A DNA stretch of 64,000 nucleotides from a bacterium (lineage in GTDB: Bacteria; UBP6; UBA1177), in the NCBI GenBank assembly GCA_016290135.1, contig JAEESW010000006.1, positions 27,670-91,669 on the forward strand, in the 5' to 3' direction. Under the pieces are notes generated by a model that did not search any database, was not told the origin of the DNA, and saw only the letters and a list, made by a program, of their open reading frames with translations. The translations under genes and the position numbers were made by a program. Below are positions 1 to 64,000 of this stretch, one piece after another; positions within the stretch are counted from its first letter, which is position 1; every line of letters begins with the position of its first letter.

Positions 1-357
1 CGACGAGGACCACGAGCCAGAGTTCGTCAAAAAGCTCCCACAGTGCGTTCTGTCTGTATTTTTTGAAGTAGTGATCCATGTTGTAGTTCGTTTCGCCGAG
101 CGCCTTTTTCACATATTCGACCGTGATCTTCGGATATTTCTCGTCGTAACGCTCTTGGGAAATTTTTTTGCCGTCAGAATCTCTTTTTGCCCGTTCCTTT
201 TCATCAAAAACATCGGAGATCTTTCTGATGTTCTCATCGAGTTTTTTTTCGACCTGCTCCGGCAGATTTTTCCGTTTTTTCTTTATCCACTCAAGCCTGT
301 TGCCCTGGATCGCCAGTTTTTTCAAAAGTTTTCTCAACTTAAGCTTTCTTAGTAGCA
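1..357 (-). CDS. hypothetical protein, N-terminal ~119 codons; the gene continues past the left edge of the window
   Basis: My hand translation of the minus strand from the ATG at 357-355 is open to position 1. It reads MLLRKLKLRKLLKKLAIQGNRLEWIKKKRKNLPEQVEKKLDENIRKISD... The gene is divergent from recX. The plus-strand ORFs 71..352 and 168..476 are probably its shadows. Confidence 0.4.
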
Positions 358-503
358 TGGAACCTCCGTTTTCAAAGCCCGCAAAAGATAGTCAAAAGCG
401 CTCCAAAAGCAAAATTTATCCCTTCAGATCCGCGCGGAAAAATTTCCATATTGCAATTCTCCGGCAAAAAGCATAGTATCGCAGAGTAAAAGGGGTAAAC
501 GCC

Positions 504-938
504 ATGGATACAGCGGACAGATTCTTTGATTCAGCATGCAGGCTTCTTGCCGTAAGGGACTACTTCACTGAAGAGCTGCGGCAGAAAATACTCGCCAAAG
601 GCGCAACAGCCGAAGAAACAGAGGCCGTGATAAAAAAGTTGAGCAGATTCAACTACTTGAATGACACAAAGGTCCTCGAAAAATATGTTGCCGAAATAAT
701 CTCGAAAGGCAAAGGGATCAACTATTTAAAGCGCAAACTTTTTGAAAAAGGGTGCTCTTCCCTCCTCTCTTCCTGCGATCTGGCCGCGTTCTACCCTTTT
801 GAAGAAGAGTGCGCCGCAGCCGAAAGGACTCTTGCCAGACTCGGGGAATACGAAGAAGAAAAACTCGTATCGAAACTCATTTCGAGAGGATTTTCAACAG
901 CCGCCGCGATAGAGGCAGTGAAAAAAAGGAAAGGATAG
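504..938 (+). CDS. recX: recombination regulator RecX
   Basis: The ORF is 144 aa. It begins ...FDSACRLLAVRDYFTEELRQKILAKG... and has the three repeated helical modules typical of the RecX family (ALRLLSRRD.S..EL..KL-type start). Confidence 0.75.
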   Translation: MDTADRFFDSACRLLAVRDYFTEELRQKILAKGATAEETEAVIKKLSRFNYLNDTKVLEKYVAEIISKGKGINYLKRKLFEKGCSSLLSSCDLAAFYPFEEECAAAERTLARLGEYEEEKLVSKLISRGFSTAAAIEAVKKRKG

Positions 939-940
939 CG

Positions 941-1999
941 TTATTCGCCCCAGACAAAGATGTCGTCGAACCAAACTTTTTTCTGTTTTTTGTCCGCCAC
1001 AAGACAGAGATTCGGAATAGAGATCGAACCAAAATCGTGGACCTGATTATTGACTTTAAGTTCGTCATCGACCCATACGGAAACAGTTTTATTCAGCTGA
1101 TCGAGTTTCAAACGGATCTTATACCACACATTCGCCTCGTATGAAGGAGCGATCTCGTAAGCATACCATTCAGGGATCTGATAGCGTATCTTTCCGTCGG
1201 CGAACTCGACTTTCATGTCATAGTTGCCCCAATTCGAACCGCTTGCCTCATTTTCAAAAGTGCAGAGCGAAAATGAAACATCGTCACCTTCAGTATTCAT
1301 CTTCATTTCGACATTGATCACATCCGGCACTTCAGGCAGAGCTGTCGTCATGATCGCCGAAAGGTTGCCGTTCTTGCTGCCAAGAAGGTTCATGCTGTTT
1401 TCAGCAGAGAAATAGCGCTCGGAAGTAACGATCTGATACTGAGGTCCTGCGCCTCGGTATTTCAGCGTCCAGCCTGAACTTTTAGGCGGAAAAGAGCCGG
1501 CCGTGTAAGAATCAAAATTCTCCTTGAAGAAAGCGTTTCTGCACACTTTCGCACCGCCGCAGGCATCAGCCGTAACACAAAGATCGGCTTCGCAGCAGTC
1601 GGCATCGGTCTCACACGATGCCCTGAAACAGTTCGATCCGCTGAAAAGCTCGCCGCATACAGGCTTCTCTTCATCCGGCGTCTCATCGACATCCTCGTCA
1701 GGGAAAGGATCTTTATCGTTTTCGGCCGGATCATCTTCATTCGGTCCGTTATCGGCCGGTTCCGTGTTTTCCTCATCAGTTGTCACGACCTGGTCATTAT
1801 CATTGACTGCCGGTCCTCCGGCTTCATCCGGAGTTTCTTCCGCCGGTCCGACAGGATCTGAATCCTGAACCTCAGGATCATCGTTTTCAGTCACGCCCTC
1901 ATCCGGAGTCTCTTCAGCAACCGGAGTAAGCCGTTTCGCAGCATCACCGCTGCATGAAACAAGAATGAAAGCCAAAAATAAAAAGAAGAATTTCCGCAT
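941..1999 (-). CDS. secreted lipoprotein with an acidic low-complexity region, a Cys-rich module and a C-terminal beta-sandwich-like domain
   Basis: The probable start is MRKFFFLFLAFILVSCSG, which has an LVSC lipobox. An acidic Asp/Glu/Pro-rich linker follows, then CGELFSGSNCFRASCETDADCCEADLC, then a ~200-aa domain. This gene has no WRLP/RCVR tail. Confidence 0.6.
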   Translation of the reverse strand: MRKFFFLFLAFILVSCSGDAAKRLTPVAEETPDEGVTENDDPEVQDSDPVGPAEETPDEAGGPAVNDNDQVVTTDEENTEPADNGPNEDDPAENDKDPFPDEDVDETPDEEKPVCGELFSGSNCFRASCETDADCCEADLCVTADACGGAKVCRNAFFKENFDSYTAGSFPPKSSGWTLKYRGAGPQYQIVTSERYFSAENSMNLLGSKNGNLSAIMTTALPEVPDVINVEMKMNTEGDDVSFSLCTFENEASGSNWGNYDMKVEFADGKIRYQIPEWYAYEIAPSYEANVWYKIRLKLDQLNKTVSVWVDDELKVNNQVHDFGSISIPNLCLVADKKQKKVWFDDIFVWGE

Positions 2000-2099
2000 T
2001 TTTATTCTCCATAAAAGACACAAAACAACCTTTCTATTGTAGATCTTTCAGAAATATTATCAACCGATTTTTTTTAGACCGGCGTCGTTTTATTTGAAA

Positions 2100-2831
2100 T
2101 TATTGATTTTTCGGATCGAAAGCGAACGGGAAAGTGACTGTTGCGGAACCGCCTGCCGGTTTCGGGAAACGCAATCTGCCGATGACGCCTTTCACACACT
2201 TTGCGACTTCGGCATCTTTGAGAGAATCATCGACTACTTCGGTGTTTGAGACCCTTCCCTGCTCGTTTATCGTGATCTTTACAGACATTTTGCCTTTAAG
2301 CATCGGATTCGATGTCAGAGCCTTGTCGTAGCATCTTTTTATTGCGGCTTTGCTGACGTTTATAACTTTCGTGACCCCTGCGGAATCTATGTTTGCGCCG
2401 TCCGGCTCTCTCAGAGACGGTGTCGGCCTTTCAGGAACACCCTTTTCTTCCCTTTCTATCGGTTTCTTTTCCGCGGGTGCAGCCGCCGGAGCCGGTTTTT
2501 CAGCAGGTTTTTCCGTCTTTTCAGCTTTCTCTGCTTTTTCAGGAGCGGGTCTTGCCTCCTGTTTCTCTTTTTTTGCAGGTGCAGGAGCGGGAGCGGGTTC
2601 AGCTTTCTGCTCGGGAGCAGCCTCTTCCTTTACTGCTTCAGCAGGAGCGGGCTCTTCGGCTTTGGGAGCCTCTTCAACTGCCGGTGCAGGCTCAGCAACA
2701 GGTGCCGGTGCCGGCTGAGACGTTTCAGGTAACGGCTCTACATTTTCACTGCCACGGCTTCTGCTGCATTTGTAGGCTGCAAGCAGGGCGACTATCACAA
2801 CGATAATGACAACAACAAGAAGTTTTTTCAT
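2100..2831 (-). CDS. TonB-like protein: N-terminal TM anchor, Pro/Ala/Glu/Lys-rich linker, C-terminal TonB_C / AgmX-PglI C-terminal-like domain
   Basis: MKKLLVVVIIVVIVALLAAY is a TM anchor. About 120 aa of (A/E/K)P-rich repeats follow. The C-terminus reads AIKRCYDKAL...GKMSVKITINEQGRVSN...CVKGVIGRLRFPKPAGGSATVTFPFAF, which matches the CY..L / G.v.v.f.I...G.V / C / FP.P.GG / FPF.F pattern I recall for NF033768. Confidence 0.6.
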   Translation of the reverse strand: MKKLLVVVIIVVIVALLAAYKCSRSRGSENVEPLPETSQPAPAPVAEPAPAVEEAPKAEEPAPAEAVKEEAAPEQKAEPAPAPAPAKKEKQEARPAPEKAEKAEKTEKPAEKPAPAAAPAEKKPIEREEKGVPERPTPSLREPDGANIDSAGVTKVINVSKAAIKRCYDKALTSNPMLKGKMSVKITINEQGRVSNTEVVDDSLKDAEVAKCVKGVIGRLRFPKPAGGSATVTFPFAFDPKNQ

Positions 2832-2939
2832 TTTTCACCTCGTTAATAAAAAGACCTTAATCCAAAAAACGCGTTATTTTAGGAATATCTTGTGAAATTG
2901 CCAGAAAAATCGTCAGCTCCGGCAGAAAAGCGGTCGTTT

Positions 2940-3908
2940 TCACCTTCTCAGGTGGAGCAGTATCGAATGGGCCAAAGAGACCTTCTTACCGTGCTTCGGA
3001 GCAGGGAATTTCATCTCTCTCACTCCTGCCGCGATACAGTTTTCGACCGTAAGATTGCCGAAAGTGCTCATATAGACACCGGAATACAAGACCTTGCCTT
3101 CAGGAGAGACAATATATTCGACAGTCACCCTTCCGTGTTTCATATCGCTGTCTTCCTGCATTCCTTTGTAAATGCAGAAAGAAAAATCCTTCATCTTATC
3201 GTCGAACTGTTTGTTTATATCCTTTTCGCTGATAGGAAAGTTATCCTCTTTGTCAGCTTTCTTCTCTTTTTCATCCTTTTTTTCATCCTTATCAGCTTCC
3301 TTTTCATCTTCTTCAAAATAATACCAGTCCGACCTCGCAATGCATCTCGCGTAGAGTTTTGATTCCTTGCTGACACTTCCGATCATTCCGCTGTAAAAAA
3401 CGGCGCCCCAAGCCTTGTTATCATCATCGGAAAGCGATGATCCCGACCACAGTCCGATGTAATCCGCATCGCCGAACATGCTGTAATGACCTCTGTTTTT
3501 CGGCTTTCTTTCGCAAGTACACGAATTTTTAGGAGCCGAGCAGTTCCCGGCAAGGCATCTGCCCTCATCGCTCACGCGGCAGCTTCCGCCAGGCTCGGTC
3601 GCCGGACAGTTGCGCATCAGTTCCCTAAGCTCGTCGACATTCGGCAGACGCCATGTTTCGCCCCAGAAATCGAGTTTTCTGCAGTAATCCTGAGCTTCTT
3701 TCCATGTCATTTTAGTTAAAGAGCGTGCCGAGAAAATAAAGTTCCCGTCACTCTCGACGATCTCGATCCCTCCTTCCGCCGCGGAATAAGCCTGTGCCGC
3801 AGCTGCTTCCTCATCTTCGAGTTCGTTGTCCTTTTTATCCTCTGCAAAAAGGGCAACTATGCCGAAAACTGCGATAAAAAGAAACAAAGGCAAACTTTTT
3901 CTCATCAT
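2940..3908 (-). CDS. secreted protein fusing a Fib_succ_major-like domain to an AgmX/PglI-C (TonB_C-like) domain
   Basis: Signal peptide MMRKSLPLFLFIAVFGIVALFA. The first domain reads MTWKEAQDYCRKLDFWGETWRLPNVDELRELMRNC...LYARCIAR. A KEADKDEKKDEKEKK linker follows, then ...VTVEYIVSPEGKV...ENCIAAGVREMKFPAPKHG. The start ATG overlaps the murJ stop (ATGA). Confidence 0.7.
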   Translation of the reverse strand: MMRKSLPLFLFIAVFGIVALFAEDKKDNELEDEEAAAAQAYSAAEGGIEIVESDGNFIFSARSLTKMTWKEAQDYCRKLDFWGETWRLPNVDELRELMRNCPATEPGGSCRVSDEGRCLAGNCSAPKNSCTCERKPKNRGHYSMFGDADYIGLWSGSSLSDDDNKAWGAVFYSGMIGSVSKESKLYARCIARSDWYYFEEDEKEADKDEKKDEKEKKADKEDNFPISEKDINKQFDDKMKDFSFCIYKGMQEDSDMKHGRVTVEYIVSPEGKVLYSGVYMSTFGNLTVENCIAAGVREMKFPAPKHGKKVSLAHSILLHLRR

Positions 3909-5488
3909 ACACCTCTTTTTCTGAACAATCCTTTAACGACCTCAAACGTTTCATCTTTGACAACTGCCGAAATCCCTGCAAAAAACATCATAAAAACCAA
4001 TGCGAGCAGTGAAAAAGAACACATTTCACTTATTTTGCCGATTTTAAAAAGAGAGTCAAAAAAGTTATAGAACCTGTCTTTCAAGAAAATCAATGGACAA
4101 ACTGAAACCACTGAAATTATTGAAATTTTAACAAAATAGAGAGCTGTTTTCCCGAATTTCGCACTGTTTTTGAAGTATCTGAGCACTGCGGCAAAAAGGA
4201 TGACTGCTGCCGCAAGCGACGCAAGCGACGATGCAAGCGCGATGCCGCCTCCGGACAAGGTATCAACGAGAAAATATGCGGCGATGAAGTTCACCGCTAT
4301 CGAAACAAGTCCTGCGAAAACGGGAAGCGCCGTCCTTTCTAACGCATAGAAGAACGAGTTCAGGATCCTTGAAAGAGCAAGAAAAAAAAGTCCCGTGATC
4401 CTGAAATCAAGGGCTGAAGCTGTAAGAGCAACCGATTTGGAATCGAATTTGCCGAAACCGAAAAGAAGCTGAACCATCTCAGTCGAATTGACAAGCGTGA
4501 ACACAAGCGCAGGGATCGAGACGAATGCCACGAACTTCAAGGCTGAGTCAAGGTTTTCAGTAAGTTTTGAGAAATCCCTGCTTTTCGCGTTCTCAACAAG
4601 TTCAGGCAGGATCACTGTGCTCAGAGTCACGACAAAAACACCGATCACGAGTTCCTCGATGCGTGCCGAAAAGCGGAGGCTGCTGACCACACCTTCGCCA
4701 GCGCTGTTAGCCATGTTCGTAGTGAGAAGGACGTTCAGCTGGTATGCGCCCGTGCCGAAAAGCGCGGCTAATACCATCTTTCCCGATCTTGCGATATTCG
4801 GATCCGCAAACGCTTTTTTAAGGCTCACGAAAGAAAAACGGAAAAGCGTTTTCGCCATGAAAGGAAGCTGCATCGCAAGCTGCATGAAACCTCCTGCGAG
4901 AACGCCGACTGACAAAGCACGTGCCGGATTTTCAGTGAAAGGCGCAAGAAGAAAAGCAAGCGTTATGAATGAGATGTTGAAAACTATCGGAGAGGCTCCG
5001 CTCGGCCTGAAGATTCCGGAACTGTTGAGAACGCTCTGCGTAAGAGCCGCAAGCGAGATGAAAAAAATGTATGGAAACATGATCCTGGCAAGAAACGCCG
5101 CTTCGGCCGCCGAAGTCTCTTCAAGCGAAGGAGCAAGAAGCGCGGTTATGCCGCCTGAAAATAGGATCGAGATAGCCACAAAAACGAATGAAACGAGCGT
5201 CACAAGCGTAAAAAGCGCGCTTAGAAATTCGGCAGCCTCTCCCCTTTTGTTCTCACTCACGAGCCCTTTGAAGCGCGGAATGAAAGCCGATGAAATGACG
5301 CCGTCTGCAAAAAGCCGCCGCACGACATTGGGGATCGTGAAAGCGACCGCAAAAGCATCGGCAAGAACTCCGGTCCCCAGAAAAGCGGCCGTGACAGACT
5401 CCCTCACCAAGCCCAAAACACGCGAAATTACCGTAAGGACCGCCAAGTCCGAACTTTTTTTGAATATCGAAGGAGCTTTTTGAGTCAT
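3905..5488 (-). CDS. murJ: lipid II flippase MurJ (MviN)
   Basis: The ~527-aa polytopic protein contains LAVLTVISRVLGLVRESVTAAFLGTGVLADAFAVAFTIPNVVRRLFADGVISSAFIPRF, which is classic MurJ N-terminal sequence. The track ORF starts at a GTG at 5512. The ATG that gives MTQKAPSIFKK, at 5488, is the more likely start. Confidence 0.85.
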   Translation of the reverse strand: MTQKAPSIFKKSSDLAVLTVISRVLGLVRESVTAAFLGTGVLADAFAVAFTIPNVVRRLFADGVISSAFIPRFKGLVSENKRGEAAEFLSALFTLVTLVSFVFVAISILFSGGITALLAPSLEETSAAEAAFLARIMFPYIFFISLAALTQSVLNSSGIFRPSGASPIVFNISFITLAFLLAPFTENPARALSVGVLAGGFMQLAMQLPFMAKTLFRFSFVSLKKAFADPNIARSGKMVLAALFGTGAYQLNVLLTTNMANSAGEGVVSSLRFSARIEELVIGVFVVTLSTVILPELVENAKSRDFSKLTENLDSALKFVAFVSIPALVFTLVNSTEMVQLLFGFGKFDSKSVALTASALDFRITGLFFLALSRILNSFFYALERTALPVFAGLVSIAVNFIAAYFLVDTLSGGGIALASSLASLAAAVILFAAVLRYFKNSAKFGKTALYFVKISIISVVSVCPLIFLKDRFYNFFDSLFKIGKISEMCSFSLLALVFMMFFAGISAVVKDETFEVVKGLFRKRGV

Positions 5489-5508
5489 AAAGGATCGCCT
5501 CTGCACAT

Positions 5509-6450
5509 TCACTCTTCCACCTTCTTAAACACAAAAGGATAGTTCACGATAACTATTCCGCCCCCTTTAGGAGCAGGAAATTTGATTTTTTTGATTACTC
5601 CGGCAACGCAGTTTTCGACTTCGGCATTGCCCATCGTCGTTCTCTGCACTTTGGCAGAACTCACATCGCCGCTTGCCGAAATAACGAAGTTGATGACGAC
5701 TCTTCCGGCTAATTTCCTATCTTTCGCAAGTTCATTTTCATAACATTGTCTTATTTTACCGACACTTTTTCTGACATACGAATCGATCGTGCATCTGTTT
5801 AAAGCACCCATTATTACCGGAGTCTCATGGGAAACGGATTCTTCTTTTAAATCCACTTCCTTAACGCATCTCGCATAAAATTTTCCGCTTTTTTTGTTGC
5901 TGCCGACCATTGCGCTGTAATAAACGATGCCCCACGCACTGTCCGGATTGTCGGAAAGAGTTGATGAAGACCAGAGAGCGATATTGTCTTCATCGCAGTT
6001 GGCACTGTAAAAACTCCCTTTTGCGATCCTCTCGCAGCTGCACGAACCTTTCGGGTTTTTGCACTCGGAAGAAAGACAACCGTTTTTCTCGCTCACTCTG
6101 CACTCGCCGCCGGACTCGGTTTTCGAACATCCGATTATCCCTTTTCTCAATTCGTCGATATTCGGAAGATGCCAGCCGCCCGAACCTTTTTCCGACAGAT
6201 TTTTGCAGTAGTTCACAGCATCGTTCCAAGTCATCTTTTCTGGAGAACGGTCGGAAAACAAAACAGTCTTTCTACTCCCACTTGCAGTACTTTCTTCATT
6301 TTCAAGTTCATTGTCTTGTTCCGGTGCCGATCCATTCTGCGTCCGGTTTGTATCTTCCGACGCGTTTTTCTCAGTTTTCCCGTCATCAGCAAAGAGTAGT
6401 ACCGTCAAAAAAGCTGAAATCAAAAGGACTAAAAACAAAAGTTTTTTCAT
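5509..6450 (-). CDS. secreted protein fusing a Fib_succ_major domain to an AgmX/PglI-C (TonB_C-like) domain
   Basis: The probable start is MKKLLFLVLLISAFLTVLLFADDG. It contains ...MTWNDAVNYCKNLSEKGSGGWHLPNIDELRK...KFYARCVKE. The C-terminus reads IRQCYENELAKDRKLAGRVVINFVISASGDVSSAKV...ENCVAGVIKKIKFPAPKGGGIVIVNYPFVF. The TGA stop overlaps the GTG start of the murJ ORF. Confidence 0.7.
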   Translation of the reverse strand: MKKLLFLVLLISAFLTVLLFADDGKTEKNASEDTNRTQNGSAPEQDNELENEESTASGSRKTVLFSDRSPEKMTWNDAVNYCKNLSEKGSGGWHLPNIDELRKGIIGCSKTESGGECRVSEKNGCLSSECKNPKGSCSCERIAKGSFYSANCDEDNIALWSSSTLSDNPDSAWGIVYYSAMVGSNKKSGKFYARCVKEVDLKEESVSHETPVIMGALNRCTIDSYVRKSVGKIRQCYENELAKDRKLAGRVVINFVISASGDVSSAKVQRTTMGNAEVENCVAGVIKKIKFPAPKGGGIVIVNYPFVFKKVEE

Positions 6451-6592
6451 GGTTTCACTCCGTAAGCGCAAAAACACGGAAAAAAATAGAGAAAATGAAA
6501 ACAGAAAGCAAGAAATCCATTGATAAGCCACAAGTCGGACAAAAAATGCAGACTCCGCAAAAATAATTCGAGTCGAAGTGTAAAAAGCACTG

Positions 6593-6620
6593 TTGACATC
6601 TCAATTTTATGGGATAATAT
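6593..6620 (+). promoter_or_regulatory. sigma-70-like promoter TTGACA-N16-TAATAT upstream of the AAA ATPase gene
   Basis: The motifs were read from the sequence. They are followed by a direct repeat TGCGGATTATCC / TGCGGATAATGG and then GGAGGTG-N5-ATG. Confidence 0.35.
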
Positions 6621-6670
6621 AAGACGTGACTGCGGATTATCCCAAATTTTGCGGATAATGGAGGTGAAAA

Positions 6671-7912
6671 ATGGCTTTTTTTGAACGGCATGCGGAAAAG
6701 ACTTTAACACGGCTCGAATCTTCATTTCCGGCAGTTCTCGTAACAGGTGCGAGACAGACGGGAAAAACCACACTTTTAAAGAAAATGACCGATGCGAAAT
6801 CGGTAAGAAGCACCACTTTTGACGACATTGCGGAAGAGCGGTCGGCAAAAACTGATCCGAAAACCTTTCTCGAACTCCATCCGAGTCCGTATATGTTTGA
6901 TGAAGTCCAGTATGTACCCGATTTTTTCCGTTATCTTAAAATCGAAATCGACAAAAACCGTAAAAACGGCATGTTTTATCTCACCGGAAGCCAGCAGTTC
7001 AAACTGATGGAAGCAGCAACCGAAAGCCTTTCTGGAAGGATCGGGATCGTCCAGCTTTATCCGCTTTCGGCGAGAGAGATCCGCCGCGACGGTTTTTCCG
7101 ACAACTTTATTCCGACAAAAGAGTATATTCTGGAACGGAACAACGCCCTTTCAAACCGCACTTTTTCTACCCAGAAAATCTGGGAGCGCATCTATACCGG
7201 CGGTTATCCCGAAGTCGTAAAAGGAAATGTTGATCCGAAAGATTTTTACGCATCATACCTTAAAACCTACATAGAGCGCGACATCAGAAGCCTGACTCAG
7301 GTCGCCGACGAAATGCAGTTTTTGCAGTTCATAACGATAGCGGCATCGAGAACGGGCCAGCTTCTGAACTACACTGACATGGCACAGGAATGCGGGATCA
7401 GCGAGGGAACTGCAAAAAAATGGATGTCGCTGCTTACGACTTCTGGAATCGTCTATCTCCTGAAGCCATATTCGACAAAAGTTGAAAAGCGGGTCGTAAA
7501 AACTCCGAAACTTTACTTCATGGATACCGGACTTGCCGCGTATCTCACCAAGTGGACAAGCCCGCTCGTCATGCAGACAGGTGCGATGGCGGGAGCTTTT
7601 TTTGAAACCTACATTGTGAGTGAAATAATCAAATCGTTTGCCAACAACGGCGTTGAAGCTCCGATTTATTTTTACCGCGACAAAGACAAAATCGAAATCG
7701 ACCTCATCATCGAACAGAACAGCATAATTTATCCCGTTGAAATCAAAAAGACCGCAACGCCTAATTCCGACGACGCGAAAAACTTTTTTATAACAGGCCG
7801 CCTGAAAGATGTTCAGATCGGTCAGTCTACAGTCATCTGCTGCACGGACAAAGTCGTTTCCGTCAAAAAAGGTGAAGCATCAGCTTTAGCAATTCCTGCT
7901 GATTTTGTGTGA
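6671..7912 (+). CDS. AAA-family ATPase (DUF4143 / COG1373-type ATP-binding protein)
   Basis: The ORF is 413 aa with a Walker A motif VLVTGARQTGKTTLLKKM. It shows the typical AAA_14 + DUF4143 layout (...YFYRDKDKIEIDLIIE...). It is the only plus-strand gene inside the minus-strand lipoprotein array. Confidence 0.8.
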   Translation: MAFFERHAEKTLTRLESSFPAVLVTGARQTGKTTLLKKMTDAKSVRSTTFDDIAEERSAKTDPKTFLELHPSPYMFDEVQYVPDFFRYLKIEIDKNRKNGMFYLTGSQQFKLMEAATESLSGRIGIVQLYPLSAREIRRDGFSDNFIPTKEYILERNNALSNRTFSTQKIWERIYTGGYPEVVKGNVDPKDFYASYLKTYIERDIRSLTQVADEMQFLQFITIAASRTGQLLNYTDMAQECGISEGTAKKWMSLLTTSGIVYLLKPYSTKVEKRVVKTPKLYFMDTGLAAYLTKWTSPLVMQTGAMAGAFFETYIVSEIIKSFANNGVEAPIYFYRDKDKIEIDLIIEQNSIIYPVEIKKTATPNSDDAKNFFITGRLKDVQIGQSTVICCTDKVVSVKKGEASALAIPADFV

Positions 7913-7960
7913 GTTATCCGGCAGTTAAGCAAATTTTGTAGTTTTGTTAAAGTATCGAAT
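7913..7960. repeat. degenerate copy (A) of the intergenic repeat element (GTTATCCGGCAGTTAAGCAAATTTTGTAGTTTTGTT...)
   Basis: It shares the GTTATCCGGCAGTTAA head and the ATTTTGT(A/G)(G/A)TTTTGT core with copies B and C. It lies immediately 3' of the AAA ATPase gene. Confidence 0.4.
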
Positions 7961-8077
7961 CCAATTGTTTTTCAATATCCCGACCATAGTACATAACGCG
8001 GATAATCGTCACGATTTTTCGTCTTTTTATCGGATTTTTTCGAAAAAATTTAGGAAGTGCAAATATCGATTAACACA

Positions 8078-9322
8078 TCACTCTTCCTTGTTCTTGAATG
8101 TGAAGGGATGGTTCACGAAAACTATGCCACCACCTCTCGGAGCAGGGAATTTGATTTTTTTTATTTGTTCAGCAACACAGTTTTCGACTTCGGCATTGCC
8201 AAGCGTAGTCCTCAGCACTTTAGAAGAACTGACGTCGCCGCTTGCAGAAATAATGAAGTTAACGAGGACTCTTCCTGCGAGTTTCGGATCTTTCGCAAGT
8301 TCTTTTTCATAACATTTATTTATTTCATCTTCGCTTTTTCTGATATACGAATCGATCGTGCAATTGTCTAAAGCAGCCATTATTACCGCAGTCTCCGGTG
8401 GAACGGATTCTTTTTTTAAATCCACTTCCGTCACGCATCTCGCATAAAATTTTCCGCTTTTTTTGTTGCTTCCGACCATCGCGCTGTAAAAAACGACGCC
8501 CCACGCGCTGTCCGGGTCGTCGGAAAGAGTTGATGACGACCAAAGAGAGACATTGTGTTCATCGCAGTTGGCACTGTAAAAACTCCCATTTGAGACCCTC
8601 TCGCAGCTGCACGAACCTTTCGGGTTTTTGCAATCCGATGAAAGACATCCGTTTTTCTCACAGACTCTGCACTCGCCGCCGGACTCGGTTTTTGAGCATC
8701 CGATTATCCCTTTTCTCAATACATCGATATTCGGAAGATGCCAATCGGTCAAACCTTTTTCCGACAGATTTTCGCAGTAGTTCACAGCATCGTTCCAAGT
8801 CATTTTTTCTGGAGAACGGTCGGACCAAAGCAGGACTGTTTTATTATTATCCGAAACTTTTTCCTCAACCACCGCGTTTCTGAATACAAAAGAATAATTG
8901 TAAACAACAGTACTTGCGTCTTTCGAAACAGGAAATTTGATTTTGCCTACCTGATCTGCGACACACTTTTCGACACCAGAATCATTCATCGTTGTTGACA
9001 CGACCTTTGATTCACTGACATCTCCCGTTGACTGAATAACGAAGTCGAGAACGATTATTCCGGCGATTTCAGGATGTTTACGAACTCCGTTTTCATAGCA
9101 AAATCTGAGCTTTGGCAGAATTTTCCTGACATGCTCCTCTATTACTTTTTTATCAAGGGCTCCATTTACCGTAGCTGTATGCGGGTTTTCTGCAGTTGTC
9201 AATCCTCTTGCTACAATTTTGCCGCTGGTTTCTGCTTTTTCTTCCTTCTTTTCACTCTCTGCCGAAGCACAGCCGTAAAGAAACGCCGCAGTTATGAAAA
9301 GTAAAAACAGAATTTTTTTCAT
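8078..9322 (-). CDS. lipoprotein with an AgmX/PglI-C-like domain, a Fib_succ_major domain and a second AgmX/PglI-C-like domain
   Basis: MKKILFLLFITAAFLYGCAS is a lipobox. The N-terminal domain reads LRFCYENGVRKHPEIAGIIVLDFVIQSTGDVS...KCVADQVGKIKFPVSK...YNYSFVF. The middle reads MTWNDAVNYCENLSEKGLTDWHLPNIDVLRK...FYARCVTE. The C-terminus reads CYEKELAKDPKLAGRVLVNF...FPAPRGGGIVFVNHPFTF. The last ~260 aa are about 85% identical to 5509..6450. Confidence 0.7.
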   Translation of the reverse strand: MKKILFLLFITAAFLYGCASAESEKKEEKAETSGKIVARGLTTAENPHTATVNGALDKKVIEEHVRKILPKLRFCYENGVRKHPEIAGIIVLDFVIQSTGDVSESKVVSTTMNDSGVEKCVADQVGKIKFPVSKDASTVVYNYSFVFRNAVVEEKVSDNNKTVLLWSDRSPEKMTWNDAVNYCENLSEKGLTDWHLPNIDVLRKGIIGCSKTESGGECRVCEKNGCLSSDCKNPKGSCSCERVSNGSFYSANCDEHNVSLWSSSTLSDDPDSAWGVVFYSAMVGSNKKSGKFYARCVTEVDLKKESVPPETAVIMAALDNCTIDSYIRKSEDEINKCYEKELAKDPKLAGRVLVNFIISASGDVSSSKVLRTTLGNAEVENCVAEQIKKIKFPAPRGGGIVFVNHPFTFKNKEE

Positions 9323-9332
9323 TGGTTCACCC

Positions 9333-10058
9333 CTATTCCAAATTCAGCCTGTGTTTCAGTATAAAGTATGTCGCAACGCCGTAAATTGCGGAAAAAGCCA
9401 ACAAAATTAACGACATAGCACGAGCGTCGTGATATTTAACTATTTTGACGACACTGTCAAATACATCTGCCGAAATCCTGAAAGTCGCGCTCAGAATCAT
9501 AACGACCGTAACAACCATCGCGATCTTTCTATGTTTTTTTGCAAGATGCCCCACCGCATTCACAAGGTATGCAAACAAAACGACAGTTATGAAAATTGAT
9601 GCGAGCAGCAGCCAGTTCTCAAACTCATAGTCATATTTTTTTGCTATACCGGCAATAATCATAGACAAAAATCCACACACCAGACAGACAGGGATCCATG
9701 CAACAACCGATAAAATCCGTCCCCAGAGATGTTCACCGACCGTAACCGGAAGCATAAGGTTAAGGTAAGCTTCATCTCCCAGAAGACCTGTTTTGAAACG
9801 CCGGATAAAAACAGCTGCGGAAACAACTCCGGAAGTAACCAGAATCACAGAGTAAAGTATCATAAAAATCCCGGATATGCTGTCAAAAGCACTGTCCAGT
9901 CCCTCAAATCCGTCTAAAAAAAACATCCGGCAGATCAATGCTACAAAAACAGTGGTGACATAGATCGGCAGAAGGATACGCGCCGTATTTTTCATTTCAT
10001 ATTTGAATACCTTCAAAATCCAGGGGAAAGGATTCCTGACCGACTTTGTTTTTTCCAT
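9333..10058 (-). CDS. polytopic membrane protein, probably the permease partner of the adjacent ABC ATPase
   Basis: The ORF is 241 aa with about 6 hydrophobic segments. It sits 11 nt downstream of the ABC ATP-binding gene. Confidence 0.55.
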   Translation of the reverse strand: MEKTKSVRNPFPWILKVFKYEMKNTARILLPIYVTTVFVALICRMFFLDGFEGLDSAFDSISGIFMILYSVILVTSGVVSAAVFIRRFKTGLLGDEAYLNLMLPVTVGEHLWGRILSVVAWIPVCLVCGFLSMIIAGIAKKYDYEFENWLLLASIFITVVLFAYLVNAVGHLAKKHRKIAMVVTVVMILSATFRISADVFDSVVKIVKYHDARAMSLILLAFSAIYGVATYFILKHRLNLE

Positions 10059-10069
10059 AGAAATCCTCC

Positions 10070-10777
10070 TTAACTCTGCCTTAACTTGAAATCTTCGCGG
10101 AAAAGCGCGTCTATCGACATTCCCGTTTCTGTGCGTATTTTGTCAGTTTCACCCTGACGGATCAGCCGGCCATCATGAAGAAACAGCACATAATTCAAAA
10201 ACGGTTCGATATCGCTGATAAGATGAGTCGAAATAATTACGGTTGCATCTTTGTCACGGTTGGCAATTATCGTTTCAAGAATGTAATCCCGCGCCGCCGG
10301 ATCAACGCCGCCGATCGGCTCGTCAAGCATGTAAAGCTTAACATCGCGGCTCATCGTAAGAATCAGCTGCACCTTTTCCTTGTTTCCTTTTGAAAGGCTT
10401 TTGAGCTTGCTATCAAGCTCTATATTCAGATCTTTCAGCATTTCATGCGCCCTGTCAGTGCGGAAATCATGATAGAAATCAGACATCATTTTTACAAGGT
10501 CGCCGACCGTCATCCAATCGTTCAGATAAACGCGGTCAGGCTGATAGGCAGACGCTTCCTTAGATTCGACTCCGGGATCAAAACCGCATACCGTGATATA
10601 ACCTTCTGTCGGCTGCAAAAGACCTGCGGCAAGTTTGAGAAGCGTTGTCTTTCCGCTGCCGTTAGGACCGAGCAGACCGACGATCGTACCTTTCGGAACA
10701 GAGAGACTGATCCCGTCCAAAGCGGTTTTTGAGAGATACTTTTTTGTCAGATCGAAACACTCTAAAACCGAATCCAT
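10070..10777 (-). CDS. ABC transporter ATP-binding protein
   Basis: Walker A is GPNGSGKTTLLKL. The ABC signature is LSKGNKEKVQL. Walker B is LYMLDEPIGGVD. The H-loop is STHL. Confidence 0.85.
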   Translation of the reverse strand: MDSVLECFDLTKKYLSKTALDGISLSVPKGTIVGLLGPNGSGKTTLLKLAAGLLQPTEGYITVCGFDPGVESKEASAYQPDRVYLNDWMTVGDLVKMMSDFYHDFRTDRAHEMLKDLNIELDSKLKSLSKGNKEKVQLILTMSRDVKLYMLDEPIGGVDPAARDYILETIIANRDKDATVIISTHLISDIEPFLNYVLFLHDGRLIRQGETDKIRTETGMSIDALFREDFKLRQS

Positions 10778-10861
10778 CTATCTTCCTCCAAGCAATTTTT
10801 TCATGATTTCACCCTTCAAGCAACAATGATTTTAGCAATATAATATGCATCGTTCTTGATG

Positions 10862-11338
10862 CTATCCATATATTTTCACTCCGTATCTCAAGATTTCATT
10901 CAGAAGATCGCTGTTTCCGTTCAGCTGCTGCACATTGAGCAGATCGACATTTTTTTTCAAAGCGTTTTTAAGCTTTTCCACTATGCCGTAAAACTTCAGT
11001 CCGCTCACTTCCGATGAAATGAGAAGATCGACATCGCTGGTTTCTGAAGCAGAACCTTTGGCATAAGACCCGAACAGATAGCAGTATTTGACACCGTATT
11101 CCGGCAGCACATTGAGACATGCATCACGAATCTCGTCGACATCCAAAACGCCGTGAGTTTCGTCAACAAAAATAAGCTTTTGCAGTTGCTCAACCATGTA
11201 GGCATACTTGATTGAAGAAACTTTTTCAGGATCATTTTCGTAAGTTTTGTAGGTCCGAAGCGAAACTTTGAGATAATCAGACGCTTCCTTCTGAGTCATA
11301 CGACTTTTTAACCTAAGTTCTTTCAAAGAGTTTTCCAT
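10862..11338 (-). CDS. fusion of an XRE-family HTH to a minimal nucleotidyltransferase (MNT-type)
   Basis: The likely start is MENSLKELRLKSRMTQKEASDYLKVSLRTYKTYEN, which is the HTH. An AGGTGG RBS lies just upstream. The C-terminal half reads GVKYCYLFGSYAKGSASETSDVDLLI, which matches the G[SG]x9-13Dx[DE] NTase motif. Confidence 0.7.
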   Translation of the reverse strand: MENSLKELRLKSRMTQKEASDYLKVSLRTYKTYENDPEKVSSIKYAYMVEQLQKLIFVDETHGVLDVDEIRDACLNVLPEYGVKYCYLFGSYAKGSASETSDVDLLISSEVSGLKFYGIVEKLKNALKKNVDLLNVQQLNGNSDLLNEILRYGVKIYG

Positions 11339-11366
11339 TTCACCACCTCGCATAGAAAGAATACTC

Positions 11367-11470
11367 CACTTTGCACCTTTGTCAAGATAGAAAGTGCAAA
11401 AATTCGCATCTTTTTGATGCCTATAGTGCAAAAATTGCACTTTGAAGAAATTTTGAGTGCAAAACTCGCG
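11367..11470. promoter_or_regulatory. candidate operator cluster: five GTGCAAA half-sites including a perfect 17-bp palindrome AGTGCAAAAATTGCACT
   Basis: AGTGCAAAA occurs at about 11393, 11425 and 11456. The inverted half-site TTGCAC(T) occurs at about 11372 and 11435. All lie directly upstream of the HTH-NTase gene start on the minus strand. Confidence 0.4.
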
Positions 11471-11527
11471 TTATCCGCCAGTTAAACCGGTAGATTTTGT
11501 GATTTTGTGAAAAGTTTACGGGTTAAC
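11469..11527. repeat. ~58-nt intergenic repeat element, copy B (GTTATCCGCCAGTTAAACCGGTAGATTTTGTGATTTTGTGAAAAGTTTACGGGTTAA)
   Basis: It is near-identical (about 2 mismatches) to 34466..34525 and partially similar to 7913..7960. Confidence 0.55.
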
Positions 11528-11528
11528 A

Positions 11529-11562
11529 CCTCCGCAGATTCAGTTTCCCGAACCTGCGGAGG
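11529..11562. other. perfect 9-bp inverted repeat CCTCCGCAG-N16-CTGCGGAGG (hairpin)
   Basis: Read directly from the sequence. It lies between repeat copy B and the 3' end of the minus-strand gene 11597..12268. No T-tract follows on either strand. Confidence 0.35.
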
Positions 11563-11596
11563 ATGTTTGAAGTGTCTGTCTGCCTACACGACCTAC

Positions 11597-12268
11597 CTAC
11601 CTCACACAACGAACATAGTGATCGTTACCTGTATGATTGCTGGCCACAACCCCGCATTCAAAATCCACGTACCACTTGTAATATTTTTCACCTGATACAC
11701 CAGAGGAAGACCAAAGTATGATTGCCCCGTCACCTAGTCTGCTGTATCTGCCGTCGCTGTAGTCAGACCCCCAGCCCCCAATCGAACAATATTTATGTTT
11801 ATCGTTTGGATCCTCCGTGCCTGCCTGTGTGCAAGTCGAACAACTCCAACACTCCAAAGACAAGCAGTTGTTTCTCTCGCTTAACTGGCATCTGTTTGAG
11901 ACCCTGTCCGCTATCAAAAGTGTTCTCAGTTCATCAATATTCGGCAATCTCCAGTCAGAATAGCCGCCCTCCGTGAGATTTGAGCAATAGCTTTTTGCTG
12001 CGCTCCATTTCATTTTACCGGAACGTTTTGACCACTGCAATTCTTTATTTTGAGGTCTTTTATTTAAATCTTTAATTTCTGATTCTGCTTCAAAAGCACA
12101 CATTCCTTGAGGGAACTGTCTCAGATAATCCTGCCAAACTTCAACAGTTCCTTTCTTTCTTGCATAATCACACGCCTGTTGATCCTGAACATTTTTTGAT
12201 GTTCGCGCAAAAACAATCAGTGTTGCAAATAAAATTGCAAAAAGCGTTAAAATAACAGATTTTTTCAT
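11597..12268 (-). CDS. secreted Fib_succ_major-domain protein with one N-terminal two-Cys motif
   Basis: The start is MKKSVILTLFAILFATLIVFA. It contains DQQACDYARKKGTVEVWQDYLRQFPQGMCAFEAESE and ...SDWRLPNIDELRTLL...HYVRCVR. Confidence 0.75.
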   Translation of the reverse strand: MKKSVILTLFAILFATLIVFARTSKNVQDQQACDYARKKGTVEVWQDYLRQFPQGMCAFEAESEIKDLNKRPQNKELQWSKRSGKMKWSAAKSYCSNLTEGGYSDWRLPNIDELRTLLIADRVSNRCQLSERNNCLSLECWSCSTCTQAGTEDPNDKHKYCSIGGWGSDYSDGRYSRLGDGAIILWSSSGVSGEKYYKWYVDFECGVVASNHTGNDHYVRCVR

Positions 12269-12292
12269 TACAATTCTCCTATTTTGAAACAA

Positions 12293-13357
12293 TTATCTTA
12301 CACATCTTACGGTTACAACACAAGTGTTATACAATTCTTCGCAATTTTCCTCGTACTTATAGGCTACAGATATTTCGGCACTTGAGAAAGAGATATACCA
12401 CGCATAATCAGAATCTTCATCAACATTTGATGATGACCAAAGAATATCGCTATCTCCTAATTTACTGAATCCACCGTATCCGCATCCCATGCATTCTGTG
12501 ACATAGAGCTGAGATAAAACACCGCCTGCCTCGCTTATCGGGCATTCTCCGCCGGTTTCATTTTCCGGGCAATTTTTGACAAGTGTTCTGAGTTCATCAA
12601 TATCCGGAACACGCCAGTTACTGAATCCGCCTTTATAAAGTTCAGAACAATAATCAACTGCCGCTTCCCAACTCATGGTATAATAAGCTTTATCCGACCA
12701 CATGAGTCCGCTTGAAGAATCTTTGCATGGAGCCGAACTTATCGAACTACATTCAGGAATTCCGGAAGAAGGTGTCTGATCTTCATCGTCTGAGCCATTC
12801 GGCAATGTTGTGTTGCATTTACCTGTTGATTCGTCACAACCGTATTGATGGCACACATCAACTATATCACACGATTCCATTGAACAATAATATGAATCCC
12901 CGTCAATGCATTTATAATACCAGCCAGAGTCGCATTGGTTCGTAGAGGGATTACAGCCGTGTGGACATGATTCCTGTTCCCAGTGGCCATCTACACACCA
13001 ATAAGCCACACTATCGTCGCAACCGTATTGACCGTGAACACAGTCATTGTAACTCAAACCTTTGCATTTGCCGGTAGACTTATCACAACCGTCGGAACAC
13101 TTGGCTGATTCCCACCAGACTCCGTCCAAGCAGTAGAAAGATACGTTATCTCCGCATTCGTGTTGAAAATCTGCACACGGACCATTACAGTATCCATCAC
13201 TGCAACCGTTAGAACAATATTCATCGAACTCCCATTCTCCGGATTCCGAACAAGTGTAAACATGACCTCCATCACATTTGTGGCTACCGGTTTCACAACA
13301 ACCAACACTCAAAAACATTGCGACACATGTTACGATTAGAATAAAAAGTTTTTTCAT
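12293..13357 (-). CDS. lipoprotein with an N-terminal Cys-rich repeat region and a C-terminal Fib_succ_major domain
   Basis: FLSVGCC is a lipobox. About 190 aa carry repeated C..G.C / DGHW..ESC modules. The C-terminus reads SNWRVPDIDELRTLVKNC...VTVRCVR. Confidence 0.75.
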   Translation of the reverse strand: MKKLFILIVTCVAMFLSVGCCETGSHKCDGGHVYTCSESGEWEFDEYCSNGCSDGYCNGPCADFQHECGDNVSFYCLDGVWWESAKCSDGCDKSTGKCKGLSYNDCVHGQYGCDDSVAYWCVDGHWEQESCPHGCNPSTNQCDSGWYYKCIDGDSYYCSMESCDIVDVCHQYGCDESTGKCNTTLPNGSDDEDQTPSSGIPECSSISSAPCKDSSSGLMWSDKAYYTMSWEAAVDYCSELYKGGFSNWRVPDIDELRTLVKNCPENETGGECPISEAGGVLSQLYVTECMGCGYGGFSKLGDSDILWSSSNVDEDSDYAWYISFSSAEISVAYKYEENCEELYNTCVVTVRCVR

Positions 13358-13392
13358 TTTTTCTCCTTAAAGCATATTTGTCCTATTTCACA

Positions 13393-14013
13393 TCATCTCA
13401 CACAGCGGACGAGATTATCCCCTGTCTTGTCATCAGCAACTATTGCCCCATGCTCAAAGTGTACAAGAAATGCTTTTTCATAAAAACCCTGCACAACGGA
13501 AGAAGACCATAATTTGTTTTGAGGATCGCCCAATTTACTGTAGTAGCCCAAGATCTCACCATAACCATGACACTTACAATTATCGGGATTCCAACAATTT
13601 GCTGCCAAGCAATGTTTTGAGATTTTGCAGGAACCGCCTGGCTCTGTTTGCGGACAATTTTTTATGAGAGTTCGCAATTCATCAATGGTTGGGAGTCTCC
13701 AAGTTTTATATCCGTCTTCCGTCAGATTCTGGCAATAATTTACAGCTGCATTCCAATTCATTCTCTCGACCGGCATTTTAGACCAATGTAGACTCCCTAT
13801 GACTCCTCCAGGCAAACCAGATGCTTTTAATTCTGATTCAGCTTCGAAACGACACATTCCATTGTGAAATTTGTCTAAGTATTCTAACCAGATTTTTGCA
13901 CTTTTTTTCTTTCTGGCATATTCGCAAGCCTGCTGATCCTGAATGTTTCCTGCCTGCCCGAAAACCGTCAATGCTACAAATAAGATCACAAATAAAAACA
14001 TAAATTTTTTCAT
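13393..14013 (-). CDS. secreted Fib_succ_major-domain protein
   Basis: The start is MKKFMFLFVILFVALTVFGQ. It contains the two-Cys motif DQQACEYARKKKSAKIWLEYLDKFHNGMCRFEAESE and KTWRLPTIDELRTLIKNC...LVRCVR. Confidence 0.75.
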   Translation of the reverse strand: MKKFMFLFVILFVALTVFGQAGNIQDQQACEYARKKKSAKIWLEYLDKFHNGMCRFEAESELKASGLPGGVIGSLHWSKMPVERMNWNAAVNYCQNLTEDGYKTWRLPTIDELRTLIKNCPQTEPGGSCKISKHCLAANCWNPDNCKCHGYGEILGYYSKLGDPQNKLWSSSVVQGFYEKAFLVHFEHGAIVADDKTGDNLVRCVR

Positions 14014-14034
14014 AATAAACCTCCCCAAAAAACC

Positions 14035-14652
14035 TTATCTAACACAGCGGACATGACACCCGTTAAAGTTTCCGCCGAATGAGCTAATAATAGCGCCGGA
14101 AAAACCTACACGCCATGCTTTTTTGTTTAGCGTACAAAGAGAAGATGACCAAAGCCATACATTGTCATCATCACCAAGCTTGCTGTAATAACCGCCGTTG
14201 TTGAATTTGCTGTCACAAGAACAGCCTTTGGTTCCGCCACAACTAGGAGACAAACAACGGTCTGACACTCCGCATGAGGAACCACCGGACTGACAGTTCT
14301 GTATAGTTGTTTTAAGTTCGCTGATTGTAGGCAGACGCCAGTCGGAGAATCCTCCTTCCGTCAGGTTTTGGCAGTAGCTTTGCGCACTTTCCCAATTCAT
14401 CTCTTGTGGTGAACGGTCTGACCAATATAAATTTCCAATTCTGTTTGTTTTGCTTTGAAGTTTTTTTACTTCCGATTTTGCTTCGAAAGAACAGATACCG
14501 TTCGGGAATTGTTTCAAATAATCCCGCCAGATTTCAGCACTTTTGTTTCTTCTTGCATATTCACAAGCCTGCTGATCCTGAATGCTGGCTGTCTGACCGA
14601 AAACAGCCAATGTTGCGAAAAGAGCAACAAACAAAAAAACAACTTTGTTCAT
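14035..14652 (-). CDS. secreted Fib_succ_major-domain protein
   Basis: The start is MNKVVFLFVALFATLAVFGQ. It contains DQQACEYARRNKSAEIWRDYLKQFPNGICSFEAKSE and SDWRLPTISELKTTIQNC...HVRCVR. Confidence 0.75.
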   Translation of the reverse strand: MNKVVFLFVALFATLAVFGQTASIQDQQACEYARRNKSAEIWRDYLKQFPNGICSFEAKSEVKKLQSKTNRIGNLYWSDRSPQEMNWESAQSYCQNLTEGGFSDWRLPTISELKTTIQNCQSGGSSCGVSDRCLSPSCGGTKGCSCDSKFNNGGYYSKLGDDDNVWLWSSSLCTLNKKAWRVGFSGAIISSFGGNFNGCHVRCVR

Positions 14653-14675
14653 GACTAAACCTCCTTTTTAATCCT

Positions 14676-16361
14676 TTATCTTACGCATCTAACATAGTTT
14701 ACATATGATGTAGGAGACTTGTTGATCTTTTTCACTCCGCCGTCTACGAAATTAACATACCACGCGTAAATAGTGGTACTGTATGAACACGTAGAAGAAG
14801 ACCAAAATTTATCCACATCGCCAAATTTACTTATTCTCTCTGCACTCGTCTGACCACATGATTCACAAAACGAATCGTAGCAGTCATAATCTAAACAGCC
14901 GTTGGTTGCACTAACTTTGCATTTCCCTCCAAGTTTTGTGTTGGAACAACCGTCTATAAGCGAGCGTAATTCATCAATAGTTGGGAATCTCCAATCGCCG
15001 AACTCACCTTCTGAAAGAGTTTCACAATAAGATTTAGCTTTATCCCAAGTCAAAGGTGACGCCGACTTTGCCAACCAAACAAAATTGGTTTCAGGATCTT
15101 TACAAGGAGTGATATTCAATGTGCTGCATAAAACTTCACATGATGATTTGTTCCAAGTTAAACCATCTTCACATCCGCATGAATATGTCATTGCATCTAC
15201 AGCGGTGCAGATTTCTGTCGAGTTGGCCACCCCAACACATGGATTCGATTCACACGGGTTTAAGCAACTGTCTCCGCTCCACAAAAAATCTGGTTCGCAT
15301 CCACATGAGTGTGTCTTTGCATTTACGGCAGTGCAAATTCCTGTTGAGTGTTCTACACTTTGACATGGGTTAGATTCACACGGATCAAGACATTCTGTGC
15401 CACTCCACAAGAAACCTTTCTCACATTCGCAGTAATAACTTAGATTTTCTGTAACACAAATGCCAGTAGAATTACTAAGATTTTTGCAGGGATTACTTAC
15501 ACAAGGATCTATAATGCATTCTGTTCCGTTCCATAAATAATTTTCGATGCATTTGAAACGACATTCTGTTGTACTCGGAGCGTCATAGTGAACAGCGTTC
15601 TCACTTGGTTTCCATTCTCTGCCGTCATAAGTCTGAGTTATAATTGAAACGGTATTCCATTCAGCATTTTCCGGCAAGCCTTGGCAATCAGTTGTTCTAG
15701 TAACACCTTTAGAGAGAACTGCCCTTACGGGTAGCTGTTTGTTACCATTATTCGATGTAATATGAATATGTGTTGTGTTTTCACCATTTTCGCCGCGTTC
15801 CAGAAGGCTGCGGTCAATATAAACAATCACAGCTTGATCCTTTTGAGAGACAAGCTCGCCTGATTCAGGAGTGACGGATGTAATCCACTTGGCTGAAAAA
15901 GATATTTCCCATTTAAGTTTTTCTCCACCCGCATTCCAGATGCGAAACTGACGGGAAACGACATCAAGCTTATCTCCAAAATCAAGTTCGGGCATATCAT
16001 TTCCATTGTCATCAATTACATGCAATTCAGGAGGAAGTTTCTTTAACGGGATATCTCTGCGTACTCTTTCACCTGATGCAAGAGTGACTGAAGTACTCGC
16101 TTCAGCATATCCGTCTTTTGTTACCTCAAGAGTATAGTCGTCAGCTAAGATATCATTGAACTCAAATTGACCGTCACTGCCAGTAACTTTTTTGTAAAAA
16201 CCAAGTTCAACACTGGCATCTTTAAGCGGTTCTCCTGTAACTTTGTCTGTTACGACGCCAAATATAGAAGCTGGCTTACTGGAACCAGAGCCACCGCAAC
16301 TACTAACAAAAAAAGCAAGAACCGCAAAAACTGCGGCTAAAAACATCGAAAAATTTTTCAT
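14676..16361 (-). CDS. lipoprotein with a CarboxypepD_reg-like domain, an Ig-like region, three EGF-like repeats and a Fib_succ_major domain
   Basis: FFVSSCGG is a lipobox. IFGVVTDKVTGEPLKDASVEL...YTLEVTKDGY is the carboxypeptidase-regulatory-like fold. It is followed by three copies of ~40 aa of the form (D/N)PC(E/V)SNPC...S(T/E)GICTAV(N/D)A...(S/Y)CGCE...W(S/N)G..C. The C-terminus reads GDWRFPTIDELRSLIDGC...YVRCVR. Confidence 0.75.
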   Translation of the reverse strand: MKNFSMFLAAVFAVLAFFVSSCGGSGSSKPASIFGVVTDKVTGEPLKDASVELGFYKKVTGSDGQFEFNDILADDYTLEVTKDGYAEASTSVTLASGERVRRDIPLKKLPPELHVIDDNGNDMPELDFGDKLDVVSRQFRIWNAGGEKLKWEISFSAKWITSVTPESGELVSQKDQAVIVYIDRSLLERGENGENTTHIHITSNNGNKQLPVRAVLSKGVTRTTDCQGLPENAEWNTVSIITQTYDGREWKPSENAVHYDAPSTTECRFKCIENYLWNGTECIIDPCVSNPCKNLSNSTGICVTENLSYYCECEKGFLWSGTECLDPCESNPCQSVEHSTGICTAVNAKTHSCGCEPDFLWSGDSCLNPCESNPCVGVANSTEICTAVDAMTYSCGCEDGLTWNKSSCEVLCSTLNITPCKDPETNFVWLAKSASPLTWDKAKSYCETLSEGEFGDWRFPTIDELRSLIDGCSNTKLGGKCKVSATNGCLDYDCYDSFCESCGQTSAERISKFGDVDKFWSSSTCSYSTTIYAWYVNFVDGGVKKINKSPTSYVNYVRCVR

Positions 16362-16395
16362 GGTTCTGCCTCCTGTATTTTGATTTATTGCCAAA

Positions 16396-17064
16396 CTACT
16401 CGAGCCTTACAGTATGCTCTATTGTATGTTTTACTTGTTCGCTCTCGGTTCCCGTGTCAAAATTTTGAACCATTTTATCTATTTCTTCTGAAGAATCAGA
16501 ATTGTATTCTTCAGGAATCAAGTCAGCAGTCACTTTCTTTAATGCATCGGCAACATCTTTTCTGGGGATTTTAACACCTAAATATATGTTCGACCTGCCA
16601 TTTTTATCGGCATAATGATCATGCGACACGCAAACTGCATTTGTTCCTTCCAACCCCTTAGGCATATATCCAGTATTTTTCTGATGATCACGCTGCATTA
16701 TCAATGTTCGCAGAGCTTTCTTGTATTCAACTGCCATCTTGTTACATGTTTCAACATATTTTTTACTGTTAATAAGGAAACTACAGTAGTCCCTAACCAA
16801 TTCTCTTGCTACATGTTCGACTTTAAATAAACACATTTCCTGTGCCTGCATAAGAGCTTTTTGAAGAGCTTCATCTTCACGAGTTTCAGTAGTTTCAACA
16901 ATTCCTGTACAGGCAAAAAAGTCCGTGCCAGCATCCGGCATAGAGCAAGGAATGCCGACTAAAGATTCTCCCGGATCCCTCAATCTAGGTTCAGAAACAG
17001 TTTGTGGTTGAGCACACGATGAAATTAAGAAAACAAAAATTATCGTGGAAAACAAATGTTTCAT
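16396..17064 (-). CDS. lipoprotein of the second paralogous family
   Basis: FLISSCAQ is a lipobox. It contains PDAGTDFFACTGIVETTETREDEALQKALMQAQEMC...NIYLGVKIPRKDVADALKK. The pattern is shared with 21601, 27791, 28501 and 29706. Confidence 0.6.
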   Translation of the reverse strand: MKHLFSTIIFVFLISSCAQPQTVSEPRLRDPGESLVGIPCSMPDAGTDFFACTGIVETTETREDEALQKALMQAQEMCLFKVEHVARELVRDYCSFLINSKKYVETCNKMAVEYKKALRTLIMQRDHQKNTGYMPKGLEGTNAVCVSHDHYADKNGRSNIYLGVKIPRKDVADALKKVTADLIPEEYNSDSSEEIDKMVQNFDTGTESEQVKHTIEHTVRLE

Positions 17065-17087
17065 CTGAAGACTCCAATATTCCTTTT

Positions 17088-17417
17088 TCAATCTCTTTTT
17101 CTAATAACGATGTCTCGACGCACCTTCTTGTCTTCCACAGTGATGTCAACTCTGTTTGTTAAGTATTCGACCTTGGAAGCAAAAATGGTGTATTGTCCAG
17201 GTTCAAGATCATTGAATTCAAACATCCCATCATAATCAGTCAAAGCCGCTTGTTCTCCAGGAACAAGCCTAATCTCGACATTTGGTATAGCTGCACCGTT
17301 GTCGAAATCCGTCACATAACCATAAATCCCGCCCGTCTCACCTTCCGATCCACCGCAAGCGACAAAAACCGAGCTAAGAATCAAAACCAAAAACATTGAA
17401 ATAATTGCTTTTTTCAT
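17088..17417 (-). CDS. small lipoprotein with a carboxypeptidase-regulatory-like domain
   Basis: The start is MKKAIISMFLVLILSSVFVACGG. It contains IYGYVTDFDNGAAIPNVEIRLVP...YDGMFEFNDLEPGQYTIFASKVEY. Confidence 0.6.
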   Translation of the reverse strand: MKKAIISMFLVLILSSVFVACGGSEGETGGIYGYVTDFDNGAAIPNVEIRLVPGEQAALTDYDGMFEFNDLEPGQYTIFASKVEYLTNRVDITVEDKKVRRDIVIRKRD

Positions 17418-17447
17418 TATTTTTCCTTGTTTCATGTTGTTCCTCAC

Positions 17448-18218
17448 CTAATCCGCAGTTCTTACACAACGGACATAGAAGGAACTTGACTTATCGTAGC
17501 TGCCGTTGACATACCCATCAACGAAACCAACGGGCCACGCGCTATCTGAATGATCTGAACTAGTCGAAGACGACCAAAGCCAAATATTATCATCATCCCC
17601 AAGTTTGCTGTAATAACCGCCGTTGTTTTTTCTAATTTCACAATGACATGAACCGGAGGGTTGCCAATCATTAATTGATAAATGTCCGTGTTTCTCACTG
17701 ACCTTGCACTCTCCGCCGGGCTCTGTTTTAGAGCAGTTTCTGATTGTTGTCCTAAGTTCGTCAATATTCGGCAGTCTCCAGTCGGTAAAACCGCCTTCGG
17801 AAAGATTTTCACAGTATTGTTTCGCACTGTTCCAGTTCATTTTGTTTGACGAGCGGTCTGACCAGATCAAGTTACCGATTTTTTTTGCTTTTTTCATATT
17901 CACTTTTGCTTCGAAATTGCACTTGCCGTTAGGAAAATTTTTCAAATATTGCTCCCACCCTACAAAACTGTTTTGCTCTCTTGCCTCATTGCAGGCAGTC
18001 TGATCTTTTGAGTCCGAATCACTTTGCAATGCTGCCTTTGCTTCAGCAGAACATTCACCGTTCGGAAAGTTTTCAAGGTAGAATTTCCAAGTTTCGACAT
18101 TAGAGTCTTTCCTCGCAAATTCGCACGCATTAAGGTCATCGTTGCTCTGTGCAGAAAGATTAATGACAAAAACCAACAAAGCACCTGAAACCAGTGAAAT
18201 CAATAAAACTTTCTTCAT
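17448..18218 (-). CDS. secreted Fib_succ_major-domain protein with two tandem N-terminal two-Cys motifs
   Basis: It contains DLNACEFARKDSNVETWKFYLENFPNGECSAEAKAA and DQTACNEAREQNSFVGWEQYLKNFPNGKCNFEAKVN, followed by TDWRLPNIDELRTTIRNC...YVRCVR. Confidence 0.75.
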   Translation of the reverse strand: MKKVLLISLVSGALLVFVINLSAQSNDDLNACEFARKDSNVETWKFYLENFPNGECSAEAKAALQSDSDSKDQTACNEAREQNSFVGWEQYLKNFPNGKCNFEAKVNMKKAKKIGNLIWSDRSSNKMNWNSAKQYCENLSEGGFTDWRLPNIDELRTTIRNCSKTEPGGECKVSEKHGHLSINDWQPSGSCHCEIRKNNGGYYSKLGDDDNIWLWSSSTSSDHSDSAWPVGFVDGYVNGSYDKSSSFYVRCVRTAD

Positions 18219-18245
18219 TTTTTCCTCCTTATTTATTTAAAATCA

Positions 18246-21200
18246 CTATCTGACACAACGAACATCATGGTTGCCAGTCTTACTGCCATCGCCATAGTTA
18301 AGTACCCGTCCGTTTGTGAAAAGCACATACCATGCGTATCGTGTATTGCCCACATAGGTAGATGAAGACCAGAAAGATGAACTCGGCATACCGGGGAAAT
18401 ACGAATAAGAATAACTTGATTCGAAGTTTACCAAAGATGCCACTTCATGTTTATTAGGAAGTCTCCAGTCGGTATATCCGGCAGAATCCAAGTTCTCACA
18501 ATATTCCAAAGCCTGCTGCCATGTTTTATTTGAAACATAGTCTTTCTGCCACATGAGTCCGGTTCTATTATCTGTAACCGTCAAGCCGTCTGACGATGTC
18601 GTAAAATCGTTTGATACCGCAGGTTTCATCTCTTCTCCGCTGACACAAAGAACTTTTTGCGGGGCAGTTTTTGTGCCATAGTCATACCATGACCGACTGT
18701 AACAGTAAGCAACGTTTGTGTGACCTTTATATTCGTTGTTTGTCCACAAGCATACACTGTTGTCTGTCGGCATTCCGGTGAAATTCGAGTTTGTTGCAGG
18801 ATTATATTTGCTGTTGTCAACTATTGTGAGAAATTCAAGCGGATTCGGAACACGCCAGTTGCTCTTTCCTCCGTAATTCGAGATGTTGAGCTCGCTGCAG
18901 TGTGTTGCTCGGTTCTCCCAAGTGTATGTTTCTTCCGACGGTGTCGGCTCCCATGTGAGGCCGGTATTGTTATCGACCACAACTTCTTGTGATGAAATTG
19001 TTTTAACAGCGAAACTCTGCGTGGTGCATTTGCCAAGGTTCGCATAATATACATCCTGACCAAAGAAATCGGCACTTTCAGATGTTGGACAGGTGATTTC
19101 TTCTTCGTTGCTGTAGCATTTTGTCTGGCCAGTGCATATTCTGCCAAGCGTTACCACACACAGTTCTCCATTCCACCAATACCCTGAATTGCATACAAAT
19201 GTACACGTTCCGGCAGTGCTGTTTTGAGTTGCCGTGTAAACAGGTATCCATGCTGAACCATCCCATGTTTGAGTATAGTTTGTTGTACCATTCCACTGTG
19301 CATTTGTCGGAAGTCCTATGCAATCTATAGTTCTTGTTTCTCCGACAAGAAGACACATTGAAGAATCTACGTCGTATTTATATTCGCCGTCGCATTTAAA
19401 GTGGCATTCGCTTGTGCTCGGTGTTTCATTGTATTCTGTGATGTTTGATGGCAACCATGCTGTGGTGTGAGGCCAGCCATCATCATCTACTGTGAATGTC
19501 TGGGTAATGCTTGAAACCGTGTTGTAGCTTGCATGATCAGTAATCTCTGAACAGTTTACTACTCTGGTATCACCTTCTGTCACACAAAGGCTCATTGAAT
19601 CATCCCACCAATAGTTATCTATGCATATAAAACGACACTCGCTCTCACTGGCTGTTTCATTGTAACTTCCTATCGTTGATGGCTGCCAGTTCTCACCGTT
19701 CCAAGTTTGTTTTATACTGGAAACCGTGTTCCACTTAGCGTTTGCAGGAAGACCTGTACAGTCAGAAGTTTTTGTGTCAGCAATGCATCCATACGAAAAT
19801 AAGTTATTCTTCCATGTATAATTCGTTTTGCATTTATATCTGCATTCCGTTGTGCTTGCAGTCTCGTTATAGACCCCCGCAGTGTCAGGGAACCATTCCT
19901 CGCCGTCATAAGTCTGAGTTATACTTGGAACTGTGTTCCACTCTGCGTTTTCCGCCAGGTCGGTGCAGGCTGCTGTCCGCGTAGGAGCTATAATACACTG
20001 GTTCTCGCTCCAGATGTAGCCTGTTGTGCAGATATATTTGCAAGTTCCTGCTGTTTTGCTGTAACTTGACGCATAACTTGTCGGAGTCCATGCAGAACCG
20101 TTCCAAGTCTGAGTGAATTTGCCGTTCATATCGTTATCATTCCATATTGTATTTGCCGGTTTTGATGAACAGTTCTCCTCCTTCGTGTCAGCAACACACT
20201 TTTGAGTTGAGCTGTTCCAAGTGTAATTCGTTTTGCAATTATACCTGCATTCGCTCTCACTGGCTGTTTCATTGTAACTTCCTTTCGTTGTCGGTTGCCA
20301 GCTTGAGCCGTTCCACGTCTGGGTTATTGATGAAGCCGTGTTCCACTGAGCGTTTGAAGGAAGTCCTGTACAGTTTGCAGTTTTTGTGTCCGCAACACAC
20401 TGCGAGTTCTTCCATGAATAGTTAGTTTTGCATTTATAGCGGCACTCCGTTGTGCTCGCAGTCTCGTTATAGACACCCGTAGTGCCAGGAAACCATTCCT
20501 CGCCGTCATAAGTCTGGGTTATACTTGAAACTGTGTTCCACTGCGCATTCGCAATCAATCCAGTACAGCTCGCAGTCTGCGTAGGAGCTGTAACACATTG
20601 GTTCTCGCTCCAGACATAGCCTGTGGTGCAAATATATTTGCAGAGTCCTGCTGTTTTGCTGAATTCTGAAACATAAGTCGCTGGAGCCCAGTCTGATCCA
20701 TCCCAAGTCTGAGTAAATTTACCATCGGCATCGTTGTCATTCCAAACAGTGTTTTCTGGTTTTGATGAACAGTCGGCACTTCTTGTATCGGCTGCGCAAG
20801 CACTTCCGTTCCATGTATAGTTTGTTCCGCATACATATTTGCAAGTTCCTGCTGTTTCGCTGTAATCCGAAGCATAAGTTGCAGGGAGCCATGCTGAACC
20901 GCTCCATGTCTGCGTAAATTTGCCGTTTGCTCCGTTATCGTTCCAAACGGTGTTTGACGGCTTTTCATCACACGCCGCGTTTCTAGTGTCTGCTACGCAC
21001 TCCGAATCGTTCCATGTGTAGTTTATTGCACATTTGAATCTACACTCTGTTTCGCTTGATTCTTCATTATACATGCCTTTTGCCGAAGGCGCCCACTCAC
21101 TTCCGTTCCATGTCTGCTCAATTTCACCGGCTTTGTTCCATTCTGCGTTTTCAGGAAGATCTTCACATTCTTTTGTTCTCGTATCTGGAACACAGTCGTC

Positions 21201-21590
21201 ACCGGAATAATTTTCTTTGCAAACGCAGGAATAACTGCCCTTTTCATTCGCGCAGATGCTCACTGCGTTATTACATTTGTTGAGCGATGGATCTGCACAT
21301 TCGTCAATGTCAACACATTCGTTGTCGGAATTTAAAGCATAACCGTTTTCGCACTTGCATTTATAATCCTCATCTCCTTCTCCGGTATTTTTGCATTTTC
21401 CGTGTATACCGCAGGGATTATCCTTGCATGGATTGAAACACTTTGAACCGTTCCAAAATCCTTCTGTCTTCTCGCATTCTTCTCTGTCGAAAGCCAAAGC
21501 TATATTTTCACTGTTGTCTGCAACACTGCTGCAAGAGACAAGAATCAGGCTGAAAATCAAAAACAAAAATGTTACAATCATTGCTTTCAT
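18246..21590 (-). CDS. giant (1114-aa) lipoprotein with N-terminal EGF-like modules, about 10 degenerate ~60-aa repeats and two C-terminal Fib_succ_major-like domains
   Basis: LILVSCSS is a lipobox. CxNxCxxxxCGxxGxC is EGF-like. The repeats have the form TQTW(N/D)GS.W.P......(E/Y).(A/T)...(S/T)EC(R/K)(Y/F).C..NY.W.....C(V/I)ADT. The C-terminus has SNWRVPNPLEFLTIVD and TDWRLPNKHEVASLVNF ... HDVRCVR. Confidence 0.75.
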   Translation of the reverse strand: MKAMIVTFLFLIFSLILVSCSSVADNSENIALAFDREECEKTEGFWNGSKCFNPCKDNPCGIHGKCKNTGEGDEDYKCKCENGYALNSDNECVDIDECADPSLNKCNNAVSICANEKGSYSCVCKENYSGDDCVPDTRTKECEDLPENAEWNKAGEIEQTWNGSEWAPSAKGMYNEESSETECRFKCAINYTWNDSECVADTRNAACDEKPSNTVWNDNGANGKFTQTWSGSAWLPATYASDYSETAGTCKYVCGTNYTWNGSACAADTRSADCSSKPENTVWNDNDADGKFTQTWDGSDWAPATYVSEFSKTAGLCKYICTTGYVWSENQCVTAPTQTASCTGLIANAQWNTVSSITQTYDGEEWFPGTTGVYNETASTTECRYKCKTNYSWKNSQCVADTKTANCTGLPSNAQWNTASSITQTWNGSSWQPTTKGSYNETASESECRYNCKTNYTWNSSTQKCVADTKEENCSSKPANTIWNDNDMNGKFTQTWNGSAWTPTSYASSYSKTAGTCKYICTTGYIWSENQCIIAPTRTAACTDLAENAEWNTVPSITQTYDGEEWFPDTAGVYNETASTTECRYKCKTNYTWKNNLFSYGCIADTKTSDCTGLPANAKWNTVSSIKQTWNGENWQPSTIGSYNETASESECRFICIDNYWWDDSMSLCVTEGDTRVVNCSEITDHASYNTVSSITQTFTVDDDGWPHTTAWLPSNITEYNETPSTSECHFKCDGEYKYDVDSSMCLLVGETRTIDCIGLPTNAQWNGTTNYTQTWDGSAWIPVYTATQNSTAGTCTFVCNSGYWWNGELCVVTLGRICTGQTKCYSNEEEITCPTSESADFFGQDVYYANLGKCTTQSFAVKTISSQEVVVDNNTGLTWEPTPSEETYTWENRATHCSELNISNYGGKSNWRVPNPLEFLTIVDNSKYNPATNSNFTGMPTDNSVCLWTNNEYKGHTNVAYCYSRSWYDYGTKTAPQKVLCVSGEEMKPAVSNDFTTSSDGLTVTDNRTGLMWQKDYVSNKTWQQALEYCENLDSAGYTDWRLPNKHEVASLVNFESSYSYSYFPGMPSSSFWSSSTYVGNTRYAWYVLFTNGRVLNYGDGSKTGNHDVRCVR

Positions 21591-21600
21591 GATTATGCCC

Positions 21601-22707
21601 CTAAAAATCGAAACTCAGTGAAGCAAAGAATCCTTTTTCAACAGGCACGAAGGAAACACTTTTTATTTTTTTATTCATAAGGTGATTCCTTTTTTTGATT
21701 CCGACTATCGTCAGAGTTACACCCGTTATTGCAACCGCTCCTCCGACGACTCCGCTTGTTATAGCAAGATTCCTATAAAGATTTGACTTGTCGCGGTGTT
21801 TATCGGCTCTGTTTATGTAAGCAGCTTTATCCTCACCGTTGTTTACAGCATTCTCGATTGCCACAGATGTTGCCATACTGTTATATTTATCATGCTCTCT
21901 GTCGGATTCAATGAAAAACCCGGCAAGTCCTCCGGCTGCAATGGCTGTCCCTATTACTATAAGCGATATTCCGCTGTTTTTAATCTCCCTGGCTTGTTTT
22001 AGTGCTTTGGCAGCACCAGGTTTTACTTTTAATAACTTTAGAAGATTTTTTGCACTTTCTATATGCTCGTGGTTTTCACTTGGGAATCTGTAAAGATAAC
22101 TTTCCAAACACTCCTCACTAGGATTGTCAACACATTCGTTATATGCTGATTTCTCTTCTTCAAAATGCTCTGTCGTTCTTTTTATGTATTCATTTTTGTT
22201 AAAATCGATTTGAGTTTTTTCTTCATCAGTCAGGAGATCGTTAAATTTATCTGCCAATTTTTGGACGAAATCTCTCTTGGAAATTCTTATTCCGATATAA
22301 GCTTCAATATTTCCATTGGAATCGACAGTAGAGAATTCGCTACATTTAACCTCTGCAGCACCTATTTCAGCATCAATAATCTGCTCGCCCGCCTGAGTGA
22401 TTTTTGTTTCGATATTGTTGCCTGAACTCTGAGAAAAGTCGCTTATCATACCTTTGTATGTATGAAGCATTTTCATGCGGCACTCGTTTTGAGCACTGGC
22501 AAGCGCCAAATTCTTAACAGATCCTTTATCAGCTTCCGATCCTTTATAAATTCCATTGCATCCAAAAAATTGTTCATCATCATAAACCCGACACGTGGCT
22601 TCAAAGGATTGGGCAAACGAACCTTCTCCAGATTTATGTTGCACGGAGGCACACGATACAATAAAGAAAACAAAAAACAAAAAGAATAAAACTATGATTT
22701 TTTTCAT
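21601..22707 (-). CDS. second-family lipoprotein with a C-terminal Gly-rich hydrophobic region
   Basis: FFIVSCAS is a lipobox. It contains YDDEQFFGCNGIYKGSEADKG...ALASAQNECRMK...EVKCSEFS...NIEAYIGIRISKRDFVQKLADK. The C-terminus has two Gly/Ala-rich hydrophobic stretches. Confidence 0.6.
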   Translation of the reverse strand: MKKIIVLFFLFFVFFIVSCASVQHKSGEGSFAQSFEATCRVYDDEQFFGCNGIYKGSEADKGSVKNLALASAQNECRMKMLHTYKGMISDFSQSSGNNIETKITQAGEQIIDAEIGAAEVKCSEFSTVDSNGNIEAYIGIRISKRDFVQKLADKFNDLLTDEEKTQIDFNKNEYIKRTTEHFEEEKSAYNECVDNPSEECLESYLYRFPSENHEHIESAKNLLKLLKVKPGAAKALKQAREIKNSGISLIVIGTAIAAGGLAGFFIESDREHDKYNSMATSVAIENAVNNGEDKAAYINRADKHRDKSNLYRNLAITSGVVGGAVAITGVTLTIVGIKKRNHLMNKKIKSVSFVPVEKGFFASLSFDF

Positions 22708-22742
22708 TTCTCCAATTTATCCCTCGCACATCAATTTATTTC

Positions 22743-24359
22743 CTATATATGAATTATTGTTGCGCTCGAATTCTGGTATTGAGGCATGCATTCACCCACA
22801 GGAGCACCGATGTAAGTCGGGTCAGAAATAACATATTTTTTGCCGTCTATGTTGAAGTAGCTGCCGTAAACTTCTTCATTCCCGAAATTGACGGCGGTTG
22901 CCAGGTGCTGCGGATAGAGAAGCAGCACGACATCGAGGCCGAGAAGTTCTCTTACCAAAATCGCAAACAGAATAGAACGGTCCTCGCAATCAGAATATGG
23001 ATAATAGAAGATCTCGTCGCCGAAAAGAGGTCTTTCATAGCCGAACTGGTCCCCATCAGTCATGTAATTAAAAGCAGTCTGCACGAAATTGATCAGAATG
23101 TTAGCCGCTTCGAGTTTGGTTTTGCCATTGATTTGCGCTCTGAGTACAGGATAAAGAGCATTTTTTATTTCGTCGCTCAAGGAAGTTCTGACATAATCAT
23201 CCCAATTGCTGCTAACAGGATAATCGTTGAAAAAGTCAATCAGATTTTTATTTGTCAAAACCTGAGCGAAAGTATCCTGATATCTTCTTGACTGGAAGAG
23301 TTTCTGAGTTCCAATTTCCTGACCCAGTCTGGGAGTTCCCGGCATTTTCAGCGATGCAGTTTTTTCACGCGGGAAACTCTGCTCCATTATATAGTAGTAA
23401 CGGCTCTGACCACGCCCCTCTCTGTCAAGGATGTAATATTTTTTGCCGTCACCCAACATGAAGTAGGAATACGTATAAAGATCGGTTCTGAAGGGCACCA
23501 ACAGAATAAGTTTATCACCGGTTCTGGCAAGGCGGACTTTATATCCCGACTGAGCTAAGATATACATCTGCAAAAGAACAGCTTCATTGCTTTCTTTGCC
23601 TAAGAAATGCTCGCTCATGACACGCAGCATATCGATATAACCCCAGTCTCCAAGCCTCAGATCATCTTTCAGATCGAAACAGTCAGACAGAAGCATGTCA
23701 AAATCTTCCTCTGACAACTTCTTCCAAACCTCCGAAATAGCAGTTTCCGAAACTTCCGGCAGTGAAAAACGCATCGAATCATAAAAGCTGGCCTTGCAGG
23801 TTCTTCCGTGATAAACAAAGTTATACGGCTGCTCAATAGTAATAGTAATTTGCATTTGTCCTGCATCTTCCGACTCCATTATCGGGTCTCCACCGGCATT
23901 TCTCTGCATAATCGGATCTCCTCCAGCAACCGGTTTGGCAACAGGTGCAATAGGTGCCGGATTGTCATAATCTCCGTCATTTACAATTTTTGCATAGCTC
24001 AATTTGACAGCGGGAGACTGCTTATCATCTTTTTTTACATAAGGTTTTGGCGGCTCTTTTTTCTTTGGAACAGGAATAGCAGCCTTTTTTTCGCGCTTCG
24101 TCCACTGCTTTTTCAACATTTCCGCGAACTTTTCGTTCACGGAACGCCTGTAGGCATCAAATTCCTGCTGCTTTTTTGTTTTGAACTTTTTGTATTTTTC
24201 CAGCTGCTTCTGCTCATAATTTTTTCTTTTCTGAGCTTCCTCTTTCTTAAATGCTTCCAGTTCTTTGGCCTGTTTTGTCTGAAAGTCTTTAAAACCATCG
24301 GAATAAATCGGACTGATTAAAAAACTTGCGCAAATTGCGAATAAAATGACTTTTTTCAT
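22743..24359 (-). CDS. secreted protein with an N-terminal coiled-coil/K-E-rich region and a putative transglutaminase-like C-terminal domain
   Basis: It has a signal peptide. KELEAFKKEEAQKRKNYEQKQLEKYKKFK is predicted coiled coil. The C-terminus reads ...YYPYSDCEDRSILFAILVRELLGLDVVLLLYPQHLATAV...YVISDPTY. This gives a Cys...His...Asp spacing reminiscent of the transglutaminase-like core. Confidence 0.45.
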   Translation of the reverse strand: MKKVILFAICASFLISPIYSDGFKDFQTKQAKELEAFKKEEAQKRKNYEQKQLEKYKKFKTKKQQEFDAYRRSVNEKFAEMLKKQWTKREKKAAIPVPKKKEPPKPYVKKDDKQSPAVKLSYAKIVNDGDYDNPAPIAPVAKPVAGGDPIMQRNAGGDPIMESEDAGQMQITITIEQPYNFVYHGRTCKASFYDSMRFSLPEVSETAISEVWKKLSEEDFDMLLSDCFDLKDDLRLGDWGYIDMLRVMSEHFLGKESNEAVLLQMYILAQSGYKVRLARTGDKLILLVPFRTDLYTYSYFMLGDGKKYYILDREGRGQSRYYYIMEQSFPREKTASLKMPGTPRLGQEIGTQKLFQSRRYQDTFAQVLTNKNLIDFFNDYPVSSNWDDYVRTSLSDEIKNALYPVLRAQINGKTKLEAANILINFVQTAFNYMTDGDQFGYERPLFGDEIFYYPYSDCEDRSILFAILVRELLGLDVVLLLYPQHLATAVNFGNEEVYGSYFNIDGKKYVISDPTYIGAPVGECMPQYQNSSATIIHI

Positions 24360-24414
24360 GACATTTCCTTAGTAGTTCAATTTATAAAATTTTTCTCTTT
24401 TTGTAGCATTTTTT

Positions 24415-25041
24415 CTAATTTAACTGCTTCATAAAATCTTCGGCTTCCTTATCAAGTTCTTTCTTTTTCTTATCTTTCATGTTTGATGGATTATTAGAAG
24501 GATCTTTTGCAAGCTTATCATCCAGATCTTTTTTGTCTTTATCCATTTGTTTCTTCAGATCTTCGATTTCTTCTTTTGTCATCGGTTTGTCAGCAGGCTC
24601 TTTTACTGGTTCAGGTTTCGGTTCACTCTTGATATCAGGCTTGCTGTTTTGACCTGCATTGTTTGTATTCTTACCTGATGCTTTTGGAGCAGGTTTAACT
24701 GTTTTTTTCGGTTCTGTTTTTGGTTCAACAGCAGGTTTTTCCGACTCGACAGGCACTTGTTTCACATCTTCAGGCGCAGGCTTGGCGGCAACTTCCTTAA
24801 CCGATTCTGATGTCGCTTTACTTTTAATGTCCACTTTTGATTTTGTTGCCGGTGCAAGTTCATCCAATGCATCAGCATCGTTCTTTTCATCAACAACCAC
24901 GTGCTCTGATTCCGGCTCACCACCTACACAGGCTTTAAAAAATCCAAACAATGTTGTTCCTGTTATAGCGCAGATATACATTATCATCTGCAGAGAATCC
25001 TTGATTTTTGAAATAAAAGATGTTCCCGATTCCGAACTCAT
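24415..25041 (-). CDS. membrane-anchored Lys/Pro/Glu-rich low-complexity protein
   Basis: It has an N-terminal hydrophobic segment MIMYICAITGTTLFGFFKACVGG. The rest is about 180 aa of K/P/E/D-rich sequence. Confidence 0.5.
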   Translation of the reverse strand: MSSESGTSFISKIKDSLQMIMYICAITGTTLFGFFKACVGGEPESEHVVVDEKNDADALDELAPATKSKVDIKSKATSESVKEVAAKPAPEDVKQVPVESEKPAVEPKTEPKKTVKPAPKASGKNTNNAGQNSKPDIKSEPKPEPVKEPADKPMTKEEIEDLKKQMDKDKKDLDDKLAKDPSNNPSNMKDKKKKELDKEAEDFMKQLN

Positions 25042-25133
25042 TTTAAATTCCTCCCGTAATTATTGATTAAGTAATTGATTTGATATCGGTTAAAAAAATT
25101 TGATTGAATAATTTGCCTCACTCTCAATTTCCC

Positions 25134-26432
25134 CTAATTTGCGGTTCTTACACAACGGACATAAAAGGAATTTTCGTTATCAGATTTGGTGACACTCCCA
25201 TCCGTGAAACTTACTAAATATGAGTTGTAACCGTTCCAAGTAGAAGAAGACCAATATCTGCCTTCAACAAAATTGCCTATCGAATTTTTATTATTATAAA
25301 CAGTTAGCAATTCATCTTTTGTCGGAAGATGCCAATCGGTAAATTCTGCCAGTGTGTAGTTGTTGCACATATCAATTGCATCATACCAGTTCACTTTTCC
25401 TGCATCTTTTTTTGCCACAACAAGGCCTCCCGATAATGTAACATACTCATCAATTTTAAGAGTTGAAAAACTCTTGGTCTCACCGTAAACCGTTTTGGTA
25501 TCGTTTTTTGCATAAGCACGATAATAATAAGTTCGTGATTCTCCTAAATCTGAAACCGCATTACCGAAACTTCCGAGCTGAACAGAAGAATTGCTCACTG
25601 TCATTGCATCATTGTCAAATGAAGGGGTAGCCATTCCGCCATAGACAAAACCAGTTTCCGTATATTCTTCATCGTTGACAATAAGTTCGCCGTTGAGTGT
25701 GGCGGAAGTTGTCTTAATCCTTGTCGCATCAAGTGTAACGACATCAGAATTGGTAGCCTTTATTCTAAGCTGTTTGTTGCCGTTATTGGAAGTTATGTGA
25801 AGCTGCGTAATGTTTTCCCCTTCACGCAGCAAGCTACGGTCTATTACGACTATGATTCCAAGCGTTTTGCCAGCTTTAAGTTCACCCGATTCTTCACTTA
25901 TTGATTTTATCCAGTCAGCAGTCTTAGTAATCTTCCAATCAAGGGAATCAAGACTATCATTGAAAATATTGAATGAACGGGAAACATCATCAAGCCTTGC
26001 ACCAAAATCAAGTTCAGGATCTGGAATATCGTTTCCTTCATCATCTACTATCCGTAATGCAGCTGAAGCCTTTTCAAGCTGGACATCTCCACGAGCCGAT
26101 TTACCTGATTCAACAACAATCGTGCTGCTTTTGGTTTCACCGTAACCGGTTTTTGTCACAAATAGATTATAATACCCAGCAGAGATATCCAAAAACTCAA
26201 AAGAACCATCCGAGCCTGTGACAGTCTTCAGACCAACCGGAAAAAGCTCGACTCCGGCACTTTTAAGCGGCTCACCTGTAGCCTTGTCTGTTACAATGCC
26301 ATAAATCGAACCGGTTCCACCGCCGGATTCGCCGGAATCATTTGAACCGTCAGGCGAACCGCCGCCGCAGGCAACGAAAAGCAAACTAAAAAAGAACGAA
26401 GCAAAAACCATTAAAATAATCGAATTTTTCAT
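25134..26432 (-). CDS. lipoprotein with a CarboxypepD_reg-like domain, an Ig-like region and a C-terminal Fib_succ_major domain
   Basis: LLFVACGG is a lipobox. It contains IYGIVTDKATGEPLKSAGVELFP and ...TDWHLPTKDELLTVYNN...FYVRCVR. Confidence 0.7.
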   Translation of the reverse strand: MKNSIILMVFASFFFSLLFVACGGGSPDGSNDSGESGGGTGSIYGIVTDKATGEPLKSAGVELFPVGLKTVTGSDGSFEFLDISAGYYNLFVTKTGYGETKSSTIVVESGKSARGDVQLEKASAALRIVDDEGNDIPDPELDFGARLDDVSRSFNIFNDSLDSLDWKITKTADWIKSISEESGELKAGKTLGIIVVIDRSLLREGENITQLHITSNNGNKQLRIKATNSDVVTLDATRIKTTSATLNGELIVNDEEYTETGFVYGGMATPSFDNDAMTVSNSSVQLGSFGNAVSDLGESRTYYYRAYAKNDTKTVYGETKSFSTLKIDEYVTLSGGLVVAKKDAGKVNWYDAIDMCNNYTLAEFTDWHLPTKDELLTVYNNKNSIGNFVEGRYWSSSTWNGYNSYLVSFTDGSVTKSDNENSFYVRCVRTAN

Positions 26433-26570
26433 TTAACGCCTATCCTAAAAACAACAAGCCTTAAATAAAAAACTTCCGCCGCCTTTGACAGCGGCGGAAA
26501 AACCAAGAAATGGGAAATAATTCATTTTTTCCAACATAAAAAAACTGATAATTGCAGTTTTCTTCTACTT

Positions 26571-26918
26571 TTACTCAGTTTCTTTTTTGTCATCATCATT
26601 TTTTTTCAAGTCTATAGTGACATAAATAAAATCTCCGGCAACTGTTGTTACATCAACATGATTGGTTTGGTAACCCGCTTTTTTAGCGTAAACAGAATAA
26701 CTTCGAACTTTTATATTTTGAAGTTCAAAATTACCGTTGGAATCCGTATTAGTAGTTGTACTGTTCGGAGTTGTGAAGACATATACATCACTAAGCGGTT
26801 CACGAGAATCTAAATCCTTAACCATCCCTGCAATACTTGATAAATGGTCAGAATTAACTGCAGGCTCGCATGCAACAAAAAAAGATAAGATTGTAAGACA
26901 AAAAATAAGTTTTTTCAT
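26571..26918 (-). CDS. small lipoprotein with a carboxypeptidase-regulatory-like domain
   Basis: FFVACEP is a lipobox. It contains IAGMVKDLDSREPLSDVYVF...SNGNFELQNIKVRSYSVYAKKAGY. Confidence 0.6.
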   Translation of the reverse strand: MKKLIFCLTILSFFVACEPAVNSDHLSSIAGMVKDLDSREPLSDVYVFTTPNSTTTNTDSNGNFELQNIKVRSYSVYAKKAGYQTNHVDVTTVAGDFIYVTIDLKKNDDDKKETE

Positions 26919-26929
26919 AGTCGAAACCT

Positions 26930-27787
26930 CTAAAAATTAAGATTCATAGCTAAACCGACTGAATTGAATGTGGCTGTTGGAGCAAAAACAATTTTTCTAC
27001 CGTTTCCGTCAAACAAAGCAGATTTCCCGGGCGCCACTATACCATCAATAATGTTTGCGATATACAATGCCGCCGCAGCTCCTACGAAAGCCCAGCCTGC
27101 ATAACCGGCAGAATTCGCCCGCCTTTCAAAAGCATCTCTTTTGTCTAACTTTAGTGATTTGTCATTACTTCTACTTTTGTAATAGGAACTCATGCCAAAA
27201 GATGCAGCAAGTCCGCCAATAAAAAGAATCTCGCCGGCAATAAACAAAGCTCCTTTCACATTCTGATCTTTGTAAATCTGTGCCATCCCCGGAACAAAAA
27301 CCCTGCCAGAAAAAGGATACTGATCAGAATCATACACCTCGTCATACTCTATTTTTGCAGGTTTTTTAGAGATTTGAACTAAGAGATACACAACATATTC
27401 ATATGTAGGTCCTTCGCGCGGTATATCTATCACTCTTCTTATTATTACTTTACGCAAAGGAGGGTTCCAAGCCACATGTCTGTTTACAGTTTCATTACAA
27501 GTCAGTTTGTCGCCTCCATAAAGACATTCCTTGCTATTATGCTCGACTGCAGCTTGCTCTCTCTTATTATAGGCATTCTTTTCTGCAGCTTGAATATCCC
27601 AACCACAACCTTCGACCTTGGTTATAAATGATTTGGATTCAGGTGGGTCCCAAATAAATCCTTTAGTCCATTCAGGAAGAATCCCTCCTTCTTCACAGCC
27701 TTCTATACATTCAAATTCAACTGCAGAAAGACTCGCCGTAAAACAGAAAAAACAAAGAAGAAGTAATACTTCTAAGTAAAATTTCAT
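26930..27787 (-). CDS. secreted protein with a C-terminal Gly/Ala-rich hydrophobic (glycine-zipper-like) region
   Basis: Signal peptide MKFYLEVLLLLCFFCFTASLSA. The C-terminus reads GALFIAGEILFIGGLAASFG...GYAGWAFVGAAAALYIANI. Confidence 0.5.
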   Translation of the reverse strand: MKFYLEVLLLLCFFCFTASLSAVEFECIEGCEEGGILPEWTKGFIWDPPESKSFITKVEGCGWDIQAAEKNAYNKREQAAVEHNSKECLYGGDKLTCNETVNRHVAWNPPLRKVIIRRVIDIPREGPTYEYVVYLLVQISKKPAKIEYDEVYDSDQYPFSGRVFVPGMAQIYKDQNVKGALFIAGEILFIGGLAASFGMSSYYKSRSNDKSLKLDKRDAFERRANSAGYAGWAFVGAAAALYIANIIDGIVAPGKSALFDGNGRKIVFAPTATFNSVGLAMNLNF

Positions 27788-27790
27788 ATT

Positions 27791-28462
27791 CTACTCTTTA
27801 ACCGGCTCTACATGTTCTTCATTATATTGTGCTTGTTTTTCCGCACTTTCTGTTTGATAGTCTTGCAATTTTTTATCAATTAATTTATTAAATTGATCTT
27901 CTTGGAAATCTAATTTTCTTTTTTCTTCTTCAGTAAGCATATTGGGAGTTGCTTTCTTTAATTCACTTGCAATTTTCTGTCTGGAAATTTTAATACCTAC
28001 ATATACACGGTATCTTCCATTATCATCTTCGAATTCGTCTGTTTGCTGACAATTTTCTTTTGTATCGTCCAAGATTTTCTTTATTATATGATCATATCCA
28101 TCTTGTAATTTGGCTGCAATATCCGTTCCTCGAACCGAAGTATAATTATTTTCATATTCTCGAGCCAATCCTTGAACAGCATGCTGTGCTTTTTGAGCAC
28201 ATTTACTTTGTGCCTGTATAAGAGCTTGTCTCAAAGCCTGCCCTTCCGTAGATTCGGTTGCTTGAACAATTCCGTTGCAAGCAAAAAAATCGGTATCAGC
28301 ATCAGGTGTAAAACAAACTGTACCTATGGTTGCTCCACGTACACGTTTTTTCTCTTTAGCAGGCTGCCCATCTGCTGATCCAGAAGAAGCCATTTGCTGC
28401 GACGCACACGCCATAATAAAAGCAACCAAAACCATCATTGATACAAACAAGAATTTTTTCAT
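27791..28462 (-). CDS. lipoprotein of the second paralogous family
   Basis: FIMACAS is a lipobox. It contains CFTPDADTDFFACNGIVQATESTEGQALRQALIQAQSKC...RYRVYVGIKISRQKIASELKK. Confidence 0.65.
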   Translation of the reverse strand: MKKFLFVSMMVLVAFIMACASQQMASSGSADGQPAKEKKRVRGATIGTVCFTPDADTDFFACNGIVQATESTEGQALRQALIQAQSKCAQKAQHAVQGLAREYENNYTSVRGTDIAAKLQDGYDHIIKKILDDTKENCQQTDEFEDDNGRYRVYVGIKISRQKIASELKKATPNMLTEEEKRKLDFQEDQFNKLIDKKLQDYQTESAEKQAQYNEEHVEPVKE

Positions 28463-28500
28463 TTTTCTCTCCTTTAAAAAAAAATAATAATAAAAAGTCC

Positions 28501-29025
28501 TTATTGGACAACCTTATCTTCATCTGTTTTATCAGTTTGTTCTGTGTTATCAGTTTCAGATGTTTCTTTCTCACTTTCTTTATTTTCTTCCAAATCCTTG
28601 CGGTCTACACATACAAGAACATAAACTGAAAATCTGCCATTTTTATCGACATACTGATCTTGACGCACACCTTTCTCTTTTGTTGCAGGAAGAGAACAAC
28701 TGAAACTATTTCCTGTAGCTATTAGTCTACAAAGCTGCGATCGCGCATTCATTGTTGCCATTATGACAGCATCTCCTTCTGTATATGGAGTTGTTTTAAC
28801 TATGCCTACCGCACATATTTCCTCATCAGAAGATTCGCTTTTGATCCACTCTGTGATCCAGTCGGATTCATTGTTACCTTCATTTGGTTCGCCGGATTCA
28901 CTTGCTTTTGCTTCTTCAGATTTAGAAACAGCATCACCGTCACTTTTCTTATCAGCGCTGCCACACGCCGCAACCATCAAAACTACTGCAAAAATCAAAA
29001 TTGTTGAGCAAACAAATTTTTTCAT
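28501..29025 (-). CDS. lipoprotein of the second paralogous family (short form)
   Basis: VLMVAACGS is a lipobox. It contains EEICAVGIVKTTPYTEGDAVIMATMNARSQLC...GRFSVYVLVCVDRKDLEE. Confidence 0.6.
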   Translation of the reverse strand: MKKFVCSTILIFAVVLMVAACGSADKKSDGDAVSKSEEAKASESGEPNEGNNESDWITEWIKSESSDEEICAVGIVKTTPYTEGDAVIMATMNARSQLCRLIATGNSFSCSLPATKEKGVRQDQYVDKNGRFSVYVLVCVDRKDLEENKESEKETSETDNTEQTDKTDEDKVVQ

Positions 29026-29106
29026 ATCAGCACCTAATAAAAATCATCAAATAGTTTCAAGACATTGATTTGAGAAAGTTGTAATTTAAGATTTAAATCT
29101 TTTTAA

Positions 29107-29409
29107 TTACTCACACTTCAATTCGAATCTATAGGTACCAGGGTTCGGAAGATTACGAAGAACTCTTTCTGCTGTTTTCCTGGCACTGCAACTCAAAGGA
29201 ACAGCATCAACCATCTGACCAGAGACATAATCATAAACCTCTACAGTAGCTCTTCCCGATGAATTTCCGCATATAATTGAAACTCTAACAATGTTCTCGC
29301 CGCCTGTCGATATAGCTCTCTGAGTTGAACTTCCAAGCAATCGTGGACATTCGGCAAAAATCATTGACAAACTGAAAAACACCAAAACAAAAACCAAAAA
29401 CTTTTTCAT
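29107..29409 (-). CDS. small secreted protein
   Basis: Signal peptide MKKFLVFVLVFFSLSMIFA. It is about 100 aa and contains three Cys. Confidence 0.45.
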   Translation of the reverse strand: MKKFLVFVLVFFSLSMIFAECPRLLGSSTQRAISTGGENIVRVSIICGNSSGRATVEVYDYVSGQMVDAVPLSCSARKTAERVLRNLPNPGTYRFELKCE

Positions 29410-29705
29410 CTTTCCCTCCATGGAAAAATTAATTAATAAACCGACCATAACTTTTGCTATAGTCATCTAAAAATTCAACAAGCCAAAATGTTGGGCATAC
29501 CCAACAATAAAAACATCGCTTTAAACCAAAAATGTCGGATAAAGTCAACAAAAAAAACGGGCATTTTTCAAAATATTTGCGAATCACCTTAAAATACTAT
29601 GAATTGTAGAAATAAAAGATCCGCCAACCTAAAAAAGCAGGCGGATAACTTCGCTATCGCTGTGCGAAACTATGGTGAATCATGACAGTAAACCGGCTAT
29701 TCCTT

Positions 29706-31025
29706 TTATTCTTCAGATTCTTTTTTATACTCTTTCAACTTTTCTTCCATTCTTTTTATGAATTCATGTTCATCGAATTCAATTCTCTCTTTCTCATCAA
29801 AGCTGACTTCATTCTTTTTATTTTCACCAAGGATCTTTTCAATTTCACCAAGCATTTTTTCGGCAACTTCTCTCCTTGAAATTTGTATTCCGGCATAAGC
29901 TTCAATCATTCCGTCTGCCATGATCCCGGAATATTTCACACATTTAGCCTGAGCATTGTTAGTTACTGTTTCAATAACGCTGATACCTGCATGGCGGATC
30001 TTGTCTATAATCTTAACCTCCTTCTTGTTGTCAGCTCTCACAAAACCAAAATCTCTTAACATCCATGCTATTCCAATCCATCTATAAGCAGATCTTACTT
30101 TCCACTGCACAAGTTGCTTAGCATCGTAAAGCGCAGATTCCTGAAGTTTTCCTTTCTCATCCATATTTCCTTTAGCAATTCCTGTGGCTGTAAAATAGTC
30201 ATCGTCATCATACATCTGACACGGAAGTTCCCATGACTCGCCTAAAGCTTGACGGGACTCCGACATACATGCCGAAAGAACTTTCTGCTCATTTTTGGTG
30301 TCTCTCGGATTTTCTTTCCGCACTTTGTCTAAATTTTCTTTTTCAACTTGTTTTTCTTCTTTAAACTTTTCAAATTTTTCTTTAACTGCCTTATTAAATG
30401 CTTCTTCGACAAAAGCAATTGATTCTTTTTTTTCAGTCTCTTTTGATTCCATATATTTCTGCATTTTTTCTTCGTATTCAGCTGCTTTAAAATCAATTTG
30501 AGCTTTTTCTTCTTCACTAAGTTCTTCACTCAGGTTTTTTATGTATTCTTGTGGAATTTGTTCTCTTTTTTCAATTGTAAACACCAGTTCATTTACCATT
30601 TTTTCCGCCAGTTCTCTTTTGGAAATTTTTATTCCGACATATACTTCTATTTTTCCCTCTTCCATGGCACCGGAATACTTTACACATTTGGCTTGTGCAT
30701 TATTAACTACTGTGTCGATAATCCCGTTACCATCCACCTGTTCCAAATCCCAATATTCATGCTTTACATTTTGGCGACAGATATCCTGAGCATTGGCAAG
30801 TGCCGTTTTCTGAAGTTCTATTTTCTGTTCCATACTTCCTTTAGCAATTCCAACAGCTGCAAAATACTCATCGTCATCATACATCTGACATGGAAGTTCC
30901 CAAGATTCGTTGAAGAGAACCGCCTGCCCTATAGGTTTGCTTCCGGCAGATTTCTGCTGTTCCGATGCACATGCCGTAACAAAGAAAACAAAAAACATCA
31001 TTAATATAAACATAAGTTTTTTCAT
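29706..31025 (-). CDS. second-family lipoprotein with an internal duplication of the family domain
   Basis: FFVTACAS is a lipobox. The first copy reads ESWELPCQMYDDDEYFAAVGIAKGSMEQK...AQAKCVKYSGAMEEGKIEVYVGIKISKRELAEKM. The second reads ESWELPCQMYDDDDYFTATGIAKGNMDEK...NNAQAKCVKYSGIMADGMIEAYAGIQISRREVAEKM. Confidence 0.65.
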   Translation of the reverse strand: MKKLMFILMMFFVFFVTACASEQQKSAGSKPIGQAVLFNESWELPCQMYDDDEYFAAVGIAKGSMEQKIELQKTALANAQDICRQNVKHEYWDLEQVDGNGIIDTVVNNAQAKCVKYSGAMEEGKIEVYVGIKISKRELAEKMVNELVFTIEKREQIPQEYIKNLSEELSEEEKAQIDFKAAEYEEKMQKYMESKETEKKESIAFVEEAFNKAVKEKFEKFKEEKQVEKENLDKVRKENPRDTKNEQKVLSACMSESRQALGESWELPCQMYDDDDYFTATGIAKGNMDEKGKLQESALYDAKQLVQWKVRSAYRWIGIAWMLRDFGFVRADNKKEVKIIDKIRHAGISVIETVTNNAQAKCVKYSGIMADGMIEAYAGIQISRREVAEKMLGEIEKILGENKKNEVSFDEKERIEFDEHEFIKRMEEKLKEYKKESEE

Positions 31026-31223
31026 TCTTTCCTCCTTAAAACCATTTTATCTCACACAACTAACATTATAATCATAATCTCCAGCCAACTCTTTTTTCGC
31101 GGAATTATCCATTGAACATATCGATTGAAAATAGACACTATTTTCGCCGTTTTCATCTCTTTTTAACTGTTGAAATAATTGAGTTTTTCATTTTTTATTT
31201 TTCCTATTCCAACTTATTTTTCC

Positions 31224-31976
31224 TTAATTTGCAATCCTTACACAACGGACAGATAAATTTTCTTTCTTATGTTCACTGAAATAGCTACCATTTGAGAAAA
31301 TTATTTTCCATGCATAGAATGTATCATGGGCCATAGAGGACCAAAACTTTCCAGTGTCTCCGAACTTGCTTGAACCATTTCCGATAAGACTCTTAAGCAA
31401 ATTCAAACTTGGAAGTTGCCAATCAGAGAAACCACCTTGATTAAGATTCCTACAATAGTCGATAGCTGCCATCCAAGTCATATCCATAGGGGCCTGCTGA
31501 GACCACATATAACCTGTCGTCGAGTCTATGCAAGGGAATTTCCTAGGTGTATTATCGCAACTTCCTTTCTTTTCTGCTTCGGCTTTTTCGCGTTCGGCGC
31601 GTTCCTGCTCGGCTTTTATTTTGGTTTCAATTTCGCGTATAGCTACTTTTGCCTCAAATGCACATACTCCATGCGGATAGCTTTCAAGATAGATTTTCCA
31701 GACATCGGGACTGTTTTTTTGTCTTGCCATTGCACATGCATTAACATCCTGAGGATTGTTCTTTTCCATCTCACTGGGTGTTTCCTGTTTGTTCGTTTTC
31801 ATAAAAGATTCAGCTTCAACAGCGCATGATCCATCGGGATAAATTTCTAAATAGTTTTTCCATACATCAACTGTACCGACTTTTCTTGCAAATTTGCATG
31901 CCATTTCATCTGAACTTTCTGCAAAAAGCAGTGACGAAACAAAAATCAATGTGAAAGCACTAAATAACTTTTTCAT
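31224..31976 (-). CDS. secreted Fib_succ_major-domain protein with two tandem N-terminal two-Cys motifs
   Basis: It contains EMACKFARKVGTVDVWKNYLEIYPDGSCAVEAESF and DVNACAMARQKNSPDVWKIYLESYPHGVCAFEAKVA. The C-terminus reads SDWQLPSLNLLKSLI...LSVRCVR. Confidence 0.7.
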   Translation of the reverse strand: MKKLFSAFTLIFVSSLLFAESSDEMACKFARKVGTVDVWKNYLEIYPDGSCAVEAESFMKTNKQETPSEMEKNNPQDVNACAMARQKNSPDVWKIYLESYPHGVCAFEAKVAIREIETKIKAEQERAEREKAEAEKKGSCDNTPRKFPCIDSTTGYMWSQQAPMDMTWMAAIDYCRNLNQGGFSDWQLPSLNLLKSLIGNGSSKFGDTGKFWSSMAHDTFYAWKIIFSNGSYFSEHKKENLSVRCVRIAN

Positions 31977-31979
31977 TTT

Positions 31980-32867
31980 TTATTCCTCCGTTTTTTCAGG
32001 CACTTTTTTTTCGTCGTTTTCTTTCTCTTGTTCTTTTTTATAATCTTCTAACTTTTTTTCTAACATCCTTAGAAATTCATCTTCCCTCCAAAGGAGTTGG
32101 TTTTTCTCTTCGTCAGTCAGAGTGTTAGGATCTTCCTTTTTTTCTTCGGGTGCTTTTTTATCATTGCATTCCATTTCCTTTTTTTCTTCGGGTCGTTCTT
32201 CCAAGATGAAAAATTTCATAAAATCTTCTCTTTTCACCCCATATTTTTCTTCAATTTTTTTAATTAATTCCTCTCCTTTTTCTTCCTGCTGTTTCCAAAT
32301 CCAGTGATTCAAGATTATGGATAATTCTTCAATAAAATTCTTGTTCTTATCATTATTTATATTATAATTCAGATCATTAAGAACTTGTTCGATTTCTCTC
32401 AAAAATTTTAGATATTTATCCAACTCTTCCAAGTTTATGGAATAAAGTTCAGAAATATAAACAAAGTATTCCTTTCTAACTTTTCCGCCTTTAATATCAA
32501 CAACAGACGGCAGTTCAGCTATTTTGGTAAAAACTTCTTCCATTAAACTTCTCGCTTTTTTAAAAGCTTCATCTATCCTGGGATCCGATAATGATTCAGT
32601 AAAGTCATTGTTTAAGATTCCATTGAAGATTACCTCTATTTCAGGATTAGATTCTATTAAATTGATAAGATATTCAAGATCTTTCTCTGACACTTGTTTA
32701 TCTTTTTCGGAAAGTTCAACACTCTTATCAGCAGTCGTCTGTTCCTGCGTTACCAGTTCACTTTTCTCAACGACAGCACCTTCATTTTTTGCCGGAACAC
32801 TTCCGCACGCAACCGTCACCACAGCGACAGCCAAAACCAAAATGGTTAAAATAATTGAGTTTTTCAT
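31980..32867 (-). CDS. Glu/Lys-rich lipoprotein, hypothetical
   Basis: The probable start is MKNSIILTILVLAVAVVTVACGS, which has a lipobox. The remainder is highly charged with E/K repeats. Confidence 0.5.
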   Translation of the reverse strand: MKNSIILTILVLAVAVVTVACGSVPAKNEGAVVEKSELVTQEQTTADKSVELSEKDKQVSEKDLEYLINLIESNPEIEVIFNGILNNDFTESLSDPRIDEAFKKARSLMEEVFTKIAELPSVVDIKGGKVRKEYFVYISELYSINLEELDKYLKFLREIEQVLNDLNYNINNDKNKNFIEELSIILNHWIWKQQEEKGEELIKKIEEKYGVKREDFMKFFILEERPEEKKEMECNDKKAPEEKKEDPNTLTDEEKNQLLWREDEFLRMLEKKLEDYKKEQEKENDEKKVPEKTEE

Positions 32868-32915
32868 TTTATCCTCCTTAAACTTCAGATTCATCAAAAA
32901 CATATTGAAGTATTC

Positions 32916-33446
32916 TTAATTTTCCCTGACACAAACGACGCTTGTGTAATAACCTTTCTGTATAGCAAGAAGGCTGCCATATTCGTCGAATCCCACACCC
33001 CAAAGGAATCCCCTATCATCAGAAACTGGCGATTTTGAAATAATAGTTGTTACATATTCACTCGGAAAATAAAGTTTGGAATGTTCCTGCGGATTATTTC
33101 CTTCACAAGCATGACAGTATTTTCTCTTATAATCTCTGATATATGAAAGATTGCTGTTGGCTTCCGACACTCTGCATTCGCCACCAAGTTCTGTTCCGAG
33201 GCAATTTTTAACAATGCTTCTGAGTTCATCAATTGTCGGCAGTCTCCAGCCACCGTGTCCTCCGTATTGCTTACTGTTTAATTCGGAACAATACTGAGAA
33301 GCCTTACCTGCATCGTATTCTCTTTCACTTATCGGAGACCATTGAAGCCTTGCGATTTTTTCAAGTGTAACCTGCGACAGCGGAACTGCAGCACAGCCAC
33401 ATAAAACAGCGAACGATAAAACAAATAGAAAAGAATAAATCTTTTT
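32916..33446 (-). CDS. lipoprotein with a Fib_succ_major-like domain
   Basis: The start is MKKIYSFLFVLSFAVLCGCAA. It contains GGWRLPTIDELRSIVKNC...ECRVSE...VVCVREN. Confidence 0.7.
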   Translation of the reverse strand, partial: KKIYSFLFVLSFAVLCGCAAVPLSQVTLEKIARLQWSPISEREYDAGKASQYCSELNSKQYGGHGGWRLPTIDELRSIVKNCLGTELGGECRVSEANSNLSYIRDYKRKYCHACEGNNPQEHSKLYFPSEYVTTIISKSPVSDDRGFLWGVGFDEYGSLLAIQKGYYTSVVCVREN

Positions 33447-33480
33447 CATTGCATTTTCCACTCTATAAACACTATAACTT

Positions 33481-33957
33481 TTACCTCACGCACCTTATAT
33501 CGCCATAGCTTTTGATTTTATTGTTTTTCCCGTTTTCACCTTTAAAAAATCCGATACAAGATGCCGTATTTGAATCTTCTGATGAGGTCGATGACGACCA
33601 GAACCAGAATTCATCAGACCTGTCGATTCCGCAGATTTTCTGTATTTTATAAATTGTTTTGAGTTCTTCGATCGTGGGAATGTGCCAGTCAGTGAAGCCT
33701 CCCAATTTCAGATTTTTTGCGTATTCCATTGCATCATGCCAGTTCATCGGGGTTTCGGCACTTCCTTTTTGAATCATCCTGATCGTGCCCAACGGCGGCA
33801 CCACTTCAATATAGTCGCCTCGGTCGATAAAATTTCTTGAAACTTCCGAACTTGACTTATTTTCGGCTGCACCTTTTTTCCGTGCCAAGGTCTCCCTCCT
33901 TAAAAACAGCAGTTTCACTTCAATATCGAAACTGCAAAAGTCGCTTTCATATATCAT
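33481..33957 (-). CDS. Fib_succ_major/DUF1566-like domain protein with no recognisable signal peptide
   Basis: It contains ...PMNWHDAMEYAKNLKLGGFTDWHIPTIEELKTIYK...DIRCVR. The N-terminal 60 aa are hydrophilic. The true start is uncertain. Confidence 0.5.
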   Translation of the reverse strand: MIYESDFCSFDIEVKLLFLRRETLARKKGAAENKSSSEVSRNFIDRGDYIEVVPPLGTIRMIQKGSAETPMNWHDAMEYAKNLKLGGFTDWHIPTIEELKTIYKIQKICGIDRSDEFWFWSSSTSSEDSNTASCIGFFKGENGKNNKIKSYGDIRCVR

Positions 33958-34160
33958 TCTTGTTGGGTTTATACAACAAAATTTTGTTAAAAAATTCGGT
34001 TGACAACATTACAATAATATGACGGTCGATTTGCTTTACACAAGAAGAAGTTCAATTATCTCGAACTCGCGATTTCTTTTGTATTTTTGCGGCGTTATCA
34101 TGCTGAAACTCTTTGACATCCGGAAACGGATTATTATAATGCCTGCGATTTTTTTGCTTA

Positions 34161-34451
34161 TTGAGGTCAAATATCGTGACAAACACTGAAATCCGCGCCG
34201 AATTCGGGAAAAGACTCAAATTTTTGAGAAAATTCAGAAAAATGTCTCAATGGGATCTTTCACGTCTGAGCGGAATCGACAGAGCATATATTTCAGAAGT
34301 CGAAAACGGAAGAAGTGCCGCTACGATAGACCTTATCAACCGCATGGCAAGAGCTATGGATCTGTATCCGGCCGAGTTTCTCGTTTTCAGCAGGGAACAG
34401 CCGGTACGCTCTTATGAAGGCAAAAATCTTTCAGATTCCGCAACAAAATAA
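34161..34451 (+). CDS. XRE-family HTH transcriptional regulator (96 aa, TTG start in the ORF track)
   Basis: KRLKFLRKFRKMSQWDLSRLSGIDRAYISEVENGRSAATIDLINRMARAMDL is a canonical Cro/C1-type HTH. Confidence 0.65.
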   Translation: MRSNIVTNTEIRAEFGKRLKFLRKFRKMSQWDLSRLSGIDRAYISEVENGRSAATIDLINRMARAMDLYPAEFLVFSREQPVRSYEGKNLSDSATK

Positions 34452-34465
34452 TAATAAAAGCAGTT

Positions 34466-34525
34466 GTTATCCGGCAGTTAAACCGGTAGATTTTGTGATT
34501 TTGTGGAAAGTTTACGGGTTAAGTT
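34466..34525. repeat. ~58-nt intergenic repeat element, copy C (GTTATCCGGCAGTTAAACCGGTAGATTTTGTGATTTTGTGGAAAGTTTACGGGTTAAG)
   Basis: It is near-identical to 11469..11527. It lies between the convergent HTH gene and pta. Confidence 0.55.
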
Positions 34526-34533
34526 GAAAAGAC

Positions 34534-35529
34534 TTAGTTTGCAGCCTGGATCGCTGTTGCTGCAACTACGTTTACGATATCGTCAACCGAGCAGCCTCTC
34601 GAAAGGTCGTTGACCGGTTTTGCGATTCCCTGAAGGAAAGGACCGACTGCTTCAGCTTTTGCAAGTCTCTGAACGAGTTTGTAGCCGATGTTTCCGCTCT
34701 GAAGATCGGGGAAGATGAGTACGTTCGCCTGTCCTGCGATCGGGCTCGTCGGGCATTTCGTCTTGCCTACGCTTGCGACCATAGCTGCGTCAGCCTGGAT
34801 CTCGCCGTCAGCTGCAAGGTCGGGAGCTGTTTCGTGGACGAGTTTTACTGCTTCGACGACTTTGTCTACGAATTCGTGTTTTGCGCTGCCGTAGGTCGAG
34901 AAGCTGAGAAGTGCGACTTTCGGATCCATGTCGCAGAAGGATTTTGCGGTCTGAGCGGTAAGGATCGCGCTCTCTGCAAGTTCTGCCGATGTCGGATTCG
35001 GGTTGACTGCGCAGTCGCCGAAGAGGAACATTCCGTTGCTGCCGAGTTCGCAGTTGGGAACTATCATAACGAATGCGCTGGAAACCGATTTGATGCCGGG
35101 TTTCGTCTTTATGATCTGGAGTGCCGGACGGATCGTGTCGCCGGTCGAATGGATGGCGCCGCTTACGAGACCGTCTGCAACGTCCTTTTTGACCATCATC
35201 GTTGCGAAGTAAACTTCGTCAGCCATCATTTTGCGTGCTTTTTCCATATCGACGCCTTTCGCCTTTCTCATTTCGTAGAATGTGTTGACGAAATCTTCGT
35301 AGTATTCGCTGTTTACCGGATCAACTATTCTTGCGCCGTCGATCTTTACGCCGAGTTCCTTTGCAGCTGCATTGATCTTTTCGGGGTTGCCGATGAGGAT
35401 CGGTTTCGCGATCTTCTTTTCAAGGATGATCTGGGTCGCCTTGAGTGTCCTCGGTTCGGTTCCTTCCGGAAGAACTATCGTTTTCTGTACTTTGATTGCC
35501 TTTTCGCGCAAAGTTTCAATAAAATTCAT
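34534..35529 (-). CDS. pta: phosphate acetyltransferase
   Basis: The ORF is 331 aa. It reads MNFIETLREKAIKVQKTIVLPEGTEPRTLKA...GDTIRPALQIIKTKPG...ANVLIFPDLQSGNIGYKLVQR, which is a PTA_PTB family signature. Confidence 0.9.
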   Translation of the reverse strand: MNFIETLREKAIKVQKTIVLPEGTEPRTLKATQIILEKKIAKPILIGNPEKINAAAKELGVKIDGARIVDPVNSEYYEDFVNTFYEMRKAKGVDMEKARKMMADEVYFATMMVKKDVADGLVSGAIHSTGDTIRPALQIIKTKPGIKSVSSAFVMIVPNCELGSNGMFLFGDCAVNPNPTSAELAESAILTAQTAKSFCDMDPKVALLSFSTYGSAKHEFVDKVVEAVKLVHETAPDLAADGEIQADAAMVASVGKTKCPTSPIAGQANVLIFPDLQSGNIGYKLVQRLAKAEAVGPFLQGIAKPVNDLSRGCSVDDIVNVVAATAIQAAN

Positions 35530-35551
35530 AATTTACTCCTTCTTTTAAAAG

Positions 35552-36802
35552 TTATTCAAAATCTGCCAGCGCCGCTGCAAGGTTGTCTATTCCTTCGGCG
35601 ATGTTGTCCATATTCGTTGCATAAGAGAAGCGGATGTATCCCGGCATACCGAAGCTTTCGCCCGGAACGACCGCGACATGCGCTTCGTCAAGCAGGAAGT
35701 TCGCAAGTTCGATCGTCGTGTTGATGACGTTGCCGCGTACGCTCTTTCCAAGGTAGTGCTTGAAGTTGCAGAAAATGTAGAAAGCGCCCTGCGGATGGAT
35801 CGGAACGAGACCCGGGATCTTCTTGAGTTCTTCGTACATGAATTCACGTCTTCTGTCGAAGCGGCGGACCATGTTCTCAACTGAGTTCTGCGGGCCGTTC
35901 AATGCTTCGACTGTCGCATACATCGCGATCGAGTTCGCATTTGAAGTGGTGTGAGCCAGGAAGAAAGTCATTCTTTCGGCGATGTCTTTCGGAGCCGCAG
36001 CGTAGCCGATACGCCATCCAGTCATCGAATAAGCCTTCGAAACGCCGTTGATGACGATGATGTCCTTTTTGTATTTGTCGGGAACGATGCTTGCAAGGGA
36101 AACATGCTGCTTGTGGTCGTAGATGACCTTTTCGTAGATCTCGTCGCTGATGATTATGATGTTCCTTTCGCAGAGATAGTTTGCGATCTCTTCAAGGTCG
36201 CTCGCTTCGTAAACTGCGCCGGTCGGGTTGTTCGGCGTGTTGATGATGACGGCTTTCGTGTTCTCGGTGATGACCGGTTTGAGGTCGTCGAGTTTGAGTT
36301 TGAAGCCGTTCTCCTCTTTCGTGTAGCAGAAAACAGGTTTGCCGCCCGCAAGTTTGACCATCGTCGTGTAGCTTACCCAGTAGGGAGCCGGGATGATGAC
36401 TTCTTCGCCGGGGCTTACGATCGCCATGATCGCAGCGTAGATCGCATATTTCGCGCCGCTTGTAACAAGAATGTTGCCTTCGTCGTAGTGAAGGTTGTTT
36501 TCTCTCATGAATTTCTGCCTGATCGCCTTTTTGAGCTCTGCGATACCGGTCGTGTCGGTATATTTCGTGTAGCCTTTGTCAAGAGCCTTTTTAGCAGCTT
36601 CCTTGATGTTTTCCGGCGTGTCGAAATCGGGCTCGCCTGCCGAGAAGGAGATGACTCTGTCGCCCTGAGCGTTCATTCTCTTCGCCTTTGCCGAGATCTC
36701 AAGGGTCGCCGACTTGCGGAGCATCGAAGTTCCTGTGCTGAGTCTCGAATGGGTCTTCGTTTCCTGAACGACCGCTTCCATGATCTTTTCTTTGGTAGCC
36801 AT
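35552..36802 (-). CDS. class-I (aspartate/aromatic family) pyridoxal-phosphate aminotransferase
   Basis: The ORF is 416 aa. It contains SFSAGEPDFDTPENIKEAA...TSGAKYAIY...INGVSKAYSMTGWRIGYAAAP, with the PLP-lysine in the SKAYSMTGWR context. Confidence 0.85.
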   Translation of the reverse strand: MATKEKIMEAVVQETKTHSRLSTGTSMLRKSATLEISAKAKRMNAQGDRVISFSAGEPDFDTPENIKEAAKKALDKGYTKYTDTTGIAELKKAIRQKFMRENNLHYDEGNILVTSGAKYAIYAAIMAIVSPGEEVIIPAPYWVSYTTMVKLAGGKPVFCYTKEENGFKLKLDDLKPVITENTKAVIINTPNNPTGAVYEASDLEEIANYLCERNIIIISDEIYEKVIYDHKQHVSLASIVPDKYKKDIIVINGVSKAYSMTGWRIGYAAAPKDIAERMTFFLAHTTSNANSIAMYATVEALNGPQNSVENMVRRFDRRREFMYEELKKIPGLVPIHPQGAFYIFCNFKHYLGKSVRGNVINTTIELANFLLDEAHVAVVPGESFGMPGYIRFSYATNMDNIAEGIDNLAAALADFE

Positions 36803-36937
36803 TTTTCACCTCTGAAATAAGTTATTAAAAAGATATTTAACAATTAAAAGAACTTTTCGTGCGGCGAGTATAAGACATGAATTTGTTTTAGCAAGGAAAA
36901 TAAAACGGCAAAATGTAACATTGGTAAAAAATCTTTA

Positions 36938-36965
36938 TTGACTCAATTTTCAAAAAGTCTATAAT
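36938..36965 (+). promoter_or_regulatory. sigma-70-like promoter TTGACT-N16-TATAAT
   Basis: The motifs were read from the sequence about 35 nt upstream of the GGAGGAG RBS and ATG of the gene at 37001. Confidence 0.4.
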
Positions 36966-37000
36966 CCATCGTTTTTTTGTTAAACTTTTCGGAGGAGACA

Positions 37001-40000
37001 ATGAAAAAATTCCTACTGGCTTTTATGTTTTTTATTCCATTTCTGCTTTCTGCGGCAATCGGCGACACTGGGATCTCCGTTGATCCTGACGGCAAACAAC
37101 TCAAATGGGAAGAAGGTGCATGGGACTTCTTTATCATGCACAAATCCCTGATAGAAAATCTGACGAACTCGGCAAGCACGACTGCAGGAAACCCGCAGGC
37201 CGACACATGCATGGATCCGAATGTCGGATCGACCTACAGGCTCACATCCAAACACATTCCGCCGGATGCCGACATCGACAGAGCGTTCCTCGTATGGCTC
37301 GCTCCTCAAGATCCCGACAATCTGATGGGCAACACCGACAACTCGGTAACGCTCACATTCACGAACGCGGCTGATCCTTCAATAACGATCACGAAGGATG
37401 TCACCGCTTCCGTCCAGGGCAATCTTGCGACAACGCAGCTCGGCAACTTCGAATACGAAGCTCTCAATATGCCCGACTCGTCAACAGGAAACACCGGTGT
37501 TTTCACATACCGTGTAGAAGTTTCCGACTTCATGAAAGAGATCATCTCAATGGGCGAAGCAAAAGGCATGAACCCCGGTGAGGCTCTTTACGGCGACTAC
37601 AATGTCAAGGGTATGGACTGCTCCAACCATCAGAACTACCTCACGACAAGCGGTCTCGTAGGCGGCTGGGCACTTCCTTTCGTCTACACTTCGGCTCACA
37701 TCAACCCCAAGAAGATCTACTTCTACCATGGTCTTGCAGCATACCGTTTCCAGGCTGCTTTCCTGACTGTTGCAGGCTTCGAGCTTCCGGCTGAAGCAGT
37801 CATCAAACTCGGTTTCGTCGTTCACGAAGGCGACCCGGGACTTGCAAGCAGAACAGGCACCAGCGTTTTAGGGCAGGCTGAGCCTGAGGCTATCGGTATC
37901 AGCGGCTTCTCCGATCCGGCGAACTACGCTCTTCTTTTCAACAACTGCAACCCGCCGAGACATCAGGACAGCACTGGTCTGGCTTTCGAATACACCGAGA
38001 TCTACAACTCGATCTCTTCGATCTTCAGCTGGGAAAACAGCGACGAATACTGGTGCATCGGTAATCCGGACAACCCGCTTGACCAGACCAATCCGATAGA
38101 ATACGCTATCGATGCCGATATTCTGGTCGTCGATGCAGGTCCTACCGGTCCTTTCTACGGTAAATTCAACAAAGGCGATACGCAGTTCGGCCTCAAGATC
38201 GGCGCGAACCAGGACCAGGTCTACACCAATTTCCTTATCGTAAGCGTTGATACCAAGGCTCCGAAATTCGATATTCCGAACAACCCGAAGACTCCCGACG
38301 GCAGAGAGAAAAACTACTGCTCCTGCTCGACTGACGCAGACGCGGTTTGTGCAGACAGACCTTTCTACTACACGATCAAGATCCAGAACTGGGGCGAGAA
38401 CCAGGCTGGAAACGTAACGCTTCAGGATACTCTTCCGACACAGGTCGACTATGTTCCCGGAACGACTGAGATCGCGACAAAATTCGATGCTAACGGCCTC
38501 GGAATCGACTGGGAAACGGTCGAAGATGTAAACGGCGGCTTCCCGTTCGCTTCAGCAAAGAGCATAGCTGACGTTATGACTGTCCACTGCGACAAGATCA
38601 ACGAACCCGACTACTGCAGCGAAGGTGCGTGGGTAAGATTCGTCGTAAGACCGAAAGCAAACCTTTCGAAGAACGAAGTCATCAGAAACACCGCGGTCAT
38701 CTCCGGCGACGGACTTCCCTACAACTCGAACAGCAACATTCCGCTCAGACTCAAACTCGGACAGTGCCCGGCTGTTACGGAATGCGAACTTCCTCCGAAG
38801 ATGCAGTGCGGCGGTGTCAAGATCGACAACGAAAACTACTGCACAGAGGATAAGGACTGCAAAGACGGCAAAAAATGCGTGAACAACGAGTGTATCCTTG
38901 ACGCTAACGCTGACCTTGCAAGCAACTCCGAAGTATCCTACGATCTTGGAACGAACTCTCCGAACAGCGGAACGGCTTCGATCATCATCCCCTCGCCGAG
39001 CGACAATCTTGTTCTCGGCCAGTTCTACCTTCTTTCCGAAGGTGACAAAGGCAAATTCTACGAGTTCCACACCGCTAAATTCAAACTCAACAAAGAGACC
39101 GACGTCATCGCAAAGAACTTCAGACTTTACAAAGATGAAGACGGCGACGGCAAAGTCGGCGAAGGCGATATCCTGATCGCAAGCGAACCGGAACTCAAGA
39201 ACTCGTATTACATGGATTTCTCGATAACCGATCCGGCAAACAGACTTACAAAATCCGGCATAAAGAACTACTACATCGTAGTTGCAGACCTTAAGCTCAA
39301 TGAAGGCGGAAGATCCGGCAAGTTCAGTCTTGTGATCGAAGACAGCGGCGCTTTCAAGATCACGGATGCCGGCGAAGCTAAGATAAAAGGCTCCAAAGTC
39401 GATTTTGCATCGTTCAGATTCGAACCGGCAGACGGTTTTGTCTTCACCAAAGGCAAAGAGACATCTGTTCCTTCATTCAAAGATTTCAACGGTGACCACG
39501 AGATCCTTCATGTCAGAACGAAATCGATCGGCTCCGCTGACGCTATAAGCTCGATCAAAATAAGGATCCCGTCAAGCTACGTTAAATTCGGCGAAGGCAT
39601 CAAATCGGTATCTCTCTATATCGACAACGACCAGGACGGACTCGCAACATCCAACGACACGCTCATCAAGAAGGTCACCGAGTTCTCCAGCGCAACGAAT
39701 GTTTCCATCGACGGACTCAAAGAGATCCTCACCTACACTGAGAACGAAGAAAAATACCTCGTTTTCAAAGCTGAATTCAAAATGAATGTCGGCGAAAAGG
39801 CGAAATTCCAGATCCCGTCAGGAAACAATGGTGTAAAGATCACGAGCGGCAAAGAGATCGTCGAACTTCCGGTAACGTCGAACGAATTCTCCTACGAATG
39901 CGACAAGAACGATCCTACATCCTGCGGCAGCGGAGACGATGACGGCGGCGGCTGTGCAGTATCAGCGCTTCCGGAAACTTCGAACAGCACGCTTTATGTC

Positions 40001-40066
40001 GTTCTTGCAGCTCTCGCTTCAATGCTTGCGCTTGCAGCAGCAAAACTTTTCGCTTCAAAAAAATAA
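37001..40066 (+). CDS. large secreted surface protein (paralog 1) with a DUF11-like domain, Ca-binding-like DxDGDGK motif, Ig-like regions and a C-terminal LPETS-type sorting-signal-like tail
   Basis: Signal peptide MKKFLLAFMFFIPFLLSAAIG. YYTIKIQNWGENQAGNVTLQDTLPTQVDYVPGTTEIA matches the DUF11 consensus. DEDGDGKVGEGD is a Ca-binding-like motif. The C-terminus reads DDDGGGCAVSALPETSNSTLYVVLAALASMLALAAAKLFASKK. It is about 60% identical to the next gene. Confidence 0.8.
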   Translation: MKKFLLAFMFFIPFLLSAAIGDTGISVDPDGKQLKWEEGAWDFFIMHKSLIENLTNSASTTAGNPQADTCMDPNVGSTYRLTSKHIPPDADIDRAFLVWLAPQDPDNLMGNTDNSVTLTFTNAADPSITITKDVTASVQGNLATTQLGNFEYEALNMPDSSTGNTGVFTYRVEVSDFMKEIISMGEAKGMNPGEALYGDYNVKGMDCSNHQNYLTTSGLVGGWALPFVYTSAHINPKKIYFYHGLAAYRFQAAFLTVAGFELPAEAVIKLGFVVHEGDPGLASRTGTSVLGQAEPEAIGISGFSDPANYALLFNNCNPPRHQDSTGLAFEYTEIYNSISSIFSWENSDEYWCIGNPDNPLDQTNPIEYAIDADILVVDAGPTGPFYGKFNKGDTQFGLKIGANQDQVYTNFLIVSVDTKAPKFDIPNNPKTPDGREKNYCSCSTDADAVCADRPFYYTIKIQNWGENQAGNVTLQDTLPTQVDYVPGTTEIATKFDANGLGIDWETVEDVNGGFPFASAKSIADVMTVHCDKINEPDYCSEGAWVRFVVRPKANLSKNEVIRNTAVISGDGLPYNSNSNIPLRLKLGQCPAVTECELPPKMQCGGVKIDNENYCTEDKDCKDGKKCVNNECILDANADLASNSEVSYDLGTNSPNSGTASIIIPSPSDNLVLGQFYLLSEGDKGKFYEFHTAKFKLNKETDVIAKNFRLYKDEDGDGKVGEGDILIASEPELKNSYYMDFSITDPANRLTKSGIKNYYIVVADLKLNEGGRSGKFSLVIEDSGAFKITDAGEAKIKGSKVDFASFRFEPADGFVFTKGKETSVPSFKDFNGDHEILHVRTKSIGSADAISSIKIRIPSSYVKFGEGIKSVSLYIDNDQDGLATSNDTLIKKVTEFSSATNVSIDGLKEILTYTENEEKYLVFKAEFKMNVGEKAKFQIPSGNNGVKITSGKEIVELPVTSNEFSYECDKNDPTSCGSGDDDGGGCAVSALPETSNSTLYVVLAALASMLALAAAKLFASKK

Positions 40067-40238
40067 TTCAGCGAACATTCTGAAATCTTTTGATTCCTGA
40101 AAAATTTCCCTTTTTCCATCCTTGATTTTTAGTTGATTCTATTTTTTTAAATTCTAAAATAGCGCGTTATTATTTGGTCGATGACATTGTTTTTGATTTA
40201 TAGAATTGTTTTTGACTCGACTTTAGAAGGAGGATTTC

Positions 40239-43200
40239 ATGAAAAAATTTTTGATTCTTTTCTCGCTTCTGTTTCCGATTTTTCTCTTCGCCGCTATCGG
40301 TCAGAACGGCATCTCCATCGCTCCTGACGGAACACTGCTGAAGTGGGATGAAGGCGCTTGGGACTTCTTCATCATGCACAAATCGTCGCTTGAAAGAAGT
40401 CCTGAAAACAAAGCCGCGGCAGTTGATGCCAACGGGAACGAGATCGCCGGCAACCCTCAGGCAGACACTCTTGTTGACCAGACTATCGGAACGACCTACA
40501 GGCTCACCTCAAAGCACATTCCGCCGGATGCCGATGTTTCCAGAGCTTTCCTTATCTGGCTCGCAGATCAGGATCCGAACGATATAAACGGCAATACCGA
40601 CAACTCGGTAACGCTCACTTTCACGAATGCAGCCGACCCGTCACTTACTCTTCAGATGGATGTCACCGCTTCGACTCAGGGCAACCTTGCAAAAGACAGC
40701 AAGGGGATGTTCGAATACGAGGCTATCAGAGACAGCGTCGCGACCCAGCTCAAGCAGGATCCCTACTGCCCGGGAGAAACCGCAAGCTATACCGGATACT
40801 ATACCTACAGGGTCGAAGTTTCCGAGTTCATGAAAAAGATCATCCAGATGGGCGAAGAAAGAGGCATGCAGTCAGGAGAAGCGCTTTACGGTGACTACAA
40901 TGTCAAAGGCATAACTTCATCAGACCACTGCTTCTACATGAAGCAAAGCTCAATGGTCGGCGGCTGGGCGCTTCCTTTCGTTTACACTTCGGCAAACATC
41001 CGTGCAAAGAAGATCTATTTTTACCACGGTCTTGAAGCTTACCAGCATCAGGAAGCCCTCATCACTGTCAGCGGTTTCGAGCTTCCGGCAGAAGCTGTGA
41101 TCAGGCTCGGTCTCGTCGTTTTTGAAGGCGATCCCGGCATGGCAAGGGCAAACGGCAACGGTATCGGGCTTCAGGTCAAGCACGAAGGGCTCGCAATAAG
41201 CGGTTTTGCGGATCCGGCAAACTACAGCATCCTCTTCAACAACTGCAACCCGCTGAAAGACAAAGACCAGGCTGGAAACAACTTCCAGTACACCGAGATC
41301 TACAACTCGATCTCCTCTATTTTCGGCTGGAGCGACAATGAGGAGACCTGCATAGGCAATCCGGACAATCCGTTGGATCCGTCGAATCCGATCGAATATG
41401 CGATCGATGCCGACACTTTCATCGTAGACTCAAGATTCCCGCCTTTCGACACGATGTTCAACAAAGGCGACCCGCAGCTGGGCCTCAAGATCGGCGCAAA
41501 CCAGGATCAGATCTACACGAATTTCCTCATCGTCAGCGTCGATACACGTCCTCCGCAGTTCGATATCCCGGAAAACAGATTCACACCGAACGGAAGGGAA
41601 AAGGACTACTGCTCATGCGCAAAAGACCCTGATTCCTTCTGCGCTGACAGACCTTTCTATTACACGATAAAGATCCAGAACTGGGGCGACGATTCTGCGA
41701 CAGGCGTCACTCTTCAGGACACACTTCCGGCGCAGGTCGACTACGTTCCGGGAACGACAGAGATCGCGACAAAGATCAACGATCAGGGGCTCGGCACCGA
41801 CTGGGAAACGGTTCCCGATGTCGACGGCAGATTCCCGTTCGAAACACCGAGAGTCGTCGCTGACGTGCTCGAACACTGCAGGCAGAGCGACTCTGTATGC
41901 GACCAAAGCGCGTGGGTAAGATTCGTAGTCAGACCGAAGGCAAACCTTTCGAAGAACGAAGTCATCAAAAACATGGCTGCGATAACTTCAACCGAGACTG
42001 CCGGCGGAGCTTTCAACACGAACAGCAATATCCCGCTCAGGCTCAAGATAGGCAACTGCCCCGCGATCACAGAATGCGAGCTTCCTTCAAAAATGGAATG
42101 CGGCGGCATAAAGATCGAAGGCAATGAAAACTACTGCACCGAAGACAAGGACTGCGGCAACGGCAAAAAATGCGTCAACAACGAATGCAAGGACGATGTT
42201 GCAAGCGACCTTACAAACGGCACCGAAGTAACTTTCGGTGAAGGGACGAACTCTCCGACGAACGACTCGACGATACTTATCCCCTCCCCGAGCGAAGGGA
42301 TCATTCTGGGTCAGTTCTACCTTTTCGCGGAAGGCAACAAAGACAAATCCTACAACTTCAACGAACTTATGATCAAGTTCAAGGCCGAGACAGACATCCA
42401 GGCAAAGAACTTCAGACTTTACAAAGACGTCAACGGTGACGGCAAAGTCGACGGCGGCGACATCGAGATCGCTGTGACAGAGGATGTGAAGAACTCCTAT
42501 GTCAATCTTGCAGTCTCCGATCCGGCAAACAGACTCACTGCTTCGGGCATCAAGAATCATTTCATCGTAACAGCCGATGCAAAAACGACTTCCGACAGCA
42601 AATCCGGCAAATTCAGCATGATCATTGAAGGAGGAGAATCGTTCAAACTCTCCGATGCCGCAAAAATCGATGCGAAAGGCCAGAAGATCGAATTCGTCGA
42701 ATACAGGTTCGAGCCGAATGAAGGTTTCATCATCACAAAAGGAGATGTAGACCCGAAAGTTCCGTCATACAAAGATTTCAACGGCGAGCACGAAATGCTT
42801 CAGGTCAGGACAAAATCGAAAGGGACTGATGATGCGGTATCTTCGATGACGCTCAAAGTCCCGAGGAACTTCGTTGAATTCGGCAAAGGCATCAGATCGG
42901 TATCCCTCATTCTCGACAAGGACGGCAACGGACTCCACTCCGCAGGCGATGAAGTCCTTGCAGAGGTAAATGATTTTTCGAACCCGACAACACTCGTTAT
43001 CGACGGTCTTAAAGATGTTTTAAAATATGAAAAGGATGAAGAGAAATTCCTTCTTTTCAAAGTTGAGTTCAAAATGTCGGTAGGTGAAACGGCAAAGATC
43101 CAGGTCTCCAGCGTCAAAGTAAAAAGCGGGAACCCTGTGGTCGAAGTTCCGGTATCATCGAAAGAGTTCACTTACGAATGCGACAAGGACGACCCGAATT

Positions 43201-43340
43201 CATGCGCTTCGGATGACGACGGAGGCTGCGCTGTAACAGAGCTTCCTGAGACCACCGGCGGCGTTTTCCATCTCCTTCTCGCAGCTCTTGCGGCAATATT
43301 TGCACTCGCGGCGGCAAAAGGTCTTTCCTTCAAGAAGTAA
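40239..43340 (+). CDS. large secreted surface protein (paralog 2) with a DUF11-like domain and a C-terminal LPETTG-type sorting-signal-like tail
   Basis: Signal peptide MKKFLILFSLLFPIFLFAAIG. It contains YYTIKIQNWGDDSATGVTLQDTLPAQVDYVPGTTEIA. The C-terminus reads DDDGGCAVTELPETTGGVFHLLLAALAAIFALAAAKGLSFKK. AGGAGG lies upstream of the start. Confidence 0.8.
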   Translation: MKKFLILFSLLFPIFLFAAIGQNGISIAPDGTLLKWDEGAWDFFIMHKSSLERSPENKAAAVDANGNEIAGNPQADTLVDQTIGTTYRLTSKHIPPDADVSRAFLIWLADQDPNDINGNTDNSVTLTFTNAADPSLTLQMDVTASTQGNLAKDSKGMFEYEAIRDSVATQLKQDPYCPGETASYTGYYTYRVEVSEFMKKIIQMGEERGMQSGEALYGDYNVKGITSSDHCFYMKQSSMVGGWALPFVYTSANIRAKKIYFYHGLEAYQHQEALITVSGFELPAEAVIRLGLVVFEGDPGMARANGNGIGLQVKHEGLAISGFADPANYSILFNNCNPLKDKDQAGNNFQYTEIYNSISSIFGWSDNEETCIGNPDNPLDPSNPIEYAIDADTFIVDSRFPPFDTMFNKGDPQLGLKIGANQDQIYTNFLIVSVDTRPPQFDIPENRFTPNGREKDYCSCAKDPDSFCADRPFYYTIKIQNWGDDSATGVTLQDTLPAQVDYVPGTTEIATKINDQGLGTDWETVPDVDGRFPFETPRVVADVLEHCRQSDSVCDQSAWVRFVVRPKANLSKNEVIKNMAAITSTETAGGAFNTNSNIPLRLKIGNCPAITECELPSKMECGGIKIEGNENYCTEDKDCGNGKKCVNNECKDDVASDLTNGTEVTFGEGTNSPTNDSTILIPSPSEGIILGQFYLFAEGNKDKSYNFNELMIKFKAETDIQAKNFRLYKDVNGDGKVDGGDIEIAVTEDVKNSYVNLAVSDPANRLTASGIKNHFIVTADAKTTSDSKSGKFSMIIEGGESFKLSDAAKIDAKGQKIEFVEYRFEPNEGFIITKGDVDPKVPSYKDFNGEHEMLQVRTKSKGTDDAVSSMTLKVPRNFVEFGKGIRSVSLILDKDGNGLHSAGDEVLAEVNDFSNPTTLVIDGLKDVLKYEKDEEKFLLFKVEFKMSVGETAKIQVSSVKVKSGNPVVEVPVSSKEFTYECDKDDPNSCASDDDGGCAVTELPETTGGVFHLLLAALAAIFALAAAKGLSFKK

Positions 43341-43341
43341 C

Positions 43342-44295
43342 ATGAAGATTTTCACGTCCCTGGACTCCGTTCCGAAAGAAAAAATATCACTTGCGATAGG
43401 AAATTTCGACGGAGTCCATCTCGGGCACGCTGAAATCATAAGACAATGCCGCTCAGACACTTCATGCCGGTCGGCAATACTTACTTTTGACATCCATCCG
43501 AGAAAATTCCTCTACCCCGAATTTGCGCCGAGATCCCTCACGCTCCCGTTTGAAAAATACGCGTTCTTCAGGACCCTGGGCATCGATTTCGTGATCGAGC
43601 TCCCTTTTGCGGAATACTGCCAGATGGATCCGCTGAGATTTCTCGACACTTTGAAACAGAAACTCGATCTGAAAAATATAACCATCGGATTCAACTTTTT
43701 CTTCGGCAAAAACCAGAAAGGAAATTCGGAACTCGCCTTCTGGTGGGGACGCTCGGCGGGAGTAAAGATCAACGTAGTGCAACCGTTTCTCAAAAACGGA
43801 ACACGGATCAGTTCGACAGCGATCCGTGAACTCATCCTCACCGGGCACATGAAAAACGCGGCATCACTTTTAGTCTATCCGTTCATAATCAGCGGAGAAG
43901 TGAAACGCGGCAAGCAGATCGGAAGGACACTGCGCTTCCCTACTCTCAACCTTGAAACTCCGGACAAAATAATGCCGCCGGACGGTGTCTATGTGACGCA
44001 GACTGTATTTGACGGCAGGCAGTTCACATCCCTCACGAACATCGGGACGAACCCGACGATCGACGCCGAATCTAAGCTGAAGATCATCGAGACATGGGTC
44101 GATTCAGAAGACATCGGTGAACTTTACGGTAAAAAAATATCGGTCTACTTCCTCAAGAAGATCAGAGACGAGATCAGATTTTCATCAAAAGAAAAACTTG
44201 TTGAAACGATACAGCGCGACAAAGAATTCTGCCGCAACTTCACAGAATCGAACGATATCGGACAATTACCGGATATTTTTAAAAATCAGGAGTGA
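43342..44295 (+). CDS. ribF: bifunctional riboflavin kinase / FMN adenylyltransferase
   Basis: The protein starts MKIFTSLDSVPKEKISLAIGNFDGVHLGHAEI, which is the FAD synthetase N-terminus. ...GEVKRGKQIGRTLRFPTLNL... is the riboflavin kinase C-terminus. The ATG lies 1 nt after the upstream gene's stop. The track ORF has a longer N-terminal extension that is probably not translated. Confidence 0.85.
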   Translation: MKIFTSLDSVPKEKISLAIGNFDGVHLGHAEIIRQCRSDTSCRSAILTFDIHPRKFLYPEFAPRSLTLPFEKYAFFRTLGIDFVIELPFAEYCQMDPLRFLDTLKQKLDLKNITIGFNFFFGKNQKGNSELAFWWGRSAGVKINVVQPFLKNGTRISSTAIRELILTGHMKNAASLLVYPFIISGEVKRGKQIGRTLRFPTLNLETPDKIMPPDGVYVTQTVFDGRQFTSLTNIGTNPTIDAESKLKIIETWVDSEDIGELYGKKISVYFLKKIRDEIRFSSKEKLVETIQRDKEFCRNFTESNDIGQLPDIFKNQE

Positions 44296-44298
44296 GAT

Positions 44299-45081
44299 CT
44301 ATTCACAAGCCGGATAAGGAAGATATGCAGCTCCGGCCGCAGGATCGAGCAGATCTCCGTTTGCCGTCATAGAAAGGCTGCTGCCGTCGTTTGCAGTAAT
44401 TTCATAGGTTCCTGCATTGGTCACTGTGCGGACACAGTTGATTTCAAACTTACCGCCCATGATATTGACAGTCATGTCGCCGAAGAAAGCATACATGTTC
44501 GCGCCCGCCATATTTCCGGAACCGGCCACTGTATTCTGCGGAACACTGATCCCGAAGACCTGTTTTTGCGCATCACCGGAAATATCGCCGGCACCGAAAC
44601 CGTCAAGCCATACAATGATGATATTTCCGCTGTTGACCATCGCGAGCGGGAAAAGCGTCCCGACCATCGGAAGAGTTATCTCGTTGAATGTATTCGGCAT
44701 TCCGTTGTATGTGAAATCAACTTTTCCGTTGCCGCCGCGGCTCTGCATGCTTACACTTGCGTTGACCTGTCCTGTATAGCTGAGATCGAATGTGCCGATC
44801 ACATCGAATCCGGGATTTACAGGATCGTTGTTCTCATCAGGCTCTTCAACCGTTTCGGGTCCGTCATCAGAGACCGGTTGCTCATCAATGTCATCCTGTT
44901 CTTCAACAGGCTCCATATTTTCTTCGTCACCTTGAGTTTCGCCGTCTTCAACGACAGTGTTTCCACCGTCGTCGTCCGAAATTTCATCATCTTCCGGAGA
45001 GACCATCTTGGGATCCGATTCCCCGCATCCTATGAAGAGAAATGCAAGAAAAAGAACAAAAACGAGAGAAATTTTTTTCAT
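44299..45081 (-). CDS. lipoprotein with an acidic Asp/Glu-rich N-terminal region
   Basis: LFIGCGE is a lipobox. An ~80-aa D/E-rich segment is followed by a ~150-aa C-terminal domain. Confidence 0.6.
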   Translation of the reverse strand: MKKISLVFVLFLAFLFIGCGESDPKMVSPEDDEISDDDGGNTVVEDGETQGDEENMEPVEEQDDIDEQPVSDDGPETVEEPDENNDPVNPGFDVIGTFDLSYTGQVNASVSMQSRGGNGKVDFTYNGMPNTFNEITLPMVGTLFPLAMVNSGNIIIVWLDGFGAGDISGDAQKQVFGISVPQNTVAGSGNMAGANMYAFFGDMTVNIMGGKFEINCVRTVTNAGTYEITANDGSSLSMTANGDLLDPAAGAAYLPYPACE

Positions 45082-45141
45082 AACAAACCTCCTAAAATAA
45101 AAAAACTGAAAAATAATAACCTTCGGTATTTTTAAATCAAT

Positions 45142-45969
45142 TTAAAACAGAGACCTGTTGTCTCCGGTGTTCGCGCCGACAATGATGAAAATATGGTTGA
45201 GTTTTCCCTTTTTGAACAGAGGGATCGCCTCGCCTTTCATGAAAAGGATGTTGCTTTCATCCTCTTTAAGGTTGCCGATTATCGCTATCGGAATATACGG
45301 GATCGTGTAGTTTTCACTGAGATTTGCACTCAGCATCTTTTTGCCGTCGGCTTCAGGCGAGTTGCAGAGTTTGTCGAGAAAAAGGACTGAGAGCGACTGC
45401 CCGTTTCCCCGCAGGATGGCGGTGCACTCTTCCCTGTTTTCAAGAACTGCCGGGATCGTGAATTCCTTTGAAGTTATAAGCTCGACTTCAGCCCTCGCAC
45501 CGTGAAAAGATGTGACAAGTCCGACGAGCCCCATACTCGAGACGACTGTCGATTTTTCCGCCATGAGTTTTGCGTACTGCTCCTCAAAACTTATCGATAT
45601 CCTGTTGGGGTTGAGTTCGGAATAATTGAGGATCTTCGCCGGAATGATCGTGTATTTTCCGTAACTGTCCTTCAGTTTCAGCAGTTTGGAAAGCTCTTCA
45701 TTCTCTTTTCTGATAGCATCGTTCATCAAAAGTCTGACTTTAAGCTCGGAAACTTCCTGCTCAAGGATCTTATTCTGCTTCCCGACATTCTTAAGATCCA
45801 CGATTATCTTCAGAGTCTCCCTGAGATCCTGCACCTGACCGTGGATGATCATTTGAATGTCATCGATGAAATAGAAACGCGAGTTATACTCGAGAAAAAA
45901 CTGCGGAACGATCAGGACAAGAATGAAAGATGCAATGAAAATATATCGGACGACTTTTTTTCTGTTCAA
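45142..45969 (-). CDS. mreC: rod shape-determining protein MreC
   Basis: It has an N-terminal TM segment and a coiled-coil (ILEQEVSELKVRLLMNDAIRKENEELSKL) followed by a beta-rich domain. It sits 2 nt downstream of mreB. Confidence 0.7.
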   Translation of the reverse strand: MNRKKVVRYIFIASFILVLIVPQFFLEYNSRFYFIDDIQMIIHGQVQDLRETLKIIVDLKNVGKQNKILEQEVSELKVRLLMNDAIRKENEELSKLLKLKDSYGKYTIIPAKILNYSELNPNRISISFEEQYAKLMAEKSTVVSSMGLVGLVTSFHGARAEVELITSKEFTIPAVLENREECTAILRGNGQSLSVLFLDKLCNSPEADGKKMLSANLSENYTIPYIPIAIIGNLKEDESNILFMKGEAIPLFKKGKLNHIFIIVGANTGDNRSLF

Positions 45970-45971
45970 TG

Positions 45972-47012
45972 TCAGTACAAGGATACGGTTTTCAAAAGTG
46001 AAATATTTTCAAGTATTTTTCCCGTTCCCATAACAACTGATTTAAGCGGATCCTCAGCGATTATGACGGGGAGATTCGTCTCTTCACGGATAAGAATGTC
46101 GAGGTTTTTGAGAAGCGCGCCGCCGCCGGCAAGAACGATGCCTTTGTCAACGATATCGGCTGCAAGTTCCGGAGGCGTGTTCTCGAGAACGACTTTTATC
46201 GCCGAAACGATCGCTTTGACGACCTCCGAAAGGCTCTCTCTGATCTCGTCGCTGTGGATCTCTATCGTTTTAGGAACTCCTGCGACAAGGTCAAGTCCTT
46301 TGACTTCCATAAATTCTCTGGAGTCGTCGGGATAAGCATTTCCGATAGTCCACTTTATCTGTTCGGCCATCCTTTCGCCTATCGCAAGATTATATTTTTT
46401 CTTGATGTAGTCGATGATGCTCTCATCCATTTTGTCGCCGGCCGACTTTACCGATCTCGAATAGACGATCCCGGCAAGAGAAATTACAGCGACCTCTGTC
46501 GTTCCGCCGCCGATATCGACGATCATGTTTCCCGTAGGTTCAGTGACAGGCATGTTCGCGCCTACCGCAGCAGCCATCGGCTGTTCGACAAGAAAAACCT
46601 CTCTCGCTCCTGCTCCCAAAGCGGCTTCGCGGACCGTCCTTTTTTCAACTTCAGTAATTCCGTAGGGAACGCCTATCGCGATCCTCGGTTTTATGAAACT
46701 TCCGCGTTTGTATGCATGCTTTATGAAGTAACGGAGCATCTGGCTCGCGACTTCGAAATCAGCGATGACACCGTCCTTCAAAGGCCTGATAACACTGATG
46801 TTTACCGGCGCCTTGCCTATCATTTCCTTAGCCTCACGCCCGACCGCGCGGACTGATTTCGCGCCTCTCGAATCCTTTTCCTGAACAGCCACGACACTCG
46901 GCTCGTTCCCGACGATACCTTCGCCTTTGACATATATCAAAGTGTTCGCCGTTCCTAAATCTATCGCTATATCGCTTGTAAAAACTGATAAAACATTATC
47001 CAACTGCAACAT
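45972..47012 (-). CDS. mreB: rod shape-determining actin homologue MreB
   Basis: The ORF is 346 aa. It contains DIAIDLGTANTLIYVKGEGIVGNEPSVVAV...GGGTTEVAVISLAGIV...VLAGGGALLKNLD. Confidence 0.9.
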   Translation of the reverse strand: MLQLDNVLSVFTSDIAIDLGTANTLIYVKGEGIVGNEPSVVAVQEKDSRGAKSVRAVGREAKEMIGKAPVNISVIRPLKDGVIADFEVASQMLRYFIKHAYKRGSFIKPRIAIGVPYGITEVEKRTVREAALGAGAREVFLVEQPMAAAVGANMPVTEPTGNMIVDIGGGTTEVAVISLAGIVYSRSVKSAGDKMDESIIDYIKKKYNLAIGERMAEQIKWTIGNAYPDDSREFMEVKGLDLVAGVPKTIEIHSDEIRESLSEVVKAIVSAIKVVLENTPPELAADIVDKGIVLAGGGALLKNLDILIREETNLPVIIAEDPLKSVVMGTGKILENISLLKTVSLY

Positions 47013-47228
47013 TTTTCCTTCCTTTCACCCAATAAAACCAAAAACGCGAAAGTATAGTCGCAGATTTTTCAAAGTAAAGAAGTTTCAGAGTTAGTCAGCT
47101 AAAATCCAAGGTTTTTTTGGATCGACTCCTCTCCTATGTCAGAAAATGTGCCGCCTGCGGCAGCGGAGCGTGCTGTTTTTGCCAGCAACGACAAAACTTC
47201 CGTGGATGTCGCAAGCGTGGAATTATTT

Positions 47229-50200
47229 TCACTTAACTTTCAGATAAAGATTATCGTAGCCCAGCACCGATTTGTACTGCGCAAGTCTCGACAGATCTAT
47301 ATTGCCCTGTTTTTCAAGAATGATATTGTCTCCGCTCCCGCCGAAATTTATTTTCAGCTGCATTGTCATTTTGAATGCTGTCGGCTCAGAGGAAAAGATC
47401 TTCTTCAGCTCTTCTCTGTTTTTCCGGAACTCCTCTTCGCTGCACTCGTAGACCAGCACCGGTTCAAAACTGCCGTCATCCCTTTTGGAGTAAAGCATGA
47501 ACTGATCGATGGTCTTCACATCCTCTTTGATGTCGTTTATCGAAAAAACGACTTTTTCAAGCGTTTTTTCTTCATCGTCGCCTGTCATGACAGCCCTGCC
47601 TCTGACTCTGAAAATAAGCGGGACTTTCGACGCAAGTTTCGCGACATCGGGATTCCCGAGAGGATTTCCTATCTTGTTTATCGAAAATTCGACCGAACTT
47701 TCTTCGCTTTCAAGAATACCTTTGAGATAGTAGTCCTTTCCGTCACGGCTTTTCACAGGCTTGATATCCGTTGTGATTATACCGGGGACCCAACTGTCGT
47801 TCCTTTGCCCGTAAAAGCGTTTTCCCGACTCCACCTCCTCAACTACACTGTCGATGGAACTCAGTCCCAGATTCTGGAAATCCTTTCTGAAAAAACGCGC
47901 CGGATGGTTCGAAAGATAGATCCCGAGCACTTCCCGTTCAAGAGCGAGCGAATCAAAAATATCCAAGGTCTCGTTTGTATCGATCTGCTTCAAAAGTTCC
48001 TCGTCACTCATCCCTGAACTGTCGGACTCAGCGGTATCAAGCGCCGCAAAAAGGCTGAGCTGCCCGGAATCTTTGTCTTCAGCCGCCTTTTCTCCCTCTT
48101 TCAGCGCATTAGGAAGCATCGCCAGAAGAAGCCCGCGGTTGATCCCGGTAAAATCAAAAGCTCCCGCTTTTATCAGAAATTCCATCGCCCTTGAATTTAC
48201 TTTCGATTGAGACATCCTGCTTGTAAAATCGATCAGTGATTTGAAGTCTCCGTTTTTTTCACGCTCCTTTATTATCTCATCGACTGCCGCTTCGCCGACA
48301 TTTTTGACAGCTCCGAAACCGTATCTTATCGCGTTTTCCTCGATACTGAAATTGTTGAAACTCTTGTTTATGTCGGGAAGATAGACCTTGATCCCATGCT
48401 CGCGCGCATCGCTGATATACATGAAGACCTTGGTAGCATCTCCGGCTTCGGAAGTAATGAGCGCTGTCAGGAACTCTGTCGGATAGTGCGTCTTCAGATA
48501 AGCCGTCTGATACGAAATATAGCCGTAACATGCAGCATGAGACTTGTTGAAACCGTAACTTGCAAACTTCTCCATGTGGTCGAAGATCAGCTGCGCAGTC
48601 TCTTCCGGAATCCCGTTGTCCTTGGCTCCCGCGATGAATTTGACCTTTGCCTCAGCCATCTTCGCGGCGATCTTTTTACCCATCGCCTTTCTGAGACCGT
48701 CGGCCTGCCCCATCGAAAAACCGGCAAGTTTACGGGAGATCTGCATGACCTGCTCCTGATAGACCATGAGCCCGTAAGTCTCGCTTAAGATCTCGCTCAT
48801 CCACGGATGTTCGTATTCGATCGGCTCCTTGCCGTGTTTTCTGCGGATGTAGTTCGGAATGATGTCCATAGGTCCGGGACGGTAAAGAGCGACCGCGGCG
48901 ATCAGATCTTCGATGCGGTCGGGCTTCATCTGGTGGATCATCTTTTCAAAACCGCCGCTTTCCATCTGGAATATCCCTTTCGTACTGTTCTCGCAGATGT
49001 ATTTATAAGTCGCCGCATCGTCCAGCGGGATCTTTGAGATGTCGAAACCGGGAACTTTGTTCCTTATGAGCATTACGGCGTGATTTATCATCGTGAGCGT
49101 TTTGAGCCCGAGGAAGTCGAATTTGACCAGACCGACGAGCTCGACATTCGTTTTTTCATACTGCGTGACACGGTAGTTGTCCTTATCGACGAATATCGGT
49201 GAATACTCATAGATCGGCTTCTGACCGATGACAAGGCCGCACGCATGTTTGCCGGGCTGGCGCAGAAGGCCTTCTATCTGCGTGGCGATCCTGATTATCC
49301 TCGAGAAGTCTTCGTTGTCGCGGACAACCTGCCTTTCGTTGGCAAAAGCATCGATCGCGGCGGTGAGTGATTTTATCCCGTCGGCATCTTCAGGAGCTGC
49401 CCTGAGATTTTCCAGAGCCTTTCTGAGCTTGTCGGGATCGGCTGCCGTATCGCTCGGAACATTGTATTTTTCAATAAGTTTCTTCGTAATATCCTTAGTA
49501 TTTTTGAGATACTGCGGCGAATACATGTCGGCAAAGTTCTCAGGCACGAGTTTTGCCAGCTTTTCGGCTGTGGAGAGCGGTATATCAAGCGCTCGGGCAA
49601 CATCCTTTATCGCCGACTTCGCCTTGAGCTGACCGAAAGTGGCGATCTGCGCAACATTGGGTTTTCCGTATTTTTCCTCGACATATTCGATAACCCGCTC
49701 GCGGTTGTCCTGACAGAAATCGACATCGAAATCGGGCATCGAAATTCGCTCAGGATTGAGGAATCTTTCAAAAAGGAGCTCGTAACGCAAAGGATCGAGA
49801 TCGGTGATCCTCGTGCAGTACGCCACAAGCGAACCTGCGCCGCTGCCGCGCCCCGGACCGACCGGGATCCCGTGGTTTTTAGCCCAGCGGATAAAGTCCG
49901 AAACTATGAGGAAATATCCCGGGAAATCCATTTTGATAATGACGCTGAGCTCGTATTCAAGCCTCTGGCGGTAAGCCGGCTTCTTCTCTTCCGGCGTGCC
50001 GAGTTCAAGGAATCTCTCTTCTAGCCCTTTTTCAGCCATATCGCGGAGAAACTCAGCCGGAGTCTTGTCGCCCGTGTCGAAGATCGGCAGATAGTTGTGG
50101 CCGAGATCAAGCGTCACATTGCACCGTTCTGCGATTTTTACCGTATTTTCTATCGCTTCCGTTCCAGCTTCGCCGTAGACGCTGAAAAGAGAACGCATCT

Positions 50201-50972
50201 CCTCTTCGCTTTTGAGATAAAAAGCGGCGACTTCGTGGTGCATCCTGTCGGTATCCGTCACTTTTTTCTTCTCGTTTATGCAGAAAAGGATGTCCTGCGC
50301 CTCGGCGTTTTCCGGGCTTAAATAGTGGACGTCGTTCGTTGCGACAAGCCCGACTCCGAGTTCCCGCGCAAGTTTTATAAGTTTGGGATTGACCTCTTCC
50401 TGCTCTTTTATTCCGTTTACCTGAAGTTCGATAAAAAAGTTGTCTTTCCCGAAAAGTTCAATGTATTCAAGGGCTATCCTCTTTGCGTCATCGTCCTTTC
50501 CGTCTACAAGCGCTCTCGGTATCTCGCCGCCGAGACAGGCACTCGTCGCGATTATCCCTTCAGCGTGTTCCTTTATCAAAGCCCTGTCGATACGCGGTTT
50601 ATAGTAAAAACCGTCGACAAAAGCGACAGAAGCCATGTAGCACAGATTTTTGTATCCGGTCTCGTTTTCGGCAAGCAGAAGCAGGTGAAAAGCGTCCTTT
50701 GCCACCTTTTCCGTTCTGTCATGTGCCGAAATATAGGCCTCCATGCCGATCACCGGCTTTATCGCCGCGTTTTCGATCTTGTTGTAATTTCCTTTTTCGT
50801 CTTTTCCGATCATCGTCGTATAGAAATCGACGACACCGTGCATGTTTCCGTGGTCAGTGATCGCGACTGCGTTCATACCGAGTTTGTTAAGCTTTTTTGC
50901 CAGCTCGGCCGGCTTCACAAGACCGTCGAGAAACGAATAGATCGTGTGTAAATGCAGGTGGACAAATGCCAT
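47229..50972 (-). CDS. dnaE: DNA polymerase III alpha subunit
   Basis: The ORF is 1247 aa. MAFVHLHLHTIYSFLDGLVKPAEL...ITDHGNMHG is the PHP domain. It also contains ...PDFDVDF...GLLKFDFLGLKTLT. Confidence 0.9.
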   Translation of the reverse strand: MAFVHLHLHTIYSFLDGLVKPAELAKKLNKLGMNAVAITDHGNMHGVVDFYTTMIGKDEKGNYNKIENAAIKPVIGMEAYISAHDRTEKVAKDAFHLLLLAENETGYKNLCYMASVAFVDGFYYKPRIDRALIKEHAEGIIATSACLGGEIPRALVDGKDDDAKRIALEYIELFGKDNFFIELQVNGIKEQEEVNPKLIKLARELGVGLVATNDVHYLSPENAEAQDILFCINEKKKVTDTDRMHHEVAAFYLKSEEEMRSLFSVYGEAGTEAIENTVKIAERCNVTLDLGHNYLPIFDTGDKTPAEFLRDMAEKGLEERFLELGTPEEKKPAYRQRLEYELSVIIKMDFPGYFLIVSDFIRWAKNHGIPVGPGRGSGAGSLVAYCTRITDLDPLRYELLFERFLNPERISMPDFDVDFCQDNRERVIEYVEEKYGKPNVAQIATFGQLKAKSAIKDVARALDIPLSTAEKLAKLVPENFADMYSPQYLKNTKDITKKLIEKYNVPSDTAADPDKLRKALENLRAAPEDADGIKSLTAAIDAFANERQVVRDNEDFSRIIRIATQIEGLLRQPGKHACGLVIGQKPIYEYSPIFVDKDNYRVTQYEKTNVELVGLVKFDFLGLKTLTMINHAVMLIRNKVPGFDISKIPLDDAATYKYICENSTKGIFQMESGGFEKMIHQMKPDRIEDLIAAVALYRPGPMDIIPNYIRRKHGKEPIEYEHPWMSEILSETYGLMVYQEQVMQISRKLAGFSMGQADGLRKAMGKKIAAKMAEAKVKFIAGAKDNGIPEETAQLIFDHMEKFASYGFNKSHAACYGYISYQTAYLKTHYPTEFLTALITSEAGDATKVFMYISDAREHGIKVYLPDINKSFNNFSIEENAIRYGFGAVKNVGEAAVDEIIKEREKNGDFKSLIDFTSRMSQSKVNSRAMEFLIKAGAFDFTGINRGLLLAMLPNALKEGEKAAEDKDSGQLSLFAALDTAESDSSGMSDEELLKQIDTNETLDIFDSLALEREVLGIYLSNHPARFFRKDFQNLGLSSIDSVVEEVESGKRFYGQRNDSWVPGIITTDIKPVKSRDGKDYYLKGILESEESSVEFSINKIGNPLGNPDVAKLASKVPLIFRVRGRAVMTGDDEEKTLEKVVFSINDIKEDVKTIDQFMLYSKRDDGSFEPVLVYECSEEEFRKNREELKKIFSSEPTAFKMTMQLKINFGGSGDNIILEKQGNIDLSRLAQYKSVLGYDNLYLKVK

Positions 50973-50979
50973 TTTTCAC

Positions 50980-52089
50980 CTATTGTCTATTGATTTTATC
51001 ATATATTTCCATCATTTGAGTTACATTTTCATTCCAGTCATAGAGCTTGAGGACGCGCTCTCTTCCTGCTGATCCCATTCTTTCACGCAGATCAGCGTCG
51101 AGTACGAGTTTTTCCAGCTTTTCAGCAGCCGCTGCGGCATTTTTCTTTTCAACGGCAAAGCCCGTTTTTCCGTCTTCTACGACTTCAGGAAGCCCTCCGA
51201 CATTCGAAACGACAACAGGTTTTCCGCAACCTTCGGCTTCGACAATCGCAACACCGAAACTTTCGCTGTCAAGAATAGAAAGCGCGGCATAGACATCGAT
51301 AACCTTGTGAAAATACGGAACTTTTGAATAGTCGGCCATTCCTGCGAAATAAACTTTGTCTTTTATTTCAAGCTTTTCAGCCAAAATCTCAAGGTTTTTC
51401 CTCTCGCTGCCATCCCCGACAATGAGAAGTTTGAGCGGAAGTCCGAGATGCTTTTTAGCAACCGTTGAAAAAGCCTCGATCAGATAGTTTATCCCGTATT
51501 TTGTCTCAATCAGTTTTATTGTTCCGACAACGATATCGCTTTCGGAAAACGGCGTTGAAGCAGTTCTGTCAGCTTTTTCGGGCTTGAACCGATCAATATC
51601 AATGCCGAAAGGAGTGACCTCGATCTCTTTATCGGTGTATTTTTTCGTTTCGGCAGCCATAACATTGCTTGTGGAAAGGATTTTATCGGCCTTTTTCAGA
51701 TTGTATTCGAGAATTTTTCTGTGAAGGGAACTCTTTTTCGGAAAATCGAAAACATCGCTCCCCCAGACCGAAAGAACAAACGGATGAAAACCGCTCAAAG
51801 CCCCGAGCAGACCGTAACTTGTGGCAAAATGAGCATGCATAATGTCAGGTTTGAACTCTCGAATAACTTTTTTGAGTTCCGGCAGCACTTTCAGATAGTT
51901 GAGTTTGCTTAAACCTCCAACCCTTTTCTGAAGATCAAAGTCGGTGAAAGTGAAATTATGATCAGGATAATCGGTCTTATTTACAGGTTTTAAACTGAAA
52001 AGATGAATCTCAACCCCTCTTTCGGCAATGGAATTGACCCACCTTTTCGTATGGATAGACGAAGCATCCGAAAGGAAAAGTATCTTCAT
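50980..52089 (-). CDS. GT4-family (GT-B fold) glycosyltransferase
   Basis: The likely start is MKILFLSDASSIHTKRW. The C-terminus has SILDSESFGVAIVEAEGCGKPVVVSNVGGLPEVVEDGKTGF, which is the EX7E-type GT4 motif. Its ATGA overlaps the upstream gene's stop. Confidence 0.8.
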   Translation of the reverse strand: MKILFLSDASSIHTKRWVNSIAERGVEIHLFSLKPVNKTDYPDHNFTFTDFDLQKRVGGLSKLNYLKVLPELKKVIREFKPDIMHAHFATSYGLLGALSGFHPFVLSVWGSDVFDFPKKSSLHRKILEYNLKKADKILSTSNVMAAETKKYTDKEIEVTPFGIDIDRFKPEKADRTASTPFSESDIVVGTIKLIETKYGINYLIEAFSTVAKKHLGLPLKLLIVGDGSERKNLEILAEKLEIKDKVYFAGMADYSKVPYFHKVIDVYAALSILDSESFGVAIVEAEGCGKPVVVSNVGGLPEVVEDGKTGFAVEKKNAAAAAEKLEKLVLDADLRERMGSAGRERVLKLYDWNENVTQMMEIYDKINRQ

Positions 52090-53174
52090 TTTTTTTCTCC
52101 GCAAAGCTGCTTTGCCACAAACAAAGCTCTCGCTTCCCAAGTGTTTTCATACCGTTTTTTCAGAACATTCTGCCGTTTTTCTTCAATAAGAGCCCTGTTT
52201 TCAGCCAGTTTTTGCAGAAATTCTCCGAAATTTTCCTCTACGACCCAGCCTATACCGTTTGATTCCACAAAATCTGCGACTGCTGTTCCCGGCGATGCAA
52301 CAACAGGAACGCCGTAGGAAACAGTTTCAAAAAGCTTGAACGGCATAGCGAACTTCAAATATTCGTCAAAAACCCGAAGATTTGCAAAAACATCAGCGTT
52401 TTTATAGCTTTCTTTCACAATTTCACCGCTGCCGTGAATAACAGAAATATTCGGCTCGTACTCCATTTTATAGAAATCCTTCATGGAATCGTATTCGTTT
52501 TTGCGGCATATAACAGTCAGATTGAGCATTTTTCTGCCGCGCACCGCTTCTATCAGAGGGGTAAGATCATATAAAGGCTGCGTAATGCCGCCTATGTACA
52601 GAATATTAAGACCGGAACGGCCGTTTTTTTCAGTAATCTGATCGTAAATTTCACACCCGGAAGGCAGCGGCTGCACATTCGGAATTTTTACCCCGCCGGG
52701 AATATACTGAAGCATTTTAAGAGAAGGCAGAAAAAGTGTGTCGACAAATTTGTCGTACTGCTTTAAATCATATTTGTAAAAATGAACCGCAAACACCCTT
52801 TTCAACGTGGAAACAGACTTTTTATAAAGGTCAAAAGCCCAATAGACATCCCTGTAAAAAAGCCCGATGGGAATATTGTGCCTTTTCAGCTCTTTAAAGA
52901 AACCGAAATCTGTAAACGGATGAAGCGGCAGATGGTGCCTGTCAGTCAGCAGAGTCGGCATCGTCGAAGATTCCGAATAACAGAAGTCATACTTTTCGCC
53001 GTTTTTTATTTTATTTATTATTTCCGAGCACTTAGCCTTTCTTTCCGAAGCCGTTCCGCAGACTTTTTCGACATAAAAGCCGGCTTTTTCAAAACCTTTT
53101 ATCATTTTCAGAGGTCTGATTCCGCTCGCCGACACCGCGTTTTCATCCAAATCGGCCGGAATATGGAAAATCAT
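52086..53174 (-). CDS. GT-B fold glycosyltransferase
   Basis: The likely start is MIFHIPADL. The C-terminus reads FETVSYGVPVVASPGTAVADFVESNGIGW. Its ATGA overlaps the upstream Wzy-like gene's stop. Confidence 0.7.
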   Translation of the reverse strand: MIFHIPADLDENAVSASGIRPLKMIKGFEKAGFYVEKVCGTASERKAKCSEIINKIKNGEKYDFCYSESSTMPTLLTDRHHLPLHPFTDFGFFKELKRHNIPIGLFYRDVYWAFDLYKKSVSTLKRVFAVHFYKYDLKQYDKFVDTLFLPSLKMLQYIPGGVKIPNVQPLPSGCEIYDQITEKNGRSGLNILYIGGITQPLYDLTPLIEAVRGRKMLNLTVICRKNEYDSMKDFYKMEYEPNISVIHGSGEIVKESYKNADVFANLRVFDEYLKFAMPFKLFETVSYGVPVVASPGTAVADFVESNGIGWVVEENFGEFLQKLAENRALIEEKRQNVLKKRYENTWEARALFVAKQLCGEKK

Positions 53175-54637
53175 TTTTCTGCTACTTTGCGGCATGTTTC
53201 ACCTTCAATCTGATTTATATTCAGTTCTTTCCGATACACACAATAAAGAGCGACGGCAACATTACTCAGCATAAAATAAAGATTCGGAAAAATATTCATA
53301 ACTCCGCCGGAAAACTGAAGGATGACAAAACTGAGTACAATGAACGAATTTGTAACCAAAAATATATTTTTCAACTTTCCTTCCGGCATTTTTTTTATCA
53401 TAAAATGAGATCTGACAAAAATCCTACCTATAAAAAAGAGAAAAACGCCAAGCCCTACAAGTCCTGTGGAATAAAGTATTTCTACAATAATATTATGGGG
53501 ATATTTATATTCAGCAAGATTGCTGAAAGTTCCGAGGCCGTTGCCGAAATACGGTTTTTCCTTTATTTTGCCGAATGCCGCAACTATTTTGACTATTCTG
53601 TAACCGATGGTACCGAGATCTTCACTCTCCTTCGCTCTGAGGATATCCTTGTTCTGGCTCAATTTTTCCAGAAGATTCATAGTCTTTTCAATTTTCGAGA
53701 CCTGATATTCGTTGAGAAACATCGAAATATTTGAAAGCGCGACGGCAAAAAACGCAGCAGCGATCAAAACGACGGCAACCATTTTCAGACCGATCCTGTA
53801 TTTTGAAACTATGAAATAGACCACCGCGCACATTATCGCCAGAATGAAACTTCTCTGAAATGTTATAGCAACATACAGAAAAGCAATAAAAACCGTTGAA
53901 TAAATAAATATTTTTTTCCTCGATGAAATCTTTCCGAACATAAGGAAAACAATCGAAACAAGCACAAATTCCATCATAAAAAGCGATGTTCCTATCGGAT
54001 TGTCGAAACCGTAGAAAAAATCGTCAAAACCGCCGGGGTTCAATATCCTGAAAAACCAGTATGCTATCGAAAATCCCATAAAAATCACTAAGTTCATATA
54101 GTAGCTGAGTTCAAGCAGAGAAAGTATATTTTCCTTATTTAAAGGCATAACAACCAGAAAAGATGCAGGGATCACGCCGAAAACAAAAAATTTGACCAGT
54201 ATCTCCAAAGAATCGTTGCCCGAATATAGAAAACCCGATACCGCTCCGAAAACAATGACGGCGATGATCATATAAAAAGATGAAAAGAGAGCGATCTTTC
54301 TTTTGTCTACAGCAAAACTCTTCCGCTGCATGATGAAGATGAAGGCCATAAGCGAGATCATCAGAAGAAACAGTATACCCAGATTATCTATTTCCAGTTT
54401 GCCTATCGTCAGCGATACCGGATATGAAACGGCAAAAAATACAGCAAGAAAAAGATACGGTTTTAAAATAACGATAGCCCCGATAAAAAATACCGCGACA
54501 AGAGACGTCAAAGCGTACAAAGCAATGTTGCCGCCTATCAGAGAAACTCCGAACATTGCAGAAAGCGCCAATGATATCAATAATTTGACATCATCAGACA
54601 AAACGATGTTCTTATTTTTAAAATCTAAAACCGTCAT
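53171..54637 (-). CDS. polytopic membrane protein, Wzy-type polymerase / O-antigen ligase-like
   Basis: The ORF is 488 aa with at least 10 hydrophobic segments and one large loop. Its position between Wzx and glycosyltransferase genes fits a Wzy role. Confidence 0.6.
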   Translation of the reverse strand: MTVLDFKNKNIVLSDDVKLLISLALSAMFGVSLIGGNIALYALTSLVAVFFIGAIVILKPYLFLAVFFAVSYPVSLTIGKLEIDNLGILFLLMISLMAFIFIMQRKSFAVDKRKIALFSSFYMIIAVIVFGAVSGFLYSGNDSLEILVKFFVFGVIPASFLVVMPLNKENILSLLELSYYMNLVIFMGFSIAYWFFRILNPGGFDDFFYGFDNPIGTSLFMMEFVLVSIVFLMFGKISSRKKIFIYSTVFIAFLYVAITFQRSFILAIMCAVVYFIVSKYRIGLKMVAVVLIAAAFFAVALSNISMFLNEYQVSKIEKTMNLLEKLSQNKDILRAKESEDLGTIGYRIVKIVAAFGKIKEKPYFGNGLGTFSNLAEYKYPHNIIVEILYSTGLVGLGVFLFFIGRIFVRSHFMIKKMPEGKLKNIFLVTNSFIVLSFVILQFSGGVMNIFPNLYFMLSNVAVALYCVYRKELNINQIEGETCRKVAEK

Positions 54638-56031
54638 TTTACAATTTCTCTGTACAAAACCGCTTCATCTTTGTTCTCGAATCTCTGATTATGCCAGAGC
54701 AGAACGAACTGCCCGTCGAACAAAGCCGTTGTATTCATTAAAGATTTTATAAATTCAAAACTTTTTTCACCTACACCGAGATTCATATATCTTTCATCAA
54801 TTACGGAACATTCCATAACTATAAGCGGAAGTTCCTTAAGTTCAAGCCTTCTGCCTGACATCAGATCAAAAAGAGGATATTCCCAGCATACTCCGCTTCT
54901 GAAACCTGCATGATCGGCGAAAGAGAGCGAAAGATCGCGTTTTATCCCGCATTCTTCCATTATTCTCCAGCTTTCGGGGACCGAGACTCTCAAAAAGTGG
55001 TGACGCGCCTCAAAAAGATCAATATTCACAGCGGCTTCAGCACATACTTTACGGAATCTTTCAGCCTCTTTTTTCATTTTTTCGGGATCACTTGCACCGT
55101 CATAGCTTACATGCAGTCCGCAGACGTGTCCTCTTTCCTTAATTTTCTTAAATATCTCAACTATTTTTTCATTATCCAAGTCATAGTCGCTGTTCAAAAG
55201 TTTTCCATAGTTTTCCGCAATAAAATAGAAGTGGCTTTTCAGTCCGATACTTTCACTGAAGTCCATAATTTTATTGAATGTATTGTACGGATCTCTTTCG
55301 ACCTTTCCCCTTTTTACGGCAACAAACGAGCCAAGATCGCTGAAAGTCTTTTTCAATGAACGGTGTTTCAGTATATCTGCTGCCAACACCTTCAAAAATC
55401 TTTTCGGACTCATGAAGAGAAACTTAAAAGGTTTGTCGACATCGTGCGTGAGAACAATGCTGAATTCATGCTCTTGCCGCACAAGTTCCGGATAAAGCTT
55501 TGCGAGTGCAGACCATAGAATTTCGACATATTCGCTGACTATCGGACGAGTCAGAAAACCTTCCTTGAAAGCGAGCGATGCCGCTGCCGGAAAACGGCCG
55601 TGCATATCTTTCTTCTCTTTCGAAACGACTTCTTCGTATCTCGTGAGCATGAAAAATGCGCTTCCGAAGATGTCAATTCCTATTTTTATTTCTTTATCTG
55701 TTTGATTTATTTCAGGATCTTCTTCACCGTATATTACCGGAATTTCGTCGCTGACAGATTTAAAATCAAACGGGGAATCCTTTTTATTTATCTTTTTGAG
55801 CGGAGTTTTAGGCATCGAACCTTCTTTGAGCCAGAGCGATTTTTCCATTGAAAAAAAGGCGTCGCTGAGCGTTACCGAGCCTTTTTCAAGAACGATTTTG
55901 ACAGCTTCTGCTTCGTCTGAAAACGAAACTTCGTATTCAAGACCTAAAAATTCCGAGAATATCACGTCGAAAATATATTTTCTTTCGTTCTCAAAAGAAG
56001 ATGGAGATTTTACAAATATTCTTTTACCCAA
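54634..56031 (-). CDS. hypothetical protein conserved within the polysaccharide locus
   Basis: The ORF is 465 aa and soluble. I recognise no diagnostic motifs. It is translationally coupled by an ATGA overlap to the Wzy-like gene. Confidence 0.5.
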   Translation of the reverse strand: MGKRIFVKSPSSFENERKYIFDVIFSEFLGLEYEVSFSDEAEAVKIVLEKGSVTLSDAFFSMEKSLWLKEGSMPKTPLKKINKKDSPFDFKSVSDEIPVIYGEEDPEINQTDKEIKIGIDIFGSAFFMLTRYEEVVSKEKKDMHGRFPAAASLAFKEGFLTRPIVSEYVEILWSALAKLYPELVRQEHEFSIVLTHDVDKPFKFLFMSPKRFLKVLAADILKHRSLKKTFSDLGSFVAVKRGKVERDPYNTFNKIMDFSESIGLKSHFYFIAENYGKLLNSDYDLDNEKIVEIFKKIKERGHVCGLHVSYDGASDPEKMKKEAERFRKVCAEAAVNIDLFEARHHFLRVSVPESWRIMEECGIKRDLSLSFADHAGFRSGVCWEYPLFDLMSGRRLELKELPLIVMECSVIDERYMNLGVGEKSFEFIKSLMNTTALFDGQFVLLWHNQRFENKDEAVLYREIVK

Positions 56032-56034
56032 AAT

Positions 56035-56973
56035 CTACTCCCCAAAATCATCCGGCGGCAACTTGCTCTCTCCGTCGGGAAGCTCGATATATTTTTTGTA
56101 GAACATCCTTGCAACGAATAGTGCCTTGCTGAACTTTCCGTGAAGAAGCGACCTTAAAATGAAACCTATCCTTGTGCTGCGGCTGAACTCCCAGTTGAGC
56201 TGACATTCGATGCAGAAAGGGTCTCCGCAGTCAAGGAACGAAGGATCTTTTTTCAGAATATCGTATTCGGTCTTCAAAGTGCCGCGCATGGAAGAAAGCA
56301 TTGAATCGGCATTTCCTACCTTTCCCCTGGCAATTATGTCACCGTTCTTTTCATAGTAAGGAAGAAATTTGTTGAACGATTCTTTGCAGATACCTGCCCA
56401 GTCGCGCCTGAAGAAGGTCTTTTGACCATTTTTCATATAGCAGACTCCAAGATACGGACGAAGATTTCTGAGTTTCAGCATTCCTATCGCGACATGAGTC
56501 GTTCCGACACCGGGGATCTGTTCGTCGCTTCCGATCTTAAGGTTTTTAGCACCTTTCAGAGCCATGATTCTTAAAATATCGTAAGCATAGGATTCATCGG
56601 TATGCTTTTCGCAGAATTCTTTCGCATACTTTCCGATGGCGGCAAATTTCTGCACGGGATGGCGGCTGCGCTCTACTCCGGGATATTTAAGCATCTCGTT
56701 GGCGAGGACCCCGCAGTATGAAGCCGATCTTTCATCGACCGGCGGCATTTTTTCCGCAACGGAAGGTTTGTAAACTTTAATGAAGGAATCAGTAACGATC
56801 GTTCCTTCCTCGCCTACCGCTTCGAGAAGAGCTGAAATAAGCGTTGCAGCACCGCCTTCGACCTTACCAAGAGATCTCATTGAGCATTTGACGTTCAGAA
56901 TATCACCGGGCTGCACTCCGAGCTCCTTCAGATCGCTCACAAGCTCGGCTTTAGTTATCGGCTTTACATCCAT
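56035..56973 (-). CDS. AAC(3)-family (Antibiotic_NAT, PF02522-like) N-acetyltransferase
   Basis: The N-terminus reads ...ELVSDLKELGVQPGDILNVKCSMRSLGKVEGGAATLISALLEAVGEEGTIV. This closely follows the AAC(3) N-terminal pattern LG.. GD.L.VH.S...G.V.GGA..vv.AL...VG..GTl. Confidence 0.5.
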   Translation of the reverse strand: MDVKPITKAELVSDLKELGVQPGDILNVKCSMRSLGKVEGGAATLISALLEAVGEEGTIVTDSFIKVYKPSVAEKMPPVDERSASYCGVLANEMLKYPGVERSRHPVQKFAAIGKYAKEFCEKHTDESYAYDILRIMALKGAKNLKIGSDEQIPGVGTTHVAIGMLKLRNLRPYLGVCYMKNGQKTFFRRDWAGICKESFNKFLPYYEKNGDIIARGKVGNADSMLSSMRGTLKTEYDILKKDPSFLDCGDPFCIECQLNWEFSRSTRIGFILRSLLHGKFSKALFVARMFYKKYIELPDGESKLPPDDFGE

Positions 56974-58243
56974 CTTTCCTTCCTTTGACCGCGATATTAA
57001 AACATACGACCAGCATAAGCAGATAATAAGACGCCATAAGGGCGGTATAAAGCATCAGGAATTCTCTCATTTCAAAAGAAAAAATATTGGAAACGACAAA
57101 TACTGCGACCATCAGCACAAGCTGCAGTAAAGTCAGCATGAGACTTGTTCTCTGCTTTTCGAAAGTACTCATCGTGACCGAAAGAGGTGCCGCCACAAGA
57201 CGCACCGCGACTAAAACTGATAGAATCTTCGCATAATTTCCGGCAATTCTCCAAGATTCGCCGAAAACAAAGGCGAAAAGCTCTTCTCCGAAGAAAAAAA
57301 GAACGAAGAAAACAGGCAGCGCAATAAGTGCAAGATATTTCGCCGACTGGATAAAAGCGTTTTTTGCAGCACCGGTTTCGTTTCTTTCCTGAGCCGCACG
57401 CTGAAAATAGGCATCAGAAACCGAAGAGCCGATAAGAGTCAGCGGAACGCTTACTGCCTTGTTAACAAGAGCATACTGACCGAGTACGGCAAGTGAAAAA
57501 AGCGAGGTGAGGAAAAAACTGTTGAGATTCAAAGAAAGCGAATTGGAGAGAGCTCCTGGAAGCGAGAATTTCGGGAAATCGGAATATTTTTTCGCCTCTT
57601 CCGCCATTTTTGCGCGGCTGACACCGGCAAAGAGCTCTTTTCTTCTGTAAACATTTCTGACAAGAGAGGTGTTTCCGAAAAAATGAGACAATATTTCTCC
57701 TGTAACAAGACCGCCCGAAGTAAATCCGATAAAACCGAGACCCAGTTTTATAAAAGCCCCGGCGGAAGACTTCACGGCTCTCGTCACAGCCACATTTTTA
57801 AAATCCTTGATGCGTATGCTGAAATATCTGAGAACATTGTAAAGACTCATCATAAAAACGACGAGCGGCACGAAATAAAGCCAGAAGGATATTGATTCAT
57901 TTCCTAAAAGCGACGCTATTCCCGAATTGAAAACGGCAAAAACTACTTGAAGGAACAGAGCGAAAAAAAGCGAAATCCATATTGAAAGAGCAACAATGTT
58001 CACAGCTTCTTCATCTTTTTTCGGAATTACTATCGACAGCTCATAACGCCCCGCAGCAACGACCGAAAGAACCGAACAGATGCTGAAAAACAGTGCCAGA
58101 ACACCGAAATCGTCAGGTGAATAGAGCCTCGTCAGGATCGGGGAAAGAGCAAACGGAACGATCTGCGCGGCCGTAGTGCCCGTAAGCAGAGTGACTATAT
58201 TTTTGGCGAAATCGTTCTCTTTGAACTTTCGAAAAAACATCAT
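56951..58243 (-). CDS. Wzx-type polysaccharide flippase (MOP/polysaccharide biosynthesis protein family)
   Basis: The ORF is 430 aa with about 12 TM segments. The N-terminus reads NIVTLLTGTTAAQIVPFALSPILTRLYSPDDFGVLALFFSI, as in O-unit flippases. Confidence 0.7.
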   Translation of the reverse strand: MMFFRKFKENDFAKNIVTLLTGTTAAQIVPFALSPILTRLYSPDDFGVLALFFSICSVLSVVAAGRYELSIVIPKKDEEAVNIVALSIWISLFFALFLQVVFAVFNSGIASLLGNESISFWLYFVPLVVFMMSLYNVLRYFSIRIKDFKNVAVTRAVKSSAGAFIKLGLGFIGFTSGGLVTGEILSHFFGNTSLVRNVYRRKELFAGVSRAKMAEEAKKYSDFPKFSLPGALSNSLSLNLNSFFLTSLFSLAVLGQYALVNKAVSVPLTLIGSSVSDAYFQRAAQERNETGAAKNAFIQSAKYLALIALPVFFVLFFFGEELFAFVFGESWRIAGNYAKILSVLVAVRLVAAPLSVTMSTFEKQRTSLMLTLLQLVLMVAVFVVSNIFSFEMREFLMLYTALMASYYLLMLVVCFNIAVKGRKDGCKADN

Positions 58244-58247
58244 TTTG

Positions 58248-59828
58248 TTATTTCAGACTCTCTTTGAGAGATTTGAAAATTTCCTTTGCAAAAACAGCTG
58301 CAAAACCGGAAAAAACGGTAAGCATAACGATTATTATCGCAAAGATCCTTACTTTCGGGAAAGAACGGAGAACATTCGGATCCGGGGCGTCGATGACTCT
58401 CGCAGGAACGATACCGACATTAGGTGAGACCGAAGATTCGTAAAGTTTGGCTGAAAGCGTGACATAGACTTTTTCGGCAAGTTCGACATCGCGTTTGAGG
58501 TTAGCGAAAGTGAAAAGCGTTTCTGGGATCTTCCCCTGCCCGCTCATTATCATGTCAAGAAGATCATTGAGGAGCTTTTCCCCTTTTTCATACTGCGCTA
58601 TGCTTGTTTTTATAACATTTTTCAGAGCATTCTCGCTCTCTTTTATCTCTTCGTCGGCAGCCACTTTGAGAGGGTGTTCCGCCGTTACGCGCTGGGTAAG
58701 TTCGTTATTTTTGAAAAGAAGGGCGTTGTGGTATTTCAACGCCTCCTGCACCGATTCCTCATCGATCGGAACGGTTATCGGCTTACCAGGGTTTTGATCA
58801 ATATTTTTCAAAGTATTGGCAAGGATCTGGCGTTTGAATTTGAACTCTTCGATCTGTATCTTCAGAGTCTCCTGCTTTTTAAGAAGCTCGGGAACTTCGA
58901 CTTCAGGCATTATCGTTTTTTCCTGCTGCTGGAAAGCGATCATCTTCTGACTTTTCTCATCGATCCCCAGAGAAAGTTCGTCGAGCATTTTTGTAATATA
59001 ATCCTTTTTGGAGCGGGCATCATTGTCTTCCCATTCAGTCTTTCTCTGAATAAAACTCCCGGTAATGTTTTCTAAGATCTTTGATGCAAAAACAGGACTT
59101 TCGTGCGAGTAAAAAAGTTTTATCATTTCCGACTCATCGGCTTTTTTAATAGTCAGACTGCCGGAAACCCGCTCTCTTGTGTCTATTATCGGCTCGAATA
59201 TAAACCTATACGAAACCGGAACTGAAAAAGTTCCCAGCTTTTCGATTACAAGAGCGTCCCCTTTAAAAGAGCAGCTGTCATTCCAGCGGCACTCGCTCTT
59301 TTCTCCGCCGTATTCTATTGAAAAACCTTCTTCGGAAGCCACAAGATCTCCTTTTTCCTTGGATTTCATAGACTCCGGAATTTTTTTAAAAACTATAAAA
59401 GCATCTTCCGGAAGTTCGCCGAAGACCCTGTTCCAGAGATATGAAAACATTGTATTGTTTTTTCTCCAAACATTCATCTGGAGTCCGTTCTCCGCGATGA
59501 CGGAATCCATAATCGTTCTGCTTTTGAGAAGTTCCAGATCAATGCTTTTGTCGTTAGTCATGCCGCCCCCGCCCATAAGCACAGATATAGCATCGAACGA
59601 AAGAGACGGAGCACTCTGCTGGCTTCTTATCTCGAGAGAAGAATTTACATCATAGATAGGCGTCAACAGGAAAAGAAAAACAAAGGAAAGAACGGCAAAT
59701 GCAACAAAAGAAGAAACAAAAAACAACTTTTTATTGTCACGCAGAATTTTAACAAGGTCTTTCAAAGTTATTTCGACAGTTTCCTTTTTATTTTCAATTT
59801 CATTAGTATTTTCAACAATATTATCCAT
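58248..59828 (-). CDS. Wzz/GumC-like polysaccharide chain-length determinant (PCP family)
   Basis: The likely start is MDNIVENTNEIENKKE. It has an N-terminal TM segment (LFFVSSFVAFAVLSFVFLFLL), a long coiled-coil periplasmic region and a C-terminal TM segment (IFAIIIVMLTVFSGFAAVFA). Confidence 0.6.
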   Translation of the reverse strand: MDNIVENTNEIENKKETVEITLKDLVKILRDNKKLFFVSSFVAFAVLSFVFLFLLTPIYDVNSSLEIRSQQSAPSLSFDAISVLMGGGGMTNDKSIDLELLKSRTIMDSVIAENGLQMNVWRKNNTMFSYLWNRVFGELPEDAFIVFKKIPESMKSKEKGDLVASEEGFSIEYGGEKSECRWNDSCSFKGDALVIEKLGTFSVPVSYRFIFEPIIDTRERVSGSLTIKKADESEMIKLFYSHESPVFASKILENITGSFIQRKTEWEDNDARSKKDYITKMLDELSLGIDEKSQKMIAFQQQEKTIMPEVEVPELLKKQETLKIQIEEFKFKRQILANTLKNIDQNPGKPITVPIDEESVQEALKYHNALLFKNNELTQRVTAEHPLKVAADEEIKESENALKNVIKTSIAQYEKGEKLLNDLLDMIMSGQGKIPETLFTFANLKRDVELAEKVYVTLSAKLYESSVSPNVGIVPARVIDAPDPNVLRSFPKVRIFAIIIVMLTVFSGFAAVFAKEIFKSLKESLK

Positions 59829-59967
59829 AGAAACTCCATTACGAACAAAATCAAAGCCCATTATTATACTAAAAACCCTTATAAACGCAAATATAAAATA
59901 AATGGAAAAATGACTGATTTTCATGTATAAACGCACGGCTTTTATTAACTTGGATTCCAAGGTTAGT

Positions 59968-61773
59968 ATGAAAAACATCAATAATATCAGAAATTTTTCG
60001 ATCGTAGCCCACATCGATCACGGCAAATCGACTCTTTCCGACCGTCTTCTCGAAATGACGGGGGGCTTAAGCGAGCGCGAGATGACGGAGCAGTTTCTCG
60101 ATGACATGGAGCTCGAAAAAGAGCGAGGTATCACGATAAAGGCACGTGCTGTAACGGTTTTCCACGAATATAATGGCGAAAAATACGAATTCAATTTCAT
60201 CGACACTCCGGGACACGTCGATTTTTCCTACGAAGTGAGCCGCGCACTGACAAGCTGCGAAGGTGCTCTTCTCGTAGTTGATGCAACTCAGGGAGTCGAG
60301 GCTCAGACTTTAGCCAATGTCTACATGGCGATCGACAACGATCTCGCTATCGTTCCTGTCATCAACAAAATCGACCTTCCGAGCGCCGATGTCGAAAAAA
60401 CGAAAACAGAGATCGCCGACATCATCGGGATCGACACCGAAGACGCCTCTCTCGTTTCGGCAAAAACCGGTGTCGGAGTTAGAGAGCTTCTTGACAAGAT
60501 AGTTACCGAAATTCCCGCACCCAAGACAGATCCTTCAATGAAAACAAGGGCTCTTGTGTTCGACAGCTGGTTTGACGCATATGTCGGAGTCAGAATGATG
60601 GTGAGGATGTTCGACGGCGAGATCAAAACAGGCGACATCATACATCTCATGCATTCGGATGCCGATTACGAAGTCATAGAAATCGCGAAATATATGCCTT
60701 TCCTCAAGAAAGTGGACTCGCTTTCTGCTGGCGAAGTCGGCGTTATTGCTGCCGGAATCAAGACTATCCACGATGTCAGGATCGGCGAAACGATAACTCT
60801 TGCAAACGATCCGACGACTACTCCCCTCCCCGGCTTCAAACCGATGAAACAGATGGTTTTCTGCGGAGTTTTCCCGGTAGAAACTTCAAAATACGAAGAA
60901 GTCAAACGCGCGGTCGAAAAACTCGCCCTCAACGACTCGAGTTTTTCCTACGAGCCTGAAAATTCAACAGCTTTGGGTTACGGATTCCGCTGCGGATTCT
61001 TGGGAATGCTCCACCTTGAGATCGTAAAAGAGCGTCTTGAGCGCGAATTCGGCCTTGAACTCATCACGACGGCTCCGAGCGTTGCATACAAAGTCGTCCT
61101 CACTAACGGAGAGGAAGTCATCGTCGAAAACCCGGACAAACTGCCGAAACCGCAGATAATCGCCCACATCGAAGAGCCGATAGTCAAAGCATCGGTCTTC
61201 ACTCCGGCGGAATTTATCGGCGGACTCGTAAAACTCTGCTTAGACAAGCGCGGAAAGCAGAAAAACATGATCTATCAGGCGGCAGACCGCGTTATTTTGG
61301 AATATGAAATGCCCCTCAGCGAGATAGTTTACGACTTTTACGACAAACTGAAATCGATCTCGCGCGGTTTTGCCTCGCTTGACTACGAATTCGACCGCTA
61401 CGAGAAATCGAACCTCGTCAAAATGGACATCCTCATCAACGGAGAGCCGGTCGATGCGCTTTCGGTCATCGTCCACAAGGACAATTCATACCAGATGGGG
61501 CGTTCGCTCGTAATGAAGATGCGCCGCGTCATACCGAGACAGATGTACGATGTCGCGATCCAGGCTGCAATAGGTTCGACCGTAATTTCACGCGAAACCG
61601 TCAAGGCCTACAGAAAGGACGTCACCTCGAAATGCTACGGCGGCGACGTATCGCGAAAGAGAAAACTTCTCGAAAAGCAGAAAGAGGGAAAGAAGCGGAT
61701 GAAACAGCTCGGAAACGTCGAGATCCCGCAGGAAGCCTTTTTGGCAGTCCTTGAAGCAGGAGAAGAAGAATAA
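59968..61773 (+). CDS. lepA: elongation factor 4 (LepA)
   Basis: It starts [29 protein letters not shown], which is the G1 motif. It also has DTPGHVDF and NKID. The C-terminus reads ...[23 protein letters not shown]. The track ORF starts 45 nt earlier. The MKNINN start is the more likely one. Confidence 0.9.
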
Positions 61774-61814
61774 CGGCGGAAAATATTGGAATATTTTAAT
61801 ATCAGGAGAAAGAA

Positions 61815-63179
61815 ATGGTAAAAAAACAGATCTTCGGAACAGACGGAATCAGAACGACAGCCAATGTTTATCCCCTCACTCCGGAATCAGCCGTAAAAGT
61901 AGGAAAAGCGGTGACACGCTGGTTCCAAAAGAAGGATCCTGCAAAAAGGATCGTTGCTGCGATAGGCACAGACACGCGAATCTCATCGGAAATGCTCAGT
62001 GCAGCGGTTTCTGCCGGAATAATGAGCGCAGGCGGCAATGTGACCGACCTCAAAGTGGTCTCTACTCCGCTCGTCAGCGACTTCGTAAGAACCAACAAAT
62101 GCGATTTCGGCATCGTCATTTCGGCGAGCCACAACCCTTTTGAAGACAACGGGATCAAGATCTTCAATTCAAAAGGAGAAAAACTGAACGACTCTCAGGA
62201 ACTTGAGATCGAAGCGCTGTTTTTTGATGAAAACACTGCGGAAAATCCTGTCGGAGACAAGATCGGGACAGCGAAGATCGCCGAAAATCCTGAATTCGAC
62301 TACGTTTCAAGGATAGTCAGGGCATTCGAAGCACTCAAAGATTCAGAAATAAAGATCTGCATCGACTGCGCGAACGGAGCGACTGCAAAGATCGCGAAAA
62401 AAATATTCTCCGCTTTCCCGAAAATGGAGAAATTCTTCTTTTTTACCGAAGCGAACGGTGTCAACATCAACGACAACTGCGGTGCGCTTCACCCTGAAAA
62501 CCTCGCTCCGAAGATACTTGAGCACAAATGTTTTGCAGGTTTCGCCTACGACGGCGACGGAGACCGTCTCATCACGATAGACGAGCTCGGCAGAGTCGTT
62601 GACGGCGACAAGATCATCGGAATAATAGCAAAATATCTTAATAAAAACGGAAGGTTGGCTAAAAATACGGCCGCTGTCACCGTTATGAGCAACGCAGGGC
62701 TTGAAAAGCACCTCAAAAACTGCGGGATAAATCTCGAAAGGACCGATGTCGGCGACAGATACTTAGTTGAAAGGATCAACGAAAAAGGACTCTGCCTCGC
62801 CGGAGAAAACAGCGGACACCTCATCATAAAAGAGATAAATCCGACGGGTGACGGCATCGTAGCATCGCTCATGATACTCAAAATTTTAGCCGAGAGCGGC
62901 AGAAAACTTTCGGTTCTTGCGGACGAGATCGAACTTTTCCCGCAGATCCAGGCGAAAGTTAAGATCAAAGGTGAAAAGATCCCAATAGAAGAGATCCCGG
63001 GACTCTGCGAGCTCATAAAATCGCAGGAAGCTCTGCTTGACGGCGGCAGGATGCTCGTCCGTTACAGCGGAACAGAACCTGTAATGCGCGTCATGGCGGA
63101 AGGACCCGACAGTGTGAAAGTTCAGAATGCAGTTGATAAAGTTGCTGATTTTGTTAAAGAATTTAACGGAGGAAAATGA
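61815..63179 (+). CDS. glmM: phosphoglucosamine mutase
   Basis: It contains IFGTDGIRT. ISASHNP has the phospho-serine loop. FAYDGDGDR is the metal-binding loop. The ORF is 454 aa. Confidence 0.9.
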   Translation: MVKKQIFGTDGIRTTANVYPLTPESAVKVGKAVTRWFQKKDPAKRIVAAIGTDTRISSEMLSAAVSAGIMSAGGNVTDLKVVSTPLVSDFVRTNKCDFGIVISASHNPFEDNGIKIFNSKGEKLNDSQELEIEALFFDENTAENPVGDKIGTAKIAENPEFDYVSRIVRAFEALKDSEIKICIDCANGATAKIAKKIFSAFPKMEKFFFFTEANGVNINDNCGALHPENLAPKILEHKCFAGFAYDGDGDRLITIDELGRVVDGDKIIGIIAKYLNKNGRLAKNTAAVTVMSNAGLEKHLKNCGINLERTDVGDRYLVERINEKGLCLAGENSGHLIIKEINPTGDGIVASLMILKILAESGRKLSVLADEIELFPQIQAKVKIKGEKIPIEEIPGLCELIKSQEALLDGGRMLVRYSGTEPVMRVMAEGPDSVKVQNAVDKVADFVKEFNGGK

Positions 63180-64000
63180 TGAAAAAATTCTCTATCCTAT
63201 TTTTCGCAATGCTTTTCTGCTTTGTATGTTCATGCGGAAGTTCAGGCAGCAAAGAAAAAAACGATTCCGACAAAATTGACGGAAACGACATCGACACAAC
63301 GGATGATTCAGACAATGCCGATGCTCCCGACACAGACAAGACGAATGATTCGGACACTCAGGAAGCCGCAAGCGACGGCGACACTGAAAATGTCAACGAT
63401 TCAGACACGGTCGAAAGCGGGATCTGCTCGCCCAATCCGTGCGACACAGAAGAAAACCGCGCTGCGCACAAATCGAGATGCATGCCTGAAAATGAAGGGA
63501 CTGCCTACTCTTGCGTCTGCGATGTATCCTACTACTCTTACGACGGCATCTGCTGCCCTGCCCATTCATCGAACAAAGGCGGGAAATGCCAGTGCGACAA
63601 ATATTATGTCGCGACCGAAGAAGATCCGGGAACATGCGTCGCCGAGTGCACCGAAAACACGATCGAAGGCCTTAACGGCTACTGCAAAGACGGCTTGTTC
63701 TGCCAGCAGGGAGTCTGCATAAAAGACCGCTGCGCCGGATACACCTGCCCCGAAAACAGCACCTGCACGACAAAAAACGACGAGGCATTCTGCCAGTGCG
63801 AAAGCCCGCTGCAGATGAGCAACGGAAAGTGCTGCCCGCAGAATTCGACGAATGTAAACGGGACCTGCAAATGCGACGCCGGTTACGAACTCAGCGGAAA
63901 CGAATGCAAAATGAGCGCGAACAACCCGTGCAGGACAAAGCCGTGCAGTCAGGCCCACCACTCGGAACCGAACCAGAACAGGTGCGTTCCCGACTCAAGC
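63179..64000 (+). CDS. lipoprotein with an acidic region and EGF-like Cys-rich repeats; partial, continues past the window end
   Basis: My hand translation reads MKKFSILFFAMLFCFVCSCGSSGS... (lipobox), then a D/T/N-rich segment, then repeated C..NPC...C.C motifs. The frame is open to the last base. It is not in the ORF track because it has no stop. The ATG overlaps the glmM stop. Confidence 0.55.
   Translation, partial: MKKFSILFFAMLFCFVCSCGSSGSKEKNDSDKIDGNDIDTTDDSDNADAPDTDKTNDSDTQEAASDGDTENVNDSDTVESGICSPNPCDTEENRAAHKSRCMPENEGTAYSCVCDVSYYSYDGICCPAHSSNKGGKCQCDKYYVATEEDPGTCVAECTENTIEGLNGYCKDGLFCQQGVCIKDRCAGYTCPENSTCTTKNDEAFCQCESPLQMSNGKCCPQNSTNVNGTCKCDAGYELSGNECKMSANNPCRTKPCSQAHHSEPNQNRCVPDSS

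Follow-up and report, generated by a model that had tools for sequence, protein, structure and literature searches.

The window analysed here, a stretch of 64,000 nucleotides, carries between recX (504-938, +) and an HTH regulator gene a long run of genes that had been described as about 30 paralogues encoding secreted proteins or lipoproteins. This raises the question of what their recurrent domain is, whether the genes form one unit, and how such a repertoire could have diversified. All credible genes of the interval are on the minus strand except one AAA_14/DUF4143 ATPase gene, as the initial annotation stated; ORF 6447-6848 is probably spurious. Export is likewise upheld, with a signal peptide, lipoprotein signal or N-terminal anchor in approximately 27 of 32 genes, called by inspection and a simple hydrophobicity and lipobox script rather than by SignalP or LipoP. 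A single paralogous family is not found: all-vs-all BLAST splits the ~32 genes into several unrelated groups, namely 14 Lcl_C genes, five Lpp20-like lipoproteins, two CarboxypepD_reg-only lipoproteins and several singletons, the remainder being murJ, an ABC ATPase and permease, an HTH-nucleotidyltransferase and the AAA_14/DUF4143 ATPase. Identity among paralogues within the window is 25-60%, which suggests that they are old. We propose that the stretch consists of two parts: a conserved envelope cluster at 941-5512, made up of murJ and, after it, a single Lcl_C/TonB_C-like gene, one TonB-like gene and one lipoprotein gene, and an accessory island at 5493-34528 (Table 1; genes are named by their first coordinate).

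Table 1. Features of the island and its flanks; L087 to L100 are related loci used for comparison.
Position	Strand	Feature	Evidence and remarks
941..2023	-	Lipoprotein: acidic linker, Cys-rich module, unassigned ~200-aa domain	No Pfam match; L098 orthologue 65% identical
2100..2831	-	TonB-like: N-terminal anchor, Pro/Ala/Glu-rich linker, TonB_C-like end	Sub-threshold TonB_C match; 30-33% identical to tails of 5509 and 8078; L098 orthologue 73% identical
2940..3908	-	Exported, long-form Lcl_C + AgmX/PglI C-terminal domain	PF07603 46.9, NF033768 46.9 bits (cutoff 40); outside island
3905..5512	-	murJ, lipid II flippase, conserved right flank	TIGR01695 360.8 bits (cutoff 235.6)
5493..34528		Accessory segment, 29,036 bp; 13 of 14 Lcl_C genes inside	Missing between pta and murJ in close relative L096
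5509..6531	-	Exported, long-form Lcl_C + AgmX/PglI C-terminal domain	PF07603 51.5, NF033768 101.6 bits
6671..7912	+	AAA_14/DUF4143 ATPase, sole plus-strand gene, between duplicated 5509 and 8078	PF13635 159, PF13173 97.6 bits; PADLOC defence candidate PDC-S01, E 1e-106
8078..9322	-	Lipoprotein: TonB_C-like, long-form Lcl_C, second TonB_C-like (AgmX/PglI C-terminal)	PF07603 57.6, NF033768 175.5 bits in 2 stretches (cutoff 40); 78% identical to single 425-aa gene of L100
9333..11440	-	ABC-2-like permease, ABC ATPase, HTH-nucleotidyltransferase	ABC_tran 82.9 bits; Polbeta/NTP_transf_2; PADLOC PDC-S09; cargo unrelated to array
11470..11526		DR1, 57-nt inner direct repeat	Between terminator-like hairpin after 11597 and HTH-nucleotidyltransferase gene
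11597..12292	-	Exported, one hairpin + long-form Lcl_C with longest insert	PF07603 72.5 bits
12293..13357	-	Lipoprotein: Cys-rich N-terminal half, long-form Lcl_C	PF07603 65.5 bits; 36 Cys in whole protein
13393..14028	-	Exported, one hairpin + long-form Lcl_C	PF07603 65 bits
14035..14652	-	Exported, one hairpin + long-form Lcl_C	PF07603 58.6 bits
14676..16394	-	Lipoprotein: CarboxypepD_reg, Ig-like region, Cys-rich repeats, long-form Lcl_C	PF13620 50.8, PF07603 68.9 bits
16396..17091	-	Lpp20-like lipoprotein	32% identical to 27791 over 235 aa
17088..17447	-	Small lipoprotein, CarboxypepD_reg only	PF13620 49 bits
17448..18218	-	Exported, two two-Cys hairpins + long-form Lcl_C	Protein used for model
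18246..21590	-	1114-aa lipoprotein: EGF/EGF_CA, two short-form Lcl_C	PF07603 159 bits in 2 stretches; EGF 34.6, EGF_CA 34.1 bits; ~10 tandem four-Cys repeats, each ~67 aa
21601..22707	-	Lpp20-like lipoprotein	C-terminal membrane-like tail ending ...SFDF
22743..24359	-	Exported 538-aa protein, best-conserved island gene	75% aa identity to L087; 77-79% nt to L097
24415..25041	-	Lys/Glu/Pro-rich 208-aa conserved backbone protein	L087 orthologue 60% identical
25134..26432	-	Lipoprotein: CarboxypepD_reg, Ig-like region, short-form Lcl_C	PF13620 51.3, PF07603 59.5 bits; local 42-bit match to C-terminal end of adhesin Lcl (NF046116)
26571..26918	-	Small lipoprotein, CarboxypepD_reg only	PF13715 47 bits
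26930..27787	-	Exported 285-aa conserved backbone protein, two hydrophobic segments, ends ...NLNF	No family match in domain searches; L087 orthologue 71% identical
27791..28462	-	Lpp20/Tip-alpha-like lipoprotein, reference member of second paralogous family	No Pfam or NCBIfam match
28501..29025	-	Short Lpp20-like lipoprotein	L087 orthologue 51% identical
29706..31025	-	Lipoprotein, two tandem Lpp20-like units	Internal 124-nt repeat, 81% identity
31224..31976	-	Exported, two two-Cys helical hairpins + short-form Lcl_C	PF07603 62.6 bits
32916..33461	-	Lipoprotein, long-form Lcl_C domain	PF07603 51.5 bits; lipobox LCGC
33481..33957	-	Short-form Lcl_C without signal peptide, first gene beside HTH regulator	PF07603 60.7 bits; 136-aa orthologue at same position in L087 and L093, 66% identical
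34161..34451	+	XRE-type HTH regulator, pta-side island edge	HTH_3 39.8 bits
34466..34522		DR2, 57-nt direct repeat, pta side	55/57 identical to DR1, sharp edges
34534..35529	-	pta, phosphate acetyltransferase, conserved left flank	TIGR00651 414 bits

The repeated pattern W(R/H)LP...ELR...WSSS...AW...RCVR was found as described and is Pfam PF07603, Lcl_C (formerly DUF1566); all 14 genes match it, at 46.9-159 bits for the whole protein (cutoff 34.9 bits). Instead of the at least 15 genes previously counted there are 15 copies in 14 genes, gene 18246 having two, and the domain is not always C-terminal: 11 genes end in it, whereas 2940, 5509 and 8078 continue past it into an AgmX/PglI C-terminal (TonB_C-like) domain. 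The Pfam search gave no Lcl_C match for gene 941, and a truncated Cys-rich lipoprotein gene outside the array starts near 63176, both in line with the initial annotation. Its fallback label, DUF1566/PF07603, is the right one; its primary label, TIGR02145 (Fib_succ_major), has to be given up. At E<=0.01 ten of the proteins had no match to TIGR02145, and at E<=10 scores were 14.2-22.4 bits against a cutoff of 41.65, with ~50-60 of 176 model positions matched. PF09603 scored 18.7 bits (gene 31224; cutoff 33.9). PF07603 and the Fib_succ_major families are relatives within the C-type-lectin superfamily, which fits these weak cross-matches.

An AlphaFold2 model of the 17448-18218 protein (mean pLDDT 90.9) predicts a C-type-lectin-like fold for the Lcl_C head. 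Foldseek searches with this model also return C-type lectin domains; the solved structures nearest to it are those of surface adhesin tips, and TvpA, a target of a diversity-generating retroelement (DGR), is among the structural neighbours. In ten copies, the long form, a disulfide-rich insert of ~25-55 residues sits between helix 152-156 and strand 213-219 of the model, where it would occupy the place of the ligand-binding long loop of canonical lectins. Weak local matches to the adhesin models Lcl, FimD, Lsa25 and LIC_10572 occur among the Lcl_C proteins. The earlier statement that the function of the domain is not established is out of date, given the solved structure of the Lcl C-terminal domain, a C-type-lectin-like trimer that binds sulphated glycosaminoglycans (PMC11162425), and the literature on DUF1566 heads as DGR targets (PMC5758913). 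Bd2740, moreover, is a surface-displayed fibre tip (PMC10769870). The PF07603-type family is very large, with 8,065 clusters at E<=1e-10 and as many as 21 copies per protein; the locus is a good example of an already known kind, not a new kind.

Every Lcl_C gene but 33481, 13 of 14 in all, has a signal peptide or lipobox. CarboxypepD_reg and EGF/EGF_CA modules score above the Pfam cutoffs, the two-Cys motif of ~35 aa is real and was modelled as a helical hairpin, and Pfam domain searches together with all-vs-all BLAST bear out that modules are shuffled. The many paired Cys and the EGF domains would point to an oxidising compartment. The reading we prefer, at a probability of about 0.6, is that the accessory island encodes adhesins or lectins anchored in the envelope, a repertoire of binding proteins that differ in specificity and are diversified by recombination. 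Its changeable set is built of an export signal or lipid anchor, a stalk and a C-terminal Lcl_C head, the stalk consisting of two-Cys helical hairpins, of CarboxypepD_reg with Ig-like regions, or of EGF-like or other Cys-rich repeats. As for the ligand, the heads of the window are near neutral (net charge -14 to +2), and a glycosaminoglycan-type polyanion such as Lcl binds is therefore not indicated.

That the segment is an accessory island follows from comparison of the pta-murJ interval. Close relatives, whose MurJ is 88-90% identical, have 12 bp to 1.5 kb between pta and murJ, which makes 5493-34528 an accessory insertion. By blastn, L096 positions 8963-9993 correspond to window 35561-34529 (93%) and 9997-12527 to window 5492-2961 (84%), with 12 nt only between the pta stop and the murJ start; in L098/L099 and in L100 a single gene lies there. 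The cargo thus differs among relatives: no gene, an unrelated lipoprotein of 337 aa, or a single Lcl_C gene. GC content is 0.36-0.44 inside the island and 0.47-0.50 in the flanks. The island core, 11527-34465 (23 kb), is flanked by the 57-bp direct repeats. Homology between L100 and the window stops within DR2, at 34476; L100 has a single repeat copy at its empty site (8574-8611, 92% over 38 nt), and L097 has one between array and murJ (9769-9818, 88% over 50 nt). No integrase was found, which, like the age of the paralogues, counts against the preferred reading. Genes 941 and 2100 belong to the conserved murJ neighbourhood outside the island. The core of the 29-kb insertion between pta and murJ begins with the XRE-type regulator, and the island encodes, next to the changeable set, a conserved backbone of exported Lpp20-like lipoproteins, CarboxypepD_reg lipoproteins and three proteins of no assigned family.

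At least 4 assemblies or samples yielded contigs of the window's own strain; these are collinear and 99.65-100% identical, with no variation seen across samples, which also speaks against the preferred reading. So does the fact that head swapping was observed in a sister lineage, not in the window's own. Between its members L087 and L093 the backbone has 96-97% DNA identity over ~8.6 kb, and nine of the 11 other genes compared are 97-100% identical as proteins (lipo154 87%, p284 92%), whereas the Lcl_C pairs 373/375 and 254/243 are only 70% and 79% identical. Pair 254/243 is 100% identical over its first 125 residues, after which the head is replaced; in pair 373/375 the same holds after ~150 residues with ~95% identity. 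The diverged heads show dN/dS of 0.36-0.44 with high dS, which speaks for replacement of alleles and does not demonstrate positive selection. L093 also carries one additional gene, of 594 aa, and the large genes are of different length (880 against 1189 aa). The repertoire would change by gene duplication, module shuffling, whole-gene gain and loss and recombinational replacement of heads, not through a retroelement or phase variation. The proposed diversifying surface-protein locus stands as to evolutionary diversification, seen in its absence from this site in close relatives and in the head swaps of the sister lineage; a programmed mechanism does not.

Possible, though clearly less probable than surface binding, is that many or all Lcl_C proteins act in the periplasm, by binding to peptidoglycan glycan strands, to lipid-linked precursors or to outer-membrane partners. 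Lcl_C is fused to TonB_C-like domains in 2940, 5509 and 8078, and murJ is overlapped by 4 nt on either side, by the stop codon of 5509 at its ORF start and by the start of 2940 at its stop. This linkage is kept, as 2940 orthologues directly follow murJ in L096, L097 and L100 and lie one gene further downstream in L098/L099. The homologues P0017, P0020 and P0058 have an N-terminal LpoB-like module (PF13036 recorded for P0058, read from sequence in the others), in L090 an LpoB gene adjoins an Lcl_C gene, and L095 has six Lcl_C genes immediately upstream of mraZ and the dcw cluster. Together, the TonB_C-like tails, translational coupling to murJ, LpoB-like fusions and dcw neighbours argue for a periplasmic location of at least some members. 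As an account of the whole set it has against it that the 11 head-terminal island genes have no TonB_C or LpoB module, that EGF, CarboxypepD_reg, Ig-like and long Cys-rich stalks are typical of extracellular proteins, that the nearest solved structures are surface adhesin tips, and that a strain-variable accessory repertoire is more in keeping with an outside interface than with core housekeeping of the envelope; the position beside murJ may simply reflect an insertion hot spot. Gene 5509, with 78% identity over 262 aa, is a partial duplicate of 8078.

Should the region be nothing but such a recombination hot spot, collecting unrelated exported-protein genes, it would be neither a functional unit nor a repertoire under selection. 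The differing pta-murJ cargo of each relative, the defence-candidate and ABC transporter genes in the segment and the old, divergent paralogues favour this; we nevertheless regard it as unlikely. The same ordered backbone (HTH, signal-less Lcl_C, Lpp20-like genes, 285-aa protein, CarboxypepD_reg, 208-aa and 538-aa proteins) recurs at a different chromosomal site, beside uppS, in L087 and L093, at 40-75% identity to the window, and partly in L097, which argues for a co-inherited module over random accretion.

Diversification of the heads by a DGR, or programmed antigenic or phase variation through silent cassettes, invertible promoters or slippage tracts, is very improbable here. It is true that 14% of the DGR targets known are DUF1566/Fib_succ_major heads (PMC5758913), and that TvpA resembles the head. 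But no reverse transcriptase was among the family-scanned ORFs (the array and most ORFs of at least 150 aa beyond it), and no template/variable repeat pair was found, all DNA repeats being ordinary paralogue similarity of 60-83% identity; repeat searches gave no long identical tracts. The window has no inverted repeats of at least 40 nt, the length range searched, and its six short tandem repeats (2.0-2.6 copies, two in the array proper) include none of the slippage type or otherwise suited to phase variation. No gene resembles a silent cassette, all being intact and each having a start of its own and, save for 33481, a signal peptide.

Least credible of all is membership of the Fibrobacter FISUMP family (TIGR02145/PF09603), proposed to be cellulose-binding or cohesin-like modules: FISUMP proteins, as those of the array, are numerous, extracytoplasmic and often lipoproteins (PMC4704652, PMC5758913), and the C-terminal ~50 residues weakly match both models (14-22 and 18.7 bits), but scores are far under the cutoffs with ~50-60 of 176-187 model positions covered, PF07603 wins everywhere, and the host is not assignable to Fibrobacterota by LepA comparison.

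Among the other island genes, the model of 27791 has moderate confidence (pLDDT 71.6; its alignment held 7 window sequences only, six family copies and 31980-32903), and Foldseek returned Lpp20 (5ok8, probability 1.00, TM 0.58) and also Tip-alpha. For gene 22743 the one lead was a sub-threshold match to Transglut_core (12.5 bits, E 0.18). A promoter scan placed a perfect sigma-70 consensus promoter at 34113-34140, ahead of the HTH regulator, an orthologue of which (69% identical) heads the arrays of L087 and L093.

ORF translation of 941-33957 yields 32 credible genes on the minus strand; a 33rd minus-strand ORF (6447-6848) is probably spurious. Gene families, whose members are named here by their start coordinates, were separated by all-vs-all BLAST together with Pfam and NCBIfam family scans, which resolve what the initial annotation had taken for a single paralogous family into several families plus singletons (see table). 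Visual inspection, aided by a simple script, recognized a signal peptide, lipobox or N-terminal anchor in about 27 of the 32 genes, and by the same means Lcl_C gene 33481 was found to lack a signal peptide. At each junction of 5509, murJ and 2940 (2940-6531) the genes overlap by 4 nt.

Features of the array and its surroundings (window positions; single numbers are gene starts)
Feature	Position	Strand	Remark
Lcl_C genes	array	-	n = 14
Second lipoprotein family (Lpp20-like)	16396-17091, 21601-22707, 27791-28462, 28501-29025, 29706-31025	-	n = 5; 29706 comprises two units
CarboxypepD_reg-only lipoproteins	17088, 26571	-	n = 2
Singletons	941, 22743, 24415, 26930, 29107, 31980	-	
TonB-like protein	2100	-	
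murJ	3905-5512	-	
AAA_14/DUF4143 ATPase	6671-7912	+	sole plus-strand gene
ABC ATPase and permease			
HTH-nucleotidyltransferase	10862-11440		matches PADLOC PDC-S09
Island	5493-34528		29,036 bp
57-nt direct repeats	11470-11526, 34466-34522		55/57 identical
Sigma-70 consensus promoter	34113-34140		TTGACA, 16-nt spacer, TATAAT
Tandem DUF11-type paralogues	36977-40066, 40239-43340		about 1030 aa each
Polysaccharide biosynthesis cluster	50980-60014		GC 0.40-0.45

The motif W(R/H)LP..(D/E)EL...WSSS...AW...F..G...RCVR, recognized beforehand by eye, is indeed present and is assigned by Pfam to PF07603 (Lcl_C, formerly DUF1566). The fallback label DUF1566 was correct, with 14 proteins scoring 46.9-159.1 bits (whole protein) against a gathering cutoff of 34.9, and the label originally preferred, TIGR02145, has to be dropped: among ten proteins there was no match at E <= 0.01, and at E <= 10 the scores were 18.2, 14.2 and at best 22.4 bits against a cutoff of 41.65, over some 50-60 of the 176 model positions. 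Fib_succ_major (PF09603, cutoff 33.9) gave a single match, which reached 18.7 bits and covered model positions 140-187, in 31224-31976. The 14 genes contain 15 Lcl_C copies, two of them in 18246-21590, and when the six reading frames of the window were searched with an HMM of these 15, no additional copy emerged. The domain is C-terminal in 11 genes and internal in 2940, 5509 and 8078, where it is followed by a TonB_C-like AgmX/PglI C-terminal domain (NF033768, cutoff 40: 46.9, 101.6 and, for the two copies of 8078, 175.5 bits), which in 8078 also precedes it. The array does not represent a novel type of system, the domain having been described before and its family being extremely large in metagenomes: a profile made from the ten long-form copies described below retrieved 24,821 representative clusters at a threshold of E <= 1e-3 and 8,065 when this was set to 1e-10, with up to 21 Lcl_C-type copies within one protein.

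The N-terminal modules proposed earlier were recovered, CarboxypepD_reg and EGF/EGF_CA above cutoffs and the two-Cys motif as a helical hairpin in a structure model; for the Ig-like regions only sub-threshold BACON_2 and Cep192_D6 matches were obtained. When the window paralogues were compared with one another, hairpins and heads did not differ clearly in identity. A repeat of about 67 aa with four cysteines (C...NAxWN...TQTW.G..W.P...C.F.C..Y.W...C), for which no Pfam or NCBIfam family was matched, occurs in about ten tandem copies in 18246-21590 (residues ~137-810) and once in 14676-16394. The corresponding 600-nt DNA super-repeat in 18246-21590 is 76-81% identical, which indicates recent internal duplication.

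The protein encoded by 17448-18218 was modelled by AlphaFold2 using an alignment of 53 homologues and window paralogues (mean pLDDT 90.9). Its structural neighbours include many C-type lectin domains, invasin, intimin and the target protein TvpA of a diversity-generating retroelement (DGR), and Foldseek agrees; the model thereby predicts a C-type-lectin-like fold as in the solved C-terminal domain of Legionella Lcl (PDB 8q4e), to which the match by sequence alone is marginal (E 0.078). Two forms can be distinguished. The long form, comprising ten copies, is extended by about 25-55 residues that include conserved cysteines (...NC..TE.GGEC.VSE..GCLS..C.....C.CE...), and the five short-form copies are both of those in 18246 plus those of 25134, 31224 and 33481. 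In the model the long-form insert follows helix 152-156 and precedes strand 213-219, the place that the long-loop region, which bears the ligand site, takes in canonical C-type lectins. Net charge ranges from -14 to +2 per head, i.e. near neutral, and an Lcl-like polyanion ligand is hence not indicated.

The genes for the five Lpp20-like lipoproteins are scattered among those for Lcl_C proteins, and the family is kept in sister-lineage arrays. None of the five matched a Pfam family, the Lpp20 model included (27791 and 16396 not even at E up to 5), nor did the family match NCBIfam. A model of 27791 of moderate quality (pLDDT 71.6, from an alignment of just 7 sequences) resembles Helicobacter pylori Lpp20 (Foldseek against 5ok8: probability 1.00, TM 0.58, E 0.02) and Tip-alpha (E 0.011). 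Close to their C-termini the products of 21601-22707 (...SLSFDF) and 26930-27787 (...AMNLNF) have Gly/Ala-rich hydrophobic segments, and in both the last residue is aromatic, endings that are reminiscent of the outer-membrane beta-signal.

The window is chromosomal, as recX, murJ, pta, aspartate aminotransferase, dnaE, mreBC, ribF, lepA and glmM are present. The nearest named MurJ relatives are from Treponema and other Spirochaetaceae (41-46%) and LepA relatives come from several named phyla at about 61-63%. Comparison loci were the neighbourhoods of MurJ homologues 85-90% identical to that of the window. In one of these, L096, only 12 nt separate the pta stop from the murJ start, with 8963-9993 corresponding to window 35561-34529 (93%) and 9997-12527 to window 5492-2961 (84%); the interval holds one unrelated 337-aa lipoprotein in L098/L099 and one 425-aa TonB_C/Lcl_C/TonB_C gene in L100. 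Since the site is empty or near-empty in these relatives, the region between pta and murJ is an insertion relative to them. It includes 13 of the 14 Lcl_C genes and has a GC content of 0.36-0.44, against 0.47-0.50 outside.

Two 57-nt direct repeats bracket the AT-rich 23-kb core of the island. A single copy is found at the empty site of L100 (8574-8611), and L097, whose array is shorter, has one that separates this array from murJ (9769-9818). The L100 and window sequences cease to be homologous inside the pta-side repeat (34476) and become so again at 6543, in the 5' region of 5509. The repeats bound the core only and leave out another 4.9 kb that extend to gene 5509 and contain the nucleotidyltransferase, the ABC pair, gene 8078 and the ATPase. 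Both 5509 and 8078 (78% aa identity over 262 aa) derive from a single L100-type gene, to which 8078 is 78% and 5509 is 84% identical. The ATPase between them matches PADLOC candidate PDC-S01 (E 1e-106). No integrase or recombinase domain was found by family scans of the island ORFs, and tRNA and Rfam scans of the whole window returned no matches, so the 57-nt repeat is not a known RNA or tRNA fragment.

Exact-protein look-ups of window genes identified only collinear contigs 99.65-100% identical to the window, and this strain, represented in at least four assemblies or samples, displays neither within-strain variation nor an empty site. A metagenome scan with the 31-nt core of the direct repeat gave 0 matches; since locus L086 does contain the repeat, that collection evidently lacks the relevant contigs. 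A Pta-based scan of a genome collection was uninformative, its best species representatives being only 61-72% identical: in none of 80 loci did the Lcl_C HMM built from the window detect a copy less than 10 kb from pta, and there was no synteny past pta in the six closest (L005-L010).

Two loci of a sister lineage, L087, reached via its 67%-identical orthologue of 17448, and L093, reached via a second homologue (60%), have a homologous array that adjoins uppS rather than pta. The gene order in both is HTH, signal-less Lcl_C, Lpp20-like, a 284-aa protein, CarboxypepD_reg, a 208-aa and a 518-aa protein, followed by Lcl_C genes, and the proteins are 40-75% identical to their window counterparts. 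The signal-less Lcl_C gene (window 33481-33957, L087 1650-2060, L093 1321-1731), which in the window adjoins a divergent XRE regulator, is 66% identical between the window and L087 and 97% between L087 and L093, and lacks a signal peptide in all three; a cytoplasmic location is unusual for one copy of a head that is otherwise exported. Just 5' of this XRE HTH gene, at the island edge, there is a promoter that fits the sigma-70 consensus perfectly. The best-conserved gene of the island is 22743-24359 (75% aa identity to L087, 77-79% nt identity to L097); the product, an exported protein of 538 aa, starts with a Lys-rich coiled coil. Its C-terminal ...DCEDRS...H...D was considered as transglutaminase-like and this was rejected, given only a 12.5-bit hint of Transglut_core and no sequence match in the PDB.

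DNA of L087 and L093 is 96-97% identical across the first 8.6 kb. Of 14 gene pairs compared, three have diverged, namely Lcl_C 373/375 (70% identical, dS 0.69), Lcl_C 254/243 (79%, dS 0.33) and a 196-aa CarboxypepD_reg protein (84%); nine of the other eleven show 97-100% protein identity, the exceptions being lipo154 (87%) and the 284-aa protein (92%). Divergence is mosaic: residues 1-125 of 254/243 are 100% identical and the first ~150 of 373/375 about 95%, past which points the head is replaced (in 373/375 the linker too), with indels in the Cys-rich insert. L093 has an additional 594-aa gene, and the large multi-head genes encode 880 aa versus 1189 aa. As read from the alignments, these differences represent recombinational head replacement and gene turnover; dN/dS values of 0.36-0.44 do not demonstrate positive selection.

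The architecture runs from an export signal or lipid anchor through a stalk to a C-terminal C-type-lectin-like head, and the closest solved relatives of this head are both adhesive tips (PMC11162425, PMC10769870). By analogy with these, the array is most likely a repertoire of envelope-anchored binding proteins. Legionella pneumophila Lcl belongs to the same Pfam family, but it has collagen-like repeats, whereas no Gly-X-Y repeats occur in any window translation, and its equivalog model NF046116 gave at best 42.3 bits against a cutoff of 500, at model positions 329-430 only. Disulfides are absent from the C-terminal domain of Lcl (PMC11162425), whereas ten copies of the window heads have a Cys-rich insert and 13 of 15 a YC...RCVR cysteine pair; the Lcl head is also a trimer whose basic surface binds sulphated glycosaminoglycans, and net charge lends no support to such a surface in the window heads. 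The Leptospira Lsa25/LIC_10572 family, studied as adhesins, likewise consists of multi-copy exported proteins and lipoproteins with a C-terminal DUF1566 head, but it has other stalk modules, the window genes are clustered in one island, and the Leptospira NCBIfam models gave local matches of 16-33 bits, far under equivalog cutoffs of 200-260.

FISUMP proteins, which are extracytoplasmic, often lipoproteins and Cys-containing, occur in 17-119 copies per genome in nine of ten Fibrobacteres genomes, with none in C. alkaliphilus (PMC4704652, PMC5758913). They have the C-terminal ...WSS...VRCV core in common with the window heads, but their domain measures about 175-200 aa versus about 90-145 aa, and the FISUMP models do not recognize the window proteins. 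Mosaic adhesive trimer (MAT) fibres of Bdellovibrio bacteriovorus (Bd2740 tip, PDB 8oks) are long and trimeric with other stalk types, whereas in the window proteins, many of them lipid-anchored, the stalk is formed by short hairpins, beta-sandwiches or repeats rich in Cys; there is also no evidence of predation by the window organism.

A serious rival for part of the family is suggested by the TonB_C-fusion members, which may have a periplasmic, envelope-directed role instead. The three fusions are translationally coupled to murJ, and linkage of murJ to an Lcl_C/TonB_C gene is kept among the relatives, directly 3' of murJ in L096, L097 and L100 and one gene further in L098/L099; moreover, Lcl_C homologues elsewhere are fused to LpoB-like domains or adjoin the dcw cluster. 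This tie to murJ suggests a cell-envelope link separate from the island. The AgmX/PglI-type domain is associated with Myxococcus GltG/GltJ, but 2940, 5509 and 8078 are not equivalogs of these, scoring at most 193.9 against 650 (NF033760) and at most 54 against 450 (NF033761), with matches confined to the C-terminal ~100 positions, and both the Lcl_C fusion and the murJ coupling are window features absent from the gliding-motility proteins. In L095, from another uncultured genome (3061-12299), six successive Lcl_C genes on one strand lie directly upstream of mraZ-rsmH-ftsL-ftsI-murE; tandem Lcl_C arrays near cell-wall genes thus recur.

A bolder and rather improbable reading is that the repeat-bounded 23-kb core is a "display cassette" that is transposable, although it encodes no integrase, and that relocates and exchanges heads. 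Such a cassette would include an XRE regulator of its own together with a conserved lipoprotein chassis (Lpp20-like, CarboxypepD_reg and the 285-, 208- and 538-aa unknowns), by which interchangeable C-type-lectin heads would be presented at the cell envelope; it would move among chromosomal sites, pta-murJ in the window and uppS in the sister lineage, and its heads would be exchanged by recombination. If true, this would be a retroelement-independent diversification of the very head fold that DGRs mutate.

Programmed diversification within the window, by DGR, phase variation or silent cassettes, is excluded: no reverse transcriptase is found in the scanned ORFs (those of the array and most window ORFs of at least 150 aa beyond), there is no template/variable repeat pair with adenine-specific differences but only paralogue-level similarity (60-83%) between coding regions, no inverted repeats of at least 40 nt are present in the window, its six tandem repeats are short (2.0-2.6 copies each, two in the array proper), and every array gene is complete. 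Legionella LdtA and Treponema denticola TvpA are DGR targets with CLec2/DUF1566 heads; the window has no reverse transcriptase or template repeat and, unlike in those targets, its variation comes from recombination and gene turnover. The locus is a member of PF07603 and not of TIGR02145, nor an Lcl equivalog or a DGR target.

Both the domain with its fold and its occurrence as the tip of adhesin-like proteins are already on record, and paralogous DUF1566/FISUMP lipoprotein expansions as well as chimeric adhesin repertoires with swapped tips are known. What is of some interest here is the clean anatomy of the island, the co-inherited backbone of lipoproteins not yet characterised, the disulfide-rich long-form head and the murJ-linked TonB_C fusions. 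The array provides a clear natural example of an unclassified, uncultured lineage expanding and reshuffling lectin-like heads within one accessory island, in which one can see the empty site, the repeats at the boundaries and the replacement of heads between genomes that are nearly identical. It is a starting point for asking which ligands long-form heads bind, whether the Lpp20-like and unknown backbone proteins contribute to display and why Lcl_C/TonB_C fusions are tied to murJ.

Some further features lie nearby. The partial Cys-rich lipoprotein pointed out in the initial annotation is confirmed at 63176-64000 (MMKKFSILFFAMLFCFVCSC...) as a truncated gene with an acidic linker and EGF-like Cys-rich repeats, in which no Lcl_C is visible up to the window end. 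Just upstream of the Lcl_C array of L097, a 45-aa ORF is followed by a radical SAM/SPASM enzyme (760-2033), possibly a peptide-maturation pair. The tandem DUF11-type paralogues share 73-77% DNA identity. In L096 and L098 pta is flanked by related pairs, and L100 has one copy. About 16 kb past the island, the polysaccharide biosynthesis cluster comprises glycosyltransferases, a Wzy_C-type polymerase/ligase, a flippase and a Wzc-like chain-length determinant.

Follow-up and report, generated by a model that had tools for sequence, protein, structure and literature searches.

What is a 57-base sequence that recurs between murJ and pta, and why does it stand exactly where unrelated stretches of DNA meet? 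The window, by which we mean the whole 64-kb stretch of DNA analyzed here, contains this sequence, named E in the following, in two nearly identical copies and a decayed third one. An earlier note, made from the sequence of the window alone, had described an element of about 58 nt and considered a small RNA, a site for a regulatory protein or a miniature repeat. Based on the copies in the window and on related loci, which we designate by L numbers, E was apparently duplicated because blocks of surface-lipoprotein genes recombined into it, and it marks the seams of a fast-changing island.

The two full-length copies, W1 (11470-11526, GTTATCCGCCAGTTAAACCGGTAGATTTTGTGATTTTGTGAAAAGTTTACGGGTTAA) and W2 (34466-34522), are both on the plus strand and match at 55 of 57 positions, with an E-value of 3e-23 in a blastn-short search within the window. 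Their edges are sharp: in the alignment, the flanks are unrelated on all four sides and the similarity ends abruptly. The decayed copy, c3 (7913-7952, plus strand), was recognized as a profile match. It has kept an exact 16-nt head, GTTATCCGGCAGTTAA, followed by a 4-nt deletion, ATTTTGTAGTTTTGTT and then divergence, the tail being lost. An nhmmer profile built from 10 instances revealed no further copy in the 64-kb window. All three copies share one orientation (+) and each of them is intergenic. W1, the left (attL-like) junction, is placed between a gene encoding an HTH and nucleotidyltransferase protein and an Lcl_C gene. W2, the right junction, starts 14 nt after the stop codon of an XRE gene (34451) and ends 11 nt before the stop codon of pta (34534); this is probably the ancestral position of E. 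The copy c3 immediately follows the stop codon of a DUF4143 ATPase gene. Read on the minus strand, each copy is located downstream of the 3′ end of some gene. The element has an invariant core, the tandem ATTTTGTG, and three GTTA(A/T)..CCG-like motifs; within the window, the doubled ATTTTGTG occurs only in W1 and W2. No terminal inverted repeats were found in E, and neither a target-site duplication nor other duplicated flanking bases are visible at its copies. The earlier description was thus accurate with regard to the near-identical pair, the degenerate third copy near 7913, the intergenic positions, the lack of obvious terminal inverted repeats, the tandem ATTTTGTG and the two copies adjoining HTH genes. 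The gene order around W1 is repeated in a contig of GCA_016648615.1, its context also in the JGI contig L024, which ends inside E, and the context of W2 is repeated in four contigs. Independent assemblies thus contain both junctions, which rules out an assembly error as the source of the repeat.

Gene identities were taken from Pfam scans of the sizeable ORFs in the window. The locus begins with murJ (–), an Lcl_C-TonB_C lipoprotein gene (–) and the AAA_14/DUF4143 ATPase gene (6671-7912, +), whose stop codon abuts c3 and which belongs to a block 97-100% identical across species. The block between c3 and W1 (7953-11469) carries a second Lcl_C-TonB_C gene, a hypothetical gene, an ABC ATPase gene and the HTH-nucleotidyltransferase gene (10862-11338), all on the minus strand, and its gene content differs among L001, L004 and L011. 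W1 and W2 bracket a block of 23 kb (11527-34465) with about 23 minus-strand genes, for the most part Lcl_C/DUF1566 lipoprotein paralogues. This array ends with the XRE-family HTH gene on the plus strand (34176-34451, 91 aa), which has a TTGACA-16-TATAAT promoter at 34113-34140. W2 is followed by the core gene pta (phosphate acetyltransferase; 34534-35529, –; PF01515, E-value 7e-131), which carries E in its 3′ flank, and by further core genes. GC content is 0.36-0.44 in the W1-W2 block versus 0.47-0.50 beyond pta, with an abrupt step at 34 kb; within the array, it declines from 0.44 to 0.36 towards pta. The Pfam domains in the sizeable ORFs between 11.5 and 34.5 kb are confined to Lcl_C, CarboxypepD_reg, EGF and XRE. 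No integrase (Phage_integrase), serine recombinase or transposase domain was detected by Pfam in the sizeable ORFs of the 64-kb window, and no recombinase was found by the same means among the genes called or the key ORFs in related loci.

The lipoprotein-type genes at 11597-33957, like those at 2940-3908, 5509-6531 and 8078-9322, are for the most part Lcl_C/DUF1566 genes with lipoprotein-like N-termini, and several in the array and the related stretches also contain CarboxypepD_reg or BACON domains. The gene content of the array is entirely different between related genomes. One of its genes (18246-21590) encodes a 1114-aa protein with EGF and Lcl_C domains and harbors internal DNA repeats with a period of ∼600 nt (19622-21190, 61-81% identical). 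On the other side of pta, two tandem paralogous genes for proteins of ∼1030 aa (36977-40066 and 40239-43340, DUF11/DUF7619) show 73-77% DNA identity over most of their length. The DUF4143 ATPase gene of the window is located between two paralogous Lcl_C-TonB_C genes (5509-5808 versus 8078-8377, 81% identical). In L014, a DUF4143 ATPase gene is flanked by a 60-nt direct repeat (7719-7778 and 9269-9328, 88% identical), which apparently represents the 3′ end of an Lcl_C gene. The segment 6400-8150 includes c3 as well as the DUF4143 ATPase gene and the first part of the next gene's 3′ end. Its identity to L004, L011 and L001 is 97-100%, compared with 50-88% for the neighboring DNA and ∼87-92% for pta, which suggests that this block was recently exchanged between species.

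Further features were noticed at places where blocks join or next to W1. A 5′ leader of ∼120 nt (AATCTGATTTCTTGCTTTC...GGTTTCAC-ATG-AAAAAA) is common to different genes, including Lcl_C genes, Lcl_C-TonB_C genes and the ABC operon. Stretches of this leader are found at 6402-6573 in the window, at 7443-7564 in L004, in L005, at 12383-12479 in L006 and at 9350-9404 and 11837-11891 in L011, and it represents a second repeated intergenic module at the joints between blocks. Upstream of the HTH-nucleotidyltransferase gene, three AGTGCAAAA repeats with a spacing of 31-32 nt occupy positions 11393-11464 and end 5 nt before W1. This sequence occurs six times in the window against 1.1 expected, and the three repeats, which are kept in L011, are probably operators of the HTH-nucleotidyltransferase regulator. 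The Lcl_C-223 gene is followed downstream by a strong GC-rich hairpin (CCTCCGCAG...CTGCGGAGG) without a T-tract, which occupies 11530-11563 immediately to the right of W1.

An exact-pattern scan of one genome per GTDB species identified four loci with E, all of them from rumen Spirochaetales MAGs and syntenic with the window. Two more loci, also syntenic, were obtained by a pattern scan of JGI metagenome contigs. No match to the pattern was present in viral contigs, and BLAST searches of plasmid and phage records returned no copy of E. In the collections scanned, E is restricted to the murJ-pta locus. We discarded a genome-wide dispersed repeat as an explanation, because only syntenic copies appeared in the related genomes scanned and the plasmid and phage searches were blank. 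The independent instances amount to only ∼10. E adjoins pta in L002, L003, L005, L023 and L028-L030, and these pta-side copies vary, with one or two ATTTTGTG units and drifting tails. The tail of E is replaced by a GC-rich hairpin in L003, and the pta gene of L001 stands without E, indicating that E is dispensable there. According to the earlier note, E would be a local duplication remnant if no further copies existed genome-wide. Our scans of related genomes come close to that situation; yet E is conserved beside pta and lies exactly at presence/absence breakpoints, which points to a recombination junction rather than to a passive remnant.

W2 is located next to the XRE gene as well as next to pta, and we considered to which of the two E belongs. 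A small Lcl_C gene (–) together with an XRE gene (+) ends lipoprotein arrays at six or more chromosomal contexts. The XRE gene of this terminal module has a consensus TTGACA-16-TATAAT promoter, and in every case the module points towards a gene's 3′ end, once that of tmRNA. E is present wherever XRE abuts pta (L002, L003, L023, L028) and absent at all five other contexts, where the arrays end at the 3′ ends of alaS, tmRNA, a gltD-like gene, a PDDEXK_9 gene and an S24 repressor gene. A linkage of E to the XRE gene is therefore ruled out, and E belongs to the flank of pta. The multiple contexts suggest that XRE-terminated arrays, the kind of block bracketed by W1 and W2, behave as relocating islands.

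The Lcl_C-XRE terminal module is seen in L014, L016, L020, L025, L031, L023 and L028, with the XRE gene at ∼10001-10280 in most of them. In L031, the distance between the module and the tmRNA 3′ end (gene at 10298-10646) is 19 nt, and no direct repeat of this tmRNA 3′ end was found within 10 kb. In L016-L019, the XRE stop codon and the gltD-like gene are separated by a ∼30-nt remnant of a PDDEXK_9 3′ end (CTTTATTTCTGATATTTATCGATCAC; ∼10289-10330 in L016). L014 contains a full PDDEXK_9 gene at this position, and such ATPase genes recur at array edges.

Which gene blocks are joined at E in relatives? Four states were observed: a single copy, two copies around an array, two copies around one ATPase gene with exchanged tails, and a split copy. 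In L005, a 1.9-kb metagenome contig that could be an assembly collapse across E, a single E joins a lipoprotein-gene 5′ leader straight to pta, and the 28 kb corresponding to 6573-34466 of the window are absent. The 23-kb W1-W2 block is lacking in L005 as well as in L001. The left flank of W1 is only weakly similar to that of L005, so the window and L005 do not form a clean pair of occupied and empty site. In the MAG RGIG10212, an L005-type left flank runs into one copy of E (L004b), followed by a PDDEXK_9 ATPase gene, and a second copy (L002) is located between XRE and pta; L004 and L002 are separate contigs of this MAG, linked only through binning. In the three-way alignment, the homology switches exactly at E.

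The Logan contig L011 contains two copies of E 1844 bp apart with only a PDDEXK_9 ATPase gene between them. Its left copy (L011a) combines a W1-type head and core with a variant tail, tail B (GAAAGTCTGCAGTTTAAACGG), and its right copy combines a variant head (CCAGTAA) with tail A, the tail of W1 and W2. Tail B accompanies the PDDEXK_9 gene in L004, too. Head and core of W1 and L011a match at 45 of 46 positions, and the surrounding DNA is ∼87% identical. Judged from their sequences, the two L011 copies show the pattern expected of attL/attR hybrids with an exchange inside the invariant core. No boundaries of a PDDEXK_9 “cassette” could be defined by comparing L011 with L014 and L016, the homology being restricted to the coding region. 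An insertion without duplication has divided E in L001 and L006, and the core of E is fused to the leader, which is followed by an unrelated lipoprotein gene; in L001, a remnant of the E tail remains beside pta after the inserted gene. These insertions look illegitimate rather than site-specific. At the end of contig L012 (∼7420-7505), the sequence downstream of c3 recurs as an inverted, fold-back copy, which probably arose as an error of assembly.

The direct repeats have sharp edges, gene blocks are present or absent exactly at E, and hybrid copies exist. For these observations we propose, at about even chances, that E is a native sequence downstream of pta in a clade of rumen Treponema-like spirochaetes and was duplicated by Campbell-type integration, so that it now forms an att-like junction repeat. 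Circles or imported DNA carrying E would recombine with the resident E, and the inserted block would thereby be bracketed by two direct copies. Each copy would keep its own outer flank, and the inner halves would be exchanged between the copies, apparently within the invariant core ATTTTGTG(ATTTTGTG)GAAAGT. Repeated events of this kind would line up blocks in tandem from murJ to pta, recombination from copy to copy would delete blocks again, and internal copies such as c3 would decay. With respect to the enzyme, RecA acting on 57 nt of homology and a site-specific recombinase supplied in trans would fit the data equally well. Recombination between paralogous genes and between the shared 5′ leaders reshuffles the locus as well, and some junctions may be independent of E.

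Other explanations start from a function of E itself. It appears rather unlikely that E is a cis-regulatory module which was copied by gene duplication or gene conversion and stands at block boundaries only incidentally. Such a module could bind a protein, act as an insulator or provide minus-strand genes with an unconventional terminator or 3′ UTR. The location of every copy downstream of a minus-strand gene 3′ end would suit such a role, as would the three GTTA(A/T)..CCG-like motifs with the invariant tandem core, the two copies beside HTH genes and the elevated identity of head and core between W1 and L011a relative to the surrounding DNA. However, no promoter-like or terminator-like site was found within E, gene duplication would bring along flanking homology, of which none is seen, and XRE orthologues occur elsewhere without E. 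An inverted repeat in the XRE promoter spacer, ATCCGGAAACGGAT, is not conserved among the XRE orthologues either. The earlier note had regarded the head motif SCGGATAAY as a site for a shared regulator. This motif occurs six times in the window against 1.5 expected, but three of the six matches are the E copies and the other three are at chance level, so it is not enriched outside of E; the match claimed at 6632 in the ATPase promoter reads GCGGATTAT and does not fit the motif. Together with the five E-free XRE contexts and the unconserved inverted repeat, this leaves the suggestion of a shared regulator-binding module without support. It is highly improbable that E gives rise to a small RNA or contains a structured RNA motif. 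Plus-strand RNA of E is predicted to fold into a 13-bp hairpin including G-U pairs (AACC-G-GUAGAUUUU ... AAAGUUUAC-G-GGUU), and several single-base differences among relatives keep the pairing via G-U or A-U. The RNAalifold consensus, however, reaches only –6.1 kcal/mol on the plus strand, with a covariation term of –0.06 and no compensatory pair, and –1.1 kcal/mol with one compensatory pair on the minus strand. W2 folded with its flanks has a z score of –1.7, and the strong scores of W1 with flanks (–4.5 to –6.1) are due to the neighboring hairpin outside the repeat. The number of ATTTTGTG units (one or two) and the tail sequence vary freely, which argues against an RNA function as well. Folding and an Rfam search had both been proposed in the earlier note. 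Its imperfect stem does exist but is weak (–3.5 to –7.4 kcal/mol as DNA, z +0.03 to –1.04 versus shuffles, hence about –1 at best in the window), and Rfam returned no match, either at gathering scores or in permissive mode. Given the weak consensus fold, the lack of convincing covariation and the missing promoter-like or terminator-like site, the idea of a small RNA was not supported.

The remaining explanations regard E as part of a mobile system. CALINs are clusters of attC sites without an integrase, and E could be a degenerate or divergent attC-type site, a CALIN-like relic served by an IntI-type integrase encoded elsewhere in the genome, which we consider very unlikely. Its length of 57 nt and the heptamers GTTAAAC and GTTAAGT, which fit the GTTRRRY consensus, would agree with such a site, and in L011 one gene lies between two copies 1.8 kb apart. 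Chromosomal integrons have been reported from Treponema species, with attC sites of 63-68 nt in T. denticola (PMC3607928). On the minus strand, E with tail B aligns with the presumed spacer and inner repeat of the T. denticola denti1 attC site (CTTCCGTTTAAACTGCA versus CTTCCGCTTAACCTGCA; Smith-Waterman z 6.2 versus shuffles, among 80 comparisons), and we treated this resemblance as no more than a lead. For the T. denticola attC sites, fold energies are –19.8 to –24.4 kcal/mol (z –6.9 to –8.6), far from the values of single-stranded E given above, which reach a z of –1.7 in a relative. A covariance model (R1) of five T. denticola attC sites detected no copy of E at an E-value ≤10, with filters on or off. 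By reading, the heptamers GTTAAAC and GTTAAGT/GTTAAAC are present but as direct repeats, candidate pairs are complementary at only 4/7 positions, no complementary outer-repeat pair bounds E, and the conserved 10-nt head GTTATCCGSC lies outside any such pair and outside the hairpin. Moreover, the PDDEXK_9 gene is accompanied by tail B and its promoter side by the variant head, which would place the exchange in the middle of E and not at a terminal G|TT. Copy spacings of 3.5 and 23 kb with many genes per block and the lack of an intI gene in the window do not fit an attC array either, and we did not classify E as an attC site. The sole match of the covariance model in the window, at 32057-32131, is non-significant (E-value 3); it lies inside the ORF 31980-32903 and corresponds to an inverted repeat, TTCTAACAT..(49 nt)..GTGTTAGGA. 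A related but different possibility, likewise unlikely though less remote, is that E serves as the site of a gene-accretion platform downstream of pta, at which a recombinase acting in trans captures and excises the PDDEXK_9 ATPase gene or lipoprotein blocks, each bearing the 57-nt site; this site would comprise the three GTTA motifs and the tandem ATTTTGTG as crossover core, and the system would be integron-like with a new type of site unlike attC. Finally, a miniature non-autonomous transposable element (MITE-like or PATE-like), inserted here three times by chance, would be short, sharply bounded and found in several different flanking contexts, as E is. This explanation is hardly credible: terminal inverted repeats, a target-site duplication and a nearby transposase gene are absent, and all copies have one orientation at a single locus, which is the only one occupied in related genomes, too. 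In the absence of dispersed copies, the miniature repeat of the earlier note was abandoned.

If E is a recombination junction as we propose, it marks the exact seams along which blocks of surface-lipoprotein genes are acquired and discarded by a gut spirochaete; these genes are likely involved in interactions with the host, phages or particles. Its position beside pta would make E a simple marker for tracking the variation of lipoprotein blocks in rumen metagenomes. Should a dedicated recombinase act on E, the locus would represent a cassette system with a site type different from the integron attC, and a platform based on E would amount to an integron-like diversification of surface lipoproteins. 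If RecA alone is responsible, we would be dealing with ordinary island turnover mediated by short repeats.

How does E compare with known recombination sites? Integrative elements that use the host recombinases XerCD at dif (IMEX) include the CTX phage and the gonococcal genetic island, and dif itself has a length of 28 bp (XerC-spacer-XerD) and is situated at the terminus of replication, at which GC skew switches sign. As in the locus described here, IMEX units are inserted without a recombinase gene of their own, form tandem arrays at the site and lie between a good and a degenerate copy of a chromosomal site that exists at one locus. E differs in being 57 nt long and, by reading, in lacking the 11-6-11 XerC/XerD architecture. 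Cumulative GC skew falls almost monotonically across the window without a switch of sign at the locus, indicating that the locus is not the replication terminus; a dif site was ruled out by this skew and by the absence of a Xer-type dyad. Integron cassette arrays and CALINs, including the T. denticola integron, resemble the E locus in that a repeat of ∼57-68 nt separates co-oriented gene blocks and no recombinase is needed in the mobile unit. In addition, two copies enclose a single gene in one relative, and part of the T. denticola attC site shows local resemblance to E. In contrast to these systems, E has neither a stable imperfect hairpin nor complementary outer repeats and is not matched by the Treponema attC model; the exchange is presumably central, the blocks contain multiple genes, and neither intI nor attI was found.

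The closest parallel is found in genomic islands, which are bounded by attL/attR direct repeats at the 3′ ends of tRNA, tmRNA or housekeeping genes and can accrete in tandem at one att site. An att site derived from tRNA or tmRNA was rejected, as the window holds no tRNA or tmRNA gene. E does not lie within a tRNA or tmRNA gene but shortly past the end of a protein-coding one, the cargo is an array of paralogous lipoprotein genes and not one of typical island functions, and neither an integrase nor an excisionase gene was found in or beside the block, including a Pfam search of the sizeable ORFs at 11.5-34.5 kb for an integrase gene next to one of the junctions. In other respects the E locus agrees with such islands. 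Same-direction repeats of tens of nucleotides (W1/W2, 55/57) surround a block at the 3′ end of a core gene, and the composition of this block is unlike that of the flanking core genome, as seen from the GC step at 34 kb. The block is missing in relatives, L005 having a single copy on its short contig and L001 lacking the 23 kb; the hybrid copies fit a crossover inside the repeat, and internal copies are decayed. Direct repeats bounding an inserted variable gene block are a kind of feature already known, and E is another example of it.
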